Shown: positions 1 to 64,000 of the stretch, piece by piece
How positions within the stretch are numbered: the first letter of the stretch is position 1
Layout: each line of letters starts with the position of its first letter
From: Candidatus Iainarchaeum sp.
Lineage (GTDB): Archaea > Iainarchaeota > Iainarchaeia > Iainarchaeales > JAZDDZ01
Length of the DNA stretch: 64,000 bases
Direction of reading: 5' to 3'
Assembly: GCA_043809245.1 (NCBI GenBank)
Contig: JAZDDZ010000054.1
Span: 51,988 to 115,987 of the forward strand
Program-made: the position numbers and the translations under genes
Notes under the pieces: model-generated
Database searches by the model: none
Seen by the model: only the letters and a program-made list of their open reading frames with translations
Told to the model about the DNA's origin: nothing

Positions 1-11
1 GAGACGAAAGG

Positions 12-662
12 ATGAGGGCACTCGATAAATGGGTTCCGCGGACAGAGTTGGGGAGAAAAGTCAAGGACAAGGAGATAAGCTCCCTTGAAGAGGTGTTCCA
101 GAAAAATTACAAGATAATGGAGCCGCAGATAGTCGACTCTCTTTTGGGCGATGTACATGAAAAAATGATTGGCTTTACCAAGACCACAAGGGTTATTGCA
201 GCTGGAAGGCAGTTTTCGTTCCGGGCAGCGGTTATTGTAGGGGATGGAAAGAGCTATGTCGGCGTTGGAACAGGAAAGGACCGCGAGAGATGGCCTGCAA
301 TAAGGAAAGCGGGAAAAAACGCAAAACTGCACTTGATTAAGGTAAGGAAAGGCTGCGGAAGCTGGGAGTGCACGTGCGGAACCTCGCATTCAGTGCCGTT
401 CAAAGTTGAGGGAAGTTCCAGTTCAGTCAGGGTAATACTTTACCCTGCGCCAAAGGGAACAGGCCTTGTGATAGGCGACAAGGTAAAGGATGTTTTAAGG
501 TTTGTCGGAATACGGGATGTCTGGAGCGACACAAGGGGCAGCACGGATACAACACTTGACTTTGTGCAGGCGACAATCAATGCTTTAAGCAAGACAACCT
601 CGATGAAGGTTTCAAATGACATCGAGGCAAAAACAAAGGGAAATGAAAGGGGAGAATACTAA
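12..662 (+). CDS. rpsE: 30S ribosomal protein uS5 (N-terminus may extend beyond window)
   Basis: WVPRTELGR and KGCGSWECTCG motifs of archaeal S5; position before L30-L15-secY. Confidence 0.96.
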   Translation: MRALDKWVPRTELGRKVKDKEISSLEEVFQKNYKIMEPQIVDSLLGDVHEKMIGFTKTTRVIAAGRQFSFRAAVIVGDGKSYVGVGTGKDRERWPAIRKAGKNAKLHLIKVRKGCGSWECTCGTSHSVPFKVEGSSSSVRVILYPAPKGTGLVIGDKVKDVLRFVGIRDVWSDTRGSTDTTLDFVQATINALSKTTSMKVSNDIEAKTKGNERGEY

Positions 663-1129
663 TGTTTGCAGTGATTAGAATCAGGGGCAGCGTTGACTTG
701 AATTCCGAGAAAAAGAAAACCCTCGAATTTCTCAGGCTTGACAGGGTAAACCATTTGGTGCTTGTGCCGCAGACAGCGAGCATAAAGGGAATGGTGAAAA
801 AAGTCGAGGACACAGTAACCTTTGGGGAAATAAACGATGAAACCATTGGAAAGCTGATTGAGAAAAGGGGAAGAATGCAGGGAGACAAGATTTTCGGGAC
901 AGCGGGCTTGAAGAAGGCAGCTGGCAAGGCAAAGGACTTCAAGGAATTGGGCCTGGCATTGCTGCAGGGAAGGGTTTCACTTAAAGAACTGGGTTTGAAG
1001 CCAGTGTTCAGGCTCAGGCCGCCGAGAAAAGGCTTTGAAAGAAAGGGAATAAAGAGAAACTTTTCAATCGGGGGCGCAGCAGGTTACAGGGGAACGGAAA
1101 TAAACAAATTAATCGAGAAAATGATTTAA
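662..1129 (+). CDS. rpmD: 50S ribosomal protein uL30 (archaeal long form)
   Basis: AVIRIRG start; FRLRPPRKGF..GYRG motif. Confidence 0.95.
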   Translation: MFAVIRIRGSVDLNSEKKKTLEFLRLDRVNHLVLVPQTASIKGMVKKVEDTVTFGEINDETIGKLIEKRGRMQGDKIFGTAGLKKAAGKAKDFKELGLALLQGRVSLKELGLKPVFRLRPPRKGFERKGIKRNFSIGGAAGYRGTEINKLIEKMI

Positions 1130-1154
1130 TGGAAAAATGCGTTTGGTGAAAAAA

Positions 1155-1652
1155 ATGACTGTAAGGAAGAGAAGAAAAGTAAACAAGATGCGCGGAAAAA
1201 GGCTGCATGGCGCCGGGGACACCAAGAACAGGCGCGGCTCTGGCTGCAGGGGCGGGGTAGGACGCGCGGGCAACCACAAGCACAAATTCACCAAATACTA
1301 CATGGAATTCGGGACAAAAATAACTCTGAAGGCAAAGCAAAAAGGCAAGGCAATCAACCTCGATGATTTGCAGAAAAACCTCGCGAAATGGATTGGCGAA
1401 AAAAAGGTTGAAAAGGCCTCGGGAACAATTGAGTTCGACGGAAAGAAAGTTGGCATTGCAAAAATCCTTTCAAGGGGAAGCATCAGCGAAAAAATTTCAT
1501 TCAAAAACGTTTCATTCAGCGAAAATGCAAGGCAAAAAGTGCTCGCTGCGGGCGGAAAAATCGAGGGCACGGCAAAAGAAGAAGGATTTGGCGAGGAAGA
1601 CGATGACTTTGAGGCAGCCGGGGAAAACGAAGAGGGAAAAGCGGAGAAGTGA
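1155..1652 (+). CDS. rplO: 50S ribosomal protein uL15
   Basis: RGKRLHGAG..RRGSGCRGGVGRAG motif; GGTGA SD before ATG 1155. Confidence 0.95.
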   Translation: MTVRKRRKVNKMRGKRLHGAGDTKNRRGSGCRGGVGRAGNHKHKFTKYYMEFGTKITLKAKQKGKAINLDDLQKNLAKWIGEKKVEKASGTIEFDGKKVGIAKILSRGSISEKISFKNVSFSENARQKVLAAGGKIEGTAKEEGFGEEDDDFEAAGENEEGKAEK

Positions 1653-1659
1653 AAATTGA

Positions 1660-3054
1660 ATGGGTTTCCTTGAATGGTTTGAACCGATTTACAGGCTTTT
1701 GCCCGAAGTAAAAAGCCCTGAAGTAAAGCCGACCCTGAAAAAAAGGCTGATGTGGACAGCACTTGCGCTTGTAATTTTTTACATAATGGGAAACATCCAG
1801 GTTATTGGGATAACCGCTTCATCTGCAGGGCAGCTTGAGCAACTGCAGGTAATACTTGCATCCGAAATAGGAACACTGATTACGGTTGGAATTGGCCCAA
1901 TTGTTTTGGCTTCAATTATTCTGCAGCTTTTGATTGGAGGCGGCCTGATTGACGCGGACTTGACTGACCCGAAAACAAAGGCAAGGTTCACTTCAATGCA
2001 GAAACTCATGGCCATAGTGCTCTGCTTTTTTGAGTCAGCAATTTACGTCTTAAGCGGATTCATTGCCCCTGACCCGGGAATGCTTCTGTTTGTCGTATTA
2101 CAGATTTCCTTGGGCGCAATATTATTGATTTACCTTGATGAAGTTGTTTCAAAGTACGGCATTGGTTCAGGCATTGGATTGTTCATTGCGGCAAACGTCG
2201 CGGGAAGCGTGTTCTGGAGGGTTTTCGCTCCGCCAATCGCTTTACAGGGCCAGCTCGCGGGCGGAATTTTAAGCCAGTTCATTGACTCTGTCGCAAGCGG
2301 AAGCATTAACCTGATAATATTGCTGCCGTTGCTTTTCACGTTAATTGTTTTTGTCGTGGTAACATTCGCGGAAGGAATGCATGTGAACATTCCGCTCACG
2401 ATGGGCCCTCGCGGAGTGGGCGGAAGGTTTCCCGTCAAATTCCTTTACGTTTCAAACATTCCAGTCATACTTGCAGCAGCGCTATTCGCTAATTTGCGGC
2501 TGTGGGCAGAGTTCACTAAAACCGTGCCAGTATTGGGGTATGTGTTAAATGGAGTTGCTACAATTGTTGTCGCGCCTTACGGCCTGATTGAAAAAATGCT
2601 TTTACAGGGAGTTTCATTTGACGTTTTCGGGCAAATGCTTGACAGCATATTGAAATTACAGATAATAGGGCTTGGAGGCGAAATAATACACGCGATCCTC
2701 TACATAATTATTTTGACTGTGCTTTGTGTTGTTTTCGGAAAATTCTGGGTTGACATGGGCGGACAGGGCACTGAAGCCGTGAGCAACCAATTGCAGAAAG
2801 CGGGAATGAGCATCCCAGGTTTCAGGAAGGACCCGCGCATTATAAGGAAAGTGCTTGAAAGGTACATTCCCCCTGTAACTGTTTTGGGCTCGATTTTCGT
2901 GGGGTTGCTTGCTGGCTTTGCGGACTTGACAGGCGCGCTTGGCTCAGGCACAGGCATACTGCTAACGGTTGGAATTGTTTACAGGCTTTACGAGGACCTT
3001 GCAAAAGAGCAGGTTGCGGAAATGTACCCAATGCTTGGAAGGTTTTTCACTTGA
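1660..3054 (+). CDS. secY: Preprotein translocase SecY
   Basis: GIGPIVLASIILQLL, YGIGSGIGLFI, YVSNIPVIL, GTGILLTV motifs; multiple TM helices. Confidence 0.98.
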   Translation: MGFLEWFEPIYRLLPEVKSPEVKPTLKKRLMWTALALVIFYIMGNIQVIGITASSAGQLEQLQVILASEIGTLITVGIGPIVLASIILQLLIGGGLIDADLTDPKTKARFTSMQKLMAIVLCFFESAIYVLSGFIAPDPGMLLFVVLQISLGAILLIYLDEVVSKYGIGSGIGLFIAANVAGSVFWRVFAPPIALQGQLAGGILSQFIDSVASGSINLIILLPLLFTLIVFVVVTFAEGMHVNIPLTMGPRGVGGRFPVKFLYVSNIPVILAAALFANLRLWAEFTKTVPVLGYVLNGVATIVVAPYGLIEKMLLQGVSFDVFGQMLDSILKLQIIGLGGEIIHAILYIIILTVLCVVFGKFWVDMGGQGTEAVSNQLQKAGMSIPGFRKDPRIIRKVLERYIPPVTVLGSIFVGLLAGFADLTGALGSGTGILLTVGIVYRLYEDLAKEQVAEMYPMLGRFFT

Positions 3055-3202
3055 ACGAGGAAGGGGAATTGATTGGAATAAGGGAAATTTTTAATGAAAG
3101 GGGCATGGGTTTAATAATGAATGGCAGCAAAAATAATTATACGCAAATAACGCCATTTTGCTTCAAATCCCCCGTTAAATGGCTTAAAAAGGTGGTTTGC
3201 TG

Positions 3203-3691
3203 ATGGTTATTTTCTCCCCAATCATAGACATTGCATTGGTTGCCTTTGGCTTGGCATTGGTTTCAATGGTCCTGCAGGTGAAGCTTTTCAAGAAAAGGGA
3301 GAAGGCATTAATTCAGAAAAAAATCAAGGAAATACAGAAAAAAATAAGCGAGCTCACAAAAAAAGGCGGGGACAAAAAGGAAATTGACAGGCTGCAGGAG
3401 GAAATGTTAAAGCTGTTGAACGAGCAGATGAAGGACATGCCAAAGCAGATGATTGTCTCAATGATAATCTTCCTTCCCCCATTTTACTTCATCCGCGAAA
3501 TTTACGGAAACAGCATTCACATGCTGCATCCTTTCGGCCTTGACATACCCCTTTTTGGAACAACAATGGGCTGGTTTGAGGTGTACATAATTTGCTCGCT
3601 TATCTCGAGCCTTGTGCTGAATGCAATTGTTGACGCTTACGAGAAAAATAAAGTAAAAAATGAAAACGGAAACAAAATTGTTAAGGGATAA
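3203..3691 (+). CDS. DUF106 / EMC3-TMCO1 (Oxa1 superfamily) membrane protein
   Basis: TM-coiled coil-TM-TM layout, GWFxxYIICS; canonical position between secY and L34e. Confidence 0.85.
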   Translation: MVIFSPIIDIALVAFGLALVSMVLQVKLFKKREKALIQKKIKEIQKKISELTKKGGDKKEIDRLQEEMLKLLNEQMKDMPKQMIVSMIIFLPPFYFIREIYGNSIHMLHPFGLDIPLFGTTMGWFEVYIICSLISSLVLNAIVDAYEKNKVKNENGNKIVKG

Positions 3692-4036
3692 TTGATGCCG
3701 AGAAGAAGCCAAAGGTCAAAGAGCAAAAAGTTCAGGAAGACTCCTGGGGGAAAAACAAAGACGCATTACTTTAAGGGCAAGGGAAGCAAGCACGAGTGCG
3801 CTTCATGCGGAAAGCAATTGCACGGAGTGCCGCATTCAAGGAAAAACTTTGAGGTAAGGAACCTTTCGAAAAGCCAGAGAAGGCCAAGCGCATTGTTCGG
3901 CGGCGTGCTCTGCGGAAAATGCAGGCGCATTGTTGTAGAGGAAACCGCAAAAGTAAAGCACGGATTGAAGGAAGCGGGGGATGTTTCGCTTTCGTTGAAA
4001 AAATTCGTGGAACAGGCAATGAAAAAAGTTGATTAA
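3692..4036 (+). CDS. rpl34e: 50S ribosomal protein eL34
   Basis: KTPGGK, CxxC..RPSALFGGVLCxxC. Confidence 0.95.
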   Translation: MMPRRSQRSKSKKFRKTPGGKTKTHYFKGKGSKHECASCGKQLHGVPHSRKNFEVRNLSKSQRRPSALFGGVLCGKCRRIVVEETAKVKHGLKEAGDVSLSLKKFVEQAMKKVD

Positions 4037-4040
4037 GGGA

Positions 4041-4274
4041 ATGTTTATGGCTGGAGCAATAGAGATTGGAAGCATTTGCGTTAAGACCACTGGCAGAAGC
4101 GCGGGAAAAACCGCTGTAGTGGTTGACTTTGACAAGGAAGGCTTTGCGGTTATTGACGGCACTGCGCTGAAAAGAAAAAAATGCAATATAAGGCATTTAT
4201 TGCCCACTGGAAAAAAAGTTGAGATAAAAAAAGGCGCCTCGCACGAAGAAGTGGTTAAAAAATTAAAGGGGTAA
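4041..4274 (+). CDS. rpl14e: 50S ribosomal protein eL14
   Basis: IGSICVKTTGRSAGK..NIRHLLPT motif. Confidence 0.93.
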   Translation: MFMAGAIEIGSICVKTTGRSAGKTAVVVDFDKEGFAVIDGTALKRKKCNIRHLLPTGKKVEIKKGASHEEVVKKLKG

Positions 4275-4283
4275 TTGGTTTTT

Positions 4284-4913
4284 ATGGCTGAAGAAAAACA
4301 GGAAAAGAAAGGCGCACAGCAGAAAGACGGGGGCCAGCGCCAGCACAAGCAGCCTTACTCAAAAGACCTGAGGCTCAGGGCAAGGGACACAGAAGACAAG
4401 GATGTTAGGTACATTGTCAGAATTGCGGGAAAGGACCTTGACGGAAGCCTTCCGGTTTACCATGCGGTTCAGTCAATTAAGGGAATAGGCCAGAGAATGG
4501 GAAAAATAATCGCATTTGCGTTTGAAAAGGAATCAGGCATTGGCTCTGAAACTCCTTTGGGAAAAATTCCCGAAGACAAGGACAAGGCATTGGAGGAAAT
4601 AGTTCTGCATCCCGAGAAATTCGGGGCGCCTTCATGGACACTTAACAAGCGCAGGGACTTTGAAACAGGCTTGGACTGGCACCCTGTAATGAACGACTGG
4701 GATTTTGGAATAAGAAAAGACGTGCAGAGAATGGCGGAGACAAAATCTTACAAGGGATTAAGGCACATGTGGGGCCAGCCAGTGAGAGGGCAAAGGACAA
4801 AGAGCACGCACAGGGGCAAAGGCCCTGTTGTAGGGGTAATGAAGAAAGACGCAGGCAAGCCAGGCGCCGCGGCAGCACCCGGGGCAAAAGGCGAAAAGGA
4901 AAAAAAGAAATAA
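4284..4913 (+). CDS. rpsM: 30S ribosomal protein uS13
   Basis: YIVRIAGKDLDG; SYKGLRH..GQPVRGQRTK. Confidence 0.96.
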   Translation: MAEEKQEKKGAQQKDGGQRQHKQPYSKDLRLRARDTEDKDVRYIVRIAGKDLDGSLPVYHAVQSIKGIGQRMGKIIAFAFEKESGIGSETPLGKIPEDKDKALEEIVLHPEKFGAPSWTLNKRRDFETGLDWHPVMNDWDFGIRKDVQRMAETKSYKGLRHMWGQPVRGQRTKSTHRGKGPVVGVMKKDAGKPGAAAAPGAKGEKEKKK

Positions 4914-4923
4914 AAAAAGGAGC

Positions 4924-5011
4924 TAAGATGAAATAAAAATCTGCGGAGGAAGGGGGTCAGGAAGACCCTGAAACTGGGGGGAAACCCTAGGTTTCCCGCG
5001 GTTTGGAAGGA
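4924..5011 (+). repeat. Structured intergenic repeat element, copy 1 (S13-S4 junction)
   Basis: Homologous to 28237-28324 and 33959-34046; hairpin AAACTG..GGGAAACC-CTA-GGTTTCCC..CGGTTT (4971-5004). Confidence 0.85.
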
Positions 5012-5030
5012 AAAGAAAAAGTGATGATTT

Positions 5031-5663
5031 ATGGGCGACCCGAAAAAAACCTCAAGGCAGTATGAAAGGCCGAAAAAAAGATGGCAGAAGCAGAGGATAG
5101 AGAGCGAGAAGAAGATACTTGAAATCTACGGCCTGAAAAACAAAAGGGAATTAAGGAGAGCCGAGACAATTTTAAGGAAGAAAAGGCAGAGCGCAAGAAA
5201 GCTCCTTGCATTGCCTTTGGAGAAAAGGGAGAAAAAGGAACGCGAACTCGTTGAAAGCCTGATTAGAATGGGGCTGTTCAAGGCAAAGGCAACAGCCGAC
5301 GACATCTTAAGCCTTTCAATTGAGGAACTTCTTGAGAGAAGGCTGCAGACAATCATCTGGAGAAAAAACCTGGCAAAGACAGTCAAGCAGGCAAGGCAGT
5401 TCATCGCCCATGGGCACATTGCGGTTAACGGAGTAAAGACAACAAGCCCGAGCTACATTGTAAGGCACGGCGAAGAGGCAAAAATAGCCTATTACAAGAG
5501 GCCGATAATGCTTGAACCCCCAAAAAAAGACTCAAAGGAAAAAATGAAGAAAGCATTCGAGGAAGCAGCGCCCGCAGCAATTGAAGCCGCAGAGGAAGCA
5601 AAGGCAGGGGCAGTTGAAGCCGCGGCTGAAAAGAAAGAAACTCCTGTGGAGGCAAAGCAATGA
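5031..5663 (+). CDS. rpsD: 30S ribosomal protein uS4
   Basis: MGDPKK start; YGLKNKRE; [18 protein letters not shown]. Confidence 0.97.
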
Positions 5664-6052
5664 GCGACAAAATAAAGCGCGGAATAATCCACATTTACGC
5701 ATCGCACAACAACACAATTATTTTGCTTACAGACCCCACTGGAGCGGAAACGATTGCAAAGTGCTCCGGGGGCATGGTTGTAAAGGCACAGCACAAAGAG
5801 GGCTCCCCTTATGCTGCAATGAAGGTAGCGGAAATCGTGGCGGAAAAGGCAAGGGAAAAAGGGATAACTAATGTCAAGATAAGGGTCAGGGCACAGGGAG
5901 GCATCAAGCCCCGTTCACCAGGCCAGGGCGCCGAGGCCGCAATTGTTTCGCTTACAAGGCACGGAATGATGATAGAGGACATTGAAAATGTCACGCCTTT
6001 GCCTCACGACGGCTGCAGGAGAAAAAAAAGGAACAGGAGCAAAAAAACTTAA
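5660..6052 (+). CDS. rpsK: 30S ribosomal protein uS11
   Basis: HIYASHNNT; SPYAAM; TPLPHDGCR. Confidence 0.97.
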
Positions 6053-6090
6053 TTGCAAATAAAAATGCATGAAAATTATTTGAAGGTGAA

Positions 6091-6672
6091 ATGAAAATGG
6101 AAGTAAAAGTTGTTTCGGATAAGGGCGCAATGCTGAAGTTCTCGGTTAAGGGAACTGATTCCGCGTTCGCGAACGCGTTGAGGAGAACTGTAATGAACAA
6201 CGTGCCGGTTTTCGCGATAGAGGATGTCTCGTTTTACGAGAACAGCGGCGTGGTATTCGATGAAATGCTTGCGCACAGGCTTGCACTGCTGCCAATCAAA
6301 ATGGATTTAAAGCACTACAAGGAAGGCGAAAGCGTCACAATGATGCTTGAAAAGGAAGGCCCTGGAATGGTGTACAGCAAGGACGTGAAAAGCACTGACC
6401 CCAAAATAGAGGTCATAGACAAAAGGATTCCCCTCACAAAGCTCAAAAAAGGGCAGAAGCTAAAGATTGAAATGAAGGCAGTGGCTGGAGTGGGAAAAGA
6501 GCACGCCAAATGGCAGCCCGCAATAATCGCTTACGAACAGCACGGCGAGGACGCATTCACTTTCATGATGGAAAGCCACGGCAACCTCGACAACGGGGAA
6601 ACAGTGAAGGCGGCAGTTGAAAGGTTAAGGGAGAAAACCGCGGAATTCAAGAAAGCATTAAAAGACATCTGA
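6091..6672 (+). CDS. rpoD: DNA-directed RNA polymerase subunit D (Rpo3), short form without Fe-S domain
   Basis: ANALRR, DEMLAHRLALLP, GKEHAKWQP. Confidence 0.95.
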   Translation: MKMEVKVVSDKGAMLKFSVKGTDSAFANALRRTVMNNVPVFAIEDVSFYENSGVVFDEMLAHRLALLPIKMDLKHYKEGESVTMMLEKEGPGMVYSKDVKSTDPKIEVIDKRIPLTKLKKGQKLKIEMKAVAGVGKEHAKWQPAIIAYEQHGEDAFTFMMESHGNLDNGETVKAAVERLREKTAEFKKALKDI

Positions 6673-6693
6673 GGTGGAAGATAGTTAGGCAAT

Positions 6694-6829
6694 GCAGGGG
6701 TACCGAAGCGGCTAAACGGGCGGGACTTAAGATGCTTGCAGGAAAAATTGCAATTGTTTTTTTTAAGCAGAAAAGCGGAGGAAATCCCGTGGCTTAGTGC
6801 CTTCAGCGGTTCGAATCCGCTCCCCTGCA
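6694..6829 (+). tRNA. tRNA-Leu(TAA) with 52-nt intron at 37/38 (6732-6783)
   Basis: Acceptor GCAGGGG/CCCCTGC+A; anticodon arm CGGGA-CTTAAG..A-TCCCG; T-arm GGTTCGAATCC; long variable arm; usual rpoD-L18e position. Confidence 0.93.
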
Positions 6830-6872
6830 AAAAAAAACCATTAAAAGGAAAAATGAAAAAAAGTGAAATGAA

Positions 6873-7241
6873 ATGAAGAGAACAGGCCCCACCAAGAAAA
6901 GCATGAGAGAGCTTGTCGTTGCCTTTGAAAAAAAAGGCAAAAAGGAAAAGCAGGCAATCTGGCTAAGGGTATCGAAAATGGTTAACGCGCCCAGAAGGAA
7001 AAGGGCAGAGGTAAGCCTCTGGCGCATTGAAGGCCTGGCGAAAAAAGCAAAGGGAAAAACGCTTGTGGTTGCGGGAAAGGTAATAGGCTCGGGCGCGCTC
7101 GGCGAAAAAATGAGCATCGCGGCGCTTGAATTCAGTTCCGGGGCAAAAAAAGCAATTGAAGATGCAAAGGGAAAGACCATTGACTTGGCGCAGTATGTCA
7201 CTGAAAAAGTGAATGCCGCGGAATTAAAGTTAGTGAAATGA
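6873..7241 (+). CDS. rpl18e: 50S ribosomal protein eL18
   Basis: IW..RRKRAEVSL; VVAGKVIGSG; AALEFS. Confidence 0.94.
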   Translation: MKRTGPTKKSMRELVVAFEKKGKKEKQAIWLRVSKMVNAPRRKRAEVSLWRIEGLAKKAKGKTLVVAGKVIGSGALGEKMSIAALEFSSGAKKAIEDAKGKTIDLAQYVTEKVNAAELKLVK

Positions 7242-7251
7242 GAAAAAGGTT

Positions 7252-7692
7252 TTGATGCTTATGGACGGAGAAGTAATTGATGGCACGAATGCCGTGCTTG
7301 GAAGGCTTTCATCGATTGTGGCATCAAAGGCGCTTAAGGGAGAAAAGGTCCTGATAGTGAATGCGGAAAAAATAGTGGTTAGCGGGAAAAAGGAGATTCA
7401 CTTTGCGGATTTCCAGCACAAGATTGACCTGAAGTCAAAGGGAAACCCGAGGAAAGGCCCGAAGTATTCGAGGACTCCGCATAAAATGGTTAAGAAAACA
7501 ATTGAGGGAATGATGCCCAACAGCAGGAGAGGCGAAAAAGCGATAAAAAACGTAAGGGTATTCATCGGCGTGCCGGAAGAGCTCAAGGGAAAGGAAAACG
7601 AAATAAAAAAGCTGCCGGGAACGGAAAGGAAGTTCAAGGCAAAATACATTACGATTGGCGAGTTAAGCGAACACTTTGGAATGAAATGGTGA
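7252..7692 (+). CDS. rplM: 50S ribosomal protein uL13
   Basis: IDGTNAVLGRLSS; VNAEKIVVSG; GPKYSRTP. Confidence 0.95.
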   Translation: MMLMDGEVIDGTNAVLGRLSSIVASKALKGEKVLIVNAEKIVVSGKKEIHFADFQHKIDLKSKGNPRKGPKYSRTPHKMVKKTIEGMMPNSRRGEKAIKNVRVFIGVPEELKGKENEIKKLPGTERKFKAKYITIGELSEHFGMKW

Positions 7693-7696
7693 AAAT

Positions 7697-8122
7697 ATGC
7701 CGAAAAAGAAAAGAAAATCAAAGGCAAAGGGAATCCATGTAAAGGCAAAGAAAAAGGAGGCCGTTGCAAGGGCGACAATAAAGGCCGGAAAAGGCATCGT
7801 GAAAGTAAACCACCTGGCAATTGACGCGATTACCCCGCACTACGTGCATGAACTTATTAAGGAACCAATTTACATTGCAGGGGACTTGTGCAACGGAGTT
7901 GACATAATTGTTGAGGTAAGGGGCGGGGGATTCATGGGCCAGGCGATTGCAGCAAGGGGCGCAATTGCAAAGGCACTGGTTGAATTCACGGGTGACGAAA
8001 AACTCCGCAAAACTTTTATGAATTATGACAGGCTATTGCTTGTGGATGACGCGAGAAGAGTGGAATCCAAGAAGCCGCTTGGTCCAAAGGCAAGGGCAAA
8101 GAAGCAGAAAAGCAAAAGATGA
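7697..8122 (+). CDS. rpsI: 30S ribosomal protein uS9
   Basis: GGGFMGQA; YDRLLLVDDARRVESKK..ARAKKQKSKR. Confidence 0.96.
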   Translation: MPKKKRKSKAKGIHVKAKKKEAVARATIKAGKGIVKVNHLAIDAITPHYVHELIKEPIYIAGDLCNGVDIIVEVRGGGFMGQAIAARGAIAKALVEFTGDEKLRKTFMNYDRLLLVDDARRVESKKPLGPKARAKKQKSKR

Positions 8123-8152
8123 CGAAAGGGTTTTTTTAGGGGTGAAAGGAAA

Positions 8153-8350
8153 ATGATTGTTCCAATAAGGTGTTTTTCATGTGGAAAAGTCCTGGCACAG
8201 GACTACGAGGAATACGTGAAAAGGACCTCTGAAAAAAAGGAGACACCGGAAAAAGTGCTCGACGAACTGGGCATTAAAAGGTATTGCTGCAGGCGCACGA
8301 TTTTCTCGCACGTCGACTTAATCGACGAGATAATGAAGTACAACGTTTAA
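8153..8350 (+). CDS. rpoN: RNA polymerase subunit N (Rpo10)
   Basis: [15 protein letters not shown]. Confidence 0.97.
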
Positions 8351-8374
8351 CGGTTTAACAGACGGTGAAAAAAA

Positions 8375-9133
8375 ATGGCTGAAAAATCCAAGGCATTAAT
8401 TGAAGGGGACAGGTATCTGCAGAGCGGAATACACATCGGCACAAGGTTCAAGAGCGGGGAAATGCGAAGATTCATTTACCGCGTAAGAAAGGACGGATTG
8501 AATGTATTCGACATCTCAACCGTTGATGAAAAAATAGCTGTTGCGGCAAAATTCATTGCACAGTTCCCAAATGAAAGGATTGCGGTTGTGGCTAGAAAGC
8601 TTTACGCTTCAACCCCTGTGAAATCATTCGCTGACGCCATCGGCGCAAAGGCATTCACTGCAAGGTTTGTGCCCGGCACTTTCACCAACCCCACTTCAAA
8701 AATATTCTTCGAGCCAAGGGTTGTAATTGTAACCGAATCAGAGCCGGATTCACAGGCAATAGAGGAGGCAACACGCATTAAGGTGCCGGTTGTCGCGCTA
8801 TGCAGCACAAACAACTCAACAAAAAACGTGGACATAGTTGTCCCGATGAACAACAAGGGAAGGAAAAGCCTTGCACTGGCCTACTGGCTGCTTGCAACGG
8901 AAATACTCAAGGCAAAAGGCGAAATCAAGGCGGATACTGATTTTCCAAAAACTCCGGAAGACTTTGAATACAAGCTGAAAGAAGGCGACATACAGGAAGG
9001 CGAGGACTCAGGCTATGATGAAAGAGGCCGCGGAAGAAGAAGCGGATTCAAAGGCAAAATGACCGGAAGGCCAGGCCTAAAGAGGGGCAAGCCTGAAAGC
9101 GGAAGAACTAACACCAGAAGAAAGAGAGACTAA
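8375..9133 (+). CDS. rpsB: 30S ribosomal protein uS2 (with R/G-rich C-tail)
   Basis: YLQSGIHIGT; RFVPGTFTNP; PMNNKGRKSLA. Confidence 0.96.
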   Translation: MAEKSKALIEGDRYLQSGIHIGTRFKSGEMRRFIYRVRKDGLNVFDISTVDEKIAVAAKFIAQFPNERIAVVARKLYASTPVKSFADAIGAKAFTARFVPGTFTNPTSKIFFEPRVVIVTESEPDSQAIEEATRIKVPVVALCSTNNSTKNVDIVVPMNNKGRKSLALAYWLLATEILKAKGEIKADTDFPKTPEDFEYKLKEGDIQEGEDSGYDERGRGRRSGFKGKMTGRPGLKRGKPESGRTNTRRKRD

Positions 9134-9951
9134 TGGCTCAAGCAACCCGTGAAGCTGCTGTCGCAGGGCAGTTTTATCCCCGCGACAGGGAATTACTAAA
9201 AAAGCAGATTTCTGATTTTATTTCAAAAGCAAAAAAGTCCGGGCAAAAAGAAAAAAGCAGCGCAGTTATAGCGCCGCATGCAGGGCTTATTTATTCGGGG
9301 CAGACAGCGGCTTATTCATTCAATGCCCTACAAGCTGCGGAAACATTTCTCATTGTTTCGCCGAACCACACAGGCGTGGGGGAAAGAATAAGCGTTTTTC
9401 CCGCGGGAAAATGGGAAATGCCCTTGGGCGAAATTGAAATTGATTGGAAGCTAAGCGAAAAAATCTGCTTGGAATTGGGAATTGAACCTGATGAAAGCGC
9501 GCACATAGGCGAGCACTCGATTGAAGTGCAGCTTCCGTTTCTCCAATTCGTTTACGGAAACAAATTTAGGCTCGTTGCAATAACCATCGCGGAGAACAGG
9601 CTGCGGGAACTGAAAAAACTCGGGGAGGCGATTGCCAATGCATGCAAGGGCGAAAGCGTTTCCCTAATTGCCTCAAGCGATTTCAGCCACTTCATTCCGC
9701 TTAAAGCCGCAAAAAAAAGGGATTCGGAGGCAATTGGCTTCATTGAAAGGATTGACTTGGACGGATTCCACAAAACGGTTTTGGAAAAGTATTACAGCAT
9801 CTGCGGCTTTGCCCCGATAACCGCGCTGATGCATTGCTGCAAAATAAACGGGTTCAAGGGCGCTGAACTTTTGCGCTATGACTCCAGCGCAACTGAGAGC
9901 GGCGATGAGGGAAGCGTTGTCGGTTACGCGGCAATCAAATTTTTAAAGTAA
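9133..9951 (+). CDS. amrB: MEMO1 family protein (AmmeMemoRadiSam protein B)
   Basis: VAGQFYP; PHAG..YSG; EHSIEVQLPFLQ; SSDFSH; VVGYAA. Confidence 0.93.
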   Translation: MAQATREAAVAGQFYPRDRELLKKQISDFISKAKKSGQKEKSSAVIAPHAGLIYSGQTAAYSFNALQAAETFLIVSPNHTGVGERISVFPAGKWEMPLGEIEIDWKLSEKICLELGIEPDESAHIGEHSIEVQLPFLQFVYGNKFRLVAITIAENRLRELKKLGEAIANACKGESVSLIASSDFSHFIPLKAAKKRDSEAIGFIERIDLDGFHKTVLEKYYSICGFAPITALMHCCKINGFKGAELLRYDSSATESGDEGSVVGYAAIKFLK

Positions 9952-9979
9952 AAGCCGCTTATTTATTCGGCGGATACGA

Positions 9980-10768
9980 TTGAATGCAACCGAACTCCTG
10001 TGGAAATTCAAGGCATCACTGCTGCTTTTATTTCTCATTCTCTTAAGCTATGTTTTGCTTTCAAAGGGCGCTTTCTTCATTCCACTTGAATCGCTTTTGG
10101 CGGTTTCATTCAACGCGCAGATGCCCCTGAATATTTTTTTCTACGAATTCATTCACACAGGCGTTTTCCACCTATCCGCAAACCTATTGTCGCTTCTCTT
10201 TTTCGCGCTTATTTTGGAGGCAGCGCTTTCCTCGCTTGATGTGGTGCTCGTGTTTCTTTTCTCCGGAACGCTTGCGGCAATTGTTTTTTCCTCGCTTAAC
10301 CCTGCAACTGCAATGATTGGCGCGAGCGCGGGAATAAGCGGATTGTTTGGCGCTGCGTTTTCATTGAAGCCCTTGAAAACGCTTATTGCGACGGCTGCGG
10401 CTTTGGCTCTTCTTTACTTTGCGGTTGCGCCCGCGCTTTCATTTGCAATCGGGGAATTTGAAGCAAACTCAACGCAAAAGATTTCAGCGCTTGAACTGGA
10501 TTTGAACAGGGCACGGGAACAGGGTGACCTGAACAAGGCTGCAGTGATTTCCAAAAAGCTAACTGAATCAAAAAAAGAGATTGAAAAATTCGGCGAGGGA
10601 AAAGAATTCGAAATCAAGACAAGCACTGATTTCTTTGTGCACGGCTATGCCGCCGCGTTCGGCTTCCTTTACGTTTTCTTATTCAGGAGAAAAAAGTTCT
10701 CGGAAGCAATGAAGGGGATAAGAGAGAAAAGAATTGCAGTTCAGGGAAAGATTTTTGGAAAAAAATAA
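9980..10768 (+). CDS. Rhomboid-family intramembrane serine protease
   Basis: FIH..HLSAN; GASAGISG catalytic Ser; late His (VHGYAAAFG); multiple TMs. Confidence 0.8.
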   Translation: MNATELLWKFKASLLLLFLILLSYVLLSKGAFFIPLESLLAVSFNAQMPLNIFFYEFIHTGVFHLSANLLSLLFFALILEAALSSLDVVLVFLFSGTLAAIVFSSLNPATAMIGASAGISGLFGAAFSLKPLKTLIATAAALALLYFAVAPALSFAIGEFEANSTQKISALELDLNRAREQGDLNKAAVISKKLTESKKEIEKFGEGKEFEIKTSTDFFVHGYAAAFGFLYVFLFRRKKFSEAMKGIREKRIAVQGKIFGKK

Positions 10769-10925
10769 GATTGGCTTAAAACAGCAGCCTGCTAAGTATT
10801 TATTTTTTAATGTCTGCCTCTCCTTATCCATTTTTCAGCGGAAGTTGTAATGTCCATGATTCACTTTCTTTGGTTCCTAGGTGATTCGCTTATTTTTTAG
10901 TTAATCATCTGTTTTTAGGGCGTCT

Positions 10926-11294
10926 TTAGTCAGCTATCCTCCTACGCGGTTTGTCTTTTAATTTGCGGCCTTTTCGGACAACTCCTCTTCTAGTTGCAGT
11001 CACGCGGTCGCCAGGATTTAACCCATACCTAATTCCAAGGTCATCAGCCTTTGCATCTATGCCCCCCATTAAATTTGCAGCCCCTACTTCGCGGCCAGCT
11101 ATCAGTGTTTGGGCTTTTGAGTATTTCCTTCTTTCTTTTCCTTCAGACAATACCTGCTGCCTTGAGAGATCTCTTCTCCCGAGATCTATGCCTGAAAGTC
11201 TTAAAACTTGGGCCGGGTATTCCCCGCCGCTACGTATAAGCCTACCTCTAAACGTGCTGACCCTATTACGTTTACGTTTTATTCTTTGCCTCAT
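10926..11294 (-). CDS. Hypothetical Arg/Lys-rich protein
   Basis: Open frame downstream of and co-oriented with trmB-like gene; very basic; no family recognised. Confidence 0.5.
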   Translation of the reverse strand: MRQRIKRKRNRVSTFRGRLIRSGGEYPAQVLRLSGIDLGRRDLSRQQVLSEGKERRKYSKAQTLIAGREVGAANLMGGIDAKADDLGIRYGLNPGDRVTATRRGVVRKGRKLKDKPRRRIAD

Positions 11295-11356
11295 TTTTGG
11301 TATTATTGCTCCAACCAATATAATCCATCCCCTTTTTTTGTTCAAACCACATTCAA

Positions 11357-12118
11357 TCACAATTTTTTTCCCTGTTTCCAGGAGTCGTCAAAGTGCTTTT
11401 GCAAGGCGTTAGCCATTGCCTTGTTGTCAGGCCAGATTGTGAAATGGTATTCCGGCTGGTCTTTTGAGAAATCGCTTAACGCCATTACAACTTTTTTTCC
11501 GTCAATTATGTAAGCGTGCATTCCATGGTCAAAGTCCTTTACTGTTGCGCCGTGCTCTGAGAAATCCTTTGCGAGCCTGGCGCTTTCACCCGCGATTTTT
11601 CCAATGAGCTTTATTTCGATTTTTTTTGCCTTGGCATTCTTAATGTGGTCCTTGAGTAAGTGCTGTTCTTTGGAGAAATGCGTGAAGCCGGAAACAGATT
11701 CCTTTGCGGAATCAATTTCCTGGCCTAAAATGCGGGTGAAATCACTTTTGTCCTTTACCTTCATTACCTTTTCAATTGCTTCCTTTTGGCCTTCGCCGCT
11801 GAAGCTTCCCCTCAAATCCTTGGCTTTTTCCTCCAATTCCTTTAAACTGGCTTTTTTTTCGGATATAAGTGAATCAAAAACCCTTCCAACTTCAACAGAG
11901 CGGTATTTCTTTGGCCTGCCGTAAATTTCAATGATCAGGCCTTTCTTTGTAAGGCGCTCCAATACATCGTAAACCCTTGTCTTTGGAACCTGTGCAATGC
12001 GGCTGATTTCAGGGGCCTCGGCTTCCCTTAACTTGAACAAAGCGTTAAGGCTCTTTGCCTCGTATTCAGTCAAGCCAAGGTTTTCAAGAAAACCGTGAAC
12101 CTCTGCTTCCGCCATCAA
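11357..12118 (-). CDS. TrmB-family transcriptional regulator
   Basis: LGLTEYEAK..VPKTRVYDVL..GRPKKY HTH; C-terminal effector-like domain. Confidence 0.9.
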   Translation of the reverse strand: MMAEAEVHGFLENLGLTEYEAKSLNALFKLREAEAPEISRIAQVPKTRVYDVLERLTKKGLIIEIYGRPKKYRSVEVGRVFDSLISEKKASLKELEEKAKDLRGSFSGEGQKEAIEKVMKVKDKSDFTRILGQEIDSAKESVSGFTHFSKEQHLLKDHIKNAKAKKIEIKLIGKIAGESARLAKDFSEHGATVKDFDHGMHAYIIDGKKVVMALSDFSKDQPEYHFTIWPDNKAMANALQKHFDDSWKQGKKL

Positions 12119-12325
12119 AACCGCCTCAACACATAAATATGGTAAAAAACATCAAATTATACTAAAGATAATGTCATAATTACTATATATAGTTTACTGC
12201 TTTCAGTTAAAAGGTGTCAGATGGATATTTCTGCATTTGACACACACCCTTCACACAACATTTTAATGAAAAGGTAGTGCAAAGGTAATGAAATATTTAA
12301 ATACTGTTTGTTGCAGTTTATTCTT

Positions 12326-12586
12326 ATGATTGTGGTCTGGACAAGGCATTCAAGGGAACGGTTCTTTGAGCGCCTGCTGATTTACGGTATAAACCTTGGA
12401 GAGGTTGAACAAAACATAATCGCGCAAAAAGTAAGGGAAAAGCAGGACGATAGAACTGTTAAAACAGTCTTCAAGGTTCTTGATTATTATTTTACTGTGA
12501 TAAAAGAGGAAACAAAAAAATATGCAAACGTTGTAAGCATCTGGGAGGCAAACGAAAAGGAGGTTGATTTATGGAGAAAAAAGTAG
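12326..12586 (+). CDS. DUF4258 / RelE-BrnT-like toxin
   Basis: WTRHSRERFFER motif; small; overlaps downstream Zn-finger antitoxin. Confidence 0.65.
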   Translation: MIVVWTRHSRERFFERLLIYGINLGEVEQNIIAQKVREKQDDRTVKTVFKVLDYYFTVIKEETKKYANVVSIWEANEKEVDLWRKK

Positions 12587-12900
12587 ATTGTGTCTTTTGC
12601 GGCGGCGAAACAGAGGTTAAATGCGAAACCATTGAATTGCTTGGCGGGAAGGTAACCCTGAAAGAACAGCCGTATTATTCTTGCAGGAAGTGTAAAAAGG
12701 AGTTTGTTTCAAGCGAACAAATGAGGGAAACGGAGAAACAGTTAAACTCTTTTTCAATAACACGGCAAATTGTTTCAACTGGAAGGAGCCTTGCGGTAAC
12801 GATTCCCGCTGACCTCGCGGAATTCTATAACCTGAAAAAAGGCGAAAAAGTGCAGCTCATCCCTGAAAGCAGGCATTTGCTAAAATTAAAAATGCATTAA
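12571..12900 (+). CDS. YgiT-type Zn-finger + AbrB/MazE antitoxin
   Basis: CxxC..CxxC followed by GRSLAVTIP..LKKGEKV. Confidence 0.8.
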   Translation: MEKKVDCVFCGGETEVKCETIELLGGKVTLKEQPYYSCRKCKKEFVSSEQMRETEKQLNSFSITRQIVSTGRSLAVTIPADLAEFYNLKKGEKVQLIPESRHLLKLKMH

Positions 12901-12966
12901 TTGCCTGCCCGGCAATACCGTATTATTCCTTTCGCAGCCCTAACTTTAAGGAAAAAGGTGTTATTC

Positions 12967-14631
12967 TTGGAGGAAAAGGTAAGGCAGCACGCACACCGTT
13001 ACGCGGTAAAAAATGCGTTCCTGCACTCTGGAAAAGCCGATTTGGGCGCGGTAGTGGGAAAAGTAATCGCATTAGAGAAAGGATTGGACTTCAAAAAGGC
13101 AATGCCAATCATAAAAGAAGAGGTAGACAAAGTAAACGCAATGGGCCTTGAAGAAATAAAGGCAGCATACGAAAAATTTGAAGGCTCCTATGAATTAAAG
13201 CCCAAAGAAAAAGTGCCCGGCCTAGAGCCACTTGAATGGGCTGAAAAAGGGGAAAAAGCCATTACGCGTTTTGCGCCAAACCCAAACGGCCCCTTTCATT
13301 TGGGCAATGCGCGTGCGGCAATCCTTTCACACGAATACGCACGCAAATATAATGGGCGCTTTTATCTTCGATTTGATGACACTGACCCCAAAGTGAAAAA
13401 GCCGATTGCAAACGCAAAAGAAGTGTTTTTGCATGACTTGCAGTGGCTTGGATGCAAAGTGGACGAGGTTTTCTTTGCCTCAGACAGGCTTGAAATTTAC
13501 TACGAGCACATGAAAAAACTAATTGAATTGGGCGGCGCATATGTATGCAGCTGTGAATCGCAAAAATGGCGTGAAATGACCAAGGAAAAAAAAGCCTGCC
13601 CGCACCGGGAAGTGGAGCCGAAAGAGCAGAAAAAACTGTTTGAGCAAATGCTTTCACATCAGCTAAAAGAAGGGCAGGCGGTTTTAAGGGTGAAAACTGA
13701 GTTGGACCACGCAGACCCAAGCATTCGCGACTGGTGGGCAGCAAAAATTGTTGATGAAGTCAATCATCCAAACAAAAACGCGCAGGGAAAACACGTTTGG
13801 CCCAGCTATAATTTCGCTTCCGCTGTTGACGACCACTTGCTTGGCACAACGCTTATTCTCCGCGGGCAAGAGCACGCGCAAAACCAGACAAAACAGGAGT
13901 TTTTGTACACCTACTTTGGATGGGTTTACCCCCATGCAATGCATTTCGGAAGAGTCAAATTAGAGGGAATGGTTTTAAGCACTTCAAAAATAGCGAAAGG
14001 AATAGAGGAAGGCCTTTACACTGGCTGGGATGACCCAAGGCTTGGCACGATAAAGGCTTTGAGGCGAAGGGGCTTTGACCCCCGCGCACTGAAAGAGGCA
14101 ATCATTGAAATCGGCGCAAAGCCAAATGATGCGACAATTGAAATGTCCAAGCTAAGCGACCTGGACAAAAAGTTCATTGAAAGCGAAAGCAGGCGCGCTG
14201 CATTCTTTGAAGAGCCGGTTAAACTTGACGTGATTTACGCACAGGAATCGGAAGTGGAAAAAGACGGAGTGCAGTTCTCCCTTGCCCCAGGCACACAAAC
14301 ATTCCTTGTGCCAAAAAAAGAACTGGAGCCATTAAAGGAGGGAAGCGTTATCCGCTTAAGGCAGGCTTACAACGTGCTTTTAAGGAAAAAAGACGAGTTC
14401 ACTGCAATCGGGGAATGGGCCGGTGCTGCAAAAAAAGACAAAAACATAATCAACTGGGTACTTAATCCAATGGACGTGGAAGTGCTTGACGCGAAAAACC
14501 AGAAGGTTTTAGGCGTGACAGAGGAATTCAATGCAAAAAAAGGCGACAGGCTTTGCTTTGACAAATTCGGCTATGTTATAGTTGAAGAGGCAAAAAACGG
14601 GAAAATTAACTGCATTTTCACGCACAAATAA
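12967..14631 (+). CDS. gltX: Glutamate--tRNA ligase
   Basis: TRFAPNPNGPFHLGN; RFDDTDP; RGQEH; GWDDPRL; GGTG SD before TTG 12967. Confidence 0.96.
   Translation: MEEKVRQHAHRYAVKNAFLHSGKADLGAVVGKVIALEKGLDFKKAMPIIKEEVDKVNAMGLEEIKAAYEKFEGSYELKPKEKVPGLEPLEWAEKGEKAITRFAPNPNGPFHLGNARAAILSHEYARKYNGRFYLRFDDTDPKVKKPIANAKEVFLHDLQWLGCKVDEVFFASDRLEIYYEHMKKLIELGGAYVCSCESQKWREMTKEKKACPHREVEPKEQKKLFEQMLSHQLKEGQAVLRVKTELDHADPSIRDWWAAKIVDEVNHPNKNAQGKHVWPSYNFASAVDDHLLGTTLILRGQEHAQNQTKQEFLYTYFGWVYPHAMHFGRVKLEGMVLSTSKIAKGIEEGLYTGWDDPRLGTIKALRRRGFDPRALKEAIIEIGAKPNDATIEMSKLSDLDKKFIESESRRAAFFEEPVKLDVIYAQESEVEKDGVQFSLAPGTQTFLVPKKELEPLKEGSVIRLRQAYNVLLRKKDEFTAIGEWAGAAKKDKNIINWVLNPMDVEVLDAKNQKVLGVTEEFNAKKGDRLCFDKFGYVIVEEAKNGKINCIFTHK
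14611..14631 (+). repeat. Direct repeat (gltX 3' end), left border of TA island
   Basis: TGCATTTTCACGCACAAATAA, 20/21 identical to 16383-16403. Confidence 0.85.
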
Positions 14632-14732
14632 AATGCCTCGCCAAAAAAGCGCTTCTTTAATGCATAAATAGGCCTTTGAACATTTTTCAGGCACATAAAA
14701 AGCCAATCGCCTTTTAAACTGTTTATTGCCAA

Positions 14733-14746
14733 TGAACATATGTTCA
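14733..14746. promoter_or_regulatory. Palindromic operator upstream of MNT-HEPN pair
   Basis: Perfect palindrome TGAACATATGTTCA just downstream of TTTTAAA box; extra half-site at 14753. Confidence 0.6.
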
Positions 14747-14768
14747 GTCTTAATGAACAGTGAGTTTT

Positions 14769-15386
14769 ATGCGAATGCTGCAAACCTTAATTGATTCGGA
14801 TGCGAAGACAAGGCTTTTGGAAAAGCTTTTTGAGAGGCCGGGCGTATCTTTATCCGTGTCAGAACTTGGAAGGATTGCTGGCTTGTCTAAGGCATCTGTC
14901 TCAAATATAGTTTCTGAATGGGAAAAATCCGGATTGGCGCTCTCGGCACACGAGGGCAGGAACAAGATGGTTTGCATTAACTGCAAGTTTTACCTGCTCC
15001 CTGAACTGAAAAGGATTTTCGAGAAAACTAAGGATTTTCAAAAGCCGTTAGTGGAGGAGCTAAGGAAAATGCCGAGCCTAAAAAACAAGGAAGTGAAAGC
15101 GGTAATAATGTTTGGCTCTAGGGCAGGAAAAGACTTCACACATTACTCGGATTTTGATGTGCTTGTCGTGGTGGAAAACAGCAACAGCAATTTGTCTGAA
15201 AGAATCATGGAAGAATCAGTAAAAGTGTCTGAAATAACAGGCATTCGTTTTTCACCAGTGATAATGGGCACAAAGGACTTCAATGACAGATGGAAAGAAA
15301 AAGACAAGTTCATACAAAACATACTTAAGGAAGGCAGGGCACTCAAAGGAGGGAAATGGATTGGGAACATTCAAGCATCACGCTGA
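14769..15386 (+). CDS. HTH + minimal nucleotidyltransferase (MNT) antitoxin
   Basis: N-terminal HTH (SVSELGR..SKASVS); FGSRA..SDFDVLVV. Confidence 0.88.
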   Translation: MRMLQTLIDSDAKTRLLEKLFERPGVSLSVSELGRIAGLSKASVSNIVSEWEKSGLALSAHEGRNKMVCINCKFYLLPELKRIFEKTKDFQKPLVEELRKMPSLKNKEVKAVIMFGSRAGKDFTHYSDFDVLVVVENSNSNLSERIMEESVKVSEITGIRFSPVIMGTKDFNDRWKEKDKFIQNILKEGRALKGGKWIGNIQASR

Positions 15387-15729
15387 CCTTGCAAGCGAAC
15401 GCTTCCAAGTGGCGGAAGAACAATTTGATGAAGAAAATTACCACACAGCAGCGCACCTTTACATTAACTCTGCAATAAATTACCATAACGCATTATGCCA
15501 GAAATTCCTAAAACAAATACCCTCACACAAACCGCATTCTGACACGAGTTACTTTAATGAACTCAGAAAGCCATTGGGCCCAGAATTCCAAAAATACACA
15601 GCCGCCTATCAATTCCTCATAGGATACAAGAGCCAGGCAGACTATGGAACAGAGCTCTCATTTGAAATTGCAAAGCAAATAAAGAGGAGGGCAAGGACAA
15701 TTAAAGAAATAGCAGAAGCCCTGCTGTAA
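15361..15729 (+). CDS. HEPN-domain protein
   Basis: Helical, follows MNT; KSQADY at the RxxADY position. Confidence 0.75.
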   Translation: MGTFKHHADLASERFQVAEEQFDEENYHTAAHLYINSAINYHNALCQKFLKQIPSHKPHSDTSYFNELRKPLGPEFQKYTAAYQFLIGYKSQADYGTELSFEIAKQIKRRARTIKEIAEALL

Positions 15730-15837
15730 AACAATTATTTTTTAGGGCAAACAACCATGAGTATAGGGGAAAATACAGTTAAAAGACCTGCCGCAAATGT
15801 TTATAATTTATTGGCTGCACAAAATTGTTGTGATTAT

Positions 15838-16044
15838 ATGCAGGTCCAAATTTCAAAAAAACTCGACAAAAAAATAAGGCAGGCATCAAAAACATTGGGC
15901 TTTGAAGAAAAAAAAATAGTTGAACGGGCAATTTTGTTTTATCTTTCGGCAGTGAAAAGCCAGCTTGAACTGAAAAGAGAATTCATTGAATGGGATTTGT
16001 TAAGTGACGAGGCACTCGGGTTATTTGAAAAGGGCTTGAAATGA
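15838..16044 (+). CDS. Putative RHH-type antitoxin
   Basis: 68 aa, ATGA overlap with MazF-like toxin; acidic C-term WDLLSDEAL. Confidence 0.7.
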   Translation: MQVQISKKLDKKIRQASKTLGFEEKKIVERAILFYLSAVKSQLELKREFIEWDLLSDEALGLFEKGLK

Positions 16045-16367
16045 ATAAAGGCGAAATCTGGAATGTTGAAATTCCAGCCTCAAATGGCCACGAGCAAAGC
16101 GGTTTAAGGCCTGCTTTGGTTTTATCCGAAGGGGAAGCGGGAATAGCAATTATCGCACCTTTTACAGCCAATCTCCAAGCCATGAGATACAATTATACAG
16201 TAAGCGTAGGCCCTTCAAAATCAAACGGCTTAACCATTGATTCAGTTGCACTCGTATTTCAGTTGCGCGCAATTGACTCTAAAAGGCTGAAAAACAGGAT
16301 AGGCAAACTTGAAGAAAAACCATTAAGGGAAATTGAAGCACTGATTAAACGGCTGCTGAAAATTTAG
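16041..16367 (+). CDS. PemK/MazF family toxin
   Basis: KGEIW..GHEQSGLRPALVLS; QLRAIDSKRL..IGKL. Confidence 0.92.
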   Translation: MNKGEIWNVEIPASNGHEQSGLRPALVLSEGEAGIAIIAPFTANLQAMRYNYTVSVGPSKSNGLTIDSVALVFQLRAIDSKRLKNRIGKLEEKPLREIEALIKRLLKI

Positions 16368-16382
16368 CGGCAAAAAGTGCAG

Positions 16383-16403
16383 TGCATTTTCACGCACAAG
16401 TAA
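16383..16403 (+). repeat. Direct repeat (orphan copy of gltX 3' end), right border of TA island
   Basis: TGCATTTTCACGCACAAGTAA; flanking frame reads KVQCIFTHK* versus gltX KINCIFTHK*. Confidence 0.85.
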
Positions 16404-16418
16404 GGGTTCCTGATCAGG

Positions 16419-17840
16419 ATGAGCACTGCAGCAAGAATCGCAAAAAACACTTTTTTCCTTGCATCAGGGCAGATTGCCTGGCTGTTTCTCTCCCTGCTCC
16501 TTTTAGCGGTTGCAGGCAGGCAGCTGGGTGTTGATGATTTCGGAAAATACGCCTTTGCATTCTCCTTTGCCGCAATATTCCTTGCATTCACTGAAATGGG
16601 CTTCGGGCAATTGATTGTGAGGGATGTCGCAAGGGAAAAAAGCCTAACGGAAAAATACCTTGGAAACATTTTTTCAGCAAAGCTATTGCTTGGCTTAGCG
16701 GCTTTCGCGCTTGCCGCATTGCTCGTGAATCTTTTGGGTTACCCTGCTGACACGAAAACCGCGGTCTACCTCTTAAGCGCCTACACCGTGCTTTCCTCTC
16801 TCGCGGGGCTTGCGAAAAACGTTTTCCGCGCACACGAAAAAATGAAATACGAAAGCGCGATAACTGTTTCAGCCAAAACCCTCAATGTTGCGCTGGGTGT
16901 TGCAGCGCTTTTTTTGGGCTATGGGCTCATAGGGCTTTGCCTTGCATTCCTTTTATCAGGGGCATTTGAATTCATTGCCTCATTTTTTTTGCTGTCATGG
17001 AAAATCTCGCGCTTCAGGCCTGAAATTGATTTCGTTTTCTGGCGCAGGATTTTTTCAGATGCCGCTGCATTCGTTGCAATCGCGTTCATTGCCTCGCTTT
17101 ACGGAAGCGCAAACCAGTTGCTCCTGTCATTCTTTAACGGCGACACCGCAACAGGAATATTCGGCGCAGCATTCAAGCTCATTGAAGGATTTGAAATGCT
17201 GCCCTGGCTTTTCATTGCAGCAGTGTTTCCCGCGCTTTCGCTTTTCTTTTCCTCTTCCAGGGAACTGCTGCAGAAAACCTATTCAAAGGCATTCAAGCTG
17301 CTGTTCATGATAGGGCTTCCCTTTGCGGTAGGGGTTACTTTAACCTCTGATAAAATAATCTCCCTTGTATTCGGAACAGAATTCATTGGCGCAGCCACAG
17401 TTCTCACTATTCTTGCATGGGCTTCGCTTTTGAAAACCCTTAACTCGCTTGACGTATCCCTGCTTTTTGCTGCAAACCAGCAGAAAAAAGTGCTTGGTTT
17501 TGCAGCTGCAAGCGCATTAATTGCATTGGCAGTGCAGCTTGCATTCATCAAGGAAAGCTTTTTCGGCGCTGCAGGGGCGCTTATTGCCGCAGTGTTTTTC
17601 GGCTTCACTGCAAACCACTTAAATGCGCGAAAAATCTGCCGCACCGGGGAAAATGCTTTCATCCTAAAATCATGCATTGCCGCAATTGCAATGGCCTTGT
17701 TTCTCCTCTTTTTTGCATGGATTGAAGTGATTGCATTGATTGTTTTTGCGGCAGCGATTTACTTTGCGGCATTGCTTTTGCTGAAGGGAATTTCAACGGA
17801 AGAAATTGGGATGGCAAGGAAAGCAATTGGCTTGAACTAA
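16419..17840 (+). CDS. Wzx/MOP-family polysaccharide flippase
   Basis: RIAKNT; LGVDDFGKY; EMGFGQLIVRDVA; ~12-14 TMs. Confidence 0.9.
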   Translation: MSTAARIAKNTFFLASGQIAWLFLSLLLLAVAGRQLGVDDFGKYAFAFSFAAIFLAFTEMGFGQLIVRDVAREKSLTEKYLGNIFSAKLLLGLAAFALAALLVNLLGYPADTKTAVYLLSAYTVLSSLAGLAKNVFRAHEKMKYESAITVSAKTLNVALGVAALFLGYGLIGLCLAFLLSGAFEFIASFFLLSWKISRFRPEIDFVFWRRIFSDAAAFVAIAFIASLYGSANQLLLSFFNGDTATGIFGAAFKLIEGFEMLPWLFIAAVFPALSLFFSSSRELLQKTYSKAFKLLFMIGLPFAVGVTLTSDKIISLVFGTEFIGAATVLTILAWASLLKTLNSLDVSLLFAANQQKKVLGFAAASALIALAVQLAFIKESFFGAAGALIAAVFFGFTANHLNARKICRTGENAFILKSCIAAIAMALFLLFFAWIEVIALIVFAAAIYFAALLLLKGISTEEIGMARKAIGLN

Positions 17841-18916
17841 TCAGTGCCTGAATCGCCAGTTGAATAATTCCCGCCGACTATCCTTACAGCGAACTCGCTT
17901 AACGAATAAATAGTGTAACCATTGTCTTTTTCCTTGCAAATCAAGGGCTTTGTAACGCCTTTTCTCTCCATGTACTCTTTTTTTGCGTTAAGGCATAAAA
18001 GCGACAATTGTTTTCCCACTGTTCCAATTGAACTGCCTGTCCTGACCGATATTTCGGTTAAACTCATTGGGCTTTCGCTTAAAAGTGAAACAATGGAGCG
18101 CTGCAATGGGGTAAGGCGCTCCATTACATTGGTTTCATCCTGTGGCGCGGTTTCCTCTGCTGTTGTTGTGGCCTGTGGTGCCTCAATAACCGCTTTTTCG
18201 CCTAAATCCTTTTTCACTTCATCCAGCATTATTTCTTCATCCGCTGAATGGAATTCATGCAGTTTTATTATGGTTTTCTTGCAGTTCAATAAAAAATTCC
18301 TTGGATTGCCCTTTGAGTTTTCCGCAAAATAGTCAACCGTCTGTTCATGCAGGGGATTTGTGCCGTTAAGCCTTTTGCCTAAAATTTCCTTTAATTCCTC
18401 TTTTGTAAGGCGCCTTAGCATTAGGTCTTCGGCTAACCTGTTTCCAAAACAGCTTGAAACCGCTGCATTGTTTTTTTCAGTCAAGGAAATGATAATTGAA
18501 TGGACTTCATCAGCGTCATACAAGCCCTTTAAGTAATTGCATTGGCTTGCCAAAAGCAAATGCGCTTCGTCTACAAGCAAAACCTTTTTGTTTTTGCCTA
18601 AAACACGGATTCTCTGCAAAAACCTGACTAAAGCGTTTTTTTTGGAGAAAATCTTCGGCACCTTGTTGAAACCGTCAAAAGCGGAAAAATAATGCGCGTC
18701 AAAGCCCTTTAATCCGTTTATTTTTTTATCCATTAACTTTAGCAAAGAAGTCTTGCCTAAACCCTGCTCGCCTTTTAACTGTATTACGTTGCCTGAAAGC
18801 AAATGATTTGAAATAGTTTTCTCTTCGCTTTCCCTTCCAATCAAATCAATTGAAGGCTTTACAGATAAAGGGTCTGCGTTATAGCCGTATCGTTCAAACC
18901 ATGTTTCAAATCCTAT
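17837..18916 (-). CDS. AAA+ ATPase (ExeA/GspA-like N-terminus) with C-terminal winged HTH; probable ATA start
   Basis: Walker A GEQGLGKT, Walker B LLVDEAH, GNPR; C-terminal HTH; in-frame extension WFERYGYNADPLSVKP behind GGTGG SD. Confidence 0.8.
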   Translation of the reverse strand: MGFETWFERYGYNADPLSVKPSIDLIGRESEEKTISNHLLSGNVIQLKGEQGLGKTSLLKLMDKKINGLKGFDAHYFSAFDGFNKVPKIFSKKNALVRFLQRIRVLGKNKKVLLVDEAHLLLASQCNYLKGLYDADEVHSIIISLTEKNNAAVSSCFGNRLAEDLMLRRLTKEELKEILGKRLNGTNPLHEQTVDYFAENSKGNPRNFLLNCKKTIIKLHEFHSADEEIMLDEVKKDLGEKAVIEAPQATTTAEETAPQDETNVMERLTPLQRSIVSLLSESPMSLTEISVRTGSSIGTVGKQLSLLCLNAKKEYMERKGVTKPLICKEKDNGYTIYSLSEFAVRIVGGNYSTGDSGTD

Positions 18917-19229
18917 AAAACCACCCTGTGAAAAAATTTATTTCCTGACTAAAACCATTAACTGATTAACTAAACACCAGACTTATTTTTAAACCAAACA
19001 ATTTTTAAGCAAATAACTGCAGCCAGATGCAAAAAAGTTCCCGTGAAAGTGTAAGATTTTTTGAAAAACACGCTAAAAGAGCAGTTTTAACCTGACTACT
19101 CTGCCTAAACCTTGACTAACCTTTAACGTTTATAAAACCGAACAGCGCTTATTGGTTAAGAGATAAAAAAATTTCAATTAAACATAGTTACCGTGGTCTT
19201 CGACCACAAAAAGACGAGGTGGGAAAAAA

Positions 19230-22200
19230 ATGAGCAAAACAACAACTAAACCAATTAACTCAACTTCAACAAGGCGATTAATCCCACTCACAATACTCAT
19301 TTTCTGCCTAGCCATCGGAATATTCGCTGGAACGGCGAGCGCTGCGCACAATAATAGTGCAACTATTTCCCCAGTATGGTCCACGCCAGGGGAAATTGAA
19401 GATTACACAGTAACCATTTGTAATGTGATAGGCGGTAATGATTCGATTGATGAAGTAAGACTTTACCAGGCAACAGGGTATACAATACAAGATCCCCCAA
19501 ATCAAAAAGATGGGTGGTATCTGTCACCATACCAGCCGACCAAGCATTATTATCTATATACTGCAGAGAGTGCCGATAATTATATTGCTGCAGGAGAATG
19601 TACTGATTTTACATTTTCAGCAAAAACTCCAGAAAACGAAGCTGCCTGCAATTTGGCATGGAAATTTGAAACAAGAGATATAACCAATGTGTGGAAAGAG
19701 GTAAATGCTTTTACAAGCGTTGATGGGCGAGCTCCAACCATAACAAAAAATGTAATAGGACCACAACTAATGAACGGAGAAGGATGCCCTAATGGGCCAG
19801 GTGATGGAGAGGAATGCTGGGTACAGGATCACGAGACAACTATAACTGTTTCAGTTGAAGATACCCTCATTGAAGGCGGTTGTAACCCTCCAAGTGGAGT
19901 GGACTACTGCGATTTTACAATCACACTTGACGGTGTGCCAAATGACAGTTGGCGCATTGATGCAGAACAGGGAGCTGTTTATGACGAAATCGTATTCGAA
20001 GAAGATTCAGTTCATGTTCTAGGCATAACTTGCTATGATGTTGCGGGAAATGATGTTACAGATACAGAAACATTCAGAGTAGACTCAACGCCGCCTGAAA
20101 CCGATAAGACATTCAACGGCCCGCAGAAAATTGACGAGAAAGGCGTTGAATGGATTGACGGCGTAACAACGGTTACATTAACTTCAGATGACCCCGAAGC
20201 GGAAACGACTCCTGAAGGCGTTGACTGCAGCATTGGTGTTGACAAGACATGGTATGCAAATGAGCTTGCGGATGGCGAGAGCGCTTGCTTTAACCCAAAC
20301 AATGCCGAGTATTGCCACGCAGTATTAAGAAATCCTTACGATGCGGAAGGGGCAAAGGAATGCATTGATGATGCACAAGTTTATTGTGAAGAAAACTGGG
20401 ATGAAGACTGGGACAGCTGGGCAGCCTGCGTTGAGGACCTCGCACACAATAACTGTGACGTTGATTCAAGATGGCATCTCTACGACGGAAACCCAATTCC
20501 AAAAGACGAGGAATCCTGCCATATACTCCAGTACTTCAGTATAGATGAATTAGGCAACACAGAAGACATGCAGACAAACTGCTTCTTCGTTGACAAGACG
20601 CCGCCTGCAATTAGCAAGGATGTTGGCGATAACAAGGTTCCTCTTTGCAGTTTAGATGACGAGGGAACAGTAATAGTTGATGAATCAGAGATGAATAAAA
20701 TCAAAGGAGAATTTGGACTAACAGTGACTAAAGAAGACATAGGGGACAGCATCAAATGGACTTTCGACTTTGATGAAGAAGATATTTCAGGGCATACTTC
20801 AACTGGTGCGCAAGTAATTATTGCCAACGACTCAGTGCCTTTGTTCACTTTGGGCTGGAGTCCGGGTGAAAGCACAAGCGCGCCTGTTTACAAGCCTTAC
20901 AGCGGAGGCTGGGGTGCAGCAACAACTGTTTTGCCTGCTGGAATGAGTGTTTCAGGAAACTATAATGAAACCTATTACGAAATAGTCATTCCAAAAGACG
21001 CTTTAGGCGGATGCCCGTATTATTGGGCAATAAATGGCGAAGCAACCGCGCCTCAGGCTTTGGGAACATCTAGTTCAGTCCAAGAAAACTACCCTGCAAA
21101 CTGGGGAAGATGGACTGCAACAAATGCAGCTCAAGGCGGAAACGCGGACAATTGGTGGGTTACAACTAAAACACCAATTACATTGAATTGTGAAGACGTT
21201 GGACCTCATCCAAGCGGCGACGTAACAATTTACTGGAAGTGGAGGTTTGACGGCGGCGCATGGAATGAAGGAAGCTACCAAGGCGAAAGCTATGACCTAT
21301 ACTTTAACGAAGAATCAGTTCACGACTTGGAGTTCTGGTGCCAGGATGCAGTGCAGAAAGAATCAGAGCACGACACAGAGACATTCAGGGTTGACGACAC
21401 ACCGCCAGAAATTGACAAATCAATGCTCGGAGAAGAAGAGGTTGATTACCTCGGCGACTGCCCACCGCAAGACGAAGAAGACATATGCTTTGTCGCGGAT
21501 AACGGCAGGGGCGGAGTGCACATTGATGTTTCAGACCCAGACCCAACTACAATGGGCTGCAATGTTGACAACAGCACCTGTAACTACGAGCTGTGGTGGC
21601 AGACAACCCTGGCTAACTGCCAGGAATATGTTGGCCCAGACCACTTATACAATGATGGAACAGGCGAATGCTTTGTGGAAGGAGGCCAATTCGGAGAGGA
21701 CGGAACAGACATTCTCTTCACACAGGACTCAACCCACAGGCTTGTAGTCAACTGTGAGGACGCATTGGGCAATGAAATGAACACAGACACAGAGTACTTT
21801 AAAGTTGACTCAACGCCTCCGGTTACAACAAAGACTTACGGTGAACCAGCATACCCAGAGAACATCAATGAACCGGGACCATACCCGCACTGGATCACAA
21901 GCGATACACCGATAACGCTGGAAGCGACAGACAACAAGGTTGGAGTTGACAAGACATTCTGGAGATACGCAGTTGTTGACAACCAATGGTGTGAGACAGA
22001 GGCAAGCGGTTGCTCAACTTATGACGGAGAGCTTCCTGACTTTACAGAATATACTGGAACCGTCACACTTCCGGAAGAGTCATGCCACTTGATTGAATTC
22101 TACAGCAAAGACTTGCTCGGAAACACAGAGAAAGCAAACAGGCAGTGCGTGTTCGTGGATAACAGCGCACCGGAAGTAGATAAGAACGTCGGTGAAAACA

Positions 22201-24284
22201 AGGTTGCCTGCGAGGAAGGCGAGGTATGCGATTACTACATCAACCAGAACACGCCGATAAGCTTGTCCTGCGAGGATGTGCTCCCACACCCGGTTGGAAA
22301 TGTTTCACTGTGGTACCATTACAGGTATGCAAAGACCTGCGATGACCTTGGAACTGCAACTTGGTCTGAATTGGTTGACACTGAGGGAGAACCCATTTAC
22401 TTCACAGAGGACTCATGCCACGAGTTAGAGTACTACTGCGAGGACGCATTGGGCAACACATCAGACACTTTCAGCGAAATAGACATTGTTGACACACAGC
22501 CACCTGAAATCACAAGTTCAATTGACGGCCCAAGCATTGTAATCGGTGAAAAGACATACATTGACACGGTTACAAAGATTCACATTGAAGCAACAGATCC
22601 AGATCCGCACCCAGTTGACAATGTGAAGTGCGAATGGTCTTACATCTTGGATGACGGCCAGAGTATCTTCGGGGGAGACGATCAGGCACCTCCTTTGGAT
22701 ATAACTTTCCCTGAGGAATCAAAGCACAAACTGCACGTCAAGTGCTGGGATGCATTGAAGAACAAAAGCGAACTGGTTGAAACATACTACGCTGACCACA
22801 CGCCTCCGACAACTACAAAGACTTACGGAGACCCATTCTTCCAAGGCGAAGGAAGCGAGTGGATTAACAGCACTACACCCATAACTTTAACAGTTGACGA
22901 TACAGGCATACACAAAACAGGAATTAAGGAAACAGATTACAGGGTAACGCTCGTTGACGACAGCTACTGCAGGCCGCCGGTGCAATGCATTGGTGACTGC
23001 ATTGAAAGCGTCGTTTTGCCAAGCTGCGAGAATGCAGAAGGCTCATACGCCTGGCAAACCTATGAAGGGGAGCCATTCACAATAGGTGAGGAGTCATGCC
23101 ACCTAATAGAGTACTACTCTGTGGATAACGTTGACAAGACAGAGAAAACAAAGAAACAGTGTGTCTTTGTTGACAACCAGCCACCCACTCCAGTAAAAAC
23201 AGTCGGTGACCCCAACAGCGTGTGGACTCCTGGAAAGAATGGGGATGTTGAATCCTATTTCTACCCAGAGGAGACGGCTCACTGTTGGGATGGAACAGAT
23301 CAAAACATTGACTGCTGGAAAGTCACATTGATGACTCCAATTAAATTGGAATGCAATGACCCACAGCCACACCCAGTTGATAATGCAAAAGTTTGCTTCC
23401 AACTTGGTTTGGACGGGCAGGATGCAACGGAAAAATACTGCTCGCCGCGTAAATACAATGGGGAGATGGAAGACGGCTACTGCTGTGTTGGAAGTGAAAT
23501 AGATCCATTCTATTTCAAAGAGGAGTCAGAGCACAACCTGAAGTACTACTGCGAGGATGCATTAGGCAACAGCAATAAGTTGGATGTGGATGAGGAGAAA
23601 TTCAAGGTAGAAGGACAGCCATTCGAGATAAAGCTCTACAAGAAATGGAATCTCATCTCAGTGCCATTCGTATTGCTGGACAGCAATGTTCAGGAAGTAT
23701 TCAAAGGGCTTGACAAAAACATAGAATCCGTCTGGTCATATGATGGAACAACAGGCGAATGGTCTGTCTACAGACCAGGAGTGCCAAGCAACTTGACAGA
23801 GATAAAACCAGGCTGGGGCTACTGGGTGAACGCATATAACAAGGTAAAGGTGCTCATTGGAGGAGCACTATTCTCGCCTGCTACAGTGCCACCGAGCAAG
23901 CCACTAGCGCAGGGCTGGAACCTCATTGGAACCTACGGTCTTAACTGGCAGGAATACCCAGACATGGATGACACAAAGTTGATTTGCGGTGTTCCATTCG
24001 GAAAAGTCTTCGGAACCAATGTCTACTGCGGTCTGAACTCACTTGTTGGATCCATACAGGAAGGGCCAAGGTGGGCTTCCCTTGTAGGCTATGTTAGATG
24101 CAGCGACTACGATACGCAAGGCCAGTGGACTACAATGAATGCCTGCATTAACAACTTCAACAAGTTGTATGCGGGAAGGGGTTACTGGATATACATGCGC
24201 ATGAGTGACATCTACGCTCCGGCCACAACCTGCATCTGGAACGAAGACAATATCTGCATTGACAACAATCCAAAATGGTTTTAA
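19230..24284 (+). CDS. 1684-aa secreted Cys/Asp-rich multi-Ig-like repeat surface protein
   Basis: Signal peptide; about nine repeats ending F/xEES(C)HxL/I..D..GN..VDxTPP; C-terminal WNLIS/GYW repeats. Confidence 0.85.
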   Translation: MSKTTTKPINSTSTRRLIPLTILIFCLAIGIFAGTASAAHNNSATISPVWSTPGEIEDYTVTICNVIGGNDSIDEVRLYQATGYTIQDPPNQKDGWYLSPYQPTKHYYLYTAESADNYIAAGECTDFTFSAKTPENEAACNLAWKFETRDITNVWKEVNAFTSVDGRAPTITKNVIGPQLMNGEGCPNGPGDGEECWVQDHETTITVSVEDTLIEGGCNPPSGVDYCDFTITLDGVPNDSWRIDAEQGAVYDEIVFEEDSVHVLGITCYDVAGNDVTDTETFRVDSTPPETDKTFNGPQKIDEKGVEWIDGVTTVTLTSDDPEAETTPEGVDCSIGVDKTWYANELADGESACFNPNNAEYCHAVLRNPYDAEGAKECIDDAQVYCEENWDEDWDSWAACVEDLAHNNCDVDSRWHLYDGNPIPKDEESCHILQYFSIDELGNTEDMQTNCFFVDKTPPAISKDVGDNKVPLCSLDDEGTVIVDESEMNKIKGEFGLTVTKEDIGDSIKWTFDFDEEDISGHTSTGAQVIIANDSVPLFTLGWSPGESTSAPVYKPYSGGWGAATTVLPAGMSVSGNYNETYYEIVIPKDALGGCPYYWAINGEATAPQALGTSSSVQENYPANWGRWTATNAAQGGNADNWWVTTKTPITLNCEDVGPHPSGDVTIYWKWRFDGGAWNEGSYQGESYDLYFNEESVHDLEFWCQDAVQKESEHDTETFRVDDTPPEIDKSMLGEEEVDYLGDCPPQDEEDICFVADNGRGGVHIDVSDPDPTTMGCNVDNSTCNYELWWQTTLANCQEYVGPDHLYNDGTGECFVEGGQFGEDGTDILFTQDSTHRLVVNCEDALGNEMNTDTEYFKVDSTPPVTTKTYGEPAYPENINEPGPYPHWITSDTPITLEATDNKVGVDKTFWRYAVVDNQWCETEASGCSTYDGELPDFTEYTGTVTLPEESCHLIEFYSKDLLGNTEKANRQCVFVDNSAPEVDKNVGENKVACEEGEVCDYYINQNTPISLSCEDVLPHPVGNVSLWYHYRYAKTCDDLGTATWSELVDTEGEPIYFTEDSCHELEYYCEDALGNTSDTFSEIDIVDTQPPEITSSIDGPSIVIGEKTYIDTVTKIHIEATDPDPHPVDNVKCEWSYILDDGQSIFGGDDQAPPLDITFPEESKHKLHVKCWDALKNKSELVETYYADHTPPTTTKTYGDPFFQGEGSEWINSTTPITLTVDDTGIHKTGIKETDYRVTLVDDSYCRPPVQCIGDCIESVVLPSCENAEGSYAWQTYEGEPFTIGEESCHLIEYYSVDNVDKTEKTKKQCVFVDNQPPTPVKTVGDPNSVWTPGKNGDVESYFYPEETAHCWDGTDQNIDCWKVTLMTPIKLECNDPQPHPVDNAKVCFQLGLDGQDATEKYCSPRKYNGEMEDGYCCVGSEIDPFYFKEESEHNLKYYCEDALGNSNKLDVDEEKFKVEGQPFEIKLYKKWNLISVPFVLLDSNVQEVFKGLDKNIESVWSYDGTTGEWSVYRPGVPSNLTEIKPGWGYWVNAYNKVKVLIGGALFSPATVPPSKPLAQGWNLIGTYGLNWQEYPDMDDTKLICGVPFGKVFGTNVYCGLNSLVGSIQEGPRWASLVGYVRCSDYDTQGQWTTMNACINNFNKLYAGRGYWIYMRMSDIYAPATTCIWNEDNICIDNNPKWF

Positions 24285-24291
24285 ATGAAAA

Positions 24292-24336
24292 AACGGGATA
24301 ATGCATTTATCCCGTTCCTCCTTTCTTTTTTCTTTT
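24292..24336 (+). terminator. Hairpin plus T-rich terminator
   Basis: AACGGGATAA-TGCAT-TTATCCCGTT followed by pyrimidine/T tract right after the stop. Confidence 0.7.
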
Positions 24337-24420
24337 CCTGAAGAAAAGGATATATTTAAATAAATTGGCTAGGGAGAATATTTAGGTCAAATTAACCTTT
24401 TAACTGAATTAGGGGATTAA

Positions 24421-25593
24421 ATGAAGGTTGGGCAAATTTTTGGATTAATTGTTTCAATCCTATTTGTTTTTGCAATATCCAATTCAGTTTTAGCAGCGCC
24501 AGGGATCCCACACCAGTTTTTCGGCAATGTTACGATTAGTGGGCAGCCCGCGCCTAATGGAACAGTTATTGTTGCAAAGGGCGCCGGATACGAAAATGAC
24601 ACCACAACCACTTTGAATGGAACGTATGGTTATTCCCCTGTTTTTTTTGTGCATAACCCGAATGACAATAGGTCAGGAAAATTAATTGAGTTCTATATTG
24701 GCGACACTAAGGTTGGCGAGGCAACATTCGTAAAGGGGGGCTGCAACCTTTGTGGAGAAAATTGCGCCCTAGAAGCCTGTGTACCTTTAAATTTTGACGC
24801 TCCTTCAAGCGGCCCGATTTGCGGTGACACAAGCTGTAATGGAGCAGAGAACTGTTCCACTTGCCCGCAGGACTGCGGAACATGCCCTCCTGCAGAGCCA
24901 CCTCCAGTGATTAGCGGAGGCGGTGGCGGAGGGGGCGGCGGTGGAGGCGGAGGCGGAACAGCCACGCCGATTTTCGCGGTTGACAAGAACACTGCAATCA
25001 TTGGCGAGACAGTCACTGTTACGGTTAAGTGCCTTTGGACTTACGGCTGCGTTTTAAACATTGACGGAAACCAGGTTCAGCAGTTCATTAACAGCATTGG
25101 ATTGAAAAAATACGAGGCAAAATTTGATTCACCCGGAACAAAAGTCATTGAATTCCACAGGAAGGGAATGGGTGACACGCTTTTGGGAAATAAAAGCATT
25201 GTGATTTTGTCAGCGGAACAGGCACAGGCAATAGAGGATGGAAATGCAGTTGAAGAAGTTGTAAACATTCCAATAGACGACTGCGAGGGCGTTGTATGCC
25301 AGGACGATAATCCTTGCACTGCGGATTTTTGCGCGAACGCTGACTGCAAGTACGTTGCATTGGATGATGGAGTAGGATGCCAGTTAAACGGAGCGCAGGG
25401 AACATGCACTGCAGGGGAATGCGTTGTAGAGGAAGCGCCTGAAGGAAACTTGCCTTCAGCCACGGGTTTGTTCGGTTTGCCGGGAATGAGCGGTGGAATC
25501 ATTTTGGGGTTAATTGTTTTGCTTGCAATTGATTTAATCGCTTTTTTTGTTGTCAGAAAAAACAGGTTAAACGCGGGAAAAGGCGCAAAATAA
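24421..25593 (+). CDS. Membrane-anchored Cys-rich surface protein
   Basis: Signal peptide; PHQFFGNV domain; CGD..C..CPQDC and DDNPCTADFC modules; Gly14; C-terminal TGLF + TM + basic tail. Confidence 0.85.
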   Translation: MKVGQIFGLIVSILFVFAISNSVLAAPGIPHQFFGNVTISGQPAPNGTVIVAKGAGYENDTTTTLNGTYGYSPVFFVHNPNDNRSGKLIEFYIGDTKVGEATFVKGGCNLCGENCALEACVPLNFDAPSSGPICGDTSCNGAENCSTCPQDCGTCPPAEPPPVISGGGGGGGGGGGGGGTATPIFAVDKNTAIIGETVTVTVKCLWTYGCVLNIDGNQVQQFINSIGLKKYEAKFDSPGTKVIEFHRKGMGDTLLGNKSIVILSAEQAQAIEDGNAVEEVVNIPIDDCEGVVCQDDNPCTADFCANADCKYVALDDGVGCQLNGAQGTCTAGECVVEEAPEGNLPSATGLFGLPGMSGGIILGLIVLLAIDLIAFFVVRKNRLNAGKGAK

Positions 25594-25762
25594 AGTGCCA
25601 CGATTGCACCCTATTTTTTGCTTTAAAAATTGGCTAATTATTAGTGCGCGACAAAAGCACATAAGATAACGCTGAATAAGCCTAAATATAATGCATATTG
25701 GATATGGCATTTAATGCGCATTATTTATATGCTTTATTGTGCATCAATTTTATGGTGGTTTT

Positions 25763-25999
25763 ATGAATGTTGACCTTGGAGTGCCGTACGAGGCAATAAT
25801 GAAAAAGGCAATTGAAAAAGGATATGCGGGAAACCAGACGGAAGTGGTCAGGCAGGCTTTGCTCAATTATGAGAGGGTGCTTGAGGAAGAAGAAAAAGAA
25901 CTTGTTGCCAAGGCGGTTAAAATAGAAATGGGCGAGGTAAAAGCAGGCAACATTAAAACCAAGCCCTTTGGCGAAATCAAGAAAAAGTTCAAGTGGTAA
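25763..25999 (+). CDS. RHH (ParD-like) antitoxin
   Basis: GYAGNQTEVVRQAL; upstream of RelE-like gene. Confidence 0.75.
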   Translation: MNVDLGVPYEAIMKKAIEKGYAGNQTEVVRQALLNYERVLEEEEKELVAKAVKIEMGEVKAGNIKTKPFGEIKKKFKW

Positions 26000-26000
26000 A

Positions 26001-26261
26001 ATGGAAATACGGATTCTTGAAACCGCCGAAAAAGAACTTGAAAAAATATCCAACCCGTTAAACAAACAATTCGGAAAACACATTGAAAAAATTGCCTCAA
26101 AAGAAACCAACAAACACCTGAAACTAGGTTTGCCTTACTTTACCGAAAACGTCACAAAACAAGCGAGAATTATCTATTACATTGAAGAAGAAACCATTTA
26201 CATTCTGCATTGCTTTGCAACCCACAAAGAATATGAGAGATGGTACAAATCATTCAAGTAA
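26001..26261 (+). CDS. RelE/ParE family toxin
   Basis: ETAEKELEK; RIIYYI..IYILHCF..HKEY. Confidence 0.8.
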   Translation: MEIRILETAEKELEKISNPLNKQFGKHIEKIASKETNKHLKLGLPYFTENVTKQARIIYYIEEETIYILHCFATHKEYERWYKSFK

Positions 26262-26299
26262 CAGCCACAAAAGACAAGCTTGTGTTTAAAAAAAACTTT

Positions 26300-26410
26300 T
26301 TGGAAGATAGGATAGGGATTCGTTTGGCTAAAAGGAAAAGCTTTTTTGGCGCAATTAAAGGCATTGGGGCCTTCAAAGAAAAAGACAGATTGGATTGCAG
26401 AAGCGGTTAA
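26300..26410 (+). pseudogene. Probable antitoxin C-terminal remnant
   Basis: Reads ..KRKSFFGAIKGIGAFKEKDRLD*, resembling C-termini of archaeal VapB/AbrB antitoxins; no partner toxin. Confidence 0.4.
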
Positions 26411-26425
26411 AGTTGTGTGATTTTT

Positions 26426-26770
26426 ATGGAGAAAATTTTGCCTTATAATTGCAGGTGCGGCGGAAAACTGAAGAAAAGCACCTGCAACGTGGAGTTTTTT
26501 GGAATAGATTTTGGCGCAAGGGAATGCGAGGTCTGCACTAAATGCAATTCCGAATACCTTGACGACAAGGTAATGGAAGAAATAGAAAACGAAGTCAAGG
26601 AAAAAAAGCTTTTTGCATTGGAGAGAAAAATTACTGTTACAAAGTCAGGGAATTCACTGGTTGTAAGGATTCCGCCGGAAATAGCCAAATTCAGCAAGCT
26701 TCATTATCAAAGCATTTTAAGGCTTGTTCCATTGACTGATAAAAGAATTGAGCTTGAAGTAATAGGCTGA
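26426..26770 (+). CDS. Orphan Zn-finger + AbrB antitoxin
   Basis: CxCGG..CxxC and SGNSLVVRIP; paralogous architecture to 12571-12900. Confidence 0.78.
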   Translation: MEKILPYNCRCGGKLKKSTCNVEFFGIDFGARECEVCTKCNSEYLDDKVMEEIENEVKEKKLFALERKITVTKSGNSLVVRIPPEIAKFSKLHYQSILRLVPLTDKRIELEVIG

Positions 26771-26862
26771 AATTACCGGGAAAAACAAGCCTTTTTAAAC
26801 TATTTCCTAGGGAATTCCTTAGTAAGCCAAAAACAGCTATTTTAGCGCATTTTGGTTTTTTT

Positions 26863-26907
26863 ACCGATGACATACCCGGCCGTTTTGGCCGAGTTCGGGT
26901 TGGAGGT
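26863..26907 (+). promoter_or_regulatory. Kink-turn in rpl7ae 5' leader (autoregulatory site)
   Basis: ACC-GAT-GA-CA..TG-GA-GGT fits K-turn consensus and overlaps the GGAGGTG SD. Confidence 0.8.
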
Positions 26908-26917
26908 GAAAAAAAGT

Positions 26918-27283
26918 ATGGCATCGTACATAAAGTTCAGCATAACTGACGAGTTAAAGGAAAAGCAAACGCATTTGCTTGACAAAATCAAAAAGCAGGG
27001 AAAAATTAAGGTCGGAAGCAACGAGGTTACAAAGGCAATTGAGCGCGGAAACGCAAAGCTGGTTGTCATTGCGGAAGATGTTTCCCCGCCTGAAATAGTA
27101 ATGCATTTGCCCTTGATTTGCGAGGAGAAAAACGTTCCCTATTCTTTCGGCTACTCAAAAAAGGAGTTAGGGGAAAAGGCAGGAATCAACACTGGCACTT
27201 CAGCGATTGTTGTAATCAATGAAGGCGAATCCAAAAAGGAGCTTGAGGACCTGGCAAAAAAAATCCAGAGCCTTAAAAAGTGA
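26918..27283 (+). CDS. rpl7ae: 50S ribosomal protein L7Ae (eL8)
   Basis: GSNEVTKAIERG..IAEDVSPPEIVMHLP. Confidence 0.97.
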   Translation: MASYIKFSITDELKEKQTHLLDKIKKQGKIKVGSNEVTKAIERGNAKLVVIAEDVSPPEIVMHLPLICEEKNVPYSFGYSKKELGEKAGINTGTSAIVVINEGESKKELEDLAKKIQSLKK

Positions 27284-27297
27284 GAGCGTGATGTGGA

Positions 27298-27504
27298 ATG
27301 GATAGGGCAACGCCAGCGGAAATAGTGGAAATAGTCCAGCGGACAGGGGTTTACGGGGAAATAACCCAGGTGCTTTGCAGGATACTTGACGGCCCGGAGA
27401 AAGGAAGGGTGAAAAGGAGAAACGTTAAGGGAAACGTAAAGAAAGGCGACTTAATAATGCTGTTAAGCACTGAAAGGGAAGCAAAAGAAATAAAGGCAAG
27501 GTGA
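27298..27504 (+). CDS. rps28e: 30S ribosomal protein eS28
   Basis: [20 protein letters not shown]. Confidence 0.96.
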
Positions 27505-27508
27505 ATTT

Positions 27509-27754
27509 ATGGCTAGGTGTTCTTTCTGCGGAAACGAAATGGTCAAGGGCACGGGCCTATTGTACGTGCTTAAAGAGGGAAACTTTTACTGGTTTTGCTC
27601 AACAAAGTGCAGGAAAAACCAGTTGAAGTTAAGGAGAAACCCGCGCAAGGTTAAGTGGACTTCAATGCATTTGCAGCAGAAAAACGCGTTGAAGGGCTCA
27701 AAGGAAAAGGAAGGCAAAAAAGAGAAAAGAAAAAAGAAAAAGAAGAGGAGGTAA
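27509..27754 (+). CDS. rpl24e: 50S ribosomal protein eL24
   Basis: CSFCG..GTG..FCSTKC..PRKVKWT. Confidence 0.96.
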   Translation: MARCSFCGNEMVKGTGLLYVLKEGNFYWFCSTKCRKNQLKLRRNPRKVKWTSMHLQQKNALKGSKEKEGKKEKRKKKKKRR

Positions 27755-27759
27755 GCTGA

Positions 27760-28233
27760 ATGCAGCGCACTCTTGTAATAGTCAAGCCAGACGGAGTCAA
27801 CCGTGGCCTGATAGGCGACATAACAGGCATTTTTGAAAGAAAGGGCCTCAAAATAGTCGCAATGAAAATGGAGAAACTGAAACAGTCACAGCTTGAAAAG
27901 CATTACTCGCAGCATTCAAGCAAGCCGTTCTTCAAGCAGTTGGTCGGATTCATGTCCTCGATTCCCTCAGTGTTATTGGTGCTGGAGGGAAAGGAAGCGG
28001 TAAAGGTTGTGAGGAAAATGGTCGGCGCAACAAACGGAAGGGAAGCAGAGCCGAACACAATCAGGGGGCTTTACTCCATGAGCACGCAGTCAAACCTGAT
28101 TCACGCATCCGAATCAAAGGAAATGGCTGACAAGGAAATCACGTTATTCTTTTCGGACAAAGAGCTGCACGAATACCAGAAAATGGATTGCTTCTGGATT
28201 TACTCTCCGGAAGAGCTCAACGAAAAAAAATGA
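27760..28233 (+). CDS. ndk: Nucleoside-diphosphate kinase
   Basis: RTLVIVKPDGV; NLIHAS. Confidence 0.96.
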   Translation: MQRTLVIVKPDGVNRGLIGDITGIFERKGLKIVAMKMEKLKQSQLEKHYSQHSSKPFFKQLVGFMSSIPSVLLVLEGKEAVKVVRKMVGATNGREAEPNTIRGLYSMSTQSNLIHASESKEMADKEITLFFSDKELHEYQKMDCFWIYSPEELNEKK

Positions 28234-28236
28234 GGT

Positions 28237-28324
28237 AAAGATTTAGGAAAAATGCATAGAGGAGAGGGGTCAGGATTAACATAAAACTGGGGGAGAACAT
28301 TAGGTTCTCCCGCGGTTTTGAAAA
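28237..28324 (+). repeat. Structured intergenic repeat element, copy 2 (ndk-dut junction)
   Basis: Hairpin AAAACTG-G-GGGAGAAC-ATTAG-GTTCTCCC-G-CGGTTTT (28283-28319); upstream GGGGTCAGGA shared with copy 1. Confidence 0.85.
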
Positions 28325-28344
28325 AGTGAAAGGTGAAAAAAGTA

Positions 28345-28776
28345 ATGAAGGTTTTGGTGAAAAAACTCGGCGCGGAAGTCAAAGACCTGAAATTTGCGCA
28401 TGAGGGAGACGCGGGCGTTGACCTTTACGCAAACGAAACCGTGGAATTGAAGCCAATGGAGAAAATGCTTGTTTGCACGGGAATAAAAATCGCTTTGCCA
28501 AAGGGATTTGAGGCGCAGGTACGGCCGAAAAGCGGCCTGGCAGCGGAACACGGAATAACTGTTCTCAATACTCCCGGAACAATTGATGCTGGTTACAGGG
28601 GGGAAGTGAAAGTGATTCTCATAAACCTCGGGGGCAAGGCATACACTGTTGAGAAAGGGAAGAAAATCGCTCAAATGGTTTTCAACAAAATCGAGGAACC
28701 GGAAATAGTTGAAGTGGAAGAGCTTGATGAAACCAGCAGGGGAGAAGGCGGTTTTGGGTCCACGGGACTGCATTAG
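28345..28776 (+). CDS. dut: Trimeric dUTP diphosphatase
   Basis: [34 protein letters not shown] motifs. Confidence 0.95.
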
Positions 28777-28792
28777 GCAAGAGATGGTTTTT

Positions 28793-30547
28793 ATGACTCT
28801 GAGAACTCCGATAATTACCGTGATGGGGCATGTGGATAGCGGAAAAACGAAATTTTTGGACAGTATACGCGGCACAAGCATTGCGGAAAAAGAGGCAGGG
28901 GGAATAACGCAGCACATTGGCGCGACAGAGGTGCCGTTGCATGTGATAACCAAAAGCGCGGGAACGCTGATGGAAAAATACAAGTTCAATGTTTCGCTTC
29001 CAGGGCTTTTGTTCATTGATACGCCGGGGCATGCGGCTTTCACGAATTTGAGAAAGCGCGGCGGAAGCATTGCGGATTTGGCGGTTGTTGTTATTGACAT
29101 TAACAAGGGGTTTGAAGAGCAAACCATTGAAGCGCTTGAGATTCTGAAAAGCTATAAGACGCCGTTCATTGTCGCTGCAAACAAGGTTGACATGATTCAC
29201 GGATGGCACGTGACAAAGGGAAGCATTACCGAGGGCCTTGCGGTTCAGGCTGAAAAAATATTGCAGGAGCTTGACGAAAAAATTTACGTGCTTGTCGGAA
29301 AACTGCACGAAAAAGGGTTTCAAAGCGAAAGGTTTGACCGAGTAAAGGATTTCACAAAGGAAATTCCGATTGTGCCGATAAGCGCAAAGCAGGTTGAGGG
29401 AATTCCTGAAATCTTAATGTTTTTGGCTGGCTTAAGCCAGAGGTTCATGGAGAAAAAGCTGGCTGTGCACGTGAAGGGCCCTGGAAAGGGAAGCATTCTA
29501 GAGGTAAAGGAAGAAAAAGGTTTGGGAAAAACGATTGACGTTATTTTGTATGATGGAACTATTCGCGTGGGCGATGAAATTGTTTTGGCGGGAATGAATG
29601 GTGTGATTAAGACAAAGATCCGCGCATTGCTTGAGCCAAAGCCATTGACTGAGACAACTGCTTCTGGGGAAAAATTCAAGCCTGTTCAGGAAGTTCATGC
29701 GGCGGCTGGATTAAAGATTGCCGCGCCAGGGCTTGACGAGGCCTTGCCCGGCTCTCCGTTAAGGGTTGTTGTTTCAGGGGAAGAGGAAAAAGAGGTAATT
29801 GACGAAGTCCAGAGGATAAAAATTCATTCCGATGCAGTCGGGGTTCTGGTGAAAACAGATGCCTTGGGTTCACTGGAGGCAATTGAAAAGCTGTTGACGG
29901 GAAAAGGCATCAAGCTAAGGAAAGCCGACATTGGCGAGGTTTCAAGGAGAGACGTGATGGAGGCTGAAACCGTAAAGGAAAAAGATCCCTTGAATGGAGT
30001 GATTTTTGCATTCAATGCAAAGGTGAACGAGGCCGCAAAAAGCGAGGCTGAAAAAAGGGGGGTAAAAATTTTTGAGGAAAGGGTCATTTACAGGCTTATA
30101 GAAAATTACGAGGAATGGTGCGGAAAGGAAAAAGAGGAAATCAAGAGAAAGGCATTCGAGCACTTGACCACGCCGAGCAAAATTCTTTTAATGACAGGGC
30201 ATGTTTTCCGCAACAGCAAGCCCGCAATATCAGGGGTCAAGGTCCAGCTTGGAAGGATTAGGAAGGGAATGGATTTGATGAGGGAAGGTGAAGTTGTCGG
30301 AAGCATTGAATCAATCCAGTCAGAGAACAAGTCACTGGATGAGGCAAAACAGGGGGAAGAGGTCGCGGTCTCCATCAGCGGCGCGGTTTTCGGCAGGAAC
30401 ATATTTGAAGGGGAAGAGCTTTACTCGTTCATTACGCCAAACCAATTGAAGGAACTGGAAAGGCTCAGGGATTCTTTGAGCCCGGGGGAACAGAAATTGC
30501 TTGAGGAAATAAAGGAAATGGAGCTCAATGCAAAGGCAAGGGCGTGA
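28793..30547 (+). CDS. infB: Translation initiation factor aIF5B (IF-2)
   Basis: GHVDSGKT; EAGGITQHIGA; DTPGH; NKVD. Confidence 0.97.
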   Translation: MTLRTPIITVMGHVDSGKTKFLDSIRGTSIAEKEAGGITQHIGATEVPLHVITKSAGTLMEKYKFNVSLPGLLFIDTPGHAAFTNLRKRGGSIADLAVVVIDINKGFEEQTIEALEILKSYKTPFIVAANKVDMIHGWHVTKGSITEGLAVQAEKILQELDEKIYVLVGKLHEKGFQSERFDRVKDFTKEIPIVPISAKQVEGIPEILMFLAGLSQRFMEKKLAVHVKGPGKGSILEVKEEKGLGKTIDVILYDGTIRVGDEIVLAGMNGVIKTKIRALLEPKPLTETTASGEKFKPVQEVHAAAGLKIAAPGLDEALPGSPLRVVVSGEEEKEVIDEVQRIKIHSDAVGVLVKTDALGSLEAIEKLLTGKGIKLRKADIGEVSRRDVMEAETVKEKDPLNGVIFAFNAKVNEAAKSEAEKRGVKIFEERVIYRLIENYEEWCGKEKEEIKRKAFEHLTTPSKILLMTGHVFRNSKPAISGVKVQLGRIRKGMDLMREGEVVGSIESIQSENKSLDEAKQGEEVAVSISGAVFGRNIFEGEELYSFITPNQLKELERLRDSLSPGEQKLLEEIKEMELNAKARA

Positions 30548-30602
30548 GTGTTATGGTAAAAAATTTCATTGAAAAAAAATGTTTTTGTTGGAGGGATTGA
30601 AA

Positions 30603-31073
30603 GTGAAACTGGTTATTTCTGACCCGAAAAGCGGGAAGGCTTTCTCGAAAAACGTGGAGGACTCAGCGATTTTCATCGGGAAAAAAATAGGCGAAGAGAT
30701 TTCATTGGACAGCATTGGCCTGGGAGGATACACCGCCAAAATATCGGGTGGTTCGGACAAGGATGGCTTTCCGATGAGAATGGATTTAAGCGGCGCCGCA
30801 AGGAGGAAGATTTTCATTGTGTCAGACAAAAGAAGCGGCACAAAAATCAGGATTTCAAAAAGAGGAAACACGGCGGGAAAGGAAACAAGCCAGCTGAACC
30901 TTGTGGTATCAAAGCACGGCTCAACGCCTTTCCAGGAATTAATGCCGAAAGAAAAAGTTGAGGTTAAACAGGAATCAGTCAAGGAACAGATGATAAAGGA
31001 AAGCCACGAGGCGGCTGCGAAAATGAGCGCTGAAGAGGCAAGAAAATTCATAAAGGGAAAGGCAAAGGCGTAA
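30603..31073 (+). CDS. rps6e: 30S ribosomal protein eS6
   Basis: KLVISDPKSGK; ISGGSDKDGFPMR. Confidence 0.94.
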   Translation: MKLVISDPKSGKAFSKNVEDSAIFIGKKIGEEISLDSIGLGGYTAKISGGSDKDGFPMRMDLSGAARRKIFIVSDKRSGTKIRISKRGNTAGKETSQLNLVVSKHGSTPFQELMPKEKVEVKQESVKEQMIKESHEAAAKMSAEEARKFIKGKAKA

Positions 31074-31098
31074 AAAAATGAGAAAGAGGAATTGATGC

Positions 31099-32307
31099 AT
31101 GGCTGGAAAAAGTGAAGCTACTCAGTCTGAGATAAACATTGGCCTCACAGGGCATGTTGACCACGGCAAAACCTCAATTGCTCAAACCCTTACAGGCAAA
31201 TGGACTGACACGCACTCTGAGGAAATAAAGAAAGGCATTTCAATAAGGCTTGGGTATGCGGATGCGTCGTTCTACAAGTGCGATGAATGCAAGGGAGCGG
31301 AGGCTTACACGAATTCAGAGAAATGCCCTTCCTGTGGAAAAAAGGCAAAGCTCTTGAGAAAAGTCAGCTTTGTTGATGCACCAGGGCATGAAACGCTTAT
31401 GGCGACAATGCTGAGCGGAGCCGCGCTTATGAACGGAGCAATTCTTGTCATTGCCGCAAACGAGCCCTGCCCGCAGCCGAGGACAGCGGAGCATTTGATG
31501 GCATTGAATATCGTTGGAGTGAAAAACATTGTTGTCGTGCAGAACAAAATAGACTTGGTTGACAAGGCGCAGGCATTGAAGAACCACGCGGAAATAAAGG
31601 GCTTCCTCAAGGAATACGGCTTTGAGAACGCCGTGATAATTCCTGTTGCAGCGAACTTCGGCGTGAACAGGGATTTGTTGATTGCTGCGATTGAGAAAAG
31701 CATTCCCTCGCCAAAGCACTCTGTTGAAAAGGGCCTGAAAATGTACATTGTCAGGAGCTTTGACGTCAACAAGCCGGGAATAAAGCCCGAGGAACTGAAA
31801 GGCGGGGTTGTTGGCGGAAGCATTGTGCACGGAGAGATAAAAAAAGGGCAGGAAATAGAGCTTTCCCCCGGCATTGATGGAAAAAAAATAGGCACAACCA
31901 TTACCGAGATAAGCGTCTCTGCTGGAAAGCTGGAGAACGCGCATCAAGGCGGCCTGATTGGCGTGCAGACAAAGCTCGACCCCTTTCTGACGAAAAGCGA
32001 CCAGATGAGGGGGCAGATAGTCGGAGAGCCGGGAAAATTGCCTGAGCCGACGAAAAGCCTGAAAATGGAGATATCGCCGCTGAAAAGGCTTATCGGCGTG
32101 ACACCATCCGAAATAAAGGTTAATGACGTGGTTGTCCTTGCATTGGGCACAATGACCGCGGTTGGAACTATTGTGAGGAAGCTTGCGGGAAAAGAATTCG
32201 AGGTATTGCTGAAAAATTTTGTTGTTGCGGAAAAAGGGCAGAATGTCGCGTTAAGCATTCGCGACGGCTCGCGCTGGAGGCTGGCGGCTTATGGAGTCGT
32301 CAGGTGA
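31099..32307 (+). CDS. eif2g: Translation initiation factor aIF2 gamma
   Basis: GHVDHGKT; TDTHSEE..GISIRLGY; DAPGHE; QNKID; RSFDVNKPG. Confidence 0.97.
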   Translation: MAGKSEATQSEINIGLTGHVDHGKTSIAQTLTGKWTDTHSEEIKKGISIRLGYADASFYKCDECKGAEAYTNSEKCPSCGKKAKLLRKVSFVDAPGHETLMATMLSGAALMNGAILVIAANEPCPQPRTAEHLMALNIVGVKNIVVVQNKIDLVDKAQALKNHAEIKGFLKEYGFENAVIIPVAANFGVNRDLLIAAIEKSIPSPKHSVEKGLKMYIVRSFDVNKPGIKPEELKGGVVGGSIVHGEIKKGQEIELSPGIDGKKIGTTITEISVSAGKLENAHQGGLIGVQTKLDPFLTKSDQMRGQIVGEPGKLPEPTKSLKMEISPLKRLIGVTPSEIKVNDVVVLALGTMTAVGTIVRKLAGKEFEVLLKNFVVAEKGQNVALSIRDGSRWRLAAYGVVR

Positions 32308-32692
32308 AAAAAAGGCCAGGGGCGTGGCGCTTGACGCGAACATGCTTTTGGCGGTAGAGCAGTTCAGGGTTGATTTGAAAGAGGGGTTGAAGAATATTTT
32401 CGGCGGAAAAATAGAGGTTGTTGTTCCAACGCAAGTCATGGAAGAACTTGAAAGGCTGGGTGGAAAGGAAAAAAAGCTGCAGAGGGCTGCAAGTGTTGCG
32501 GAAAAGGTTTTGAAGCAATTGAATGCAGTGGAAAAAAAAGTGGATGCGCGGAATGCGGATGAAGCGCTTCTTTTGCTTTCGGAAAAAGGTTACATTGTTG
32601 CGACAAATGACTGGGAATTGAAGAAAAAAATCATGAAGAAAGGCGGCAAAGTGCTGCATTTGAGGCAGAAAAAGCGCTTGGAGTTCGCGTAA
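32291..32692 (+). CDS. PIN-domain protein (Fcf1/Utp24-like)
   Basis: LDAN; V..EL; ADEAL; VATND; conserved position after aIF2-gamma. Confidence 0.85.
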   Translation: MESSGEKKARGVALDANMLLAVEQFRVDLKEGLKNIFGGKIEVVVPTQVMEELERLGGKEKKLQRAASVAEKVLKQLNAVEKKVDARNADEALLLLSEKGYIVATNDWELKKKIMKKGGKVLHLRQKKRLEFA

Positions 32693-32774
32693 CGAAATGC
32701 TGTTAAATTGATGCGGAATGTTGCGTTTTTTAAGTTATTGGTGAAAAAAATCTGAAAAGGAGTTGAAATAAAAC

Positions 32775-33392
32775 ATGTACGCGGTTTGCAGTGTAAGGGA
32801 CACGGTAAGGGTTCCGCCAAGCGATTTGGGCGGAAGCCTCAGGAAAGCCATGCTTAAGCTGACGAGGCAGACTTACGAGGGATTAATGGATGAGGACATA
32901 GGGGTTGTTGTAACGGTTTTAGAGGTTGAAAACATCGGCGAGGGAAGGGTTATTCCCGGAGACGGCGCGGTTTATGTTCCCGCTGACATAAAAATGCTTG
33001 TATACAAGCCGGAAATGCATGAAGTCGTTGAAGGGTTTGTGACCGAGATAACGGAGTTTGGCGCTTTCCTGAGGACAGGGCCTGTTGAAGGCTTGATTCA
33101 CGTGAGCCAGGTCATGGATGACTACATCAATTACGATGCGAAAAACAAGGTTCTCACGGGAAAACAGCACAAGAAAAAGCTTGGGGTTGGAGACGACGTG
33201 TTTGCAAAGGTTGTGAGCATTTCATTTAAGGGAAACATTTCGAATTCAAAAATAGGCTTGACCATGAGGCAGGAAGGATTGGGAAAAGCGGATTGGAAAA
33301 AAATTGACGACAAGGCGGTAAAAATAAAGGAACGTGAAATAAAAAGCGAAAAAAAGCCGGAAAAAAAAGATAAAAGCGAGGGAAAGAAATGA
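32775..33392 (+). CDS. rpoE1: RNA polymerase subunit E' (Rpo7)
   Basis: VRVPP; FGAFLRTGPVEGLIHVSQ; IGLTMRQ. Confidence 0.96.
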   Translation: MYAVCSVRDTVRVPPSDLGGSLRKAMLKLTRQTYEGLMDEDIGVVVTVLEVENIGEGRVIPGDGAVYVPADIKMLVYKPEMHEVVEGFVTEITEFGAFLRTGPVEGLIHVSQVMDDYINYDAKNKVLTGKQHKKKLGVGDDVFAKVVSISFKGNISNSKIGLTMRQEGLGKADWKKIDDKAVKIKEREIKSEKKPEKKDKSEGKK

Positions 33393-33583
33393 ATAAGGGA
33401 AAGGCTTGCAGGCAATGCAGGCGTGTAATAGAGGAAGGCGACAAGTGCCCGGTATGCGGGGGAAGCGCTTTCACAACCTTCTGGAGGGGCTATGTTGTAA
33501 TCATTGACTCGGAAAAGTCCGAGATAGCGCAGAAAATGGGTATAACCACGCAGGGAAGGTTTGCGTTAAGGCTTAGCAGGTAA
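33389..33583 (+). CDS. spt4: Transcription elongation factor Spt4 (RpoE'')
   Basis: ACRQC..CPVC..W.G..SEIA. Confidence 0.94.
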   Translation: MNKGKACRQCRRVIEEGDKCPVCGGSAFTTFWRGYVVIIDSEKSEIAQKMGITTQGRFALRLSR

Positions 33584-33604
33584 AAAGGAAAAGGAGAGGA
33601 GAGA

Positions 33605-33949
33605 TTGAAGCTGAACATATATTCAAGGGAAAAGAACCCTTTGCTTGAAAGGGAGGAAATAAGCTTTGGCGTTGAAAGCGCAAGCGTAACCCCTTCAAGG
33701 AAAGATGTCAGGGCGAAAATCGCGGCGCTTGTGAACGCGAAAGAGGAAACCGTTGTCATTGAACAGTTAAGGCAGCGCTTTGGCGAAAAAAAAACCGAGG
33801 GAACCGCAAGGGTTTACGCGTCTGTTGAAAAAATGAACAAAATAGAGCCCAAGCACCTTGTTGAAAGGAATTTCGGCGGCGGAAAAAAAGGGAAAAAGGA
33901 AGGCGAAGCAGAAGAAGCGCCAAAGGAAGATAAAAAAGCCGAAAAATGA
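33605..33949 (+). CDS. rps24e: 30S ribosomal protein eS24
   Basis: NPLLERE; TPSR; ARVY. Confidence 0.94.
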   Translation: MKLNIYSREKNPLLEREEISFGVESASVTPSRKDVRAKIAALVNAKEETVVIEQLRQRFGEKKTEGTARVYASVEKMNKIEPKHLVERNFGGGKKGKKEGEAEEAPKEDKKAEK

Positions 33950-33958
33950 AAAACAGTT

Positions 33959-34046
33959 TAAGATGAAGGAAAAATATATGCAGGAGGGGAATCAGGAAAT
34001 ACCTAAAACTGAAGGGGAACCTGGGTTCCCCTGCGGTTTGGAAGGA
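33959..34046 (+). repeat. Structured intergenic repeat element, copy 3 (S24e-S27ae junction)
   Basis: Hairpin AAACTG-A-AGGGGAAC-CTGG-GTTCCCCT-G-CGGTTT (34006-34039). Confidence 0.85.
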
Positions 34047-34055
34047 GTGATTTGA

Positions 34056-34247
34056 ATGGCTGACAAGGGCGGAAAGGCAAAGGGAAAGAAAAAAAAATCA
34101 GATTACTACAAAATCAGCGGGGAAAAAGCCGAGAGAAAAAACAAGGCCTGCCCTAAGTGCGGCGCAGGGGTTTTTCTCGCAGCGCACAAGGACAGGGTTG
34201 CATGCGGCAAATGCGGTTACACTGAATGGCATCAGGGCGCAAAATAA
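34056..34247 (+). CDS. rps27ae: 30S ribosomal protein S27ae (eS31)
   Basis: [20 protein letters not shown]. Confidence 0.96.
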
Positions 34248-34790
34248 ATGTCCTTGGAATTTTTTCTCCAGAACATAATTTTTGACGCCTCATTGGCTGC
34301 GGCGGCTGTCTTATTCTACCTGTTCAACAAAAAAAAGCCAGTGAAAGAGCTTTTTCTTGAAAAGCCGAAAAGCATGAGGCGCGAGCTGAAGAACACGCTT
34401 GTGCTTACCGGCGCGCTCGTGCTGGCTTCAATTGCAATAGGGCTGCTTCTATACCCCTTTGGGCTGAATGATTCGGCTAAGGCAATTGAAAAAATAGCAG
34501 AGGTAAAGGAAATGGGTTTGTTTTTCCTAATCTACCTGTTCACTGTAAGGGTTGCGGTGGAAGAGGTTTTTTTCCGCGGCCTGCTCACGAGAAAAACAGG
34601 CGTAATAATCTCCTCTATTATTTTTGGCTTGAGCCATTTCGCTTACGGCTCGGCAATTGAATTGATTGGGGCAACTGCTTTGGGAGCGATTCTGGCAATT
34701 GCATTCAATAAAAACAGGTCAATTTATTCAAACATCCTTGCGCACTCGGCATATAATTTTATTACTCTGGCAATGGCTGGATTGATATGA
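34248..34790 (+). CDS. CPBP (CAAX/Abi) intramembrane metalloprotease
   Basis: EEVFFRG, FGLSH, HSAYN motifs. Confidence 0.88.
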   Translation: MSLEFFLQNIIFDASLAAAAVLFYLFNKKKPVKELFLEKPKSMRRELKNTLVLTGALVLASIAIGLLLYPFGLNDSAKAIEKIAEVKEMGLFFLIYLFTVRVAVEEVFFRGLLTRKTGVIISSIIFGLSHFAYGSAIELIGATALGAILAIAFNKNRSIYSNILAHSAYNFITLAMAGLI

Positions 34791-35371
34791 ATGGAAAAAT
34801 AAGCAAAGCCGTTGAATCGCTGCGGAAAGGCGGGGTAATAGTTTACCCCACTGAAACAAGCTATGGGCTTGGGGCAAGCATTGAATGCATTGGAGCAATA
34901 AGGCGCATTAAAAAAATCAAGGGAAGGGATGGAAGGAAGCCTATTTCAATAATTGTTTCCAGCGCAAAAATGGCGGAAAAATACTGTGTACTGGGAAATG
35001 ATGCAAAAAAATTAATGCGTGAATTCATGCCAGGGCCTTTAACGCTTGTTGTGGATAAAAAGAAAACCGTGACAAAGGAATTAACGCGGGAAAAAACGAT
35101 TGCATTCAGGGTTTCCTCAAACAGGACAGCGAATGCGATTGTGAAAGCGCTTGGAGTTCCGATAACTGCGACGAGCGCAAACAAAAGCGGGGACAAGCCG
35201 ATTTATTTGGGAAAAAAAGCTGAAAAGGAATTTGCGGGAAAAGTTGATTTTGTGCTTAATGCGGGAAACCTGCGGAGACGAAAAGTTTCAACGGTTTTTT
35301 CAGTAATGGAAAAAAAAATTCTTAGAAAGGGAAAAATTAGCGAGAAGGAAATTCTGAGGGTGCTTAAGTAA
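34787..35371 (+). CDS. sua5: L-threonylcarbamoyladenylate synthase (TsaC/Sua5, YrdC domain only)
   Basis: YPTETSYGL; KGR..KP; PGPLT; TSANKSG. Confidence 0.93.
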   Translation: MNGKISKAVESLRKGGVIVYPTETSYGLGASIECIGAIRRIKKIKGRDGRKPISIIVSSAKMAEKYCVLGNDAKKLMREFMPGPLTLVVDKKKTVTKELTREKTIAFRVSSNRTANAIVKALGVPITATSANKSGDKPIYLGKKAEKEFAGKVDFVLNAGNLRRRKVSTVFSVMEKKILRKGKISEKEILRVLK

Positions 35372-35551
35372 TTGTTTAGGATTTGAATCAGAAATTATAA
35401 CCACTCCCAATAGAGAATTTTTTCTTAGGACTCTGATTTTTCGGCTTAAACCTTTGCACGCCTGATTTCTACTTTTAGTGCAAAGGATTTAATGCCTCCA
35501 AAATCAGCAGAGACGTCCACGAAAAAATTCATTCTTTATGGAGGTGGTTCA

Positions 35552-35737
35552 ATGGTTAAAATTCAACTCCCATCAAGGGGGAAAAGAAGGTTGGCTGAAC
35601 AACTGGTTAGAATAGATCCAGAGAATTTAACCGATAAGGAACGTTGGATTCTGCAAGGGGCGATTTCTGATGCATTCCCGCATCGGAAACGCACTCCCGA
35701 AAGAGCTATAAAGAGAAAAAAGAGGAATTTATTATGA
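35552..35737 (+). CDS. Small basic hypothetical protein in AT-rich insert
   Basis: Strong GGAGGTG SD; ATGA overlap with next ORF. Confidence 0.6.
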   Translation: MVKIQLPSRGKRRLAEQLVRIDPENLTDKERWILQGAISDAFPHRKRTPERAIKRKKRNLL

Positions 35738-36558
35738 ACCCGATTATAACACTAAACGGACTGCTTAGAGCTTATTTGTACAACAAATGGAAAAGTCCAA
35801 AAATCGAATTGATTATTTATAATGCAAAATTTGCTCAAGTGACTGAAAAATTAAATGAAACTTTTTGTGCTATAATTGAATTTGGGAATGACCCCATATT
35901 GATAAAAAAAGCTCCATTTGGAAATAGGTTTTATTCACAAGTAAAAAATCAAACTTCCGTTCTTTCTATTGCAAAGTTAATCAGTTTAGAAGAAAAAAAT
36001 ATAATAAGAGAATTGGTAAAAGAAAATGGAGGCTATTACACAAAGAATGTAGAAGTGCAAATAAATCCTAGCGAATGGAACATGCAATTTCATGACTTTT
36101 TTACTGAAAGTCCTGAAGAACAACAATTGGTAAAAGAATTAGCGGAAAACTTCAAAATGCAGAATATTACTGCAAATTCAAAAAAAGCCAAAAAATATGG
36201 CAACGGGGACATTCTTTTAACCTATCAGCAAAAGGAAGTTCCCATTGAGATTACAATACACCCTCCAAGTTATAGACAAAAAGAAATCAAAAAAGGGATT
36301 AATGCTCCACACGGCCAAAAATGGGGAAAAGTGACCTCCAGAATTCTTCCAATGTTTATTTTTTCTGTAAACAATAAAAGCCCTTCCTTCATAATAATAC
36401 ATAACGATTGGAAAAAATATTCTCACACACAAAAACTTAAAGAACAGATTAAAAAATCAAAATGTTTTTTAATTTATACAAATTTCCAAAAAGATTGGGA
36501 AAAATGTGTAAGAGCAGAAATTGAAAGATTCTTAGGTGATGAACTTTGTTATGTCTAG
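35734..36558 (+). CDS. AT-rich hypothetical protein, putative PD-(D/E)xK nuclease
   Basis: E..GDILL..PIEIT pattern; visibly lower GC than flanks. Confidence 0.55.
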   Translation: MNPIITLNGLLRAYLYNKWKSPKIELIIYNAKFAQVTEKLNETFCAIIEFGNDPILIKKAPFGNRFYSQVKNQTSVLSIAKLISLEEKNIIRELVKENGGYYTKNVEVQINPSEWNMQFHDFFTESPEEQQLVKELAENFKMQNITANSKKAKKYGNGDILLTYQQKEVPIEITIHPPSYRQKEIKKGINAPHGQKWGKVTSRILPMFIFSVNNKSPSFIIIHNDWKKYSHTQKLKEQIKKSKCFLIYTNFQKDWEKCVRAEIERFLGDELCYV

Positions 36559-37526
36559 GAATTGAAAGCACCGCACACAGCTATGCCGTTGGAATAGTTG
36601 ATGAAAAATGTAGCATATTAGCTAACGAAAAACATGCTGTTATAACTGAAGAAGGGGGATTGATTCCAAGGGAGCTTGCAGAACACCACTTAAAATATGC
36701 AAAACCAGTGATTGAAAATGCCCTCAAAAAAGCAAGGGTGCAGCTAAAAGATATTGATTTGATCGCCTTCTCTCAGGGACCAGGAATCGGCAGCGCACTG
36801 ACGGTTGGAGCGGTTGCAGCCAGAGCATTGTCTTTGGCGCACGGCATTCCATTGATTGGGGTAAACCACTGCGTGGCACACATTGAAATCGGGAGAAAGC
36901 TCACAGGGGCAAAAAACCCTTTGGTTGTTTATGTCAGCGGCGCCAACTCGCAAATCATTGGATTTGAAAGCGGAAAGTACCGCGTGTATGGTGAAACGCT
37001 TGACATTGGCCTGGGAAACCTGCTGGACAATTTTGGAAGGGCAATGGGCTTGGGTTTTCCCGCGGGGCCAAAGCTTGATGAAATGTATTTCAATGCAAAA
37101 AAACTTGTTGAATTGCCTTACAGTGTCAAGGGAATGGACTTGGTTTTCAGCGGGCTCTTGACCGCGGCAGAGCAGAAAATCGGCAAAGCGAATGAAACGG
37201 ATTTGGCTTACTCGTTAATGCATACAGCGCTTGCAATGGTTTCAGAGGTCAGTGAAAGGGCTCTGGCGCACACTGAAAAAAAAGAACTTCTATTGGTTGG
37301 CGGGGTTGCTGCTTCTAGGGCTTTAAGGGAAATGCTGCAGGAAATGTGCAAAGGCCAAAAGGCAAAGTTTTTTGTTCCGCCATTCGGCGTGTGTATCGAT
37401 AATGGTTTGATGATTGCATGGCAGGGGCTGCTGGAGCACGTGCACGGGAAAAGAATGGCGCTGGAGGAAACTGAAATCAACCAGCGTTTCCGCACAGACC
37501 AAGTTCAAGTGAACTGGATGAAATGA
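36546..37526 (+). CDS. kae1: KEOPS t6A synthase Kae1
   Basis: LGIESTAH; VNHCVAHIE; GETLDIGLG; GGVA; DNGLMIA; RFRTD. Confidence 0.96.
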   Translation: MLCLGIESTAHSYAVGIVDEKCSILANEKHAVITEEGGLIPRELAEHHLKYAKPVIENALKKARVQLKDIDLIAFSQGPGIGSALTVGAVAARALSLAHGIPLIGVNHCVAHIEIGRKLTGAKNPLVVYVSGANSQIIGFESGKYRVYGETLDIGLGNLLDNFGRAMGLGFPAGPKLDEMYFNAKKLVELPYSVKGMDLVFSGLLTAAEQKIGKANETDLAYSLMHTALAMVSEVSERALAHTEKKELLLVGGVAASRALREMLQEMCKGQKAKFFVPPFGVCIDNGLMIAWQGLLEHVHGKRMALEETEINQRFRTDQVQVNWMK

Positions 37527-37533
37527 TTTTTTT

Positions 37534-38655
37534 TCAGAAGTTCTGGCTGATTATTTTTTCCGCTTCAGTGAATGGAATGTTGAATGCATCTGAAACTCCT
37601 TTATAGGTCACTTTTCCGCGGAACATGTTCAGGCCTTTCATTAGCGCGGGGTTTTCCTTTAAAGCGTTTTTTATTCCCTTGTTTGCGAGTTCCAGGACAT
37701 AGGGAAGCGTTGCGTTCGTGATTGCGATTGTTGAGGTACGCGGGTATGCGCCGGGCATGTTTGCAACGCAGTAATGCACTACTCCGTCAACCTCGTAGAC
37801 TGGCTTTGAATGCGAAGTGGCTTTGGATGTTTCAATGCATCCCCCCTGGTCTATGGCAACGTCAACAATCACAGAGCCTTTTTTCATCTGAGAGACAAGC
37901 TCCTTGGAGACAAGCTTTGGCGCTTTTGCCCCGGTTACAAGCACCCCTCCAATCAAGGCATCGCATTCCTTTGCGAGCTTTTCAACTGATTCCTTTGAGG
38001 ATTTTTCAATTGAAACATTAGGCAGTTCCTGTTTGAGCTGCTGTATTTTTTCGTCGTTTATTTCAAGCAGGGAAACATTTGCACCCATTGCAGCCGCTAT
38101 TTTTGCAGCGTTCTGGCCGACAATTCCGCCGCCTAAAACCAAAAATTTTGCAGGGTCAACGCCTTTCACGCCAGTTGCAAGGATGCCCCTTCCCCCCAAA
38201 GGCTTTGCAAGATAGTTTGCCGCAACGATTGCGCTCATTTTTCCCGCGACCTCACTCATTGGAGCAAGAAGAGGCAAGGAGCGGTCAGGCAGTTCAACGG
38301 TTTCATAGGCAATGCATGTTGCGTTTGATTCAATCATTGCGTTTGTCAGTTGCTCTCCTGAAGCGAAGTGAAAGTAAGTGAAAATAGTGCTTTTCTCGTT
38401 GAAGAAATTGTATTCCTGGTGCAATGGCTCCTTTATTTTCAAAACCAGTTCAGCTGTTTTCGCGATTTCGTGCGGCGAGGAAATTATTTCCGCGCCTGAG
38501 TTCTTGTATTCCTCGTCGGAAAACCCAGAGCCCAAGCCAGCGTTTTTTTCCACCAAAACCTTGTGCCCTGCCGCAACGAGTTTCCCGGTGCCGTTCGGCG
38601 TCAACGCAACCCTGTTTTCATTCTCCTTTATTTCCTTCAAGCAACCAACAATCAT
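37534..38655 (-). CDS. ald: Alanine dehydrogenase (bacterial AlaDH/PNT type)
   Basis: KEIK.NENRVALTP; PMSEVAG; DVAIDQGGC; YCVANMPG. Confidence 0.94.
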   Translation of the reverse strand: MIVGCLKEIKENENRVALTPNGTGKLVAAGHKVLVEKNAGLGSGFSDEEYKNSGAEIISSPHEIAKTAELVLKIKEPLHQEYNFFNEKSTIFTYFHFASGEQLTNAMIESNATCIAYETVELPDRSLPLLAPMSEVAGKMSAIVAANYLAKPLGGRGILATGVKGVDPAKFLVLGGGIVGQNAAKIAAAMGANVSLLEINDEKIQQLKQELPNVSIEKSSKESVEKLAKECDALIGGVLVTGAKAPKLVSKELVSQMKKGSVIVDVAIDQGGCIETSKATSHSKPVYEVDGVVHYCVANMPGAYPRTSTIAITNATLPYVLELANKGIKNALKENPALMKGLNMFRGKVTYKGVSDAFNIPFTEAEKIISQNF

Positions 38656-38656
38656 T

Positions 38657-39001
38657 TTATCCCTCCATTTCAATGCTTTTCTTTTTTTTAACCTCATTTA
38701 AAAGAACCTTCATTGCCGCGGCTCCCGCGGCAACCGCGCTCCAGTCGTTTTTCGCGGCATCAAAGAATTCGCCTGCAGCTGAAAGGCGCGCGTGAACAGA
38801 AAAATTCTGCCTTTTTCCTTCCTTGCCTTTCTCGTGCTCTTTAATGTGCACGTGAAGGCGCAGTTCGTTGGGAAAAATTTTCTTAAGCTTTTCAAATGCA
38901 ACAGTGCATTCGTTCATTAACTGCTCTTTTTCAAAGCCGTCATTCACCTTGCTAATGCCGTCAAATTCCAGAAGCTGCTTTTCTTCAAAAGATTTCGCCA
39001 G
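38657..39001 (-). CDS. Stand-alone HPF/RaiA-like ribosome-associated protein; probable CTG start
   Basis: LHVHIK..FSVHARL..DW..A..L..E pattern resembles archaeal HPF-like domains; GGTGG SD 6 nt before in-frame CTG. Confidence 0.6.
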   Translation of the reverse strand: MAKSFEEKQLLEFDGISKVNDGFEKEQLMNECTVAFEKLKKIFPNELRLHVHIKEHEKGKEGKRQNFSVHARLSAAGEFFDAAKNDWSAVAAGAAAMKVLLNEVKKKKSIEMEG

Positions 39002-39043
39002 AAAAAACCACCTTAAAAGATTAGGTGAGTTTTGGTTAAAAAG

Positions 39044-39694
39044 TTAATGGATTGGGGTATACAATGAATGGCTGCAAATGAAGTTAAACCTGCAGCGGGC
39101 GCACTTATTGGCGTGCGGCGAGGGATTGAATTCCGTTTCACCCCTGAACAACGAGTGAAAGCGGTTGACTGCTGAAAGGGTTTGCTCCCTTAATTCCTCG
39201 GAGAATTCCGTGAAAAGAATGGTTTCAAGTGAGCGGGAATCCCTTACACTCAGGAATACATTGGAGGGTTTGGGGAATATTTCCTGAAAGCACAGGGCAT
39301 AGGCACCCAATTGCATTAGGTCTGCATTGGAGGCAGTGCTTTTTGTCTTGTCGTCAATGATTATTGCGCGGTCCTGGAAAATTTTGAGCTCGTCAATGCG
39401 GCCGTTTAAAAAAAACCTGAAGGATTTCACGCTTAACTCCCTAACAGAAATCGGTTCAGCGGAACCCAAAACTATTTTTTCTACATAACTGTGCAGCGGC
39501 TCGCGCAGTTCTTCCGCTCCGCTTTTGAACTCCTGGAACAATTTCGCATGCTGCCTTGCGCCCGCAACCAACGCCAAGGAGAAAGGCGCCTTTATTTTTT
39601 TCACCTGCGCCAAAAAAAGCGAGTGCTCGCAGTAAAGCATCTGCTGCAGCCAGCTTACCGGTAAAAATTCCCTTTCAACCAATCCGAACATCAA
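39044..39694 (-). CDS. Solo Cas4-like / RecB-type PD-(D/E)xK nuclease with 4-Cys Fe-S motif
   Basis: YC.. N-terminal Cys; GRID..DDK; QLGAY; CxxCxxxxxC; no cas1/cas2 or array nearby. Confidence 0.8.
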   Translation of the reverse strand: MMFGLVEREFLPVSWLQQMLYCEHSLFLAQVKKIKAPFSLALVAGARQHAKLFQEFKSGAEELREPLHSYVEKIVLGSAEPISVRELSVKSFRFFLNGRIDELKIFQDRAIIIDDKTKSTASNADLMQLGAYALCFQEIFPKPSNVFLSVRDSRSLETILFTEFSEELREQTLSAVNRFHSLFRGETEFNPSPHANKCARCRFNFICSHSLYTPIH

Positions 39695-39800
39695 AGAGAT
39701 TTACGCGAGCAGGGTTAAAAAAGAAAAGGGATAGTGGGTTTCCGGTGCGGAAAACAAAAAAGAACACACATATATACAAGAAAGCACTAAATTATTGGCA

Positions 39801-42800
39801 ATGAAAAAAGCAATTTTGCTCGGGGTTCTGCTGTTATCGCTGTTTTCCCTTAGCGTTCATGCAAGCGAATGCGATAGCCCTAAACCAAACTGGTTTTTCT
39901 GCCACGATTTTGAAGCTTCTGATTCAGGGAATTTCGCAAAGTACTGGGATGATTTCGGGGACTTGGTTACAGCAAACAGGGAGATAGCCCTTAGAAACGA
40001 GAACGTACCCAGCCTTGAAGGCACAAAGAGCGTAAGGTTTCTGATAAAGAACGAAACAGGAAGCGCAATTTCCGCTGTCGGAGCAGGGTTCAAAAAATTC
40101 TTTGGCACGGCATACAGCCAAGTGGGCTATGACACTGTTTACTACCGCTTCTACTTCCGCCTCAACGAGCAATGGAGCCATGGCTGGGGCATGCACTGGC
40201 TGAGCTTAAGCGGCTGCAACGTAAACAGCAATGTATGGGGCTGCATGGGAACAGCAGGCCTTAAGCCTGATGGAACCAACTGGTTTTCAGTTGGCACAGA
40301 CCTTTGGACAAACTGGGAAAGCATTCCCGCACCAGGCGAAATTGTTACATATTCTTATCACATGGACCTAACCCCTGATGGCCATGGCGATTACTTTGGG
40401 GAGAACATGACCCCGCACCCGGGAATTTCACCTGAAAGGGGAAAATGGCATGTCATCGAGATGATGGGAAAATCAAACACCCCGGGATTGTATGATGGCG
40501 AACAAAAAATCTGGTTTGACGGCAAGCTAGTCGGAAATTATTCAGGCATTAGATGGCGCTCAACAAACGACGTTAAAATTACATACGCGGGCTTCTACAT
40601 CTACATCCACAACCCCCCCGCAAATTCACTGAACTACATTGACAACGACAACGTGGTTTTCAGCACCTCCTATATAGGCCCCGCAAAATGCGTTGACAGT
40701 GTTTCAATTGAAGCCCCGTGCTATTGTGGTGGAACGCCTTCTCCAACCAATTCATCCAATATTTATGCAAGCGGAGTCTGCCTTGGCAATGTTTGGTATG
40801 AATCCAATGCACAATGCACTGTAAACGGCCAGACAAGAAGCTGCTCAACAGGGAAGAACGGAATCTGTGCAACAGGAACACAAACATGCTCAGGGGGAAA
40901 CTGGGGCACGTGCATTCAAAACCTGCAGGCAGGAAACGAAGTGTGCGATGATGCAGGCAATTTGGACGAGGACTGCGATGGCCTGAGTAACTGTGATGAC
41001 ACAGGCTGTTCCACTAATCCAGCCTGCCAGTCTGCGGAGGAGACTTATTACATTTTCGGTGGCGCAACCGATAATTACTGGCCTGGCGCCTATCCTGATT
41101 CAAGCGACAGCATCACAAGAACCACTAACAACCCTGCCGCTGGAACCCATAACCTGCAGTTCCCTTCAACTGGCGCGTGGATGAATGTAAATATTTATGG
41201 AGTTTCAATTCCGACAGCTGACTTGGACTGGGCAAATTCTTATCTGGAATTCAAAATTTCCACCTCCGCGCCTGTTGGCTATATGGAAGCGCATTTGGGT
41301 TCCAGCAGCGGCGCCTATCCCTACAAAACTTTCACAACAACAGGAACTGGTTATGACACAATACGGATTAACCTAACTGATTTTGCCGCGACAAAAGCCG
41401 CATTTGGCAGTTCAATCGCGGGCTTCTTCATCGGCGGAGGCTGGCCAGCTTCAACTGTTTACATTGACGAAATCAAAATCGTTTCACCCGGAACAAGCCC
41501 ACAGCCGTGCACGGAAAACTGGAGCTGCACTACATGGAGCAGCTGTGTGAACAACCAACAGACACGCACCTGCACGGATTTGGCCGGATGCGGCACCACG
41601 GCAAACAAGCCGATTGAAACGCAAACATGCACAACCTGCACGGAGCAATGGAGCTGCACGCAATGGAGCGCATGCAGCAACGGTTCACAATCACGCACTT
41701 GCTCTGATCCAAACCCTTCAACAACAAATTGCCCCGCGCTTCCAAAACCAATGGAAACTCAGAGTTGCACTGTCGGGCAGGTTTGTGAAACAACGGCCGA
41801 ACACTGCAAATACGCGAGCAACCGCACGGATTCAGGAACCGGCAGCTTCAGCGACCCCTGGAACATTTCCCAGGCGTTCACAAATGCTTCTGCGGGAGAC
41901 CTTGTTTATTTCAGGGGCGGGGAATATGATGTAAGCGCCGGCACACCACAGATAACCACCTCCGGTACTTCGGATGCCTGGATAACCTTCAAGGCATATC
42001 CTGAGGAAAATCCACACCTCGACGCAAAATATATGGGGAAATGCCCGATTGAATTATATCAGGTCAGAAATATCATTATTGATGGCTTCGAGATTTCAGG
42101 GATAGGTGAAGGTCCCTCAGGCGAAACCTGTGGCGGAGGCATCTATCTAAAAGGTTCTGCAGATTTGAAGGGGGAAAATATTACTATAAGGAACAACGAT
42201 TTGCACGGGCTGGAACTATGCACCATAGGGACAATATGCACCAACAGGGGGCTGATAAAAACCTATGAATACAATAACGTGATTATTGAGAACAACACCA
42301 TTCATGACATAACTTCCGGAACTTATGGCGGGAACAATACTGCAGGAATTTACATCATGTCAGGGGGATTATTTGGCCGGCCATATGACGGGATAAATAT
42401 GATAATCAGGAATAACCACATATACAACATGTTCGGCCAGGTGCTTTGCATAAAGCACAAGTACCCAAACCACGGCCCCTACTTAATTGAAGGCAATACA
42501 CTTCATGACTGTGCCACAGCTTTTTATACAAGCGGTCTGGATGAGGCGATATTCCGGAATAATTTGATTTATAATGTTACTCTTGGAATAGATGACGCTG
42601 GTTACCAAGTCGGTTCCTGGAACTACACTGCTGAGCCTTTTGAAATTACAAATAATACTTTCTACAGCATATATGTTGCGGCATTGATATTCAGGGACAA
42701 CGATATCACTCCGAGAATAATTGAAAAAAATATTTTTGTTGACTCAAGCGGCAGCGGTGGAGCAGACAATTCGGCGGATATTTCCATAAGGGAGCCAGTA

Positions 42801-43304
42801 TCCTATGTTGGAATTGAAAGTAATGCCAATTGTGTCTGGTATCCTGGCTCGCAATATCATGTGAGATACCATAACCCCTATAGCTGTTCAGGAGGATGCC
42901 TTAGTTTTGAAGGGGCGCAACTGAGCCCTTATTTTTATGATTTGGATTCAGTCAAGCTCAGTGATTCCCAGGCCGCGGGCCTTTTCGTGAACCCCCCCGC
43001 AGGCGATTTCCATCTCAACAACCCTTCGCTGTGCCCTGGAATAGGCGCATATGCAAATGCACTGCAGTGCACGGTAAATGTTGCGACGCCCTGCACGATT
43101 TTCCTCGCTGGCGGGACAATAAGCGCCTGCTCACAGCAGAGCCTGATTTACCAGTATGATGCAACAGCAACAGTAAACAACACTGTAAACGGCCTGCAGG
43201 CGAATAAATCGCATGACATAAAAATTGAGAACATCACGCAGGGAACGGAGCAGAACATTTCAGCAACCACCAACTCAAACGGAGTGCTGCAATTCAATTC
43301 ATGA
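39801..43304 (+). CDS. Modular secreted protein A: jelly-roll (polysaccharide-lyase/ConA-like) + Cys modules + CBM-like + right-handed beta-helix + conserved CTD
   Basis: Signal peptide; W..IE..NTPG..DG..W.DG; WSC..WS.C repeats; IRNN/IENN beta-helix repeats. Confidence 0.85.
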   Translation: MKKAILLGVLLLSLFSLSVHASECDSPKPNWFFCHDFEASDSGNFAKYWDDFGDLVTANREIALRNENVPSLEGTKSVRFLIKNETGSAISAVGAGFKKFFGTAYSQVGYDTVYYRFYFRLNEQWSHGWGMHWLSLSGCNVNSNVWGCMGTAGLKPDGTNWFSVGTDLWTNWESIPAPGEIVTYSYHMDLTPDGHGDYFGENMTPHPGISPERGKWHVIEMMGKSNTPGLYDGEQKIWFDGKLVGNYSGIRWRSTNDVKITYAGFYIYIHNPPANSLNYIDNDNVVFSTSYIGPAKCVDSVSIEAPCYCGGTPSPTNSSNIYASGVCLGNVWYESNAQCTVNGQTRSCSTGKNGICATGTQTCSGGNWGTCIQNLQAGNEVCDDAGNLDEDCDGLSNCDDTGCSTNPACQSAEETYYIFGGATDNYWPGAYPDSSDSITRTTNNPAAGTHNLQFPSTGAWMNVNIYGVSIPTADLDWANSYLEFKISTSAPVGYMEAHLGSSSGAYPYKTFTTTGTGYDTIRINLTDFAATKAAFGSSIAGFFIGGGWPASTVYIDEIKIVSPGTSPQPCTENWSCTTWSSCVNNQQTRTCTDLAGCGTTANKPIETQTCTTCTEQWSCTQWSACSNGSQSRTCSDPNPSTTNCPALPKPMETQSCTVGQVCETTAEHCKYASNRTDSGTGSFSDPWNISQAFTNASAGDLVYFRGGEYDVSAGTPQITTSGTSDAWITFKAYPEENPHLDAKYMGKCPIELYQVRNIIIDGFEISGIGEGPSGETCGGGIYLKGSADLKGENITIRNNDLHGLELCTIGTICTNRGLIKTYEYNNVIIENNTIHDITSGTYGGNNTAGIYIMSGGLFGRPYDGINMIIRNNHIYNMFGQVLCIKHKYPNHGPYLIEGNTLHDCATAFYTSGLDEAIFRNNLIYNVTLGIDDAGYQVGSWNYTAEPFEITNNTFYSIYVAALIFRDNDITPRIIEKNIFVDSSGSGGADNSADISIREPVSYVGIESNANCVWYPGSQYHVRYHNPYSCSGGCLSFEGAQLSPYFYDLDSVKLSDSQAAGLFVNPPAGDFHLNNPSLCPGIGAYANALQCTVNVATPCTIFLAGGTISACSQQSLIYQYDATATVNNTVNGLQANKSHDIKIENITQGTEQNISATTNSNGVLQFNS

Positions 43305-43311
43305 AGAAAGG

Positions 43312-43740
43312 CTATTTTTTCTTCCTGATTCTTTTCTCCAGTTTTTTTATGACTGGCTCTGACTGTATTTTTGAGCGGAATTCCTGCGTGAAGCGCATCA
43401 CGTAAAAAATCGCGGCAACCCATACAGCGAAAATAATGTAGCTCCATGGCGCTTCGGGAATGCTCTGGAGGAATGCCTGCGGCGCAATTGAAGGGTCAAC
43501 AAGGCCGTGCTGCTGTAAAGCCACAACTATTTTGATTAAAGTGTCTGTGTCGCGAAGTAGATACACAGCGAAAGCGAACATGAATGTGAGAATCAAAAGC
43601 AGCTGTATCACTTCAATGGCAATGAAACGCGGGTCGCTTTTTGCCTTAAGCCATTTCTCGCGCGCCTTGTCCTCTATTGCTTTGCCCGCAAGCTTGCCTA
43701 CTTCCTTTGCGCGGCGAAGCCTTTCCCTAACCTTTGGCAT
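43312..43740 (-). CDS. Hypothetical 2-TM membrane protein
   Basis: Two hydrophobic segments; TATA-like box ~25 nt before ATG 43740. Confidence 0.65.
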   Translation of the reverse strand: MPKVRERLRRAKEVGKLAGKAIEDKAREKWLKAKSDPRFIAIEVIQLLLILTFMFAFAVYLLRDTDTLIKIVVALQQHGLVDPSIAPQAFLQSIPEAPWSYIIFAVWVAAIFYVMRFTQEFRSKIQSEPVIKKLEKRIRKKK

Positions 43741-43780
43741 AACAGTAAAAGAAGAGACAAAGTGGTATAAAAAGCTTCTT

Positions 43781-44506
43781 TCAGCGCCCCGTGGTTTTGC
43801 CCAGATATGCTTTCCTTTTCTTTTCAGGAAACTTTTCAATCGCATAACGGAGCATTGTTCGCGGCATTTTCACAGCGTGCTTTTTCAGGAATCGTTCTTC
43901 CGCAGCCAAAGCCCTTTTGCCTATTTCGCGAAGCATCCAGCCAACTGCCTTGTGGATTAAGTCATGCTTGTCTTCAAGCAGCAGCTCTGCGATTGAAAGC
44001 GATTCATCAAAGCGCTTTTCCCTTATGAACGAAAAAGTTGAAAGCACTGCAATGCGTTTCTCCCACAAATTTTTTGACTTTGCCAAGCGGAAAAGAACTG
44101 CTTTTTCTTTTTTGCTTTTTTCCAGCAAAAAATTCCCAGGAATGTTAGGCGCGGAAAGGTCAACCAAATCCCAGTTGTTCACGCGCTTTGCATTTTCAAG
44201 GTAAAAGTTAAAGATTTCTTTTTTTTCGTTTTCATCAGCTTTTTTGAATTTGCTTACAAGGATGAAGAGCGCGGTGAGCCTGTGCTCGTGCACTTTGCTT
44301 GAAAGCAGCGACTGAATTTCTTCAAGAGAAAGGTTCGGGTATTTTTTCGCAAACTTTCTCTGCTCCGGCACCATCACGCCAAGAAAGACATCGCCTTCGC
44401 CGTACTCTCCTTTTCCGGTTTTAAAGAAACGGGAAAGGAGTTTTGCCTTTCCAGGCACTGCGGCTGACTGCAAATCGGATTTTAACTGGATTAATTTGCT
44501 TGGCAT
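43781..44506 (-). CDS. DNA alkylation repair protein (AlkD-like)
   Basis: FFKTGKGEYGEGD; VNNWDLVD; HKAVGWMLRE; MPRTMLRYAIE. Confidence 0.92.
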   Translation of the reverse strand: MPSKLIQLKSDLQSAAVPGKAKLLSRFFKTGKGEYGEGDVFLGVMVPEQRKFAKKYPNLSLEEIQSLLSSKVHEHRLTALFILVSKFKKADENEKKEIFNFYLENAKRVNNWDLVDLSAPNIPGNFLLEKSKKEKAVLFRLAKSKNLWEKRIAVLSTFSFIREKRFDESLSIAELLLEDKHDLIHKAVGWMLREIGKRALAAEERFLKKHAVKMPRTMLRYAIEKFPEKKRKAYLGKTTGR

Positions 44507-44527
44507 AACTATCTTCGCTTAAAAAAT

Positions 44528-44782
44528 TCAGATTTTTCGGTAAACCTTTTTTCTATGTGCGACGGTAATGGCAGTTATCTTCTTTTGAATGAAATTAATC
44601 TGGCAAATGATCCGATATTTGCCAACACGCAACTTGAATAAATCGTGGCCAGTGAGCCTTTCAAAAAAAAGTTGCGGCTGTTCTGCAGCCAATATTAATT
44701 TTTTCTTTATCCGTTCAACATCAATGTTTTCAAATTTTTTTAGCTCGGAAGAAAAGCCTTTGGTGACAAGAAGCTCGAACAA
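44528..44782 (-). CDS. RelE family toxin
   Basis: KLRVGKYRII; VAHRKKVY. Confidence 0.9.
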   Translation of the reverse strand: MFELLVTKGFSSELKKFENIDVERIKKKLILAAEQPQLFFERLTGHDLFKLRVGKYRIICQINFIQKKITAITVAHRKKVYRKI

Positions 44783-45025
44783 TCAGATTCCCCATTTCTT
44801 CTCTGCTTCTTTCAATGGAAGGACCCTCCCCGCCTTGATGTCTTCAAGGGATCTTTCTATCTGCCTTATTTCATCATCGCTTAAGGGCTCATCGTCTTCA
44901 GCCATATTCACAAGCCTTTCAATTACCTCTGAATAGCTCTCCCTTTCAAAAGTCTTAATTTTGTCAAGCTTGTTTTTAAGGGAAGAATCAATTCTAACAG
45001 TTGTCGCAACAGCCAATTCAATCAC
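44783..45025 (-). CDS. Antitoxin partner of RelE
   Basis: TTVRI..RESYSEVIERL; EDIKAGRV. Confidence 0.82.
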   Translation of the reverse strand: MIELAVATTVRIDSSLKNKLDKIKTFERESYSEVIERLVNMAEDDEPLSDDEIRQIERSLEDIKAGRVLPLKEAEKKWGI

Positions 45026-45029
45026 TAAA

Positions 45030-45043
45030 TATACTTAAGTATA
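45030..45043. promoter_or_regulatory. Palindromic TA operator
   Basis: Perfect palindrome TATACTTAAGTATA immediately upstream of the antitoxin. Confidence 0.55.
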
Positions 45044-45072
45044 CAGAAGTATATAAATATATGCTGAGGAGC

Positions 45073-45552
45073 TCACTCTTCGGTTTTTATCCCGAACTCT
45101 TCGTCAATGTCTTTCGCGGCTTTTTTCATTTTCTGGAATATGCGTTCAATGTCTTCCTCTATTTCTGAAACTGTCCGGAAAATGCTCCTGCTTCGGCTTT
45201 CATAAACGCGCCCGTGCCTTACGATTAAACCTGAGCGCATTAAGTTGTTCAAGTGGTTGATTATTGAGCCGCGGCTCATGCCGACTCTCTGCGACAAAGC
45301 GGTTGAAGTTGGGGGCTTTCCTTTTTCTGTTCCGTCAACGATTACCCTGAAAACAGCTGCAGCGGTTTTGCCGCGAACCTTGCCGCCTGAATCGACAGGC
45401 TTATGCTCTTCAATACCCTGCAGTCTTGGCTCGAAAAAGCCGAAAGTCTGGCAAATCCAGTTCAATTCGTCATCACGGCTGGAAGAAAAAGGCCTTTCAA
45501 CCTGCCGGATGACTATTTTAAAGGCACCTCTGCGCTGAATTTGTCCAGCCAT
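45073..45552 (-). CDS. Winged-HTH (ArsR/TrmB-like) regulator divergent from grpE-dnaK
   Basis: TSTALSQRVGMSRGSIINHLNNL HTH; coiled C-terminus. Confidence 0.8.
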   Translation of the reverse strand: MAGQIQRRGAFKIVIRQVERPFSSSRDDELNWICQTFGFFEPRLQGIEEHKPVDSGGKVRGKTAAAVFRVIVDGTEKGKPPTSTALSQRVGMSRGSIINHLNNLMRSGLIVRHGRVYESRSRSIFRTVSEIEEDIERIFQKMKKAAKDIDEEFGIKTEE

Positions 45553-45639
45553 AAGAGAAAAGGGCACGGAAAGCTTTAAATACATTTTGATTAAAAAGTT
45601 GTTTAATTGATTAAAAAAATTAGTCAAAAACGTGGTTTT

Positions 45640-46182
45640 GTGGATAAAACGCCTAAAAATGATGAAAAGAAAGGGGAACCCCCAGGCAAGGGGCTTGAGG
45701 CAAGGCTTGAGGCTGCATTAAAAGAAAAAGAGGAATTAAAGGATTTGGCGCAAAGAATTCAGGCAAACTTTGAGAACTACTGCAAGCGCGTTGAAAAAGA
45801 AAACATTGAGTTCAAAAAGTTTTCCGCTGCAGGGGTTGTGAAGGATTTGCTTCCATTCATTGACTCGGTTGACAGCGCAATTGAGGCAATGAAAAAAGCG
45901 CAGGAAAAAGAAATTGAAACAGGGAAGGTTGTTGCCGGAATTGAACTGCTCAAAAAGCAGCTGATTGAGATTTTGAAAAAAGAGGGCTTGGAGGAAATCA
46001 AAGCGAAAGGCACAAAGTTTGACCCTCACTTGATGGAAGCGCTGATGCACGAAAGCATTGAAGGAAAAAAAGACGAGGAAGTTTTGGAGGAAATGCAGAA
46101 AGGCTATCTTTTCCATGGAAAGGTTTTAAGGCCCGTGAAAGTTAAGGTTAATTTAATTAAAAAAAACGGAGAAAAAAATTAA
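45640..46182 (+). CDS. grpE: Nucleotide exchange factor GrpE
   Basis: ANFENY.KR; FDPHLMEA; KGY..VLRP. Confidence 0.95.
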   Translation: MDKTPKNDEKKGEPPGKGLEARLEAALKEKEELKDLAQRIQANFENYCKRVEKENIEFKKFSAAGVVKDLLPFIDSVDSAIEAMKKAQEKEIETGKVVAGIELLKKQLIEILKKEGLEEIKAKGTKFDPHLMEALMHESIEGKKDEEVLEEMQKGYLFHGKVLRPVKVKVNLIKKNGEKN

Positions 46183-46207
46183 TTTTAAAAACGGAGTGTG
46201 GTATTGA

Positions 46208-48091
46208 ATGGCAAAGACAATAGGCGTGGATCTCGGCACATCTAATAGCGCTGCCGCAATTTTAGAGGGCGGAAAGCCCAAAATAATTCCAAGCGCGGAA
46301 GGCGCTTCACTTTACGGAAAGGCATTTCCAAGCGTGGTTGCTTTCACGAAAGACGGGCAGTTATTGGTTGGGGAGCCCGCGAAAAGGCAGGCAGTTACAA
46401 ACCCTGAGGGGACAATCACTGCAGCGAAAAGAAAAATGGGAACAAATTTCAAGTACGCGATTGGCGGAAAAGAGTACACGCCACAGCAAATCAGCGCGTT
46501 TATTTTGCAGAAAATAAAAAGGGACGCGGAAGAATTTTTAGGGGAAAAAGTGGAGAAAGCGGTTATCACTGTTCCCGCTTATTTTGATGACAACCAAAGG
46601 CAGGCAACAAAAGACGCTGGGCAGATTGCGGGCCTTGAAGTCATAAGGCTTGTCAACGAGCCGACAGCCGCATCGCTTGCATACGGCTTGGACAAGAAAG
46701 GAAAAGACCACAAAATCTTGGTTTTTGACTTCGGCGGCGGAACATTGGATGTAACCATAATGGAGTTCGGCGGAGGGGTCTTTGAGGTTAAAAGCACGAG
46801 TGGAGACACGCAGTTGGGCGGAACAGACATGGACAAATTGCTTTCCGATTACATTGTTGCGGAATTCAAAAAAGAACAGTCAGTTGATTTAACCAAGGAC
46901 AGGATGGCAATGCAGAGGCTTGCGGAGGCAGCGGAGAAGGCAAAAATAGAGTTAAGCACTGTGATGGAGACAGACATCAATCTGCCTTATGTTACCGCGG
47001 ATTCAAACGGCCCAAAGCACCTTGCAATGAAAATAACGCGCTCAAAACTGGAGCAGCTGGTTGAGCCAATCATTAAAAAATGCGAGAAGCCGATAGCGCA
47101 GTCGCTTGCAGACGCAAAGCTCACCGCCGGAGAGATTGACAAAATCATTTTAGTCGGAGGCCCAACTAGAATGCCTGTCGTGCAAAAATTTGTGGAAAAA
47201 GTCGTTGGAACAAAAGTTGAGAGAGGCGTTGACCCAATGGAGTGCGTTGCAGTGGGCGCGGCAATACAGGCAGGCGTGCTTAGCGGCGAGGTAAAGGATG
47301 TTTTGCTGCTTGATGTTACGCCGCTCAGCCTTGGAATTGAAACCCTTGGCGGAGTGCTGACAAAACTGATTGAAAGGAACACGACTATTCCCACAAAAAA
47401 ATCGCAGATTTTTACAACCGCGGCTGACAGCCAGACAGCTGTTGACATTCACATTCTGCAGGGAGAAAGGCCAATGGCAAACGACAACAGGGAACTGGGA
47501 AGGTTTCAGTTGGTTGGAATTCCTCCCGCGCCGCGCGGTGTTCCGCAGGTTGAGGTTTCGTTTGACATTGACGCGAACGGAATAGTGAATGTGACAGCGC
47601 TTGACAAGGCAACGAATAAAAGCCAGAGCATCAAAATAGTTGCCTCACAGAAATTAAGCGACACGGAAATAGAGAGCATGAGAAAGGCAGCGGAAGCGCA
47701 CGCGGAAGAGGACAAGAAGAAAAAAGACGAAATTGAGGCAATCAACCAGGCTGATGCGGTTACTTACAGCACTGATAAAATGCTCGAGGAATTCAAGGGA
47801 AAAGTTGAACAGGGAAAACTTGACAGCGTGAAAAAAGCCAACGATGAATTGAAGGAATTGCTTGGAAAAGAGCCAAAGGACGCGGGCAGCATAAAGGCAA
47901 AAATGGATGAACTGAACAAGTTGCTGCAGGCAATCGGCTCGGAAATGTATGGAAAAGCACAGCAAGGGCAACAGCAGCAAGGCGAAAGCAACAGCGGCGC
48001 AGGCAGTGGCAGCGAAGAGCACAAGGGAAAGCACGGGAAAGGAAAAGTCGTTGACGCTGACTTCAAAGTGGAAGACGAGGGCAAGAAATAA
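46208..48091 (+). CDS. dnaK: Chaperone DnaK
   Basis: GVDLGTSNS; TVPAYF; DFGGGTLD; LVGGPTR. Confidence 0.98.
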
Positions 48092-48127
48092 AAGCAAAAA
48101 CCAAGCATTTAAATACATTTTCGTATC

Positions 48128-48153
48128 AAATAGTTATTAGTTGATAACTATTT
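48128..48153. promoter_or_regulatory. Inverted-repeat operator of module inserted between dnaK and dnaJ
   Basis: AAATAGTTAT-N6-ATAACTATTT just downstream of TTTAAATA. Confidence 0.6.
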
Positions 48154-48163
48154 TAGTGGTTTT

Positions 48164-48442
48164 ATGCAAGAACAGGTTCAGCTGAGGAGATTGGAACATT
48201 CGCCTACACTTAATACGGTAATCATGGTGGAAGACACTTTGAAGGCAATGAATGAAAGCATTATCAGTGTCGCTAATCTTAAGAGAAAGCTGCCAAGGCA
48301 GGTAAACCACAACACCCTAAGGACAATTCTTGAATACCTTTTGGAAAGCAATAAAATTGCGGTTAGCCTTAAGGGAATAACCTGGATTCACAACCCTAAC
48401 CCTAATTTGAGAAAGGCAATTGCAACGGGTCTTGAATTATGA
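48164..48442 (+). CDS. wHTH putative antitoxin
   Basis: PTLNTVIMVE..ILEYL.ESNKI; ATGA-coupled to next gene. Confidence 0.65.
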   Translation: MQEQVQLRRLEHSPTLNTVIMVEDTLKAMNESIISVANLKRKLPRQVNHNTLRTILEYLLESNKIAVSLKGITWIHNPNPNLRKAIATGLEL

Positions 48443-48792
48443 AGAATGTTAGGGCGATTTTTTCCCCTGAAGCTGAAGAGGTTTTCAGATACCTGAACCG
48501 CGAAGCTGCAAATTCAAAAACTGAGAGAACAATCCTTAACGCAGTAAAAAGCAAAATAGGCCTGATTAAAGCAAACATCCATTACGGCGACCCAATCGGC
48601 AAGGACTTAATCCCAAAGGAATACAAAGAAAAATACGGCATAAACAACCTATTTAGGGTTGAGCTGCCGAATTATTGGAGGATGCTCTATTCACTCACAA
48701 ATGATGAAAACAAAATTGAAATAATTGCTTTCATTCTTGACTTGATTAACCACGACCAATACAACAAAAAATTCGGCTACAAAAAGAAATGA
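48439..48792 (+). CDS. RelE/HigB-like toxin
   Basis: NLFRVEL..WRMLYSL..H..Y. Confidence 0.7.
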   Translation: MKNVRAIFSPEAEEVFRYLNREAANSKTERTILNAVKSKIGLIKANIHYGDPIGKDLIPKEYKEKYGINNLFRVELPNYWRMLYSLTNDENKIEIIAFILDLINHDQYNKKFGYKKK

Positions 48793-48836
48793 GTTTTTAA
48801 CAACAATTAAAAAAACAATTCAGCAGGTTTTATCTT

Positions 48837-49961
48837 ATGCCAAAACACGACTACTATGAAATCCTTGGCTTGGCGAAAGGCGCTTCCCCCGAAGAAGTAA
48901 AGCGCGCCTACAAGGATTTGGCGAAAAAGTTTCATCCTGACGTGAACAGGGAAGCTGGCGCTGAAGACAAATTCAAGGAAGTTCTTGAGGCTTACACTGT
49001 TTTAAGCGACCCGCAAAAACGCCAGCAGTACGACCAATTTGGCTTTGAAGGCCAGCACTTCGGCGGAGCAGGGGGCTTTGATTTCTCTGATTTGTTTCGC
49101 GGAGGCGGAATGCCTTTCGAGGACTTATTCGAAGGAATGGGTTTCGGCGGAACAATTTTTGAAAACCTTTTCGGCGGGGAAAGGCAGAGGCGCGGGCCTG
49201 TGCGCGGAAGCGACTTAAGGTATGACTTGGAGCTTAACTTTGAAGAAGCTGTTTTCGGAACGGAAAAAGAAATTGATGTTCCGCACATTGGAGTTTGCGA
49301 TGAATGCAATGGTTCTGGTGCTGCTGAGAAGGCAAGCATTGTAACCTGCCTGCAATGCGGTGGAAGGGGAGTTGTCGAGAGGGCACAGCGCACGCCATTC
49401 GGTGTTTTCTCCACGCGAACGACTTGCGGAAAATGCAGGGGAAGCGGAAAAGTAATAAAGAACCCGTGCAAAAAATGCGCTGGCAACGGAAGAGTGCGCG
49501 CGAGAAAAAAAATCAATGTCAAAATTCCGGCAGGAATTGACTCGGGATTCAATTTAAGGTTAAAGGGAATAGGCAATGCTGACGGTGAAAGCGAAACTCC
49601 AGGCGACCTTTACGTTGTTGTTTTTGTTAAGCCGAGCACGCGGTTCAGAAGGGATGGTGCTGACTTGTTTGAAACTGTTTTTGTTGGCTTTGCTGACGCA
49701 GCGCTTGGCGCTGAAGCGGAAGTGCCGACGCTTAGGGGAAAGGCAAAGCTAAAGGTGCCCGCGGGAACGCAGACAAGCACTGTGTTCAGGATGAAAGGAT
49801 TGGGCGTGAAAGAATTCGGCGGCAGGACAGGGGATTTATTTGTCAAGGTAAAGGTTAAGGTGCCGGAGAAATTAAGCAGGAAAGAAAAAGAACTGATTGA
49901 AAAGCTAAGGGAAGAAGACGCTGGAAAAAAAGGAAAAGCAGGGTTCTTTAATTTCGGTTGA
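48837..49961 (+). CDS. dnaJ: Chaperone DnaJ
   Basis: HPD J-domain, G/F region, four CxxCxGxG. Confidence 0.97.
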   Translation: MPKHDYYEILGLAKGASPEEVKRAYKDLAKKFHPDVNREAGAEDKFKEVLEAYTVLSDPQKRQQYDQFGFEGQHFGGAGGFDFSDLFRGGGMPFEDLFEGMGFGGTIFENLFGGERQRRGPVRGSDLRYDLELNFEEAVFGTEKEIDVPHIGVCDECNGSGAAEKASIVTCLQCGGRGVVERAQRTPFGVFSTRTTCGKCRGSGKVIKNPCKKCAGNGRVRARKKINVKIPAGIDSGFNLRLKGIGNADGESETPGDLYVVVFVKPSTRFRRDGADLFETVFVGFADAALGAEAEVPTLRGKAKLKVPAGTQTSTVFRMKGLGVKEFGGRTGDLFVKVKVKVPEKLSRKEKELIEKLREEDAGKKGKAGFFNFG

Positions 49962-50053
49962 CGGCAGCATAACGCTTTAAATCGGTTTTTAAAGCTAATT
50001 TCTGAAAAGTATTTAGTCGTTTAAAGGGTGTTTTTTTGGTTAAGGATATAGGC

Positions 50054-52510
50054 ATGAAGCTTGACACTTCAAAGCCACAGCATAGCTCTGAGGCCGTGAA
50101 GACCGAGAAGAAATGGCAGGAGCACTGGAACAAGGAAAAGGTTTATTCTTTTGACGCAAACTCGAAGGGGCCTGTTTATTCTTTGGATACGCCTCCGCCG
50201 ACTGTTTCTGGAAGAATGCATTTAGGTCACGCTTTCTCTTACACTCAGGCGGATTTCATTGCGCGCTACAAGCGAATGAAAGGATTCAATGTGTTTTATC
50301 CGTTCGGATTGGATGACAATGGCCTGGCAACCATTTTACTTGTGGAGAAAAGCCTTGGGATTCAGTCAAAGAATTTTTCACGCGAAGAATTCATTAAAAT
50401 CTGCTTAAAGGAAACGCAGAAAGCAGAACAGCTGCTATACGATGATTTTGGCTCTTTGGGATTAAGCGTTGACTGGGCTCTTGTGTACCGCACTATTGAC
50501 GACTGGTGCAGGAAAACCTCGCAGCGCTCTTTCATTGAATTGTTCAAAAAGGGAAGAGCCTATCAAAGGGAGGCGCCGACAATGTGGTGCCCGAAATGCG
50601 AGGTAAGCATAGCGCAGGCCGAATTGGAGGATTTGGAGGAGGACTCGGTTTTTGCTTTCATCAAATTTGACGTGGTCGGGGGCGGAGAGATAACGATTGC
50701 AACGACAAGGCCTGAGCTCATGCATGCATGCATTGCGATTCACGTGCACCCTGACGACAAAAGATACAAGAAGTTCATTGGAAAGGAAGCTAAAATCCCT
50801 TTCACGGAGCGAACTGTTAAAATTTACGCGAACAAGGACGTTGACAAGGAGTTTGGAACAGGCGCGGTTTACCACTGCACTTACGGTGATTTGGATGACG
50901 TTGAATGGATTCTGGAATACAATTTGCCTGCAATTGAAATACTTGGAAGGGACGGAAGATTCAATGAAAAGGCAGGCGCGCTCAAGGGAATGAAGGCAAA
51001 GGAAGCGAGAAAAAAAATAATTGAAGAGCTGAAGAATTCCGGAAATCTGGTGAAAGTGGAGCCAATCAAGCACACTGTTAACGCGCATGAGAGATGCAAG
51101 ACGCCAATAGAGATTTTAACCGTAAAGCAGTGGTTCATAAAATACCTTGACCTGAAAAAAGAATTGGTTGAACGCGCGAATGAAATTGGGTGGCACCCAA
51201 AGCACATGAAGGTGCGCTATGACAACTGGGTTAACGGACTGAAATGGGATTGGAGCATTTCAAGGCAAAGGCATTTCGGCGTCCCCTTTCCATTATGGTA
51301 CTGCAAAAAATGCGGTGAAGTAAAGGCCGCGGAGGACAAACAGCTGCCGGTTGACCCTATTGCTGCAAAGCCTTTAACCCAATGCCACTGCGGAAGCAGG
51401 GAGTTTGAAGCGGAAAGGGATGTAATGGACACATGGGCGACAAGCTCGCTTACGCCGCAGATTGTATCCAAGTGGAAGCAGGATGAAAAGTTTTTCGGAA
51501 GGCTTTTTCCAATGGGCCTGAGGCCGCAGGCGCACGACATCATAAACCTTTGGGCGTTTTACACGATTGCAAAAGGATTATTGCATGAAAACAAAATGCC
51601 GTGGAAAAACATAATGATTTCAGGGCACGCATTGGATCCAAAGGGAAGAAAAATGAGCAAATCATTGGGGAACGCAGTGGACCCGATTGCAACGATTGAA
51701 AAATACAGCGCGGACATTCTGCGCTATTGGAGCGGCGCTTCAACGCTTGGGGAAGATTTGCCTTTCCAGGAAAAAGAGCTTGTCGCGGGGCAGAAATTTA
51801 TCACAAAACTGAACAATGCCGCGAGGTTTGTTTCATTGCAGGCGAAGGGAATTGATTTGGAGAAAGTGAAGGAATCAGAGCTCAAATTCAGGGCGCCGGA
51901 CAAATGGGTGCTTTCGCGCCTGAATTCAGTTAAAAAAGAGGCAACGGAAGCGCTGGAAAAATACGAGTTCTCAAAGGCATTGAACCCCGTGAGGAATTTT
52001 TTCTGGCTGGAGTTCGCGGATTATTACCTTGAGGAAGTAAAGTGGCGCGTGTACGACGAGAAAAACGAGAGCTGCAAAGCAGCGAAGTTTGTTTTGGCGA
52101 AAGTTCTGCTTGACGTGCTCAAATTGCTTGCGCCGTTTTTGCCGCACATAACAGAAGAGATATATAATTCACCAATGAAGCAGTTCGCTTCCAAAAAAAG
52201 CATTCACTTGGAGCAATGGCCTGAAGCCGAGGAGAAATGGATTGACTCTGCTGCAGAGGAAAAAGGCGCAATGCTTAACGAAGTTGTTGCAGCGCTCAGG
52301 AAGTGGAAGACTGAGAAAGGGTTTGCGCTGAACAAGGAGTTAATGGAAGTGCAGTTGTTTGCGGAAAAAGGAAAGGAAAAGGCACTGGAAGAAATAGCGG
52401 AAGACGCAGCGAAAACAATGAACGTGAAAGAATTGAAGGTCAGCGCGGGAAAGGCGCCAAAGGAAGCGATTGATGTGGGAACTGGAGTTAAGGCGCTTGT
52501 TTCAGGCTGA
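50054..52510 (+). CDS. valS: Valine--tRNA ligase
   Basis: DTPPPTVSG.MHLGH; DWSISRQR; KMSKS. Confidence 0.96.
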   Translation: MKLDTSKPQHSSEAVKTEKKWQEHWNKEKVYSFDANSKGPVYSLDTPPPTVSGRMHLGHAFSYTQADFIARYKRMKGFNVFYPFGLDDNGLATILLVEKSLGIQSKNFSREEFIKICLKETQKAEQLLYDDFGSLGLSVDWALVYRTIDDWCRKTSQRSFIELFKKGRAYQREAPTMWCPKCEVSIAQAELEDLEEDSVFAFIKFDVVGGGEITIATTRPELMHACIAIHVHPDDKRYKKFIGKEAKIPFTERTVKIYANKDVDKEFGTGAVYHCTYGDLDDVEWILEYNLPAIEILGRDGRFNEKAGALKGMKAKEARKKIIEELKNSGNLVKVEPIKHTVNAHERCKTPIEILTVKQWFIKYLDLKKELVERANEIGWHPKHMKVRYDNWVNGLKWDWSISRQRHFGVPFPLWYCKKCGEVKAAEDKQLPVDPIAAKPLTQCHCGSREFEAERDVMDTWATSSLTPQIVSKWKQDEKFFGRLFPMGLRPQAHDIINLWAFYTIAKGLLHENKMPWKNIMISGHALDPKGRKMSKSLGNAVDPIATIEKYSADILRYWSGASTLGEDLPFQEKELVAGQKFITKLNNAARFVSLQAKGIDLEKVKESELKFRAPDKWVLSRLNSVKKEATEALEKYEFSKALNPVRNFFWLEFADYYLEEVKWRVYDEKNESCKAAKFVLAKVLLDVLKLLAPFLPHITEEIYNSPMKQFASKKSIHLEQWPEAEEKWIDSAAEEKGAMLNEVVAALRKWKTEKGFALNKELMEVQLFAEKGKEKALEEIAEDAAKTMNVKELKVSAGKAPKEAIDVGTGVKALVSG

Positions 52511-52571
52511 TTGGTTTGCGTGAAAAAACAGGTTTAAATACTTCCAATGCGTTAATTTTTAGTTGGTTGAG

Positions 52572-53132
52572 ATGGAAAAAGGCGTACTTGCATTGGCTGT
52601 ACTGGTTTTTGCAGCAGTTTTGCTGGCTGGCTGCCTTTCAGGAAACTTTTCAAAGGAAGCGGATAAACTGAATCTCATTGACGCAAAGTACGGGGTTGAC
52701 GCTGAAAACATGACTCCCGCTTCAATTGTGCAACTGGATGCATTTGAGGGGGAGCTGATTGAATTGAAGGCAAAAGAGGAAGGCAACTGGCTTTCGGCTG
52801 ACGCAAAAGCCCTGGCCGAGCTGATAAGCATAAGGCTTGAACTCACCGCAATGCAGAGAAAATTTTTGGAAGCACAAAAAATTACCTCAAAAATCAGCGT
52901 GCGCTCGCCTGACTGCACTGAAGGGGGCCTGGTTGAACGGGCAAAGAATGCATTGGATTCCGCTGCCTCAAGCGCAAGCCTTGCCCTTGAGAAAAAAAAT
53001 ATTTTCGCTCAAAACCATTCGGGCATTGCCGCAGAGGCACTGGCAAAATTCGAGGGGCTGGATGAATTGGCGCAGGGAATCAATGAAAGCGTTTCAGACA
53101 CCGAGGCACAGCTTGACGGCTTATGCGGATAA
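52572..53132 (+). CDS. Hypothetical lipoprotein
   Basis: Signal with LAGC lipobox; helical body. Confidence 0.7.
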   Translation: MEKGVLALAVLVFAAVLLAGCLSGNFSKEADKLNLIDAKYGVDAENMTPASIVQLDAFEGELIELKAKEEGNWLSADAKALAELISIRLELTAMQRKFLEAQKITSKISVRSPDCTEGGLVERAKNALDSAASSASLALEKKNIFAQNHSGIAAEALAKFEGLDELAQGINESVSDTEAQLDGLCG

Positions 53133-53152
53133 ATTGCGGGAAAGGCGTTTTC

Positions 53153-53755
53153 TTGAAGCTGTTGAAAAAAGGCGCGGAAGCAGAGCTGTACTTAACCGAG
53201 TTCCTTGAACGAAAGGCATTGCTGAAAAAAAGGGCGCCGAAAAAATACCGCAACCAATTGCTGGATGAAAAAATTCGGCGTGAAAGAACCGCCATTGAAT
53301 GCTCGCTGCTGCACAAGGCAAAGGAAGCGGGGGTGAGGACCCCGGTTATTTACTCCGTTGACCGAAAGGAATGCGCAATCACAATGGAGTTCATTGAAGG
53401 AAAGCAGGTGAAAAAAATTCTGAATGAAAAGAACCTGCGGATTTGCAGGGAAATCGGCGAAAACATTGCGCGGATGCATTCAGCGGGAATAATCCACGGG
53501 GATTTGACCACAAGCAACATCCTTCTGCACGGGAAGGCGCTGGTGTTTGTTGACTTTGGCCTGGCATTCAATTCAGGGAAAACAGAGGACAAGGCAATGG
53601 ATTTGCTTGTATTCCGGAAGACCTTTGAGGCAACGCATTTTAATCTCGCGAAAGGATGGGGGAAAGTTGTGGAAGGCTATTTGGCGGAAGAGTCCGGGGG
53701 AAGGGACGCAGTGAAGCGCATTGCGGAAATAGAGGCAAGGGCAAGGTATCACTGA
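53153..53755 (+). CDS. bud32: KEOPS kinase Bud32
   Basis: GAEA; K.YR..LD; IHGDLTTSN; DFGL; EDKAMD. Confidence 0.94.
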   Translation: MKLLKKGAEAELYLTEFLERKALLKKRAPKKYRNQLLDEKIRRERTAIECSLLHKAKEAGVRTPVIYSVDRKECAITMEFIEGKQVKKILNEKNLRICREIGENIARMHSAGIIHGDLTTSNILLHGKALVFVDFGLAFNSGKTEDKAMDLLVFRKTFEATHFNLAKGWGKVVEGYLAEESGGRDAVKRIAEIEARARYH

Positions 53756-53914
53756 GGAAAAATTTGCATTTAACGGGGTTTTTTAAACCTTTCCGGGGAA
53801 AGAATAGGTAATAATTTTCGGGCGTTAAGGCCTGTTTTGGCTCTTTCATTTCGCTAGAGTGGAAGGGCAAAAGAGTGTTTTTTGGTTTTTTTAAGTTTGA
53901 AGAAAGTGGTTTTT

Positions 53915-54388
53915 TTGGCGAAAAAAGAAGAGGCAAAGGATTCAGCGGCAAAGAAAAAGCATGGCCATCCGGCCGAAAAAAAGGCAGCGAAAAAGGCGAT
54001 TGACTGGGTTGAATTCAAGCCAAAGGAAATAGAAGAGCTTGTCGTGAACCTTGCAAACCAGGGGCACAATTCAAGCGAAATTGGAATGATTTTAAGGGAC
54101 CAGTACGGCGTGCCAAATGTTAAGGACTTGACTGGAAAAAAAATAGAGGCAATTTTAGCTGAAAACAATTTGCTTGCGGATATCCCGAGGGAACTGTTGA
54201 ATTTAATCAGGCAGTCCGTAAACCTTTGGAACCACCTGAACAAGAACAAAAAGGATTTTTCCGCGAAACGAGGCTACCAGCTGACTGTAAGCAAAATCAG
54301 GCGCCTGGCGGCATACTACCAGGAAAGGGGAAAGCTTGACGCAAAATGGAGATACACCCCTGAACAGGCAGCGCTAATGGTGAAGTAG
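53915..54388 (+). CDS. rpsO: 30S ribosomal protein uS15
   Basis: IGMILRDQYGVP; SKIRRL..YY; WRY. Confidence 0.96.
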   Translation: MAKKEEAKDSAAKKKHGHPAEKKAAKKAIDWVEFKPKEIEELVVNLANQGHNSSEIGMILRDQYGVPNVKDLTGKKIEAILAENNLLADIPRELLNLIRQSVNLWNHLNKNKKDFSAKRGYQLTVSKIRRLAAYYQERGKLDAKWRYTPEQAALMVK

Positions 54389-54404
54389 TGAAAGGTGAAT
54401 CGTT

Positions 54405-54518
54405 TTGAAAGTTGAATGGAGAATGAACTTGGATGGAAAGGGGTATTCGGGTAAAACCGATGGGGAGTTAAAGGAGTTTTTGGGAGAACTTAACGCAATC
54501 ATTGACGGAAAGAAGTGA
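54405..54518 (+). CDS. Unannotated 37-aa ORF between rps15 and rps3ae
   Basis: GGTGA SD + TTG; fills the intergenic gap; MKVEWRMNLDGKGYSGKTDGELKEFLGELNAIIDGKK. Confidence 0.45.
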   Translation: MKVEWRMNLDGKGYSGKTDGELKEFLGELNAIIDGKK

Positions 54519-54523
54519 AGATT

Positions 54524-55147
54524 ATGCCTGCAATTGAAACAGTTGAGAAGGAAAAGGAAAAGCAGAGGAAGCCATCGCAGCGAAGGACCGTTGACAAATG
54601 GAAGAAAAAATTGTGGTTCACAATTTTCGCGCCAGAGGAATTCGAAAGGATAGAGCTTGCTGAAACTGTTGCGGAAAAGCCCGAGAATGTAATGGGAAGG
54701 ACAATCAGGCTAAGCGTTAGGGAGATCGCGAACCAGGCAAAGAAATCGCATATCTCAGTGATATTCAAGGTAGCGGAAGTTACTGGAAACAAGGCATCAA
54801 CTGAAGCCATAGGCCATGAAATAAAGGAAGGCTACATGCGAAGGCTGATTAGGAGAAGGGGAAGCAAAATAGAGGCAACCCAGACAGTTACATTAAAAGA
54901 CGGGAAAAGGGCAAAGGTGAAAACTGTTGTATTGGCTGCAAGAAAGGCAACAGGCCCGCAGGAAACCGCCGTGAGGAAGATGCTGGAGGAAGAGGTTGCA
55001 GGGCACTGCGCGAAAATAGAGTCAAAGAAAATAGTTGAAGAACTGGTCTTTGGAAACCTTCCCCTGAAAATATTCAATTCAATAAAGAAAATTGTGCCGA
55101 TTAAAAGGGTTGAAATAGTCAGATCATCAATTGAAAAGAGCAAATGA
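54524..55147 (+). CDS. rps3ae: 30S ribosomal protein eS1 (S3Ae)
   Basis: DKWKKKLWFTIFAP; GRTI; RRLIRR..SKI; KIVPIKRVEI. Confidence 0.94.
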   Translation: MPAIETVEKEKEKQRKPSQRRTVDKWKKKLWFTIFAPEEFERIELAETVAEKPENVMGRTIRLSVREIANQAKKSHISVIFKVAEVTGNKASTEAIGHEIKEGYMRRLIRRRGSKIEATQTVTLKDGKRAKVKTVVLAARKATGPQETAVRKMLEEEVAGHCAKIESKKIVEELVFGNLPLKIFNSIKKIVPIKRVEIVRSSIEKSK

Positions 55148-55827
55148 CAATGGCATATGCATTGGAAATAGCAGTACTGGTTTTAACGCTTGCATTTTTT
55201 TCAATCGCAGCATACAAAAAAAAAGCCCTTGACTTCAAAGGAGTCATAGCAGGCAATGTTGTTGGCATAATTGTTTTCTTCCAGGGCGGCATAGCGGATT
55301 TCCTTGTCCTGGTGGCGTTATTTTCAATGGCGGTTATTGCAACCGAGTTCTCAAGAAGAAAAGTAAGCGTAAAGCACGAGAAAAGGACAACAAGCAATAT
55401 TTTGGGGAATTCCGGCGCGGCGCTGATAGCTGTTTTCTTCCTGAACCCGATTGCCTTTTTTGGCGCGGCTTCAACAGCTTTGGCTGACACGCTTTCATCG
55501 GAAATAGGCCTGCTTTCAAAAACAAAGCCAAAGCTAATTACCTCTTTCAGGGAAGTCGAGCACGGCACAAACGGGGGAGTAACAGTTTTGGGAACCCAGG
55601 CCTCGCTGGTTGGCGCAGCAGTAATTGCAGTGCTTTTCCTTTTTTTCCAGGGCAGCGCAACAGGCGCACTAATTGTTTTCGCTGCGGGAATGATCGGCTC
55701 CTTTGCAGACAGTGTTCTGGGGGCGACAATCGAGGAAAAAGGCATTCTATCCAATGCAGGAGTGAATTTTTTTGCCTGCCTTTTAGGCGCGCTTATTGCC
55801 TTCTCGCTTAACTCAGTTTTACTCTAG
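55144..55827 (+). CDS. DUF92 / TMEM19 membrane protein
   Basis: ADTLSSEIG; P.LIT..GTNGGVT; DSVLGA..E; N..VN. Confidence 0.9.
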   Translation: MTMAYALEIAVLVLTLAFFSIAAYKKKALDFKGVIAGNVVGIIVFFQGGIADFLVLVALFSMAVIATEFSRRKVSVKHEKRTTSNILGNSGAALIAVFFLNPIAFFGAASTALADTLSSEIGLLSKTKPKLITSFREVEHGTNGGVTVLGTQASLVGAAVIAVLFLFFQGSATGALIVFAAGMIGSFADSVLGATIEEKGILSNAGVNFFACLLGALIAFSLNSVLL

Positions 55828-55891
55828 GCGCATATAATAAATCTTTTTCTCCAAAGAATTAGAAAGAGCGCTATATTTTGGGGAATTGGAA

Positions 55892-56407
55892 ATGGCTTTG
55901 GAGTTCTGGGCTGGAATCGCATTATACATTGCGCCAATGTACATTGCTAATTCAAGCGCAATGATTTTTGGCGGCAGGACACCACTTGACTTGAACAGGA
56001 AATGGGTTGACGGAAAGCCCATTTTTGGCTCGGGAAAAACATTCAAGGGAACAGCAATCGGAGTGATAAGCGGGACAATAGTCGCATTCCTCATTAACGC
56101 GGCAATTCCCGAAATAACCTCACTCTTAACGCCAGAATATGTTGTACTTGGATTCCTTTTGTCTTTTGGCGCGGTTGCAGGGGACATAGTTGCAAGCTTT
56201 TTCAAGCGCAGAAACAACATCAAACAGGGAACACCAGTGCTTTTTTTGGACCAACTGGACTTTGTTTTCGGCGCCGCGGTTTTTGCCGGAGTGATTTACC
56301 TTCCCTCGCTTTACGAGTTTCTAATAATAGGCATTGCGACAATGGTCGTGCACAGGGTTAGCAATTTCGTCGCGTTCAAGCTTAGGATAAAAAAAGTGCC
56401 CTGGTGA
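55892..56407 (+). CDS. carS: CDP-archaeol synthase
   Basis: P.YIAN; PLD; GKTFKG; GD..SFFKRR; LDQLDF. Confidence 0.9.
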   Translation: MALEFWAGIALYIAPMYIANSSAMIFGGRTPLDLNRKWVDGKPIFGSGKTFKGTAIGVISGTIVAFLINAAIPEITSLLTPEYVVLGFLLSFGAVAGDIVASFFKRRNNIKQGTPVLFLDQLDFVFGAAVFAGVIYLPSLYEFLIIGIATMVVHRVSNFVAFKLRIKKVPW

Positions 56408-56475
56408 CAAGGTTTGGCGAATGAAAAATGGCGTATTATTGGTTTGCCTAACCTTGGCAGGGGATAGGTGAATAA

Positions 56476-56964
56476 ATGGATTCTGAAAAAAAAGCAATGC
56501 TTTCATTCCTCGCAAAGTTCTTCATAATCTACGGCGTTCTCCAGGGGTTAATTCTTTTCCTTGACCTTTCATTCATCCAAACGGCTTTGGCTGGGTTAAG
56601 CGCGGCAATGGTTTCCGCGCAAGCCAACGGCGTTTTCGTGAGGATAAACAGCGGCGCGTTTGAGGTAACGGCTTCCTGCACTGGCTTGGTTTCCGCATCC
56701 ATTCTTGCAGCAATAATTTTTTCACTGAAAAAGCCTGAAATGAAAAAAAAGTTTTTGTTTTTCATTGCCGGCGCGGTTGCATTGTTTTTGGTTAACATTG
56801 CAAGGCTTTACCTAGTGCTTTCAATCGGCAAAGCATTTGGGATTAACGCAGCTGAAACCGCGCACGTGCTCAGCTGGTTTGCAATGAGCGCGGCAATAAT
56901 CGCGCTATGGTATTACGGAACAAAAAAATTAATCGGAATAAAAGAATTCGGGGAATTGATTTGA
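56476..56964 (+). CDS. Archaeosortase/exosortase family protein
   Basis: CTG, NxxR and downstream His (Cys-Arg-His triad pattern) in TM protein. Confidence 0.78.
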   Translation: MDSEKKAMLSFLAKFFIIYGVLQGLILFLDLSFIQTALAGLSAAMVSAQANGVFVRINSGAFEVTASCTGLVSASILAAIIFSLKKPEMKKKFLFFIAGAVALFLVNIARLYLVLSIGKAFGINAAETAHVLSWFAMSAAIIALWYYGTKKLIGIKEFGELI

Positions 56965-56993
56965 AATGATTGGCAGAAAAAGAAAAAGTGAGG

Positions 56994-58658
56994 TCATTTA
57001 ACTTCTTTTTTTGCTAATTGTTCTTTTTGCTTTTGCTGCCCGATTAAGTAGCGCAGGACTTCCGCGAAGCCCGGCCTTGTGATGAACACTCCAACCAATA
57101 CCCCAAGGATTGTTGTGAAAGCAAAGCCAACCAGTTTGGTTAAGCCAAAGGATTGGCCGAACAAAAGAATTGGAAGAGTGGCTGCGATTGCGGTTGAAGC
57201 CGAGGCAAAGACAATGAAGAACGCGCGTTTCACGCGGTTAACCAGGGAGCCTGATTCATACTCTTCGCCTTTGATTAGCTCGTCCGTTACAACGATTTGG
57301 TCGTCAACACCTGTTCCAACGGCTGCAAGGATTCCGGCAATGGATGCGAGGTCAAGCTGCCATTTGACAAGCGCGGCAATCGCAATTACTATTACAATTT
57401 CGCTTATGTCAGTTGCAAGGATTGGAATTGTAATCCTTAGGTTTCGGTAGCGGATGAAAAGCACTAAAGCCACTATGAGCAGTGCCGCCAGGCCCATAAA
57501 CAATGTGTTCTGCAGGAACTCTGCTCCAAGCAAGGGGGAAATGCTTTCCTTTGAAATTGACTCAACTGGAATCGGCAAATAACCGGATTCAAGCAAAATA
57601 GTCAAAGAGCTGAGCCTGTCAAGCGCTTCCTGCTGGCTTGAAGCGCTTCCCGTGATTGCAAGGTCTGAGAAGACTTTTGCATTAGATATGTCCGCAACAT
57701 AGGGCTCCATGTTTGTGACGTCCTCGCGCAAAGAAATTATTTGCCTTGCACCCGAAGCAGTCCAGATCCAGGGAATTCCCGCGGAAGGCTCAACTTCCTT
57801 TAGCCTGAAGCCCAAAACGTTAAGGTCGCTTTTAACTGAATCCGCGAAACCCGGGGAAATTATTGCAGTGTGGTTTGATGAGACAAGCTCTTTGAGCTCT
57901 TCGCTTTGCTCTTCCGAGATTCCGTTTGAGGAAATTATAAAGTAAGGCTGGTTTATGTTCAAAAGCAGCTCGTTTATTTCCGTGCCGGATGAAATGTCTT
58001 CGGTGAGGTTTCCATTCAATAAAAGCTGTTCGTCGGCGCTGAACTGTTCTTCGGAGAAAAGGAAGACTGATTGTTCGGGCCTGTCAATGAAGAAGTAAGT
58101 TTTGTCGCAGTCGTAAACATTGCCTTGCTGGGGGTCATAGGAAACAATTGTGCATTTGTGGAAAATCATGCGGCTGAATCGCTGCGCCGCATCTGATTTG
58201 AGAATGAAAGGCAAATCCCACCTGAACAAGGTGTCGCTTTCCTTTCTTAAGCCGTAGCCGCGCGCAGGGTCCTTTAGTATTGCCGCAATTTCGTCGCCGT
58301 TGAATAAAACGTTTCCATCAATGGTTGCCTCGAATTTTCCCTGTTTTTTGATTATTGTTTCAATGCGCTCCACTTCTTTTGGGTCGGTTTCAGCGACTTG
58401 CGCCAGGATAATGTCCTCTCCTGCGCTAGTGACCTTTGTGTCCTTCAAGCCGAATGAGTTGATTCTCTGCTCCAGGATTGTGCTGAAAGTCATTAATTGC
58501 GCTGCATCAGCTGGCTTTTCCGCAAGGTGAATCTGGAAAAGCGTTCCACCCTGAAAGTCAATGCCCAACTGGACTCCGTAAGCAGCGATGATTATCGCTG
58601 CCGCGATGACAGCGCAAACCCAGAGCACGACACGCCAGTTGCGCAAAAGCTCCCTCAT
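56994..58658 (-). CDS. secD: Protein translocase subunit SecD
   Basis: LGIDFQGG; L.SG.LP; GTGVDDQIV; GFA.TT. Confidence 0.93.
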   Translation of the reverse strand: MRELLRNWRVVLWVCAVIAAAIIIAAYGVQLGIDFQGGTLFQIHLAEKPADAAQLMTFSTILEQRINSFGLKDTKVTSAGEDIILAQVAETDPKEVERIETIIKKQGKFEATIDGNVLFNGDEIAAILKDPARGYGLRKESDTLFRWDLPFILKSDAAQRFSRMIFHKCTIVSYDPQQGNVYDCDKTYFFIDRPEQSVFLFSEEQFSADEQLLLNGNLTEDISSGTEINELLLNINQPYFIISSNGISEEQSEELKELVSSNHTAIISPGFADSVKSDLNVLGFRLKEVEPSAGIPWIWTASGARQIISLREDVTNMEPYVADISNAKVFSDLAITGSASSQQEALDRLSSLTILLESGYLPIPVESISKESISPLLGAEFLQNTLFMGLAALLIVALVLFIRYRNLRITIPILATDISEIVIVIAIAALVKWQLDLASIAGILAAVGTGVDDQIVVTDELIKGEEYESGSLVNRVKRAFFIVFASASTAIAATLPILLFGQSFGLTKLVGFAFTTILGVLVGVFITRPGFAEVLRYLIGQQKQKEQLAKKEVK

Positions 58659-59731
58659 TTTTTCACCTTTTTCTGCTTTGAATCAGCATACCATAAAAGC
58701 ATTGGCGCGTTCAGGAACCAGGTGGAAATGACGTCGCCGAACAAGCCGAACAAAATCACTGCGGCTATTTCAAAAACAACCATCATTTGCGCGAAATATG
58801 AAAGCACAAGCATTACTGATATCGCGGCAATCGTTGTTCCGGTCATGGTCAGGCCGGTTGCCATTGAATTGTAGGCGCGGTCAGCCGCGGTTGCCTCCTT
58901 TCTCTTTAGGACACGCGTTGTGAGAAGAATGTCAGTGTCAATGCTGTAACCGACAAGCATTAAGAGCGCAGGAATAGTTACGAGTGAAATGTTTATGCCA
59001 AACAAAGCCATTCCGCCTAAGCCCATTAAAACATCAAAAACAGCTGCGGCAATTATTGCAAGCGAGGGAATGAATTCGCGGAAGTAAATGAATATTACTA
59101 TTACGAGCAGCACAACTGAAATGAGCGCGAGCTTCAAGCCGTTGCCCACAAAGCTTTCGCTTAATGCAGGGCCGACTTCCCTTTGCTGGAAGCGCGTGTT
59201 GGCGCCCAGGCCAAGGCCATTGGTTATTGCATCCTCAAGGGAATTCTTGAATGCCTCCCTTGCCTTGTCAATTGAAGAATCAGCCAATTCAAGGAGGTCT
59301 GGAAGGCTTAAGCCTTCGCCTGAAGGAACCTGTGTGAACACAGACATTGCCTGCAGGGATTGCATTGCAAGCGATTGCGCCTGCTCAGGGTTTGAGTCTT
59401 CAAGAGAGTGCGCCTGGCTTAAAAGGCCCTCGGCTTTTTTGAAGTCCTCGTCATAAGCGAACTGGATTGTGGCGCCAAAGCCCCCTGTTGGAGAGGAAAT
59501 AGTTGAAATCTGCAGGTCCTTTAGCTTGAATTTCTGGGTTAAAACCCCCTGAAGCTGGGGGGCAGTAATTGGCGTGTCAGCGCGGACAATTATCTGGTTG
59601 CCGCCCTTCAAGTCAATTCCCTGGGGAATTCCAGGATAAACGAATGCCAGAAAAGCCAAAACAAGGTATAAAACCAGGGGAATGACCATCATTTTCCTGT
59701 AATCGCCCTTGTATAAATTGGAGAAATTCAT
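58655..59731 (-). CDS. secF: Protein translocase subunit SecF
   Basis: GIDLKGG; VGP; GYSIDTDILL; TW..NA. Confidence 0.93.
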   Translation of the reverse strand: MNFSNLYKGDYRKMMVIPLVLYLVLAFLAFVYPGIPQGIDLKGGNQIIVRADTPITAPQLQGVLTQKFKLKDLQISTISSPTGGFGATIQFAYDEDFKKAEGLLSQAHSLEDSNPEQAQSLAMQSLQAMSVFTQVPSGEGLSLPDLLELADSSIDKAREAFKNSLEDAITNGLGLGANTRFQQREVGPALSESFVGNGLKLALISVVLLVIVIFIYFREFIPSLAIIAAAVFDVLMGLGGMALFGINISLVTIPALLMLVGYSIDTDILLTTRVLKRKEATAADRAYNSMATGLTMTGTTIAAISVMLVLSYFAQMMVVFEIAAVILFGLFGDVISTWFLNAPMLLWYADSKQKKVKK

Positions 59732-59912
59732 TTTTCTTACACCAGCTTAAGACAAAGTTAGCACATAAAGAATAATAGTCTATAGTAGTTATTTTTCTTG
59801 GCTAAAATTTAAAAAACAGCGCATTTGCGCATAAAGCCGAACTTTCTTATTTTCTTATTTTCAGAAAAGCTTATTAATGCAAAGGAAGCCAATTGTTATG
59901 GGGGTGCTTTAA

Positions 59913-60188
59913 GTGGATAGCGTTGAATTAACCAAAATGAGTTCAAGGGGGCAGGTCGTGATACCCCAAAATATAAGGGAAAAAATGGGCCTTAAGGAAG
60001 GCGAGGCATTCGCGGCTGTTGCAAGCGGCAACACATTAATGCTGAGGAGGATAAAGACTCCTTCAAAAGAGGACATTTTGAAAGAACTCGAAAGGCTTGC
60101 AGTGAAAGGCGAGGCAAGGGCAAAAAAACTCGGATTAAAGGAAAAGGACGTTGACAGGATTATCCATGAGGCAAGGGGAACCAAGTAA
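59913..60188 (+). CDS. AbrB/MazE antitoxin
   Basis: MSSRGQVVIP..IRE.MGLKEG. Confidence 0.9.
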   Translation: MDSVELTKMSSRGQVVIPQNIREKMGLKEGEAFAAVASGNTLMLRRIKTPSKEDILKELERLAVKGEARAKKLGLKEKDVDRIIHEARGTK

Positions 60189-60276
60189 TGATTAGGGCCT
60201 TGCTTGACACAAACATCCTTGTTTCAGCGGGATAAAAATAGTAAACGCAAGGCAGTTTTTGGATTTGTTTAAATGA
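60188..60276 (+). pseudogene. Internally deleted PIN/VapC toxin
   Basis: MIRALLDTNILVSA joined out of frame to GIKIVNARQFLDLFK*; TAATG-coupled to AbrB. Confidence 0.8.
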
Positions 60277-60283
60277 AGGGGAA

Positions 60284-61276
60284 ATGAAAATGCGGCTATC
60301 CTATGTTCCAAGGGCAGATGACATAATAGGCGTTGCCTTCCGAAAGGCAAACAAGGAAGGCGGGCAGGTAAAAAAAATAAAGGACCGCGATAAGAGAAAA
60401 AAAACCATTGAGGCAAACAAGATAAAGATTGCGGAGAAATACCTTGGCGCGGAACTGAAAAAAATAGTGAAGGAAACGCCAAGCATTGAAGAACTTCATC
60501 CTTTTTACCGCGAACTGATGGCTTCGGCTGTAAGCCTGGATGAATACAAAAAATCACTGGGGCAATTGCAGAAAATCCCGAAGCTATTGTCAAGGGTGCG
60601 CTCGGAGTCAATGAGGCAGATTTTTTCCTCAAGGGATTCGGAAAAAGCCTTTGCCGCGAGAAAAAAGTTTTTTGCGCGCGCTGCATCGCTGGTTGAAAGC
60701 GCGGATAAAAGCCTCTCGCTACTTAGAAGGGTTTCAATTGAATCAAAAAAGTTTCCCAAAATAAATTTCGCTTTGCCGACAATTGCATTGGCCGGGTTTC
60801 CAAATGCAGGAAAAACCACTATTCTGAAACGCCTGACTGGCTCTGAGCCGGAAATAGCGCCTTACCCTTTCACCACAAAAGAAGTTAAGTTAGGGCACTT
60901 TGAGTTCCGTTATCAAAAAATTCAGGTGATTGACACGCCTGGGTTGCTTGACAGGCCGCAGAAAAACTTAGTTGAAAAAAAAGCCTTGAGCGCGTTAAAG
61001 CATTTGGCACAACTCGTTGTGTTTATTTTTGACCCGACAAAAAGCTGCGGTTTCACGGTTGAAGAGCAATTCAAGCTATTGGAAGAGCTCAAAGGGGAAC
61101 TGGGCGGGATTCCGTTCATCACGGTTGTGAACAAGGCAGACATGGCTAACGAGGGGGAAATAGGGGAAGTCAGCGCAAAAATAAGCGAATTCATTTTAAG
61201 CGGCGAAGGAACCAGCGAAAAAGAATTAAAGGAAAAAATCTGCGAAAACCTCAAGGAAAGGAAGCTGATTGAATAG
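60284..61276 (+). CDS. NOG1-family GTPase
   Basis: LHPFY; GFPNAGKT; YPFTTK; DTPGLLDR; NKAD. Confidence 0.93.
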   Translation: MKMRLSYVPRADDIIGVAFRKANKEGGQVKKIKDRDKRKKTIEANKIKIAEKYLGAELKKIVKETPSIEELHPFYRELMASAVSLDEYKKSLGQLQKIPKLLSRVRSESMRQIFSSRDSEKAFAARKKFFARAASLVESADKSLSLLRRVSIESKKFPKINFALPTIALAGFPNAGKTTILKRLTGSEPEIAPYPFTTKEVKLGHFEFRYQKIQVIDTPGLLDRPQKNLVEKKALSALKHLAQLVVFIFDPTKSCGFTVEEQFKLLEELKGELGGIPFITVVNKADMANEGEIGEVSAKISEFILSGEGTSEKELKEKICENLKERKLIE

Positions 61277-61322
61277 GTTGAAGAAGGTTAATTTAAATAG
61301 TGGAAAGCGCTAATTATTAGCG

Positions 61323-63173
61323 ATGAAAAAAGCAATTCTGTTTGTGTTCCTTTTCCTCCTTGCAGGGCTGGTTTGTGCATCCGCGCCGCTTCCCCTAAAA
61401 CTGGATTTCGGTTCAGCTTCCTCGCCCGTAATGGCTGGTTACACTCGCTTCACTGCAACGGCTTACAGTGCTGCAACCGGCTATGGCTGGGAGAACACTT
61501 CAGGCGTGTACGCTGACACAAGGTCTTCTGGGAATGAATTGGAAATCGACATGCACCAGATAGATGCTGAAAAAAGGTTTTTTGTGGATGTTCCCAACGG
61601 AACATACGCGGTTACTTTTCATTTCTATGACGCGGTTTTCGGGCAGAACGGAATCAACCTTGATGTTGAAGGAACAAGCGCGATAAGCAATTTAAGCGTT
61701 CCAAGCGCAACACACATAACAAGAACAAGCCAAACAAATGTAACGGACGGACAGTTAACGATAAGAATTTACAGCAGCACAGGAGGGGGAATGATATTAA
61801 ACGGATTGGAGGTTACAAGCACAGGAAGCACTTGCATTGAAAACTGGAACTGCACGACATGGAGCAGCTGCGTTGACGGAACGCAGACAAGAACCTGCAC
61901 TGATTCAGCTGGATGCGGAACAACCGTTTACAAGCCCGCCGAAATACAAAGCTGTTCCACGCCAGGGCAAGGCGTTATTTTTGAGGACGATTTCGAGGGA
62001 TGGCATGACCAGACAGGTTCAGGAGACAATGTAATCTGCAATCCAAGCAACAGCATAACTGCATGCAGGCCTGGTGGAAGCGAGTGGTGTGGTTTGTCTA
62101 ATTGGAGCGGTTATGGGTTGCCGGATAGCCAGGTCATTAATAATGGAGGAAGATTAAACAGCAATTCTTTCGTGGGCAATTATGAGTCAAGGGCTGAACC
62201 TTCAGCCCAGCTTACTGGATTTCTGCCAGACACGAATAAGGATGAGTTGTACTTTAGATGGTACACAAAGTATGACCCAACATGGGAATGGTGGCCTAAT
62301 CAAATTGAGCAGAAGCTGGCCCGAATAAGATGGACGCCTGCAGGATCAGCATGCCATATATGTGACCCATATGATATCATTCCTAAATGGAAATGGGGAA
62401 GAATGGTTTATGCAATATTTCCCGTTCAAGGAGTTACGCCAAGCATATATTCTGATCCTGAGGTTACCTGGCATGATTATGGCCCAGGGAATTGGATTTT
62501 GATTGAAAATTACATTAAACTTAACACAGTGGGACAAAATGATGGCATACTAACCTCGTGGATTAACGGAAAAAAAGTCCTTCACAGCGAAACAGTTTTC
62601 CTCAGGTCATCCGATACGCATATCAACAGCATCAACATTGGAGATAATATAGTTTACACAAAAAACCAAGGCGACCCAAGTGTTCCCTGGTATCCCCTGG
62701 AAGAAAAACAAATATGGTGGGACGATTTCGCCATAAGCACAAACTACCTCGGCCCAGAACCCTGCCCGAATGCAACAGAAATCACGCCAGAAAACGTTGG
62801 AACATGCTACTGCGGAAGCGCTTCAGCTTCACCAGAATGCTCTGCACCAAATCCATCAGCTTGCACTGGTATAGTTGACTCGGGTTACTGCTGCAACAAT
62901 TCATGGCAAACAACAAGCTGCACACCCGCAATACAATGCACAGTCAACATTGCAAACCCATGCACAATCTCTTTGGCAGGCGGAACAATCAATTCGTGCT
63001 CACAACAAAACCTCATCTACCAATACAATGCAACAACAACAGTGAACAACACAGTCAATGGGCTGCAGGCAAGCAAGGCATACGACATCAAAATAGAGAA
63101 CACGACAACAGGCATAACACAGAACAAAACCGCGAACACAAATTCCTCAGGCGTGCTGCAATTCAATTCATGA
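61323..63173 (+). CDS. Modular secreted protein B: malectin/CBM-like + Cys module + jelly-roll lyase-like + conserved CTD
   Basis: Signal peptide; DFG..Y..GYGW..VPNG.Y..NGLE; same jelly-roll and CTD as 39801-43304. Confidence 0.85.
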   Translation: MKKAILFVFLFLLAGLVCASAPLPLKLDFGSASSPVMAGYTRFTATAYSAATGYGWENTSGVYADTRSSGNELEIDMHQIDAEKRFFVDVPNGTYAVTFHFYDAVFGQNGINLDVEGTSAISNLSVPSATHITRTSQTNVTDGQLTIRIYSSTGGGMILNGLEVTSTGSTCIENWNCTTWSSCVDGTQTRTCTDSAGCGTTVYKPAEIQSCSTPGQGVIFEDDFEGWHDQTGSGDNVICNPSNSITACRPGGSEWCGLSNWSGYGLPDSQVINNGGRLNSNSFVGNYESRAEPSAQLTGFLPDTNKDELYFRWYTKYDPTWEWWPNQIEQKLARIRWTPAGSACHICDPYDIIPKWKWGRMVYAIFPVQGVTPSIYSDPEVTWHDYGPGNWILIENYIKLNTVGQNDGILTSWINGKKVLHSETVFLRSSDTHINSINIGDNIVYTKNQGDPSVPWYPLEEKQIWWDDFAISTNYLGPEPCPNATEITPENVGTCYCGSASASPECSAPNPSACTGIVDSGYCCNNSWQTTSCTPAIQCTVNIANPCTISLAGGTINSCSQQNLIYQYNATTTVNNTVNGLQASKAYDIKIENTTTGITQNKTANTNSSGVLQFNS

Positions 63174-63259
63174 AGCAAAATAACCGCTTTTTCGTGTTAC
63201 AAATATGGTTTTCTAACAACCCATACTATTTAAAAATATGACCGTTGTAATAACCATAT

Positions 63260-64000
63260 ATGAAGATAAGCGAGATTAACCCCTGGTGGAAGACTTCTGC
63301 AATTGACAATGAATTCCTGCAATTGCCTAGAAGGGGGTTGTTTGATGAACTAATCCCCTATATTGGGGAAAGGCAGATAATTGCCATTAACGGCCTGAGG
63401 AGAATGGGAAAAACAGTGCTCATGCACCATCTAATCGATTTTTTGCTGAAAAAGCAGAAACCGGAAAGCATCATTTACTATAACTTTGACTTGCTTGACG
63501 ACAAACTGGAAAACATTCTCTCCGCTTACCAGGACATGGTTGGAATTGATTTCAAGAAGGAAAAAATATTCGTTTTCCTGGATGAAATCCAAAAGCATGG
63601 AAACTGGGAGAACGAGTTGAAAGTATTATATGACAATTTTAAGAACATGAAATTCATAATAACCGGCTCAAGCAGCCTGTTCATTGAAAAAAAATCAAAG
63701 GAAAGCCTGGGGGGCAGGGTTTTTTCCTTTGCATTGAATCCGTTAACGTTCAAAGAATACCTTAGGCTGGCAAAAACAGGCATAGGAGAAAAGCCAGCAT
63801 TATATGAAAAAGAAATTAAAACCGCGCTACGGCATTACGTGAGAATCGGGGGCTTCCCAGAACTGATGAACACAACCGATGAAACAAAAATAAACCGCTA
63901 CATCAAGGAACTGGTCATAGACAGAATCATCTACATCGACATTCCAAAGGCATTTGAAATAGACGAGCCTGAGTTGCTGGCAAGAATCCTCTCCATTATT
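63260..64000 (+). CDS. AAA_14 / DUF4143-type ATP-binding protein (runs off window)
   Basis: NPWW; GLRRMGKT; FLDEIQ; TGSS; ESLGGR; GGFPE. Confidence 0.88.
   Translation, partial: MKISEINPWWKTSAIDNEFLQLPRRGLFDELIPYIGERQIIAINGLRRMGKTVLMHHLIDFLLKKQKPESIIYYNFDLLDDKLENILSAYQDMVGIDFKKEKIFVFLDEIQKHGNWENELKVLYDNFKNMKFIITGSSSLFIEKKSKESLGGRVFSFALNPLTFKEYLRLAKTGIGEKPALYEKEIKTALRHYVRIGGFPELMNTTDETKINRYIKELVIDRIIYIDIPKAFEIDEPELLARILSII

Follow-up and report, generated by a model that had tools for sequence, protein, structure and literature searches.

A nameless C-terminal beta-sandwich domain shared by a recombining family of secreted archaeal proteins

Two genes of an Iainarchaeum genome, A and B, encode proteins that begin and end alike and differ in between, closing with a C-terminal domain (CTD) of 79 residues. 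The locus raises the question of what this domain is and what it does for the proteins that carry it. In small-genome (DPANN-type) archaea, the retention of exported proteins on the surface and their engagement of partners or substrates are largely unknown, and here one genome spends 2.3% of its DNA on a recombining family in which a nameless terminal domain is the sole invariant part. The window, the whole 64,000-nucleotide stretch of DNA analyzed, encodes ribosomal protein S3Ae, CDP-archaeol synthase and aIF2-gamma, all of them archaeal markers. Its assignment to DPANN agrees with the NCBI name of a relative from the same order, Candidatus Diapherotrites archaeon.

Results

Genes A and B share their ends

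Every feature that an earlier sequence-only reading had described in the two genes was recovered in its place (Table 1). The last 79 residues of A and B are identical at 60 positions, exactly as had been counted by hand, and the similarity of the C-terminal regions is far beyond chance (BLASTP, E = 7e-33). The underlying DNA is identical at 166 of 237 nucleotides; the many synonymous changes noticed earlier are real, with different codons at 34 of the 60 shared residues. The longest exact string common to both genes is the 23-mer GTGCTGCAATTCAATTCATGAAG (A, 43284; B, 63153). The genes also have upstream DNA and an MKKAIL start in common. In a search of the whole genome allowing one mismatch, the palindrome that adjoins the start codon of B occurs only 5' of the family genes F02, F07, F11 and F13. 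The proposed lack of a membrane anchor holds as well: the N-terminal signal peptide is the sole hydrophobic segment of either protein, and hydrophobic 19-residue windows of A are confined to the N-terminus.

Table 1. Positions of genes A and B, their modules and adjacent features in the window
Feature	Position	Strand	Remarks
Gene A putative promoter region	39770..39800	+	TATA-like ATATATAC (39770-39777)
Gene A leader palindrome, degenerate family copy	39784-39800	+	adjoins ATG; compared with other members
Gene A (F01)	39801..43304	+	1167 aa; signal peptide ~aa 1-21; stop codon 43302-43304
A N-terminal ConA-type/polysaccharide-lyase-like jelly roll	39867..40685	+	~aa 23-295
A Cys-rich module GICxxGxxTC...WGxC...DEDCDG	40818..41030	+	~aa 340-410; motif scan
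A 'YYIFGG...IKIVSPG' module, family unassigned	41040..41489	+	~aa 414-563; motif scan
A two tandem Cys-rich modules of ~45 aa (CxExWxCxxWSxC)	41505..41771	+	BLASTP, motif scan
A putative right-handed parallel beta-helix	41778..43025	+	~aa 660-1075
A CTD	43065..43301	+	79 aa
Gene B putative promoter region	61292..61322	+	TATA-like TTTAAATA (61292-61299); putative regulatory role
Gene B perfect palindrome GCGCTAATTATTAGCG	61307-61322	+	adjoins ATG
Gene B (F02)	61323..63173	+	616 aa; signal peptide ~aa 1-20
B galactose-binding-like/malectin-like domain	61398..61778	+	aa 26-152
B Cys-rich module	61830..61961	+	aa 170-213; BLASTP, motif scan
B PL14-like jelly roll	61962..62837	+	aa 214-505; PF21294 27.2 bits vs cut-off 27
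B linker 'SGYCCNxSWQTTSCTPA'	62874..62933	+	
B CTD	62934..63170	+	79 aa
AAA_14-type ATPase gene	63260..64000	+	PF13173 E = 4.4e-34; runs off window and contig end

Between these ends the modules differ in kind and order, with the jelly roll early in A (a weak Pfam match at residues 63-257) and late in B (a PL14-like stretch at 385-433). The two jelly rolls show 29% local identity (BLASTP). That of A matches PF14099 and PF21294 (E = 0.0016 and 0.0022, respectively) with scores under the curated Pfam cut-offs; that of B additionally resembles a PL14 cluster in structure (ESM Atlas, TM 0.75 over 228 residues), close enough to be named after it. The malectin-like domain claimed for B corresponds to a galactose-binding-like Pfam match that clears its cut-off of 27 with 31.4 bits (PF21254, E = 2e-7); Malectin follows at E = 0.049. 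A Cys-rich module of ~45 residues is common to A and B (44% identity, E = 2e-17, BLASTP), and the GICxxGxxTC-type motif of A has weak Cu-binding_MopE matches in paralogues. The beta-helix claimed for A is putative. The region contains [IV][RE][NG]N.[ILF][HY] motifs at residues 796, 829, 869 and 896, and the NCBI name of the relative P0016, which carries the same module, backs the assignment, but the region has no Pfam match at E <= 1 and no match in PDB.

Thirteen genes of the genome end in the domain

The CTD is not limited to two paralogues: 13 genes of the 1.48-Mb genome end in it, 12 of them intact. The CTD is C-terminal in all 13, and the 12 intact members have a Sec signal peptide and otherwise no hydrophobic segment. 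The products are Sec-exported, modular proteins rich in cysteines and sequons. Broadly, their cargo falls into jelly rolls and lectin-like, Ig-like and beta-helix-like modules. In detail it comprises jelly rolls of the PL14-like ConA type, domains of the galactose-binding/malectin-like, fn3, Big_7 and PKD kinds, linkers rich in cysteine and, in A, the beta-helix-like region. Ten members reach the 27-bit cut-off of PF21294 (27.2-63.8 bits); A (18.2 bits) and F03 (24.4 bits) fall below it, and the remnant F06 has no match. Most of these matches span only profile positions ~128-215, and the PL14-like modules, judged by sequence, may be enzymes or lectins.

A larger 3' cassette of Cys module, PL14-like module, GYCC linker and CTD is found in 11 of the 13 members, with A as an exception; the SGYCC-type linker is conserved just before the CTD in 12. 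At least six kinds of module precede the CTD (PL14-like, beta-helix-like, YYIFGG, Laminin_G_3, galactose-binding-like and another jelly roll). The YYIFGG module also lies directly 5' of the CTD in the relatives P0015 and P0016, and in P0017 the signal peptide alone precedes it. Joined to such different modules, the CTD is an autonomous domain.

The family genes are dispersed among housekeeping genes, and their genomic surroundings show no conserved envelope-related neighbor. AAA_14-type ATPase genes do recur: one begins 87 nt 3' of B, and six of the 12 paralogues of this ATPase in the genome lie <200 bp from a family gene.

The domain is a new family of a familiar kind

The claim that the CTD is undescribed stands, as none of the 13 copies receives a name from Pfam or NCBIfam (hmmscan), and PDB holds no significant relative. 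Two predicted models show a small all-beta sandwich of 6-7 strands with an FN3-like E-F strand motif, the last strand stopping 1-2 residues short of the stop codon. A boundary motif, TPAxQCTVN, is conserved at the start of the domain; a Cys10/Cys22 pair is conserved as well, and an N-x-T sequon is invariant.

Whether the CTD matches a characterized Ig family, an outcome that would have counted against the sequence-only reading, receives a divided answer: its profile matches FN3 repeats, but no fn3 match rises above threshold. The best match to fn3 (PF00041) has E = 0.032 in one of 13 copies, under the gathering threshold, and FN3_Tor_3rd appears in six of 13 copies at E = 0.023, also under the Pfam threshold. 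The CTD profile matches multi-FN3 proteins via its positions 31-64; P0009, which has 17 fn3 stretches, reaches a summed E of 5e-28 from 15 short ones. Sub-threshold PDB matches are nearly all FN3 proteins, and comparison with the fn3 domains of the same genome gives a probability of 0.4% (hhalign). Since its profile picks out FN3 repeats, the CTD is probably a divergent Ig/FN3-type sandwich and not a new fold. It shares with FN3 domains the small all-beta architecture and the E-F strand motif 'N.V..L....Y.I.I.N', but only ~30 residues align, and the Cys10/Cys22 pair and the N-terminal segment have no FN3 counterpart.

The best fold neighbors are 4a37_A (Z 5.3, rmsd 2.8 over 69 residues) and 3e7j_A (Z 5.0, rmsd 2.8 over 68 residues); all Z scores of the CTD are <6, and the comparison tool deems values <8 below meaningful. 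Structure matches in ESM Atlas give TM 0.59-0.63. The closest families at fold level are HepII_C (PF18675), Pepdidase_M14_N (PF18027) and amylase domain C. Such accessory C-terminal sandwiches, which occur in glycan enzymes and in M14 carboxypeptidases, have no defined independent function and no sequence relation to the CTD. The CTD is a domain family that is new but of a familiar type.

Selection and recombination keep the copies alike

Within the genome the CTD is the best-conserved stretch of the proteins, with amino acid identity of 0.82-0.87 versus 0.33-0.74 in the upstream jelly roll. Synonymous divergence follows the same pattern (pS 0.44-0.58 versus 0.73-0.83 upstream). Paralogues are mosaics of high-identity tracts, which indicates that modules are swapped by recombination; F09 and F11 share 95-100% nucleotide identity over the CTD alone. 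In the phylogeny, the CTDs of this genome (G000; 11 of 13 included) form one clade (96/83, 97% of bootstrap trees), whereas its jelly rolls interleave with those of the relative G172, one such pair being supported at 99/97. Over 78 CTD pairs, median pS is 0.56 and median pN 0.10, and this dN/dS of ~0.10 at such synonymous divergence points to long-term purifying selection and not to homogenization alone. This pattern, with the CTDs in one clade and the adjacent jelly rolls not, shows that the uniformity within the genome is a product of purifying selection and gene conversion; conversion alone accounts for part of it.

The family that includes genes A and B is restricted to its lineage. The CTD is rare: among 196 genomes of the order, 3 have it, and a search of 1.84 billion representative proteins gave ~25 full-length matches. 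Between genomes it shows 25-64% identity to B and is conserved no better than the jelly roll (32-64% in five of six matches). The two g28 genomes have diverse CTDs (~30-60% identity) of several subtypes. The strictly C-terminal position, which holds in this genome, does not extend to relatives: the CTD is N-terminal in L034 (= P0024) and internal in L035 and six G172 loci, and internal copies had been named beforehand as counting against the sequence-only reading. The internal copies, in at least seven proteins, are of a Cys-less subtype; the L034 copy is Cys-bearing and directly follows the signal peptide. Among the loci examined in three genomes, 34 of 35 Cys-bearing copies are C-terminal.

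What the domain may do

Several features place the CTD in an extracellular context. It has conserved cysteines and 3-6 N-x-S/T sequons per 79 residues (3.8-7.6 per 100), compared with 0-2.3 per 100 in the rest of the family proteins and 0.58 in the crude proteome, and the genome encodes an STT3/AglB homologue. The family proteins have no lipobox and no transmembrane-like window outside the signal peptide. Archaeosortase/exosortase C-terminal signals (PGF-CTERM and kin) consist of a short motif, a transmembrane helix and a basic tail. None of the 13 proteins has such a tail: over their last 40 residues, the maximal 17-residue hydropathy ranges from -0.04 to -0.49. Other surface proteins here end differently, in an [SV][IV]PE[LM]P motif, a transmembrane helix and a basic tail, and the single sortase-like gene of the window is of the archaeosortase family.

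With no anchor, lipobox or archaeosortase-type tail, and with the terminal sandwich alone invariant, a shared binding handle is the most likely function. We put the probability that the CTD is a common docking or binding module for anchorless proteins at roughly 0.4. The sandwich would hold interchangeable cargo on one common cell-envelope partner by non-covalent docking. It would not be a translocation signal, against which the internal and N-terminal copies in relatives argue; the same fold would serve in those positions. The diverse CTD subtypes of the g28 genomes imply that one uniform receptor is no general rule for the family. Further points against docking are that no partner was found, that conversion alone explains part of the uniformity, that the family genes are dispersed without a conserved envelope-related neighbor, and that the fold matches are of a generic sort (none above Z 5.3). 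Free release of the proteins into the medium may be all that happens.

A narrower form of the docking proposal, close to the sequence-only reading, is distinctly less probable: the CTD as an archaeal display tag of the dockerin/T9SS type, a genome-specific, co-evolving handle whose copies conversion would keep compatible with their receptor. Recombining glycan-binding or -cleaving cargo would then be attached to an envelope receptor of a Diapherotrites/Iainarchaeota-type cell. Like the CTDs of the Bacteroidota T9SS, the domain is an ~80-residue beta-sandwich that closes many signal-peptide proteins of a single genome, whose cargo is otherwise unrelated. Unlike them, it matches no T9SS model (Por_Secre_tail, CHU_C; hmmscan of 13 CTDs against Pfam/NCBIfam, E <= 10), takes N-terminal and internal positions in relatives, and belongs to a host that the marker genes of the window identify as an archaeon, with no known T9SS. 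Dockerins likewise are terminal modules common to many glycan-active enzymes, one handle for many cargoes, conserved within species. They are, however, Ca-binding helical repeats of duplicated segments, whereas the CTD models are all-beta; PF00404 matches none of the 13 CTDs in Pfam, and no cohesin-like partner was found.

The sorting machinery or receptor that the earlier proposal called for was not identified. That reading had proposed co-folding the CTD with the OmpL47-type repeat protein (19230-24284), but the two do not match in distribution across the order: 25 of the 27 genomes with homologues of the repeat protein (among 196) are without the CTD, and G172 has the CTD without a homologue. 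A 1488-residue membrane-anchored protein (G000:C54:25053-29519) is co-restricted with the CTD and would be one candidate partner for a display tag. ESM Atlas contains bacterial PL14 clusters with fused SLH anchors, which is an analogy only.

About as doubtful as the display tag is a CBM-like role, in which the CTD would steer its enzymes or lectins towards a host surface or a glycan substrate and not to the cell's own envelope. The glycan-related cargo (PL14-like and galactose-binding/malectin-like modules) fits this alternative, as do the best structural neighbors, which are beta-sandwiches accessory to carbohydrate-active enzymes (Z 5.0 for the heparinase II C-domain and 4.0-4.8 for amylase domain C; HepII_C in Atlas), and CBMs occupy either protein end or the interior, as the CTD does in relatives. 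Yet those Z values are all <6, and no CBM family in Pfam matches any of the 13 CTDs at E <= 10. In alignments without coordinates, Y29, Y31, Y50 and F77 alternate with conserved aliphatics and appear core-like, and a conserved exposed aromatic platform is not evident.

Somewhat less likely still is a passive Ig/FN3-type end-cap or spacer without a specific ligand, uniform as a by-product of conversion at the 3' ends of genes. The clear conversion tracts and mosaicism, the lower synonymous divergence, the single clade formed by the CTDs of this genome, the FN3 repeats picked out by the profile and the unexceptional conservation between genomes all suit such a cap. The long-term purifying selection does not, and a spacer would be expected neither to keep an invariable terminal position in 13 of 13 genes nor to be conserved above putative catalytic or lectin modules.

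A genuine sorting function, with the CTD recognized by a dedicated export or attachment machinery and then cleaved or covalently processed like a T9SS CTD, is highly improbable: its strictly terminal position here, the end of its last strand close to the stop codon, the 34 of 35 terminal Cys-bearing copies and the conserved boundary motif are outweighed by the N-terminal Cys-bearing copy and the internal Cys-less subtype, by the failure of any known sorting-domain model to match, by the missing conserved neighboring machinery and by the need of the window's one sortase-like gene family for a transmembrane helix that CTD proteins do not have.

If the CTD is a docking handle, it would represent a new mode of protein display on the archaeal surface and offer a sequence marker by which the repertoire on display, and the receptor that bears it, could be found. 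Even as a mere structural cap, it provides a clean archaeal case of modular shuffling with concerted evolution of one module. The family resembles the secreted or surface proteins with ConA-like/LamG and PKD domains described in DPANN archaea, which are multi-copy, strain-specific and lectin-type, account for a few percent of their small genomes and have a proposed role in carbohydrate or host recognition (PMC10266531). No common C-terminal module is reported there; the family described here has PL14-like cargo and is bound together by the CTD and by recombination.

A family of exported proteins with a common terminal domain

Genes A and B belong to a family of exported, modular and recombining proteins, 13 copies of which are found in the genome of the uncultivated Candidatus Iainarchaeum analysed here (1.48 Mb in 55 contigs, 44% G+C, 91.8% complete). 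What the sequence-only reading observed in this pair is confirmed: 60 of the final 79 residues are identical, both proteins start with MKKAIL, the same upstream DNA, GAAAGC(A/G)CTAA(A)TTATT(G/A)GC(A/G), abuts both ATG codons, and the identical 23 nt at the stop are the longest exact string that the two genes have in common. Within the C-terminal domain (CTD), 166 of 237 bases agree, and different codons are used at 34 of the 60 common residues. BLASTP aligns the C-terminal regions at E = 7e-33 and finds a second match in a Cys-rich module of ~45 aa (E = 2e-17), while the jelly rolls of A and B show weak similarity (29% identity). The whole of A found nothing among PDB sequences at E <= 0.01 (phmmer), and its beta-helix-like region had no library match; that region is called a beta-helix on the strength of repeat motifs and the NCBI name of a relative.

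A six-frame search carries the CTD beyond the two paralogues, recovering the 13 copies at 65-100% identity and one 19-aa fragment. Every full copy runs up to the stop codon or stops a single residue short of it, and an N-terminal Sec-type signal peptide is present in 12 of the 13 members, the last being a 3' remnant. Together the family genes occupy 34.3 kb, or 2.3% of the genome. A jelly roll resembling polysaccharide lyase family 14 (PL14-like) reaches the Pfam cut-off in 10 members, and a structural match in the Atlas (TM 0.75 over 228 residues) supports that fold; the other Pfam modules are galactose-binding-like/malectin-like, fn3, Big_7, PKD and MopE-like Cys motifs. Eleven members share a 3' cassette that runs from the Cys module through the PL14-like module and a 'GYCC' linker to the CTD, the exceptions being A, where the CTD follows the beta-helix-like region, and the remnant.

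The remnant (F06) keeps its GYCC linker and CTD intact, without signal peptide or cargo (the modules preceding the CTD), and lies 1.8 kb from the 19-aa fragment. Both adjoin an AAA_14 ATPase gene; either decay or a role as silent gene-conversion donors could account for them. In a database protein (P0011, 257 aa), ~170 N-terminal residues resembling a cytoplasmic enzyme are fused to a CTD, an arrangement that probably stems from a chimeric gene call or an assembly join and is not genuine.

Locations of the features discussed (window coordinates, the window being C54:51988-115987, or contig coordinates of the same genome where a contig is named)
Feature	Location	Strand	Remarks
Gene A (F01)	39801-43304	+	open frame, 1167 aa
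Gene B (F02)	61323-63173	+	open frame, 616 aa
PD-(D/E)XK / Cas4-like nuclease ORF	39044-39694	-	PF12705, E = 9.8e-12; divergent, immediately upstream of A
Palindrome before B	61307-61322		between TATA-like box and ATG
Palindrome version before A	39784-39800		one base inserted
Archaeosortase-family gene	56476-56964		162 aa
OmpL47-type repeat protein	19230-24284		1684 aa, exported
PKD protein (L037)	C54:25053-29519		1488 aa, outside window
Remnant (F06, L018)	C54:33224-33688		154 aa
CTD fragment (L014)	C54:31405-31461		19 aa
AAA_14 ATPase beside family gene	63260-64000
AAA_14 ATPase beside family gene	C20:7327-8619
AAA_14 ATPase beside family gene	C24:8371-9114
AAA_14 ATPase beside family gene	C44:10753-11964
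AAA_14 ATPase beside family gene	C49:77856-78392
AAA_14 ATPase beside family gene	C54:33769-35085

Phylogenetic distribution

A profile built from 21 CTDs has matches in three of the 196 genomes of the order: 13 in the genome under study, 16 in G027 and 20 in G172, the latter two being the two species of genus g28. The same three are the only matching genomes phylum-wide (3 of 215). The PL14-like module is likewise confined to these three genomes within the order, so that the toolbox as a whole is lineage-restricted. A whole-library search gave 72 matches at E <= 0.001, of which ~25 are full-length single-domain matches, mostly to proteins from the same three genomes. Every cluster looked up has one to three members, each on one contig; two relatives are named by NCBI 'right-handed parallel beta-helix repeat-containing protein' and 'hypothetical protein [Candidatus Diapherotrites archaeon]'. 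A pattern search of the genome contigs with the A2 alignment produced 27 matches, none confirmed by tblastn.

Fold and conserved residues of the terminal domain

Pfam and NCBIfam searches with the CTD at E <= 10 returned chance-level rows only, including fn3 (E 0.032) and FN3_Tor_3rd (E 0.023) from Pfam. Two AlphaFold models (pLDDT 74.9 from 21 sequences and 80.1 from 38) agree on six main strands and no helix, with the first 7-14 residues poorly defined. Foldseek, the structure check proposed earlier, found no match to the first model in the PDB at E <= 0.001. VIA-align retrieved generic small sandwiches only, the best being the M14 carboxypeptidase N-domain (Z 5.3) and the heparinase II C-domain (Z 5.0); macroglobulin domains, amylase domain C and adhesin repeats scored lower. 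The ESM Atlas model has the same neighbours (HepII_C, Pepdidase_M14_N and MG2, TM 0.5-0.64), none of them named, and a feature search of the same Atlas yielded nothing usable for the CTD. A weak FN3 signal appears at the level of sequence profiles: the weak PDB profile matches are nearly all FN3, aligned to CTD positions ~28-66 (best E 0.058), and the non-family matches in a library of 1.84 billion proteins are multi-FN3 proteins matched repeatedly via positions 31-64. Comparison with the genome's own fn3 domains by hhalign was negative (probability 0.4%). On our reading the CTD is a divergent Ig/FN3-type sandwich, new as a sequence family and not as a fold.

Across the three genomes Y29, G73 and F77 are invariant, and at least 90% of sequences keep L44, Y50, I54, N56 and L75; to these the Cys-bearing type of CTD adds C10, C22 and an I-E-N-x-T sequon. 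Polar loops (GTIN, IENxT and SNSxG) are conserved as well. Each CTD contains 3-6 N-x-S/T sequons, a density 7-13x the proteome mean, and an STT3/AglB gene is present in the genome.

Recombination and constraint

Each family protein closes with this autonomous sandwich, which is under strong constraint. Among the 78 pairs of CTDs the median pS is 0.56 and the median pN 0.10 (dN/dS ~0.10). When 11 members are aligned over their final 400 residues, leaving out A and the remnant, amino acid identity is 0.82-0.87 in the CTD versus 0.33-0.74 upstream, and pS is 0.44-0.58 versus 0.73-0.83. The paralogues are mosaics: F09 and F11 share 95-100% DNA identity limited to the CTD, F07 and B 92-100% limited to the first ~700 nt, B and F03 95-98% at the 3' end and into the downstream ATPase gene, and F04 and F12 80-97% over the 5' 1.7 kb. 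The 11 CTDs of this genome placed in the tree form one clade (96/83; 97% of bootstrap trees), and those of the two g28 genomes interleave in subtypes that both genomes share. The jelly rolls beside the CTDs of this genome do not group by genome, one from G172 (C72b) pairing with that of F09 (F09n) at 99/97. Mosaicism and trees together show that modules are exchanged via recombination, and the CTDs of this genome are both homogenised and held by purifying selection.

Anchoring routes and candidate partners

Other large exported proteins of the genome (at least four) close with a TM helix and a basic tail preceded by an [SV][IV]PE[LM]P motif, and look like putative substrates of the archaeosortase-family protein of the window. 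The latter scores 45.7 bits with TIGR04178, whose cut-off is 23; ArtD, ArtE and paceosortase come nearest to it, but it reaches none of their cut-offs. An ORF adjoining F08 was rejected as a second archaeosortase. The family proteins end otherwise, and therefore use neither anchoring route visible in this genome; in A and B the sole hydrophobic segment is the signal peptide, in line with the reported lack of a TM anchor.

The genome has about 80 predicted exported or membrane proteins with hydrophobic segments at a terminus. Co-distribution was used to look for a CTD partner among seven large surface proteins of this genome, and none was found. L038, L037, L077, L078, L079 and L080 were searched in both g28 genomes and three CTD-less genomes, and P0074 and L037 in the whole order. 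The OmpL47-type repeat protein (NF047446, E = 1.7e-28; no Pfam match), whose repeats had been proposed for co-folding with the CTD, is not co-distributed with the CTD: among the 196 genomes of the order 27 encode a homologue, and 25 of these lack the CTD. Its C-terminal ~300-500 aa are the most widely matched part, and it may be an envelope protein, for instance of the S-layer. The membrane-anchored L077 was rejected as carrying the same cargo toolbox, having only PKD and Cys-rich linker modules in common with the family. L037, which has a signal peptide, PKD and a C-terminal TM tail, is the sole co-distributed protein of the seven, with a full-length homologue only in G172 among the 196 genomes (41% identity) and a match in G027 limited to the PKD part. 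We treat it as a candidate partner, a lead and not evidence, the specificity of the pattern being calibrated on seven proteins only.

Function of the terminal domain

The family proteins lack any anchor, and across paralogues nothing but the CTD is forced to remain constant. This suggests that the CTD is a shared binding handle, to which we assign a probability of about 0.4: one common partner would hold the domain constant across paralogues with differing cargo. Against it stand the fruitless partner search, the diversity of the g28 CTDs, and gene conversion, which accounts for part of the uniformity. A two-copy CTD complex prediction (score 0.00, mark 0.42, controls not folded) bears neither for nor against binding.

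The closest working analogues of the CTD are dockerins, T9SS CTDs and terminal CBMs. A CBM-like target binder is a possible, though distinctly less favoured, alternative; no CBM family matched at E <= 10 in Pfam. Tests of membership among dockerins and T9SS CTDs were negative. We consider it unlikely, somewhat more so than CBM-like binding, that the CTD is a passive Ig/FN3 end-cap.

The position of the CTD bears on these readings. All 13 loci in the genome under study are C-terminal. In G027, where the 10 stronger of the 16 matches were examined, eight loci are C-terminal, one is N-terminal, immediately after the signal peptide (L034, protein P0024), and one is internal (L035). G172 has 14 C-terminal loci, including one weak copy, one fragment and one with a 2-aa tail, and six internal ones among its 20. 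In the tree the internal copies fall into a Cys-less clade of their own with strong support (100/98). An invariably C-terminal position thus holds in this genome and fails in its relatives (one N-terminal and seven internal copies). Since a binding module is not tied to one place in a protein, these copies leave the binding reading unweakened; a true sorting signal, which the sequence-only reading itself had staked on terminal position, is weakened by them and is improbable despite the 13 terminal copies here. From the proposed sorting or docking tag there survives an autonomous, unnamed terminal domain in this genome; the displaced copies speak against sorting, and the lack of a partner among the proteins tried speaks against docking.

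Multi-copy lectin-domain surface proteins are already known in DPANN archaea (PMC10266531). A limited literature search, including PMC10936187 and PMC10266531, found no description of this domain or of a common terminal module for such proteins. We rate the CTD as a new domain family of a familiar type.

Genomic neighbourhood

The window is archaeal, encoding ribosomal proteins S3Ae and S15, CDP-archaeol synthase, aIF2-gamma, an aIF5B-like protein and NOG1, and the family genes are dispersed among housekeeping genes. A recurring neighbour is an AAA_14-type ATPase: six of its 12 copies in this genome have a family gene at most 200 bp away. These six touch seven of the 13 family genes, ~0.2 being expected by chance on our own arithmetic, with the ATPase just downstream of five and just upstream of two. 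Several of the paired genes lie at contig ends, and seven of the 13 family genes are within ~2 kb of one. In G027 the 1.5-kb flanks of 10 loci held no AAA_14 gene; in G172 the pairing recurs twice (loci L050 and L053).

The palindrome preceding gene B, GCGCTAATTATTAGCG, occurs at <=1 mismatch in the whole genome only before four family genes (F02, which is B, F07, F11 and F13). It may be an operator, or merely part of a shared duplicated promoter.
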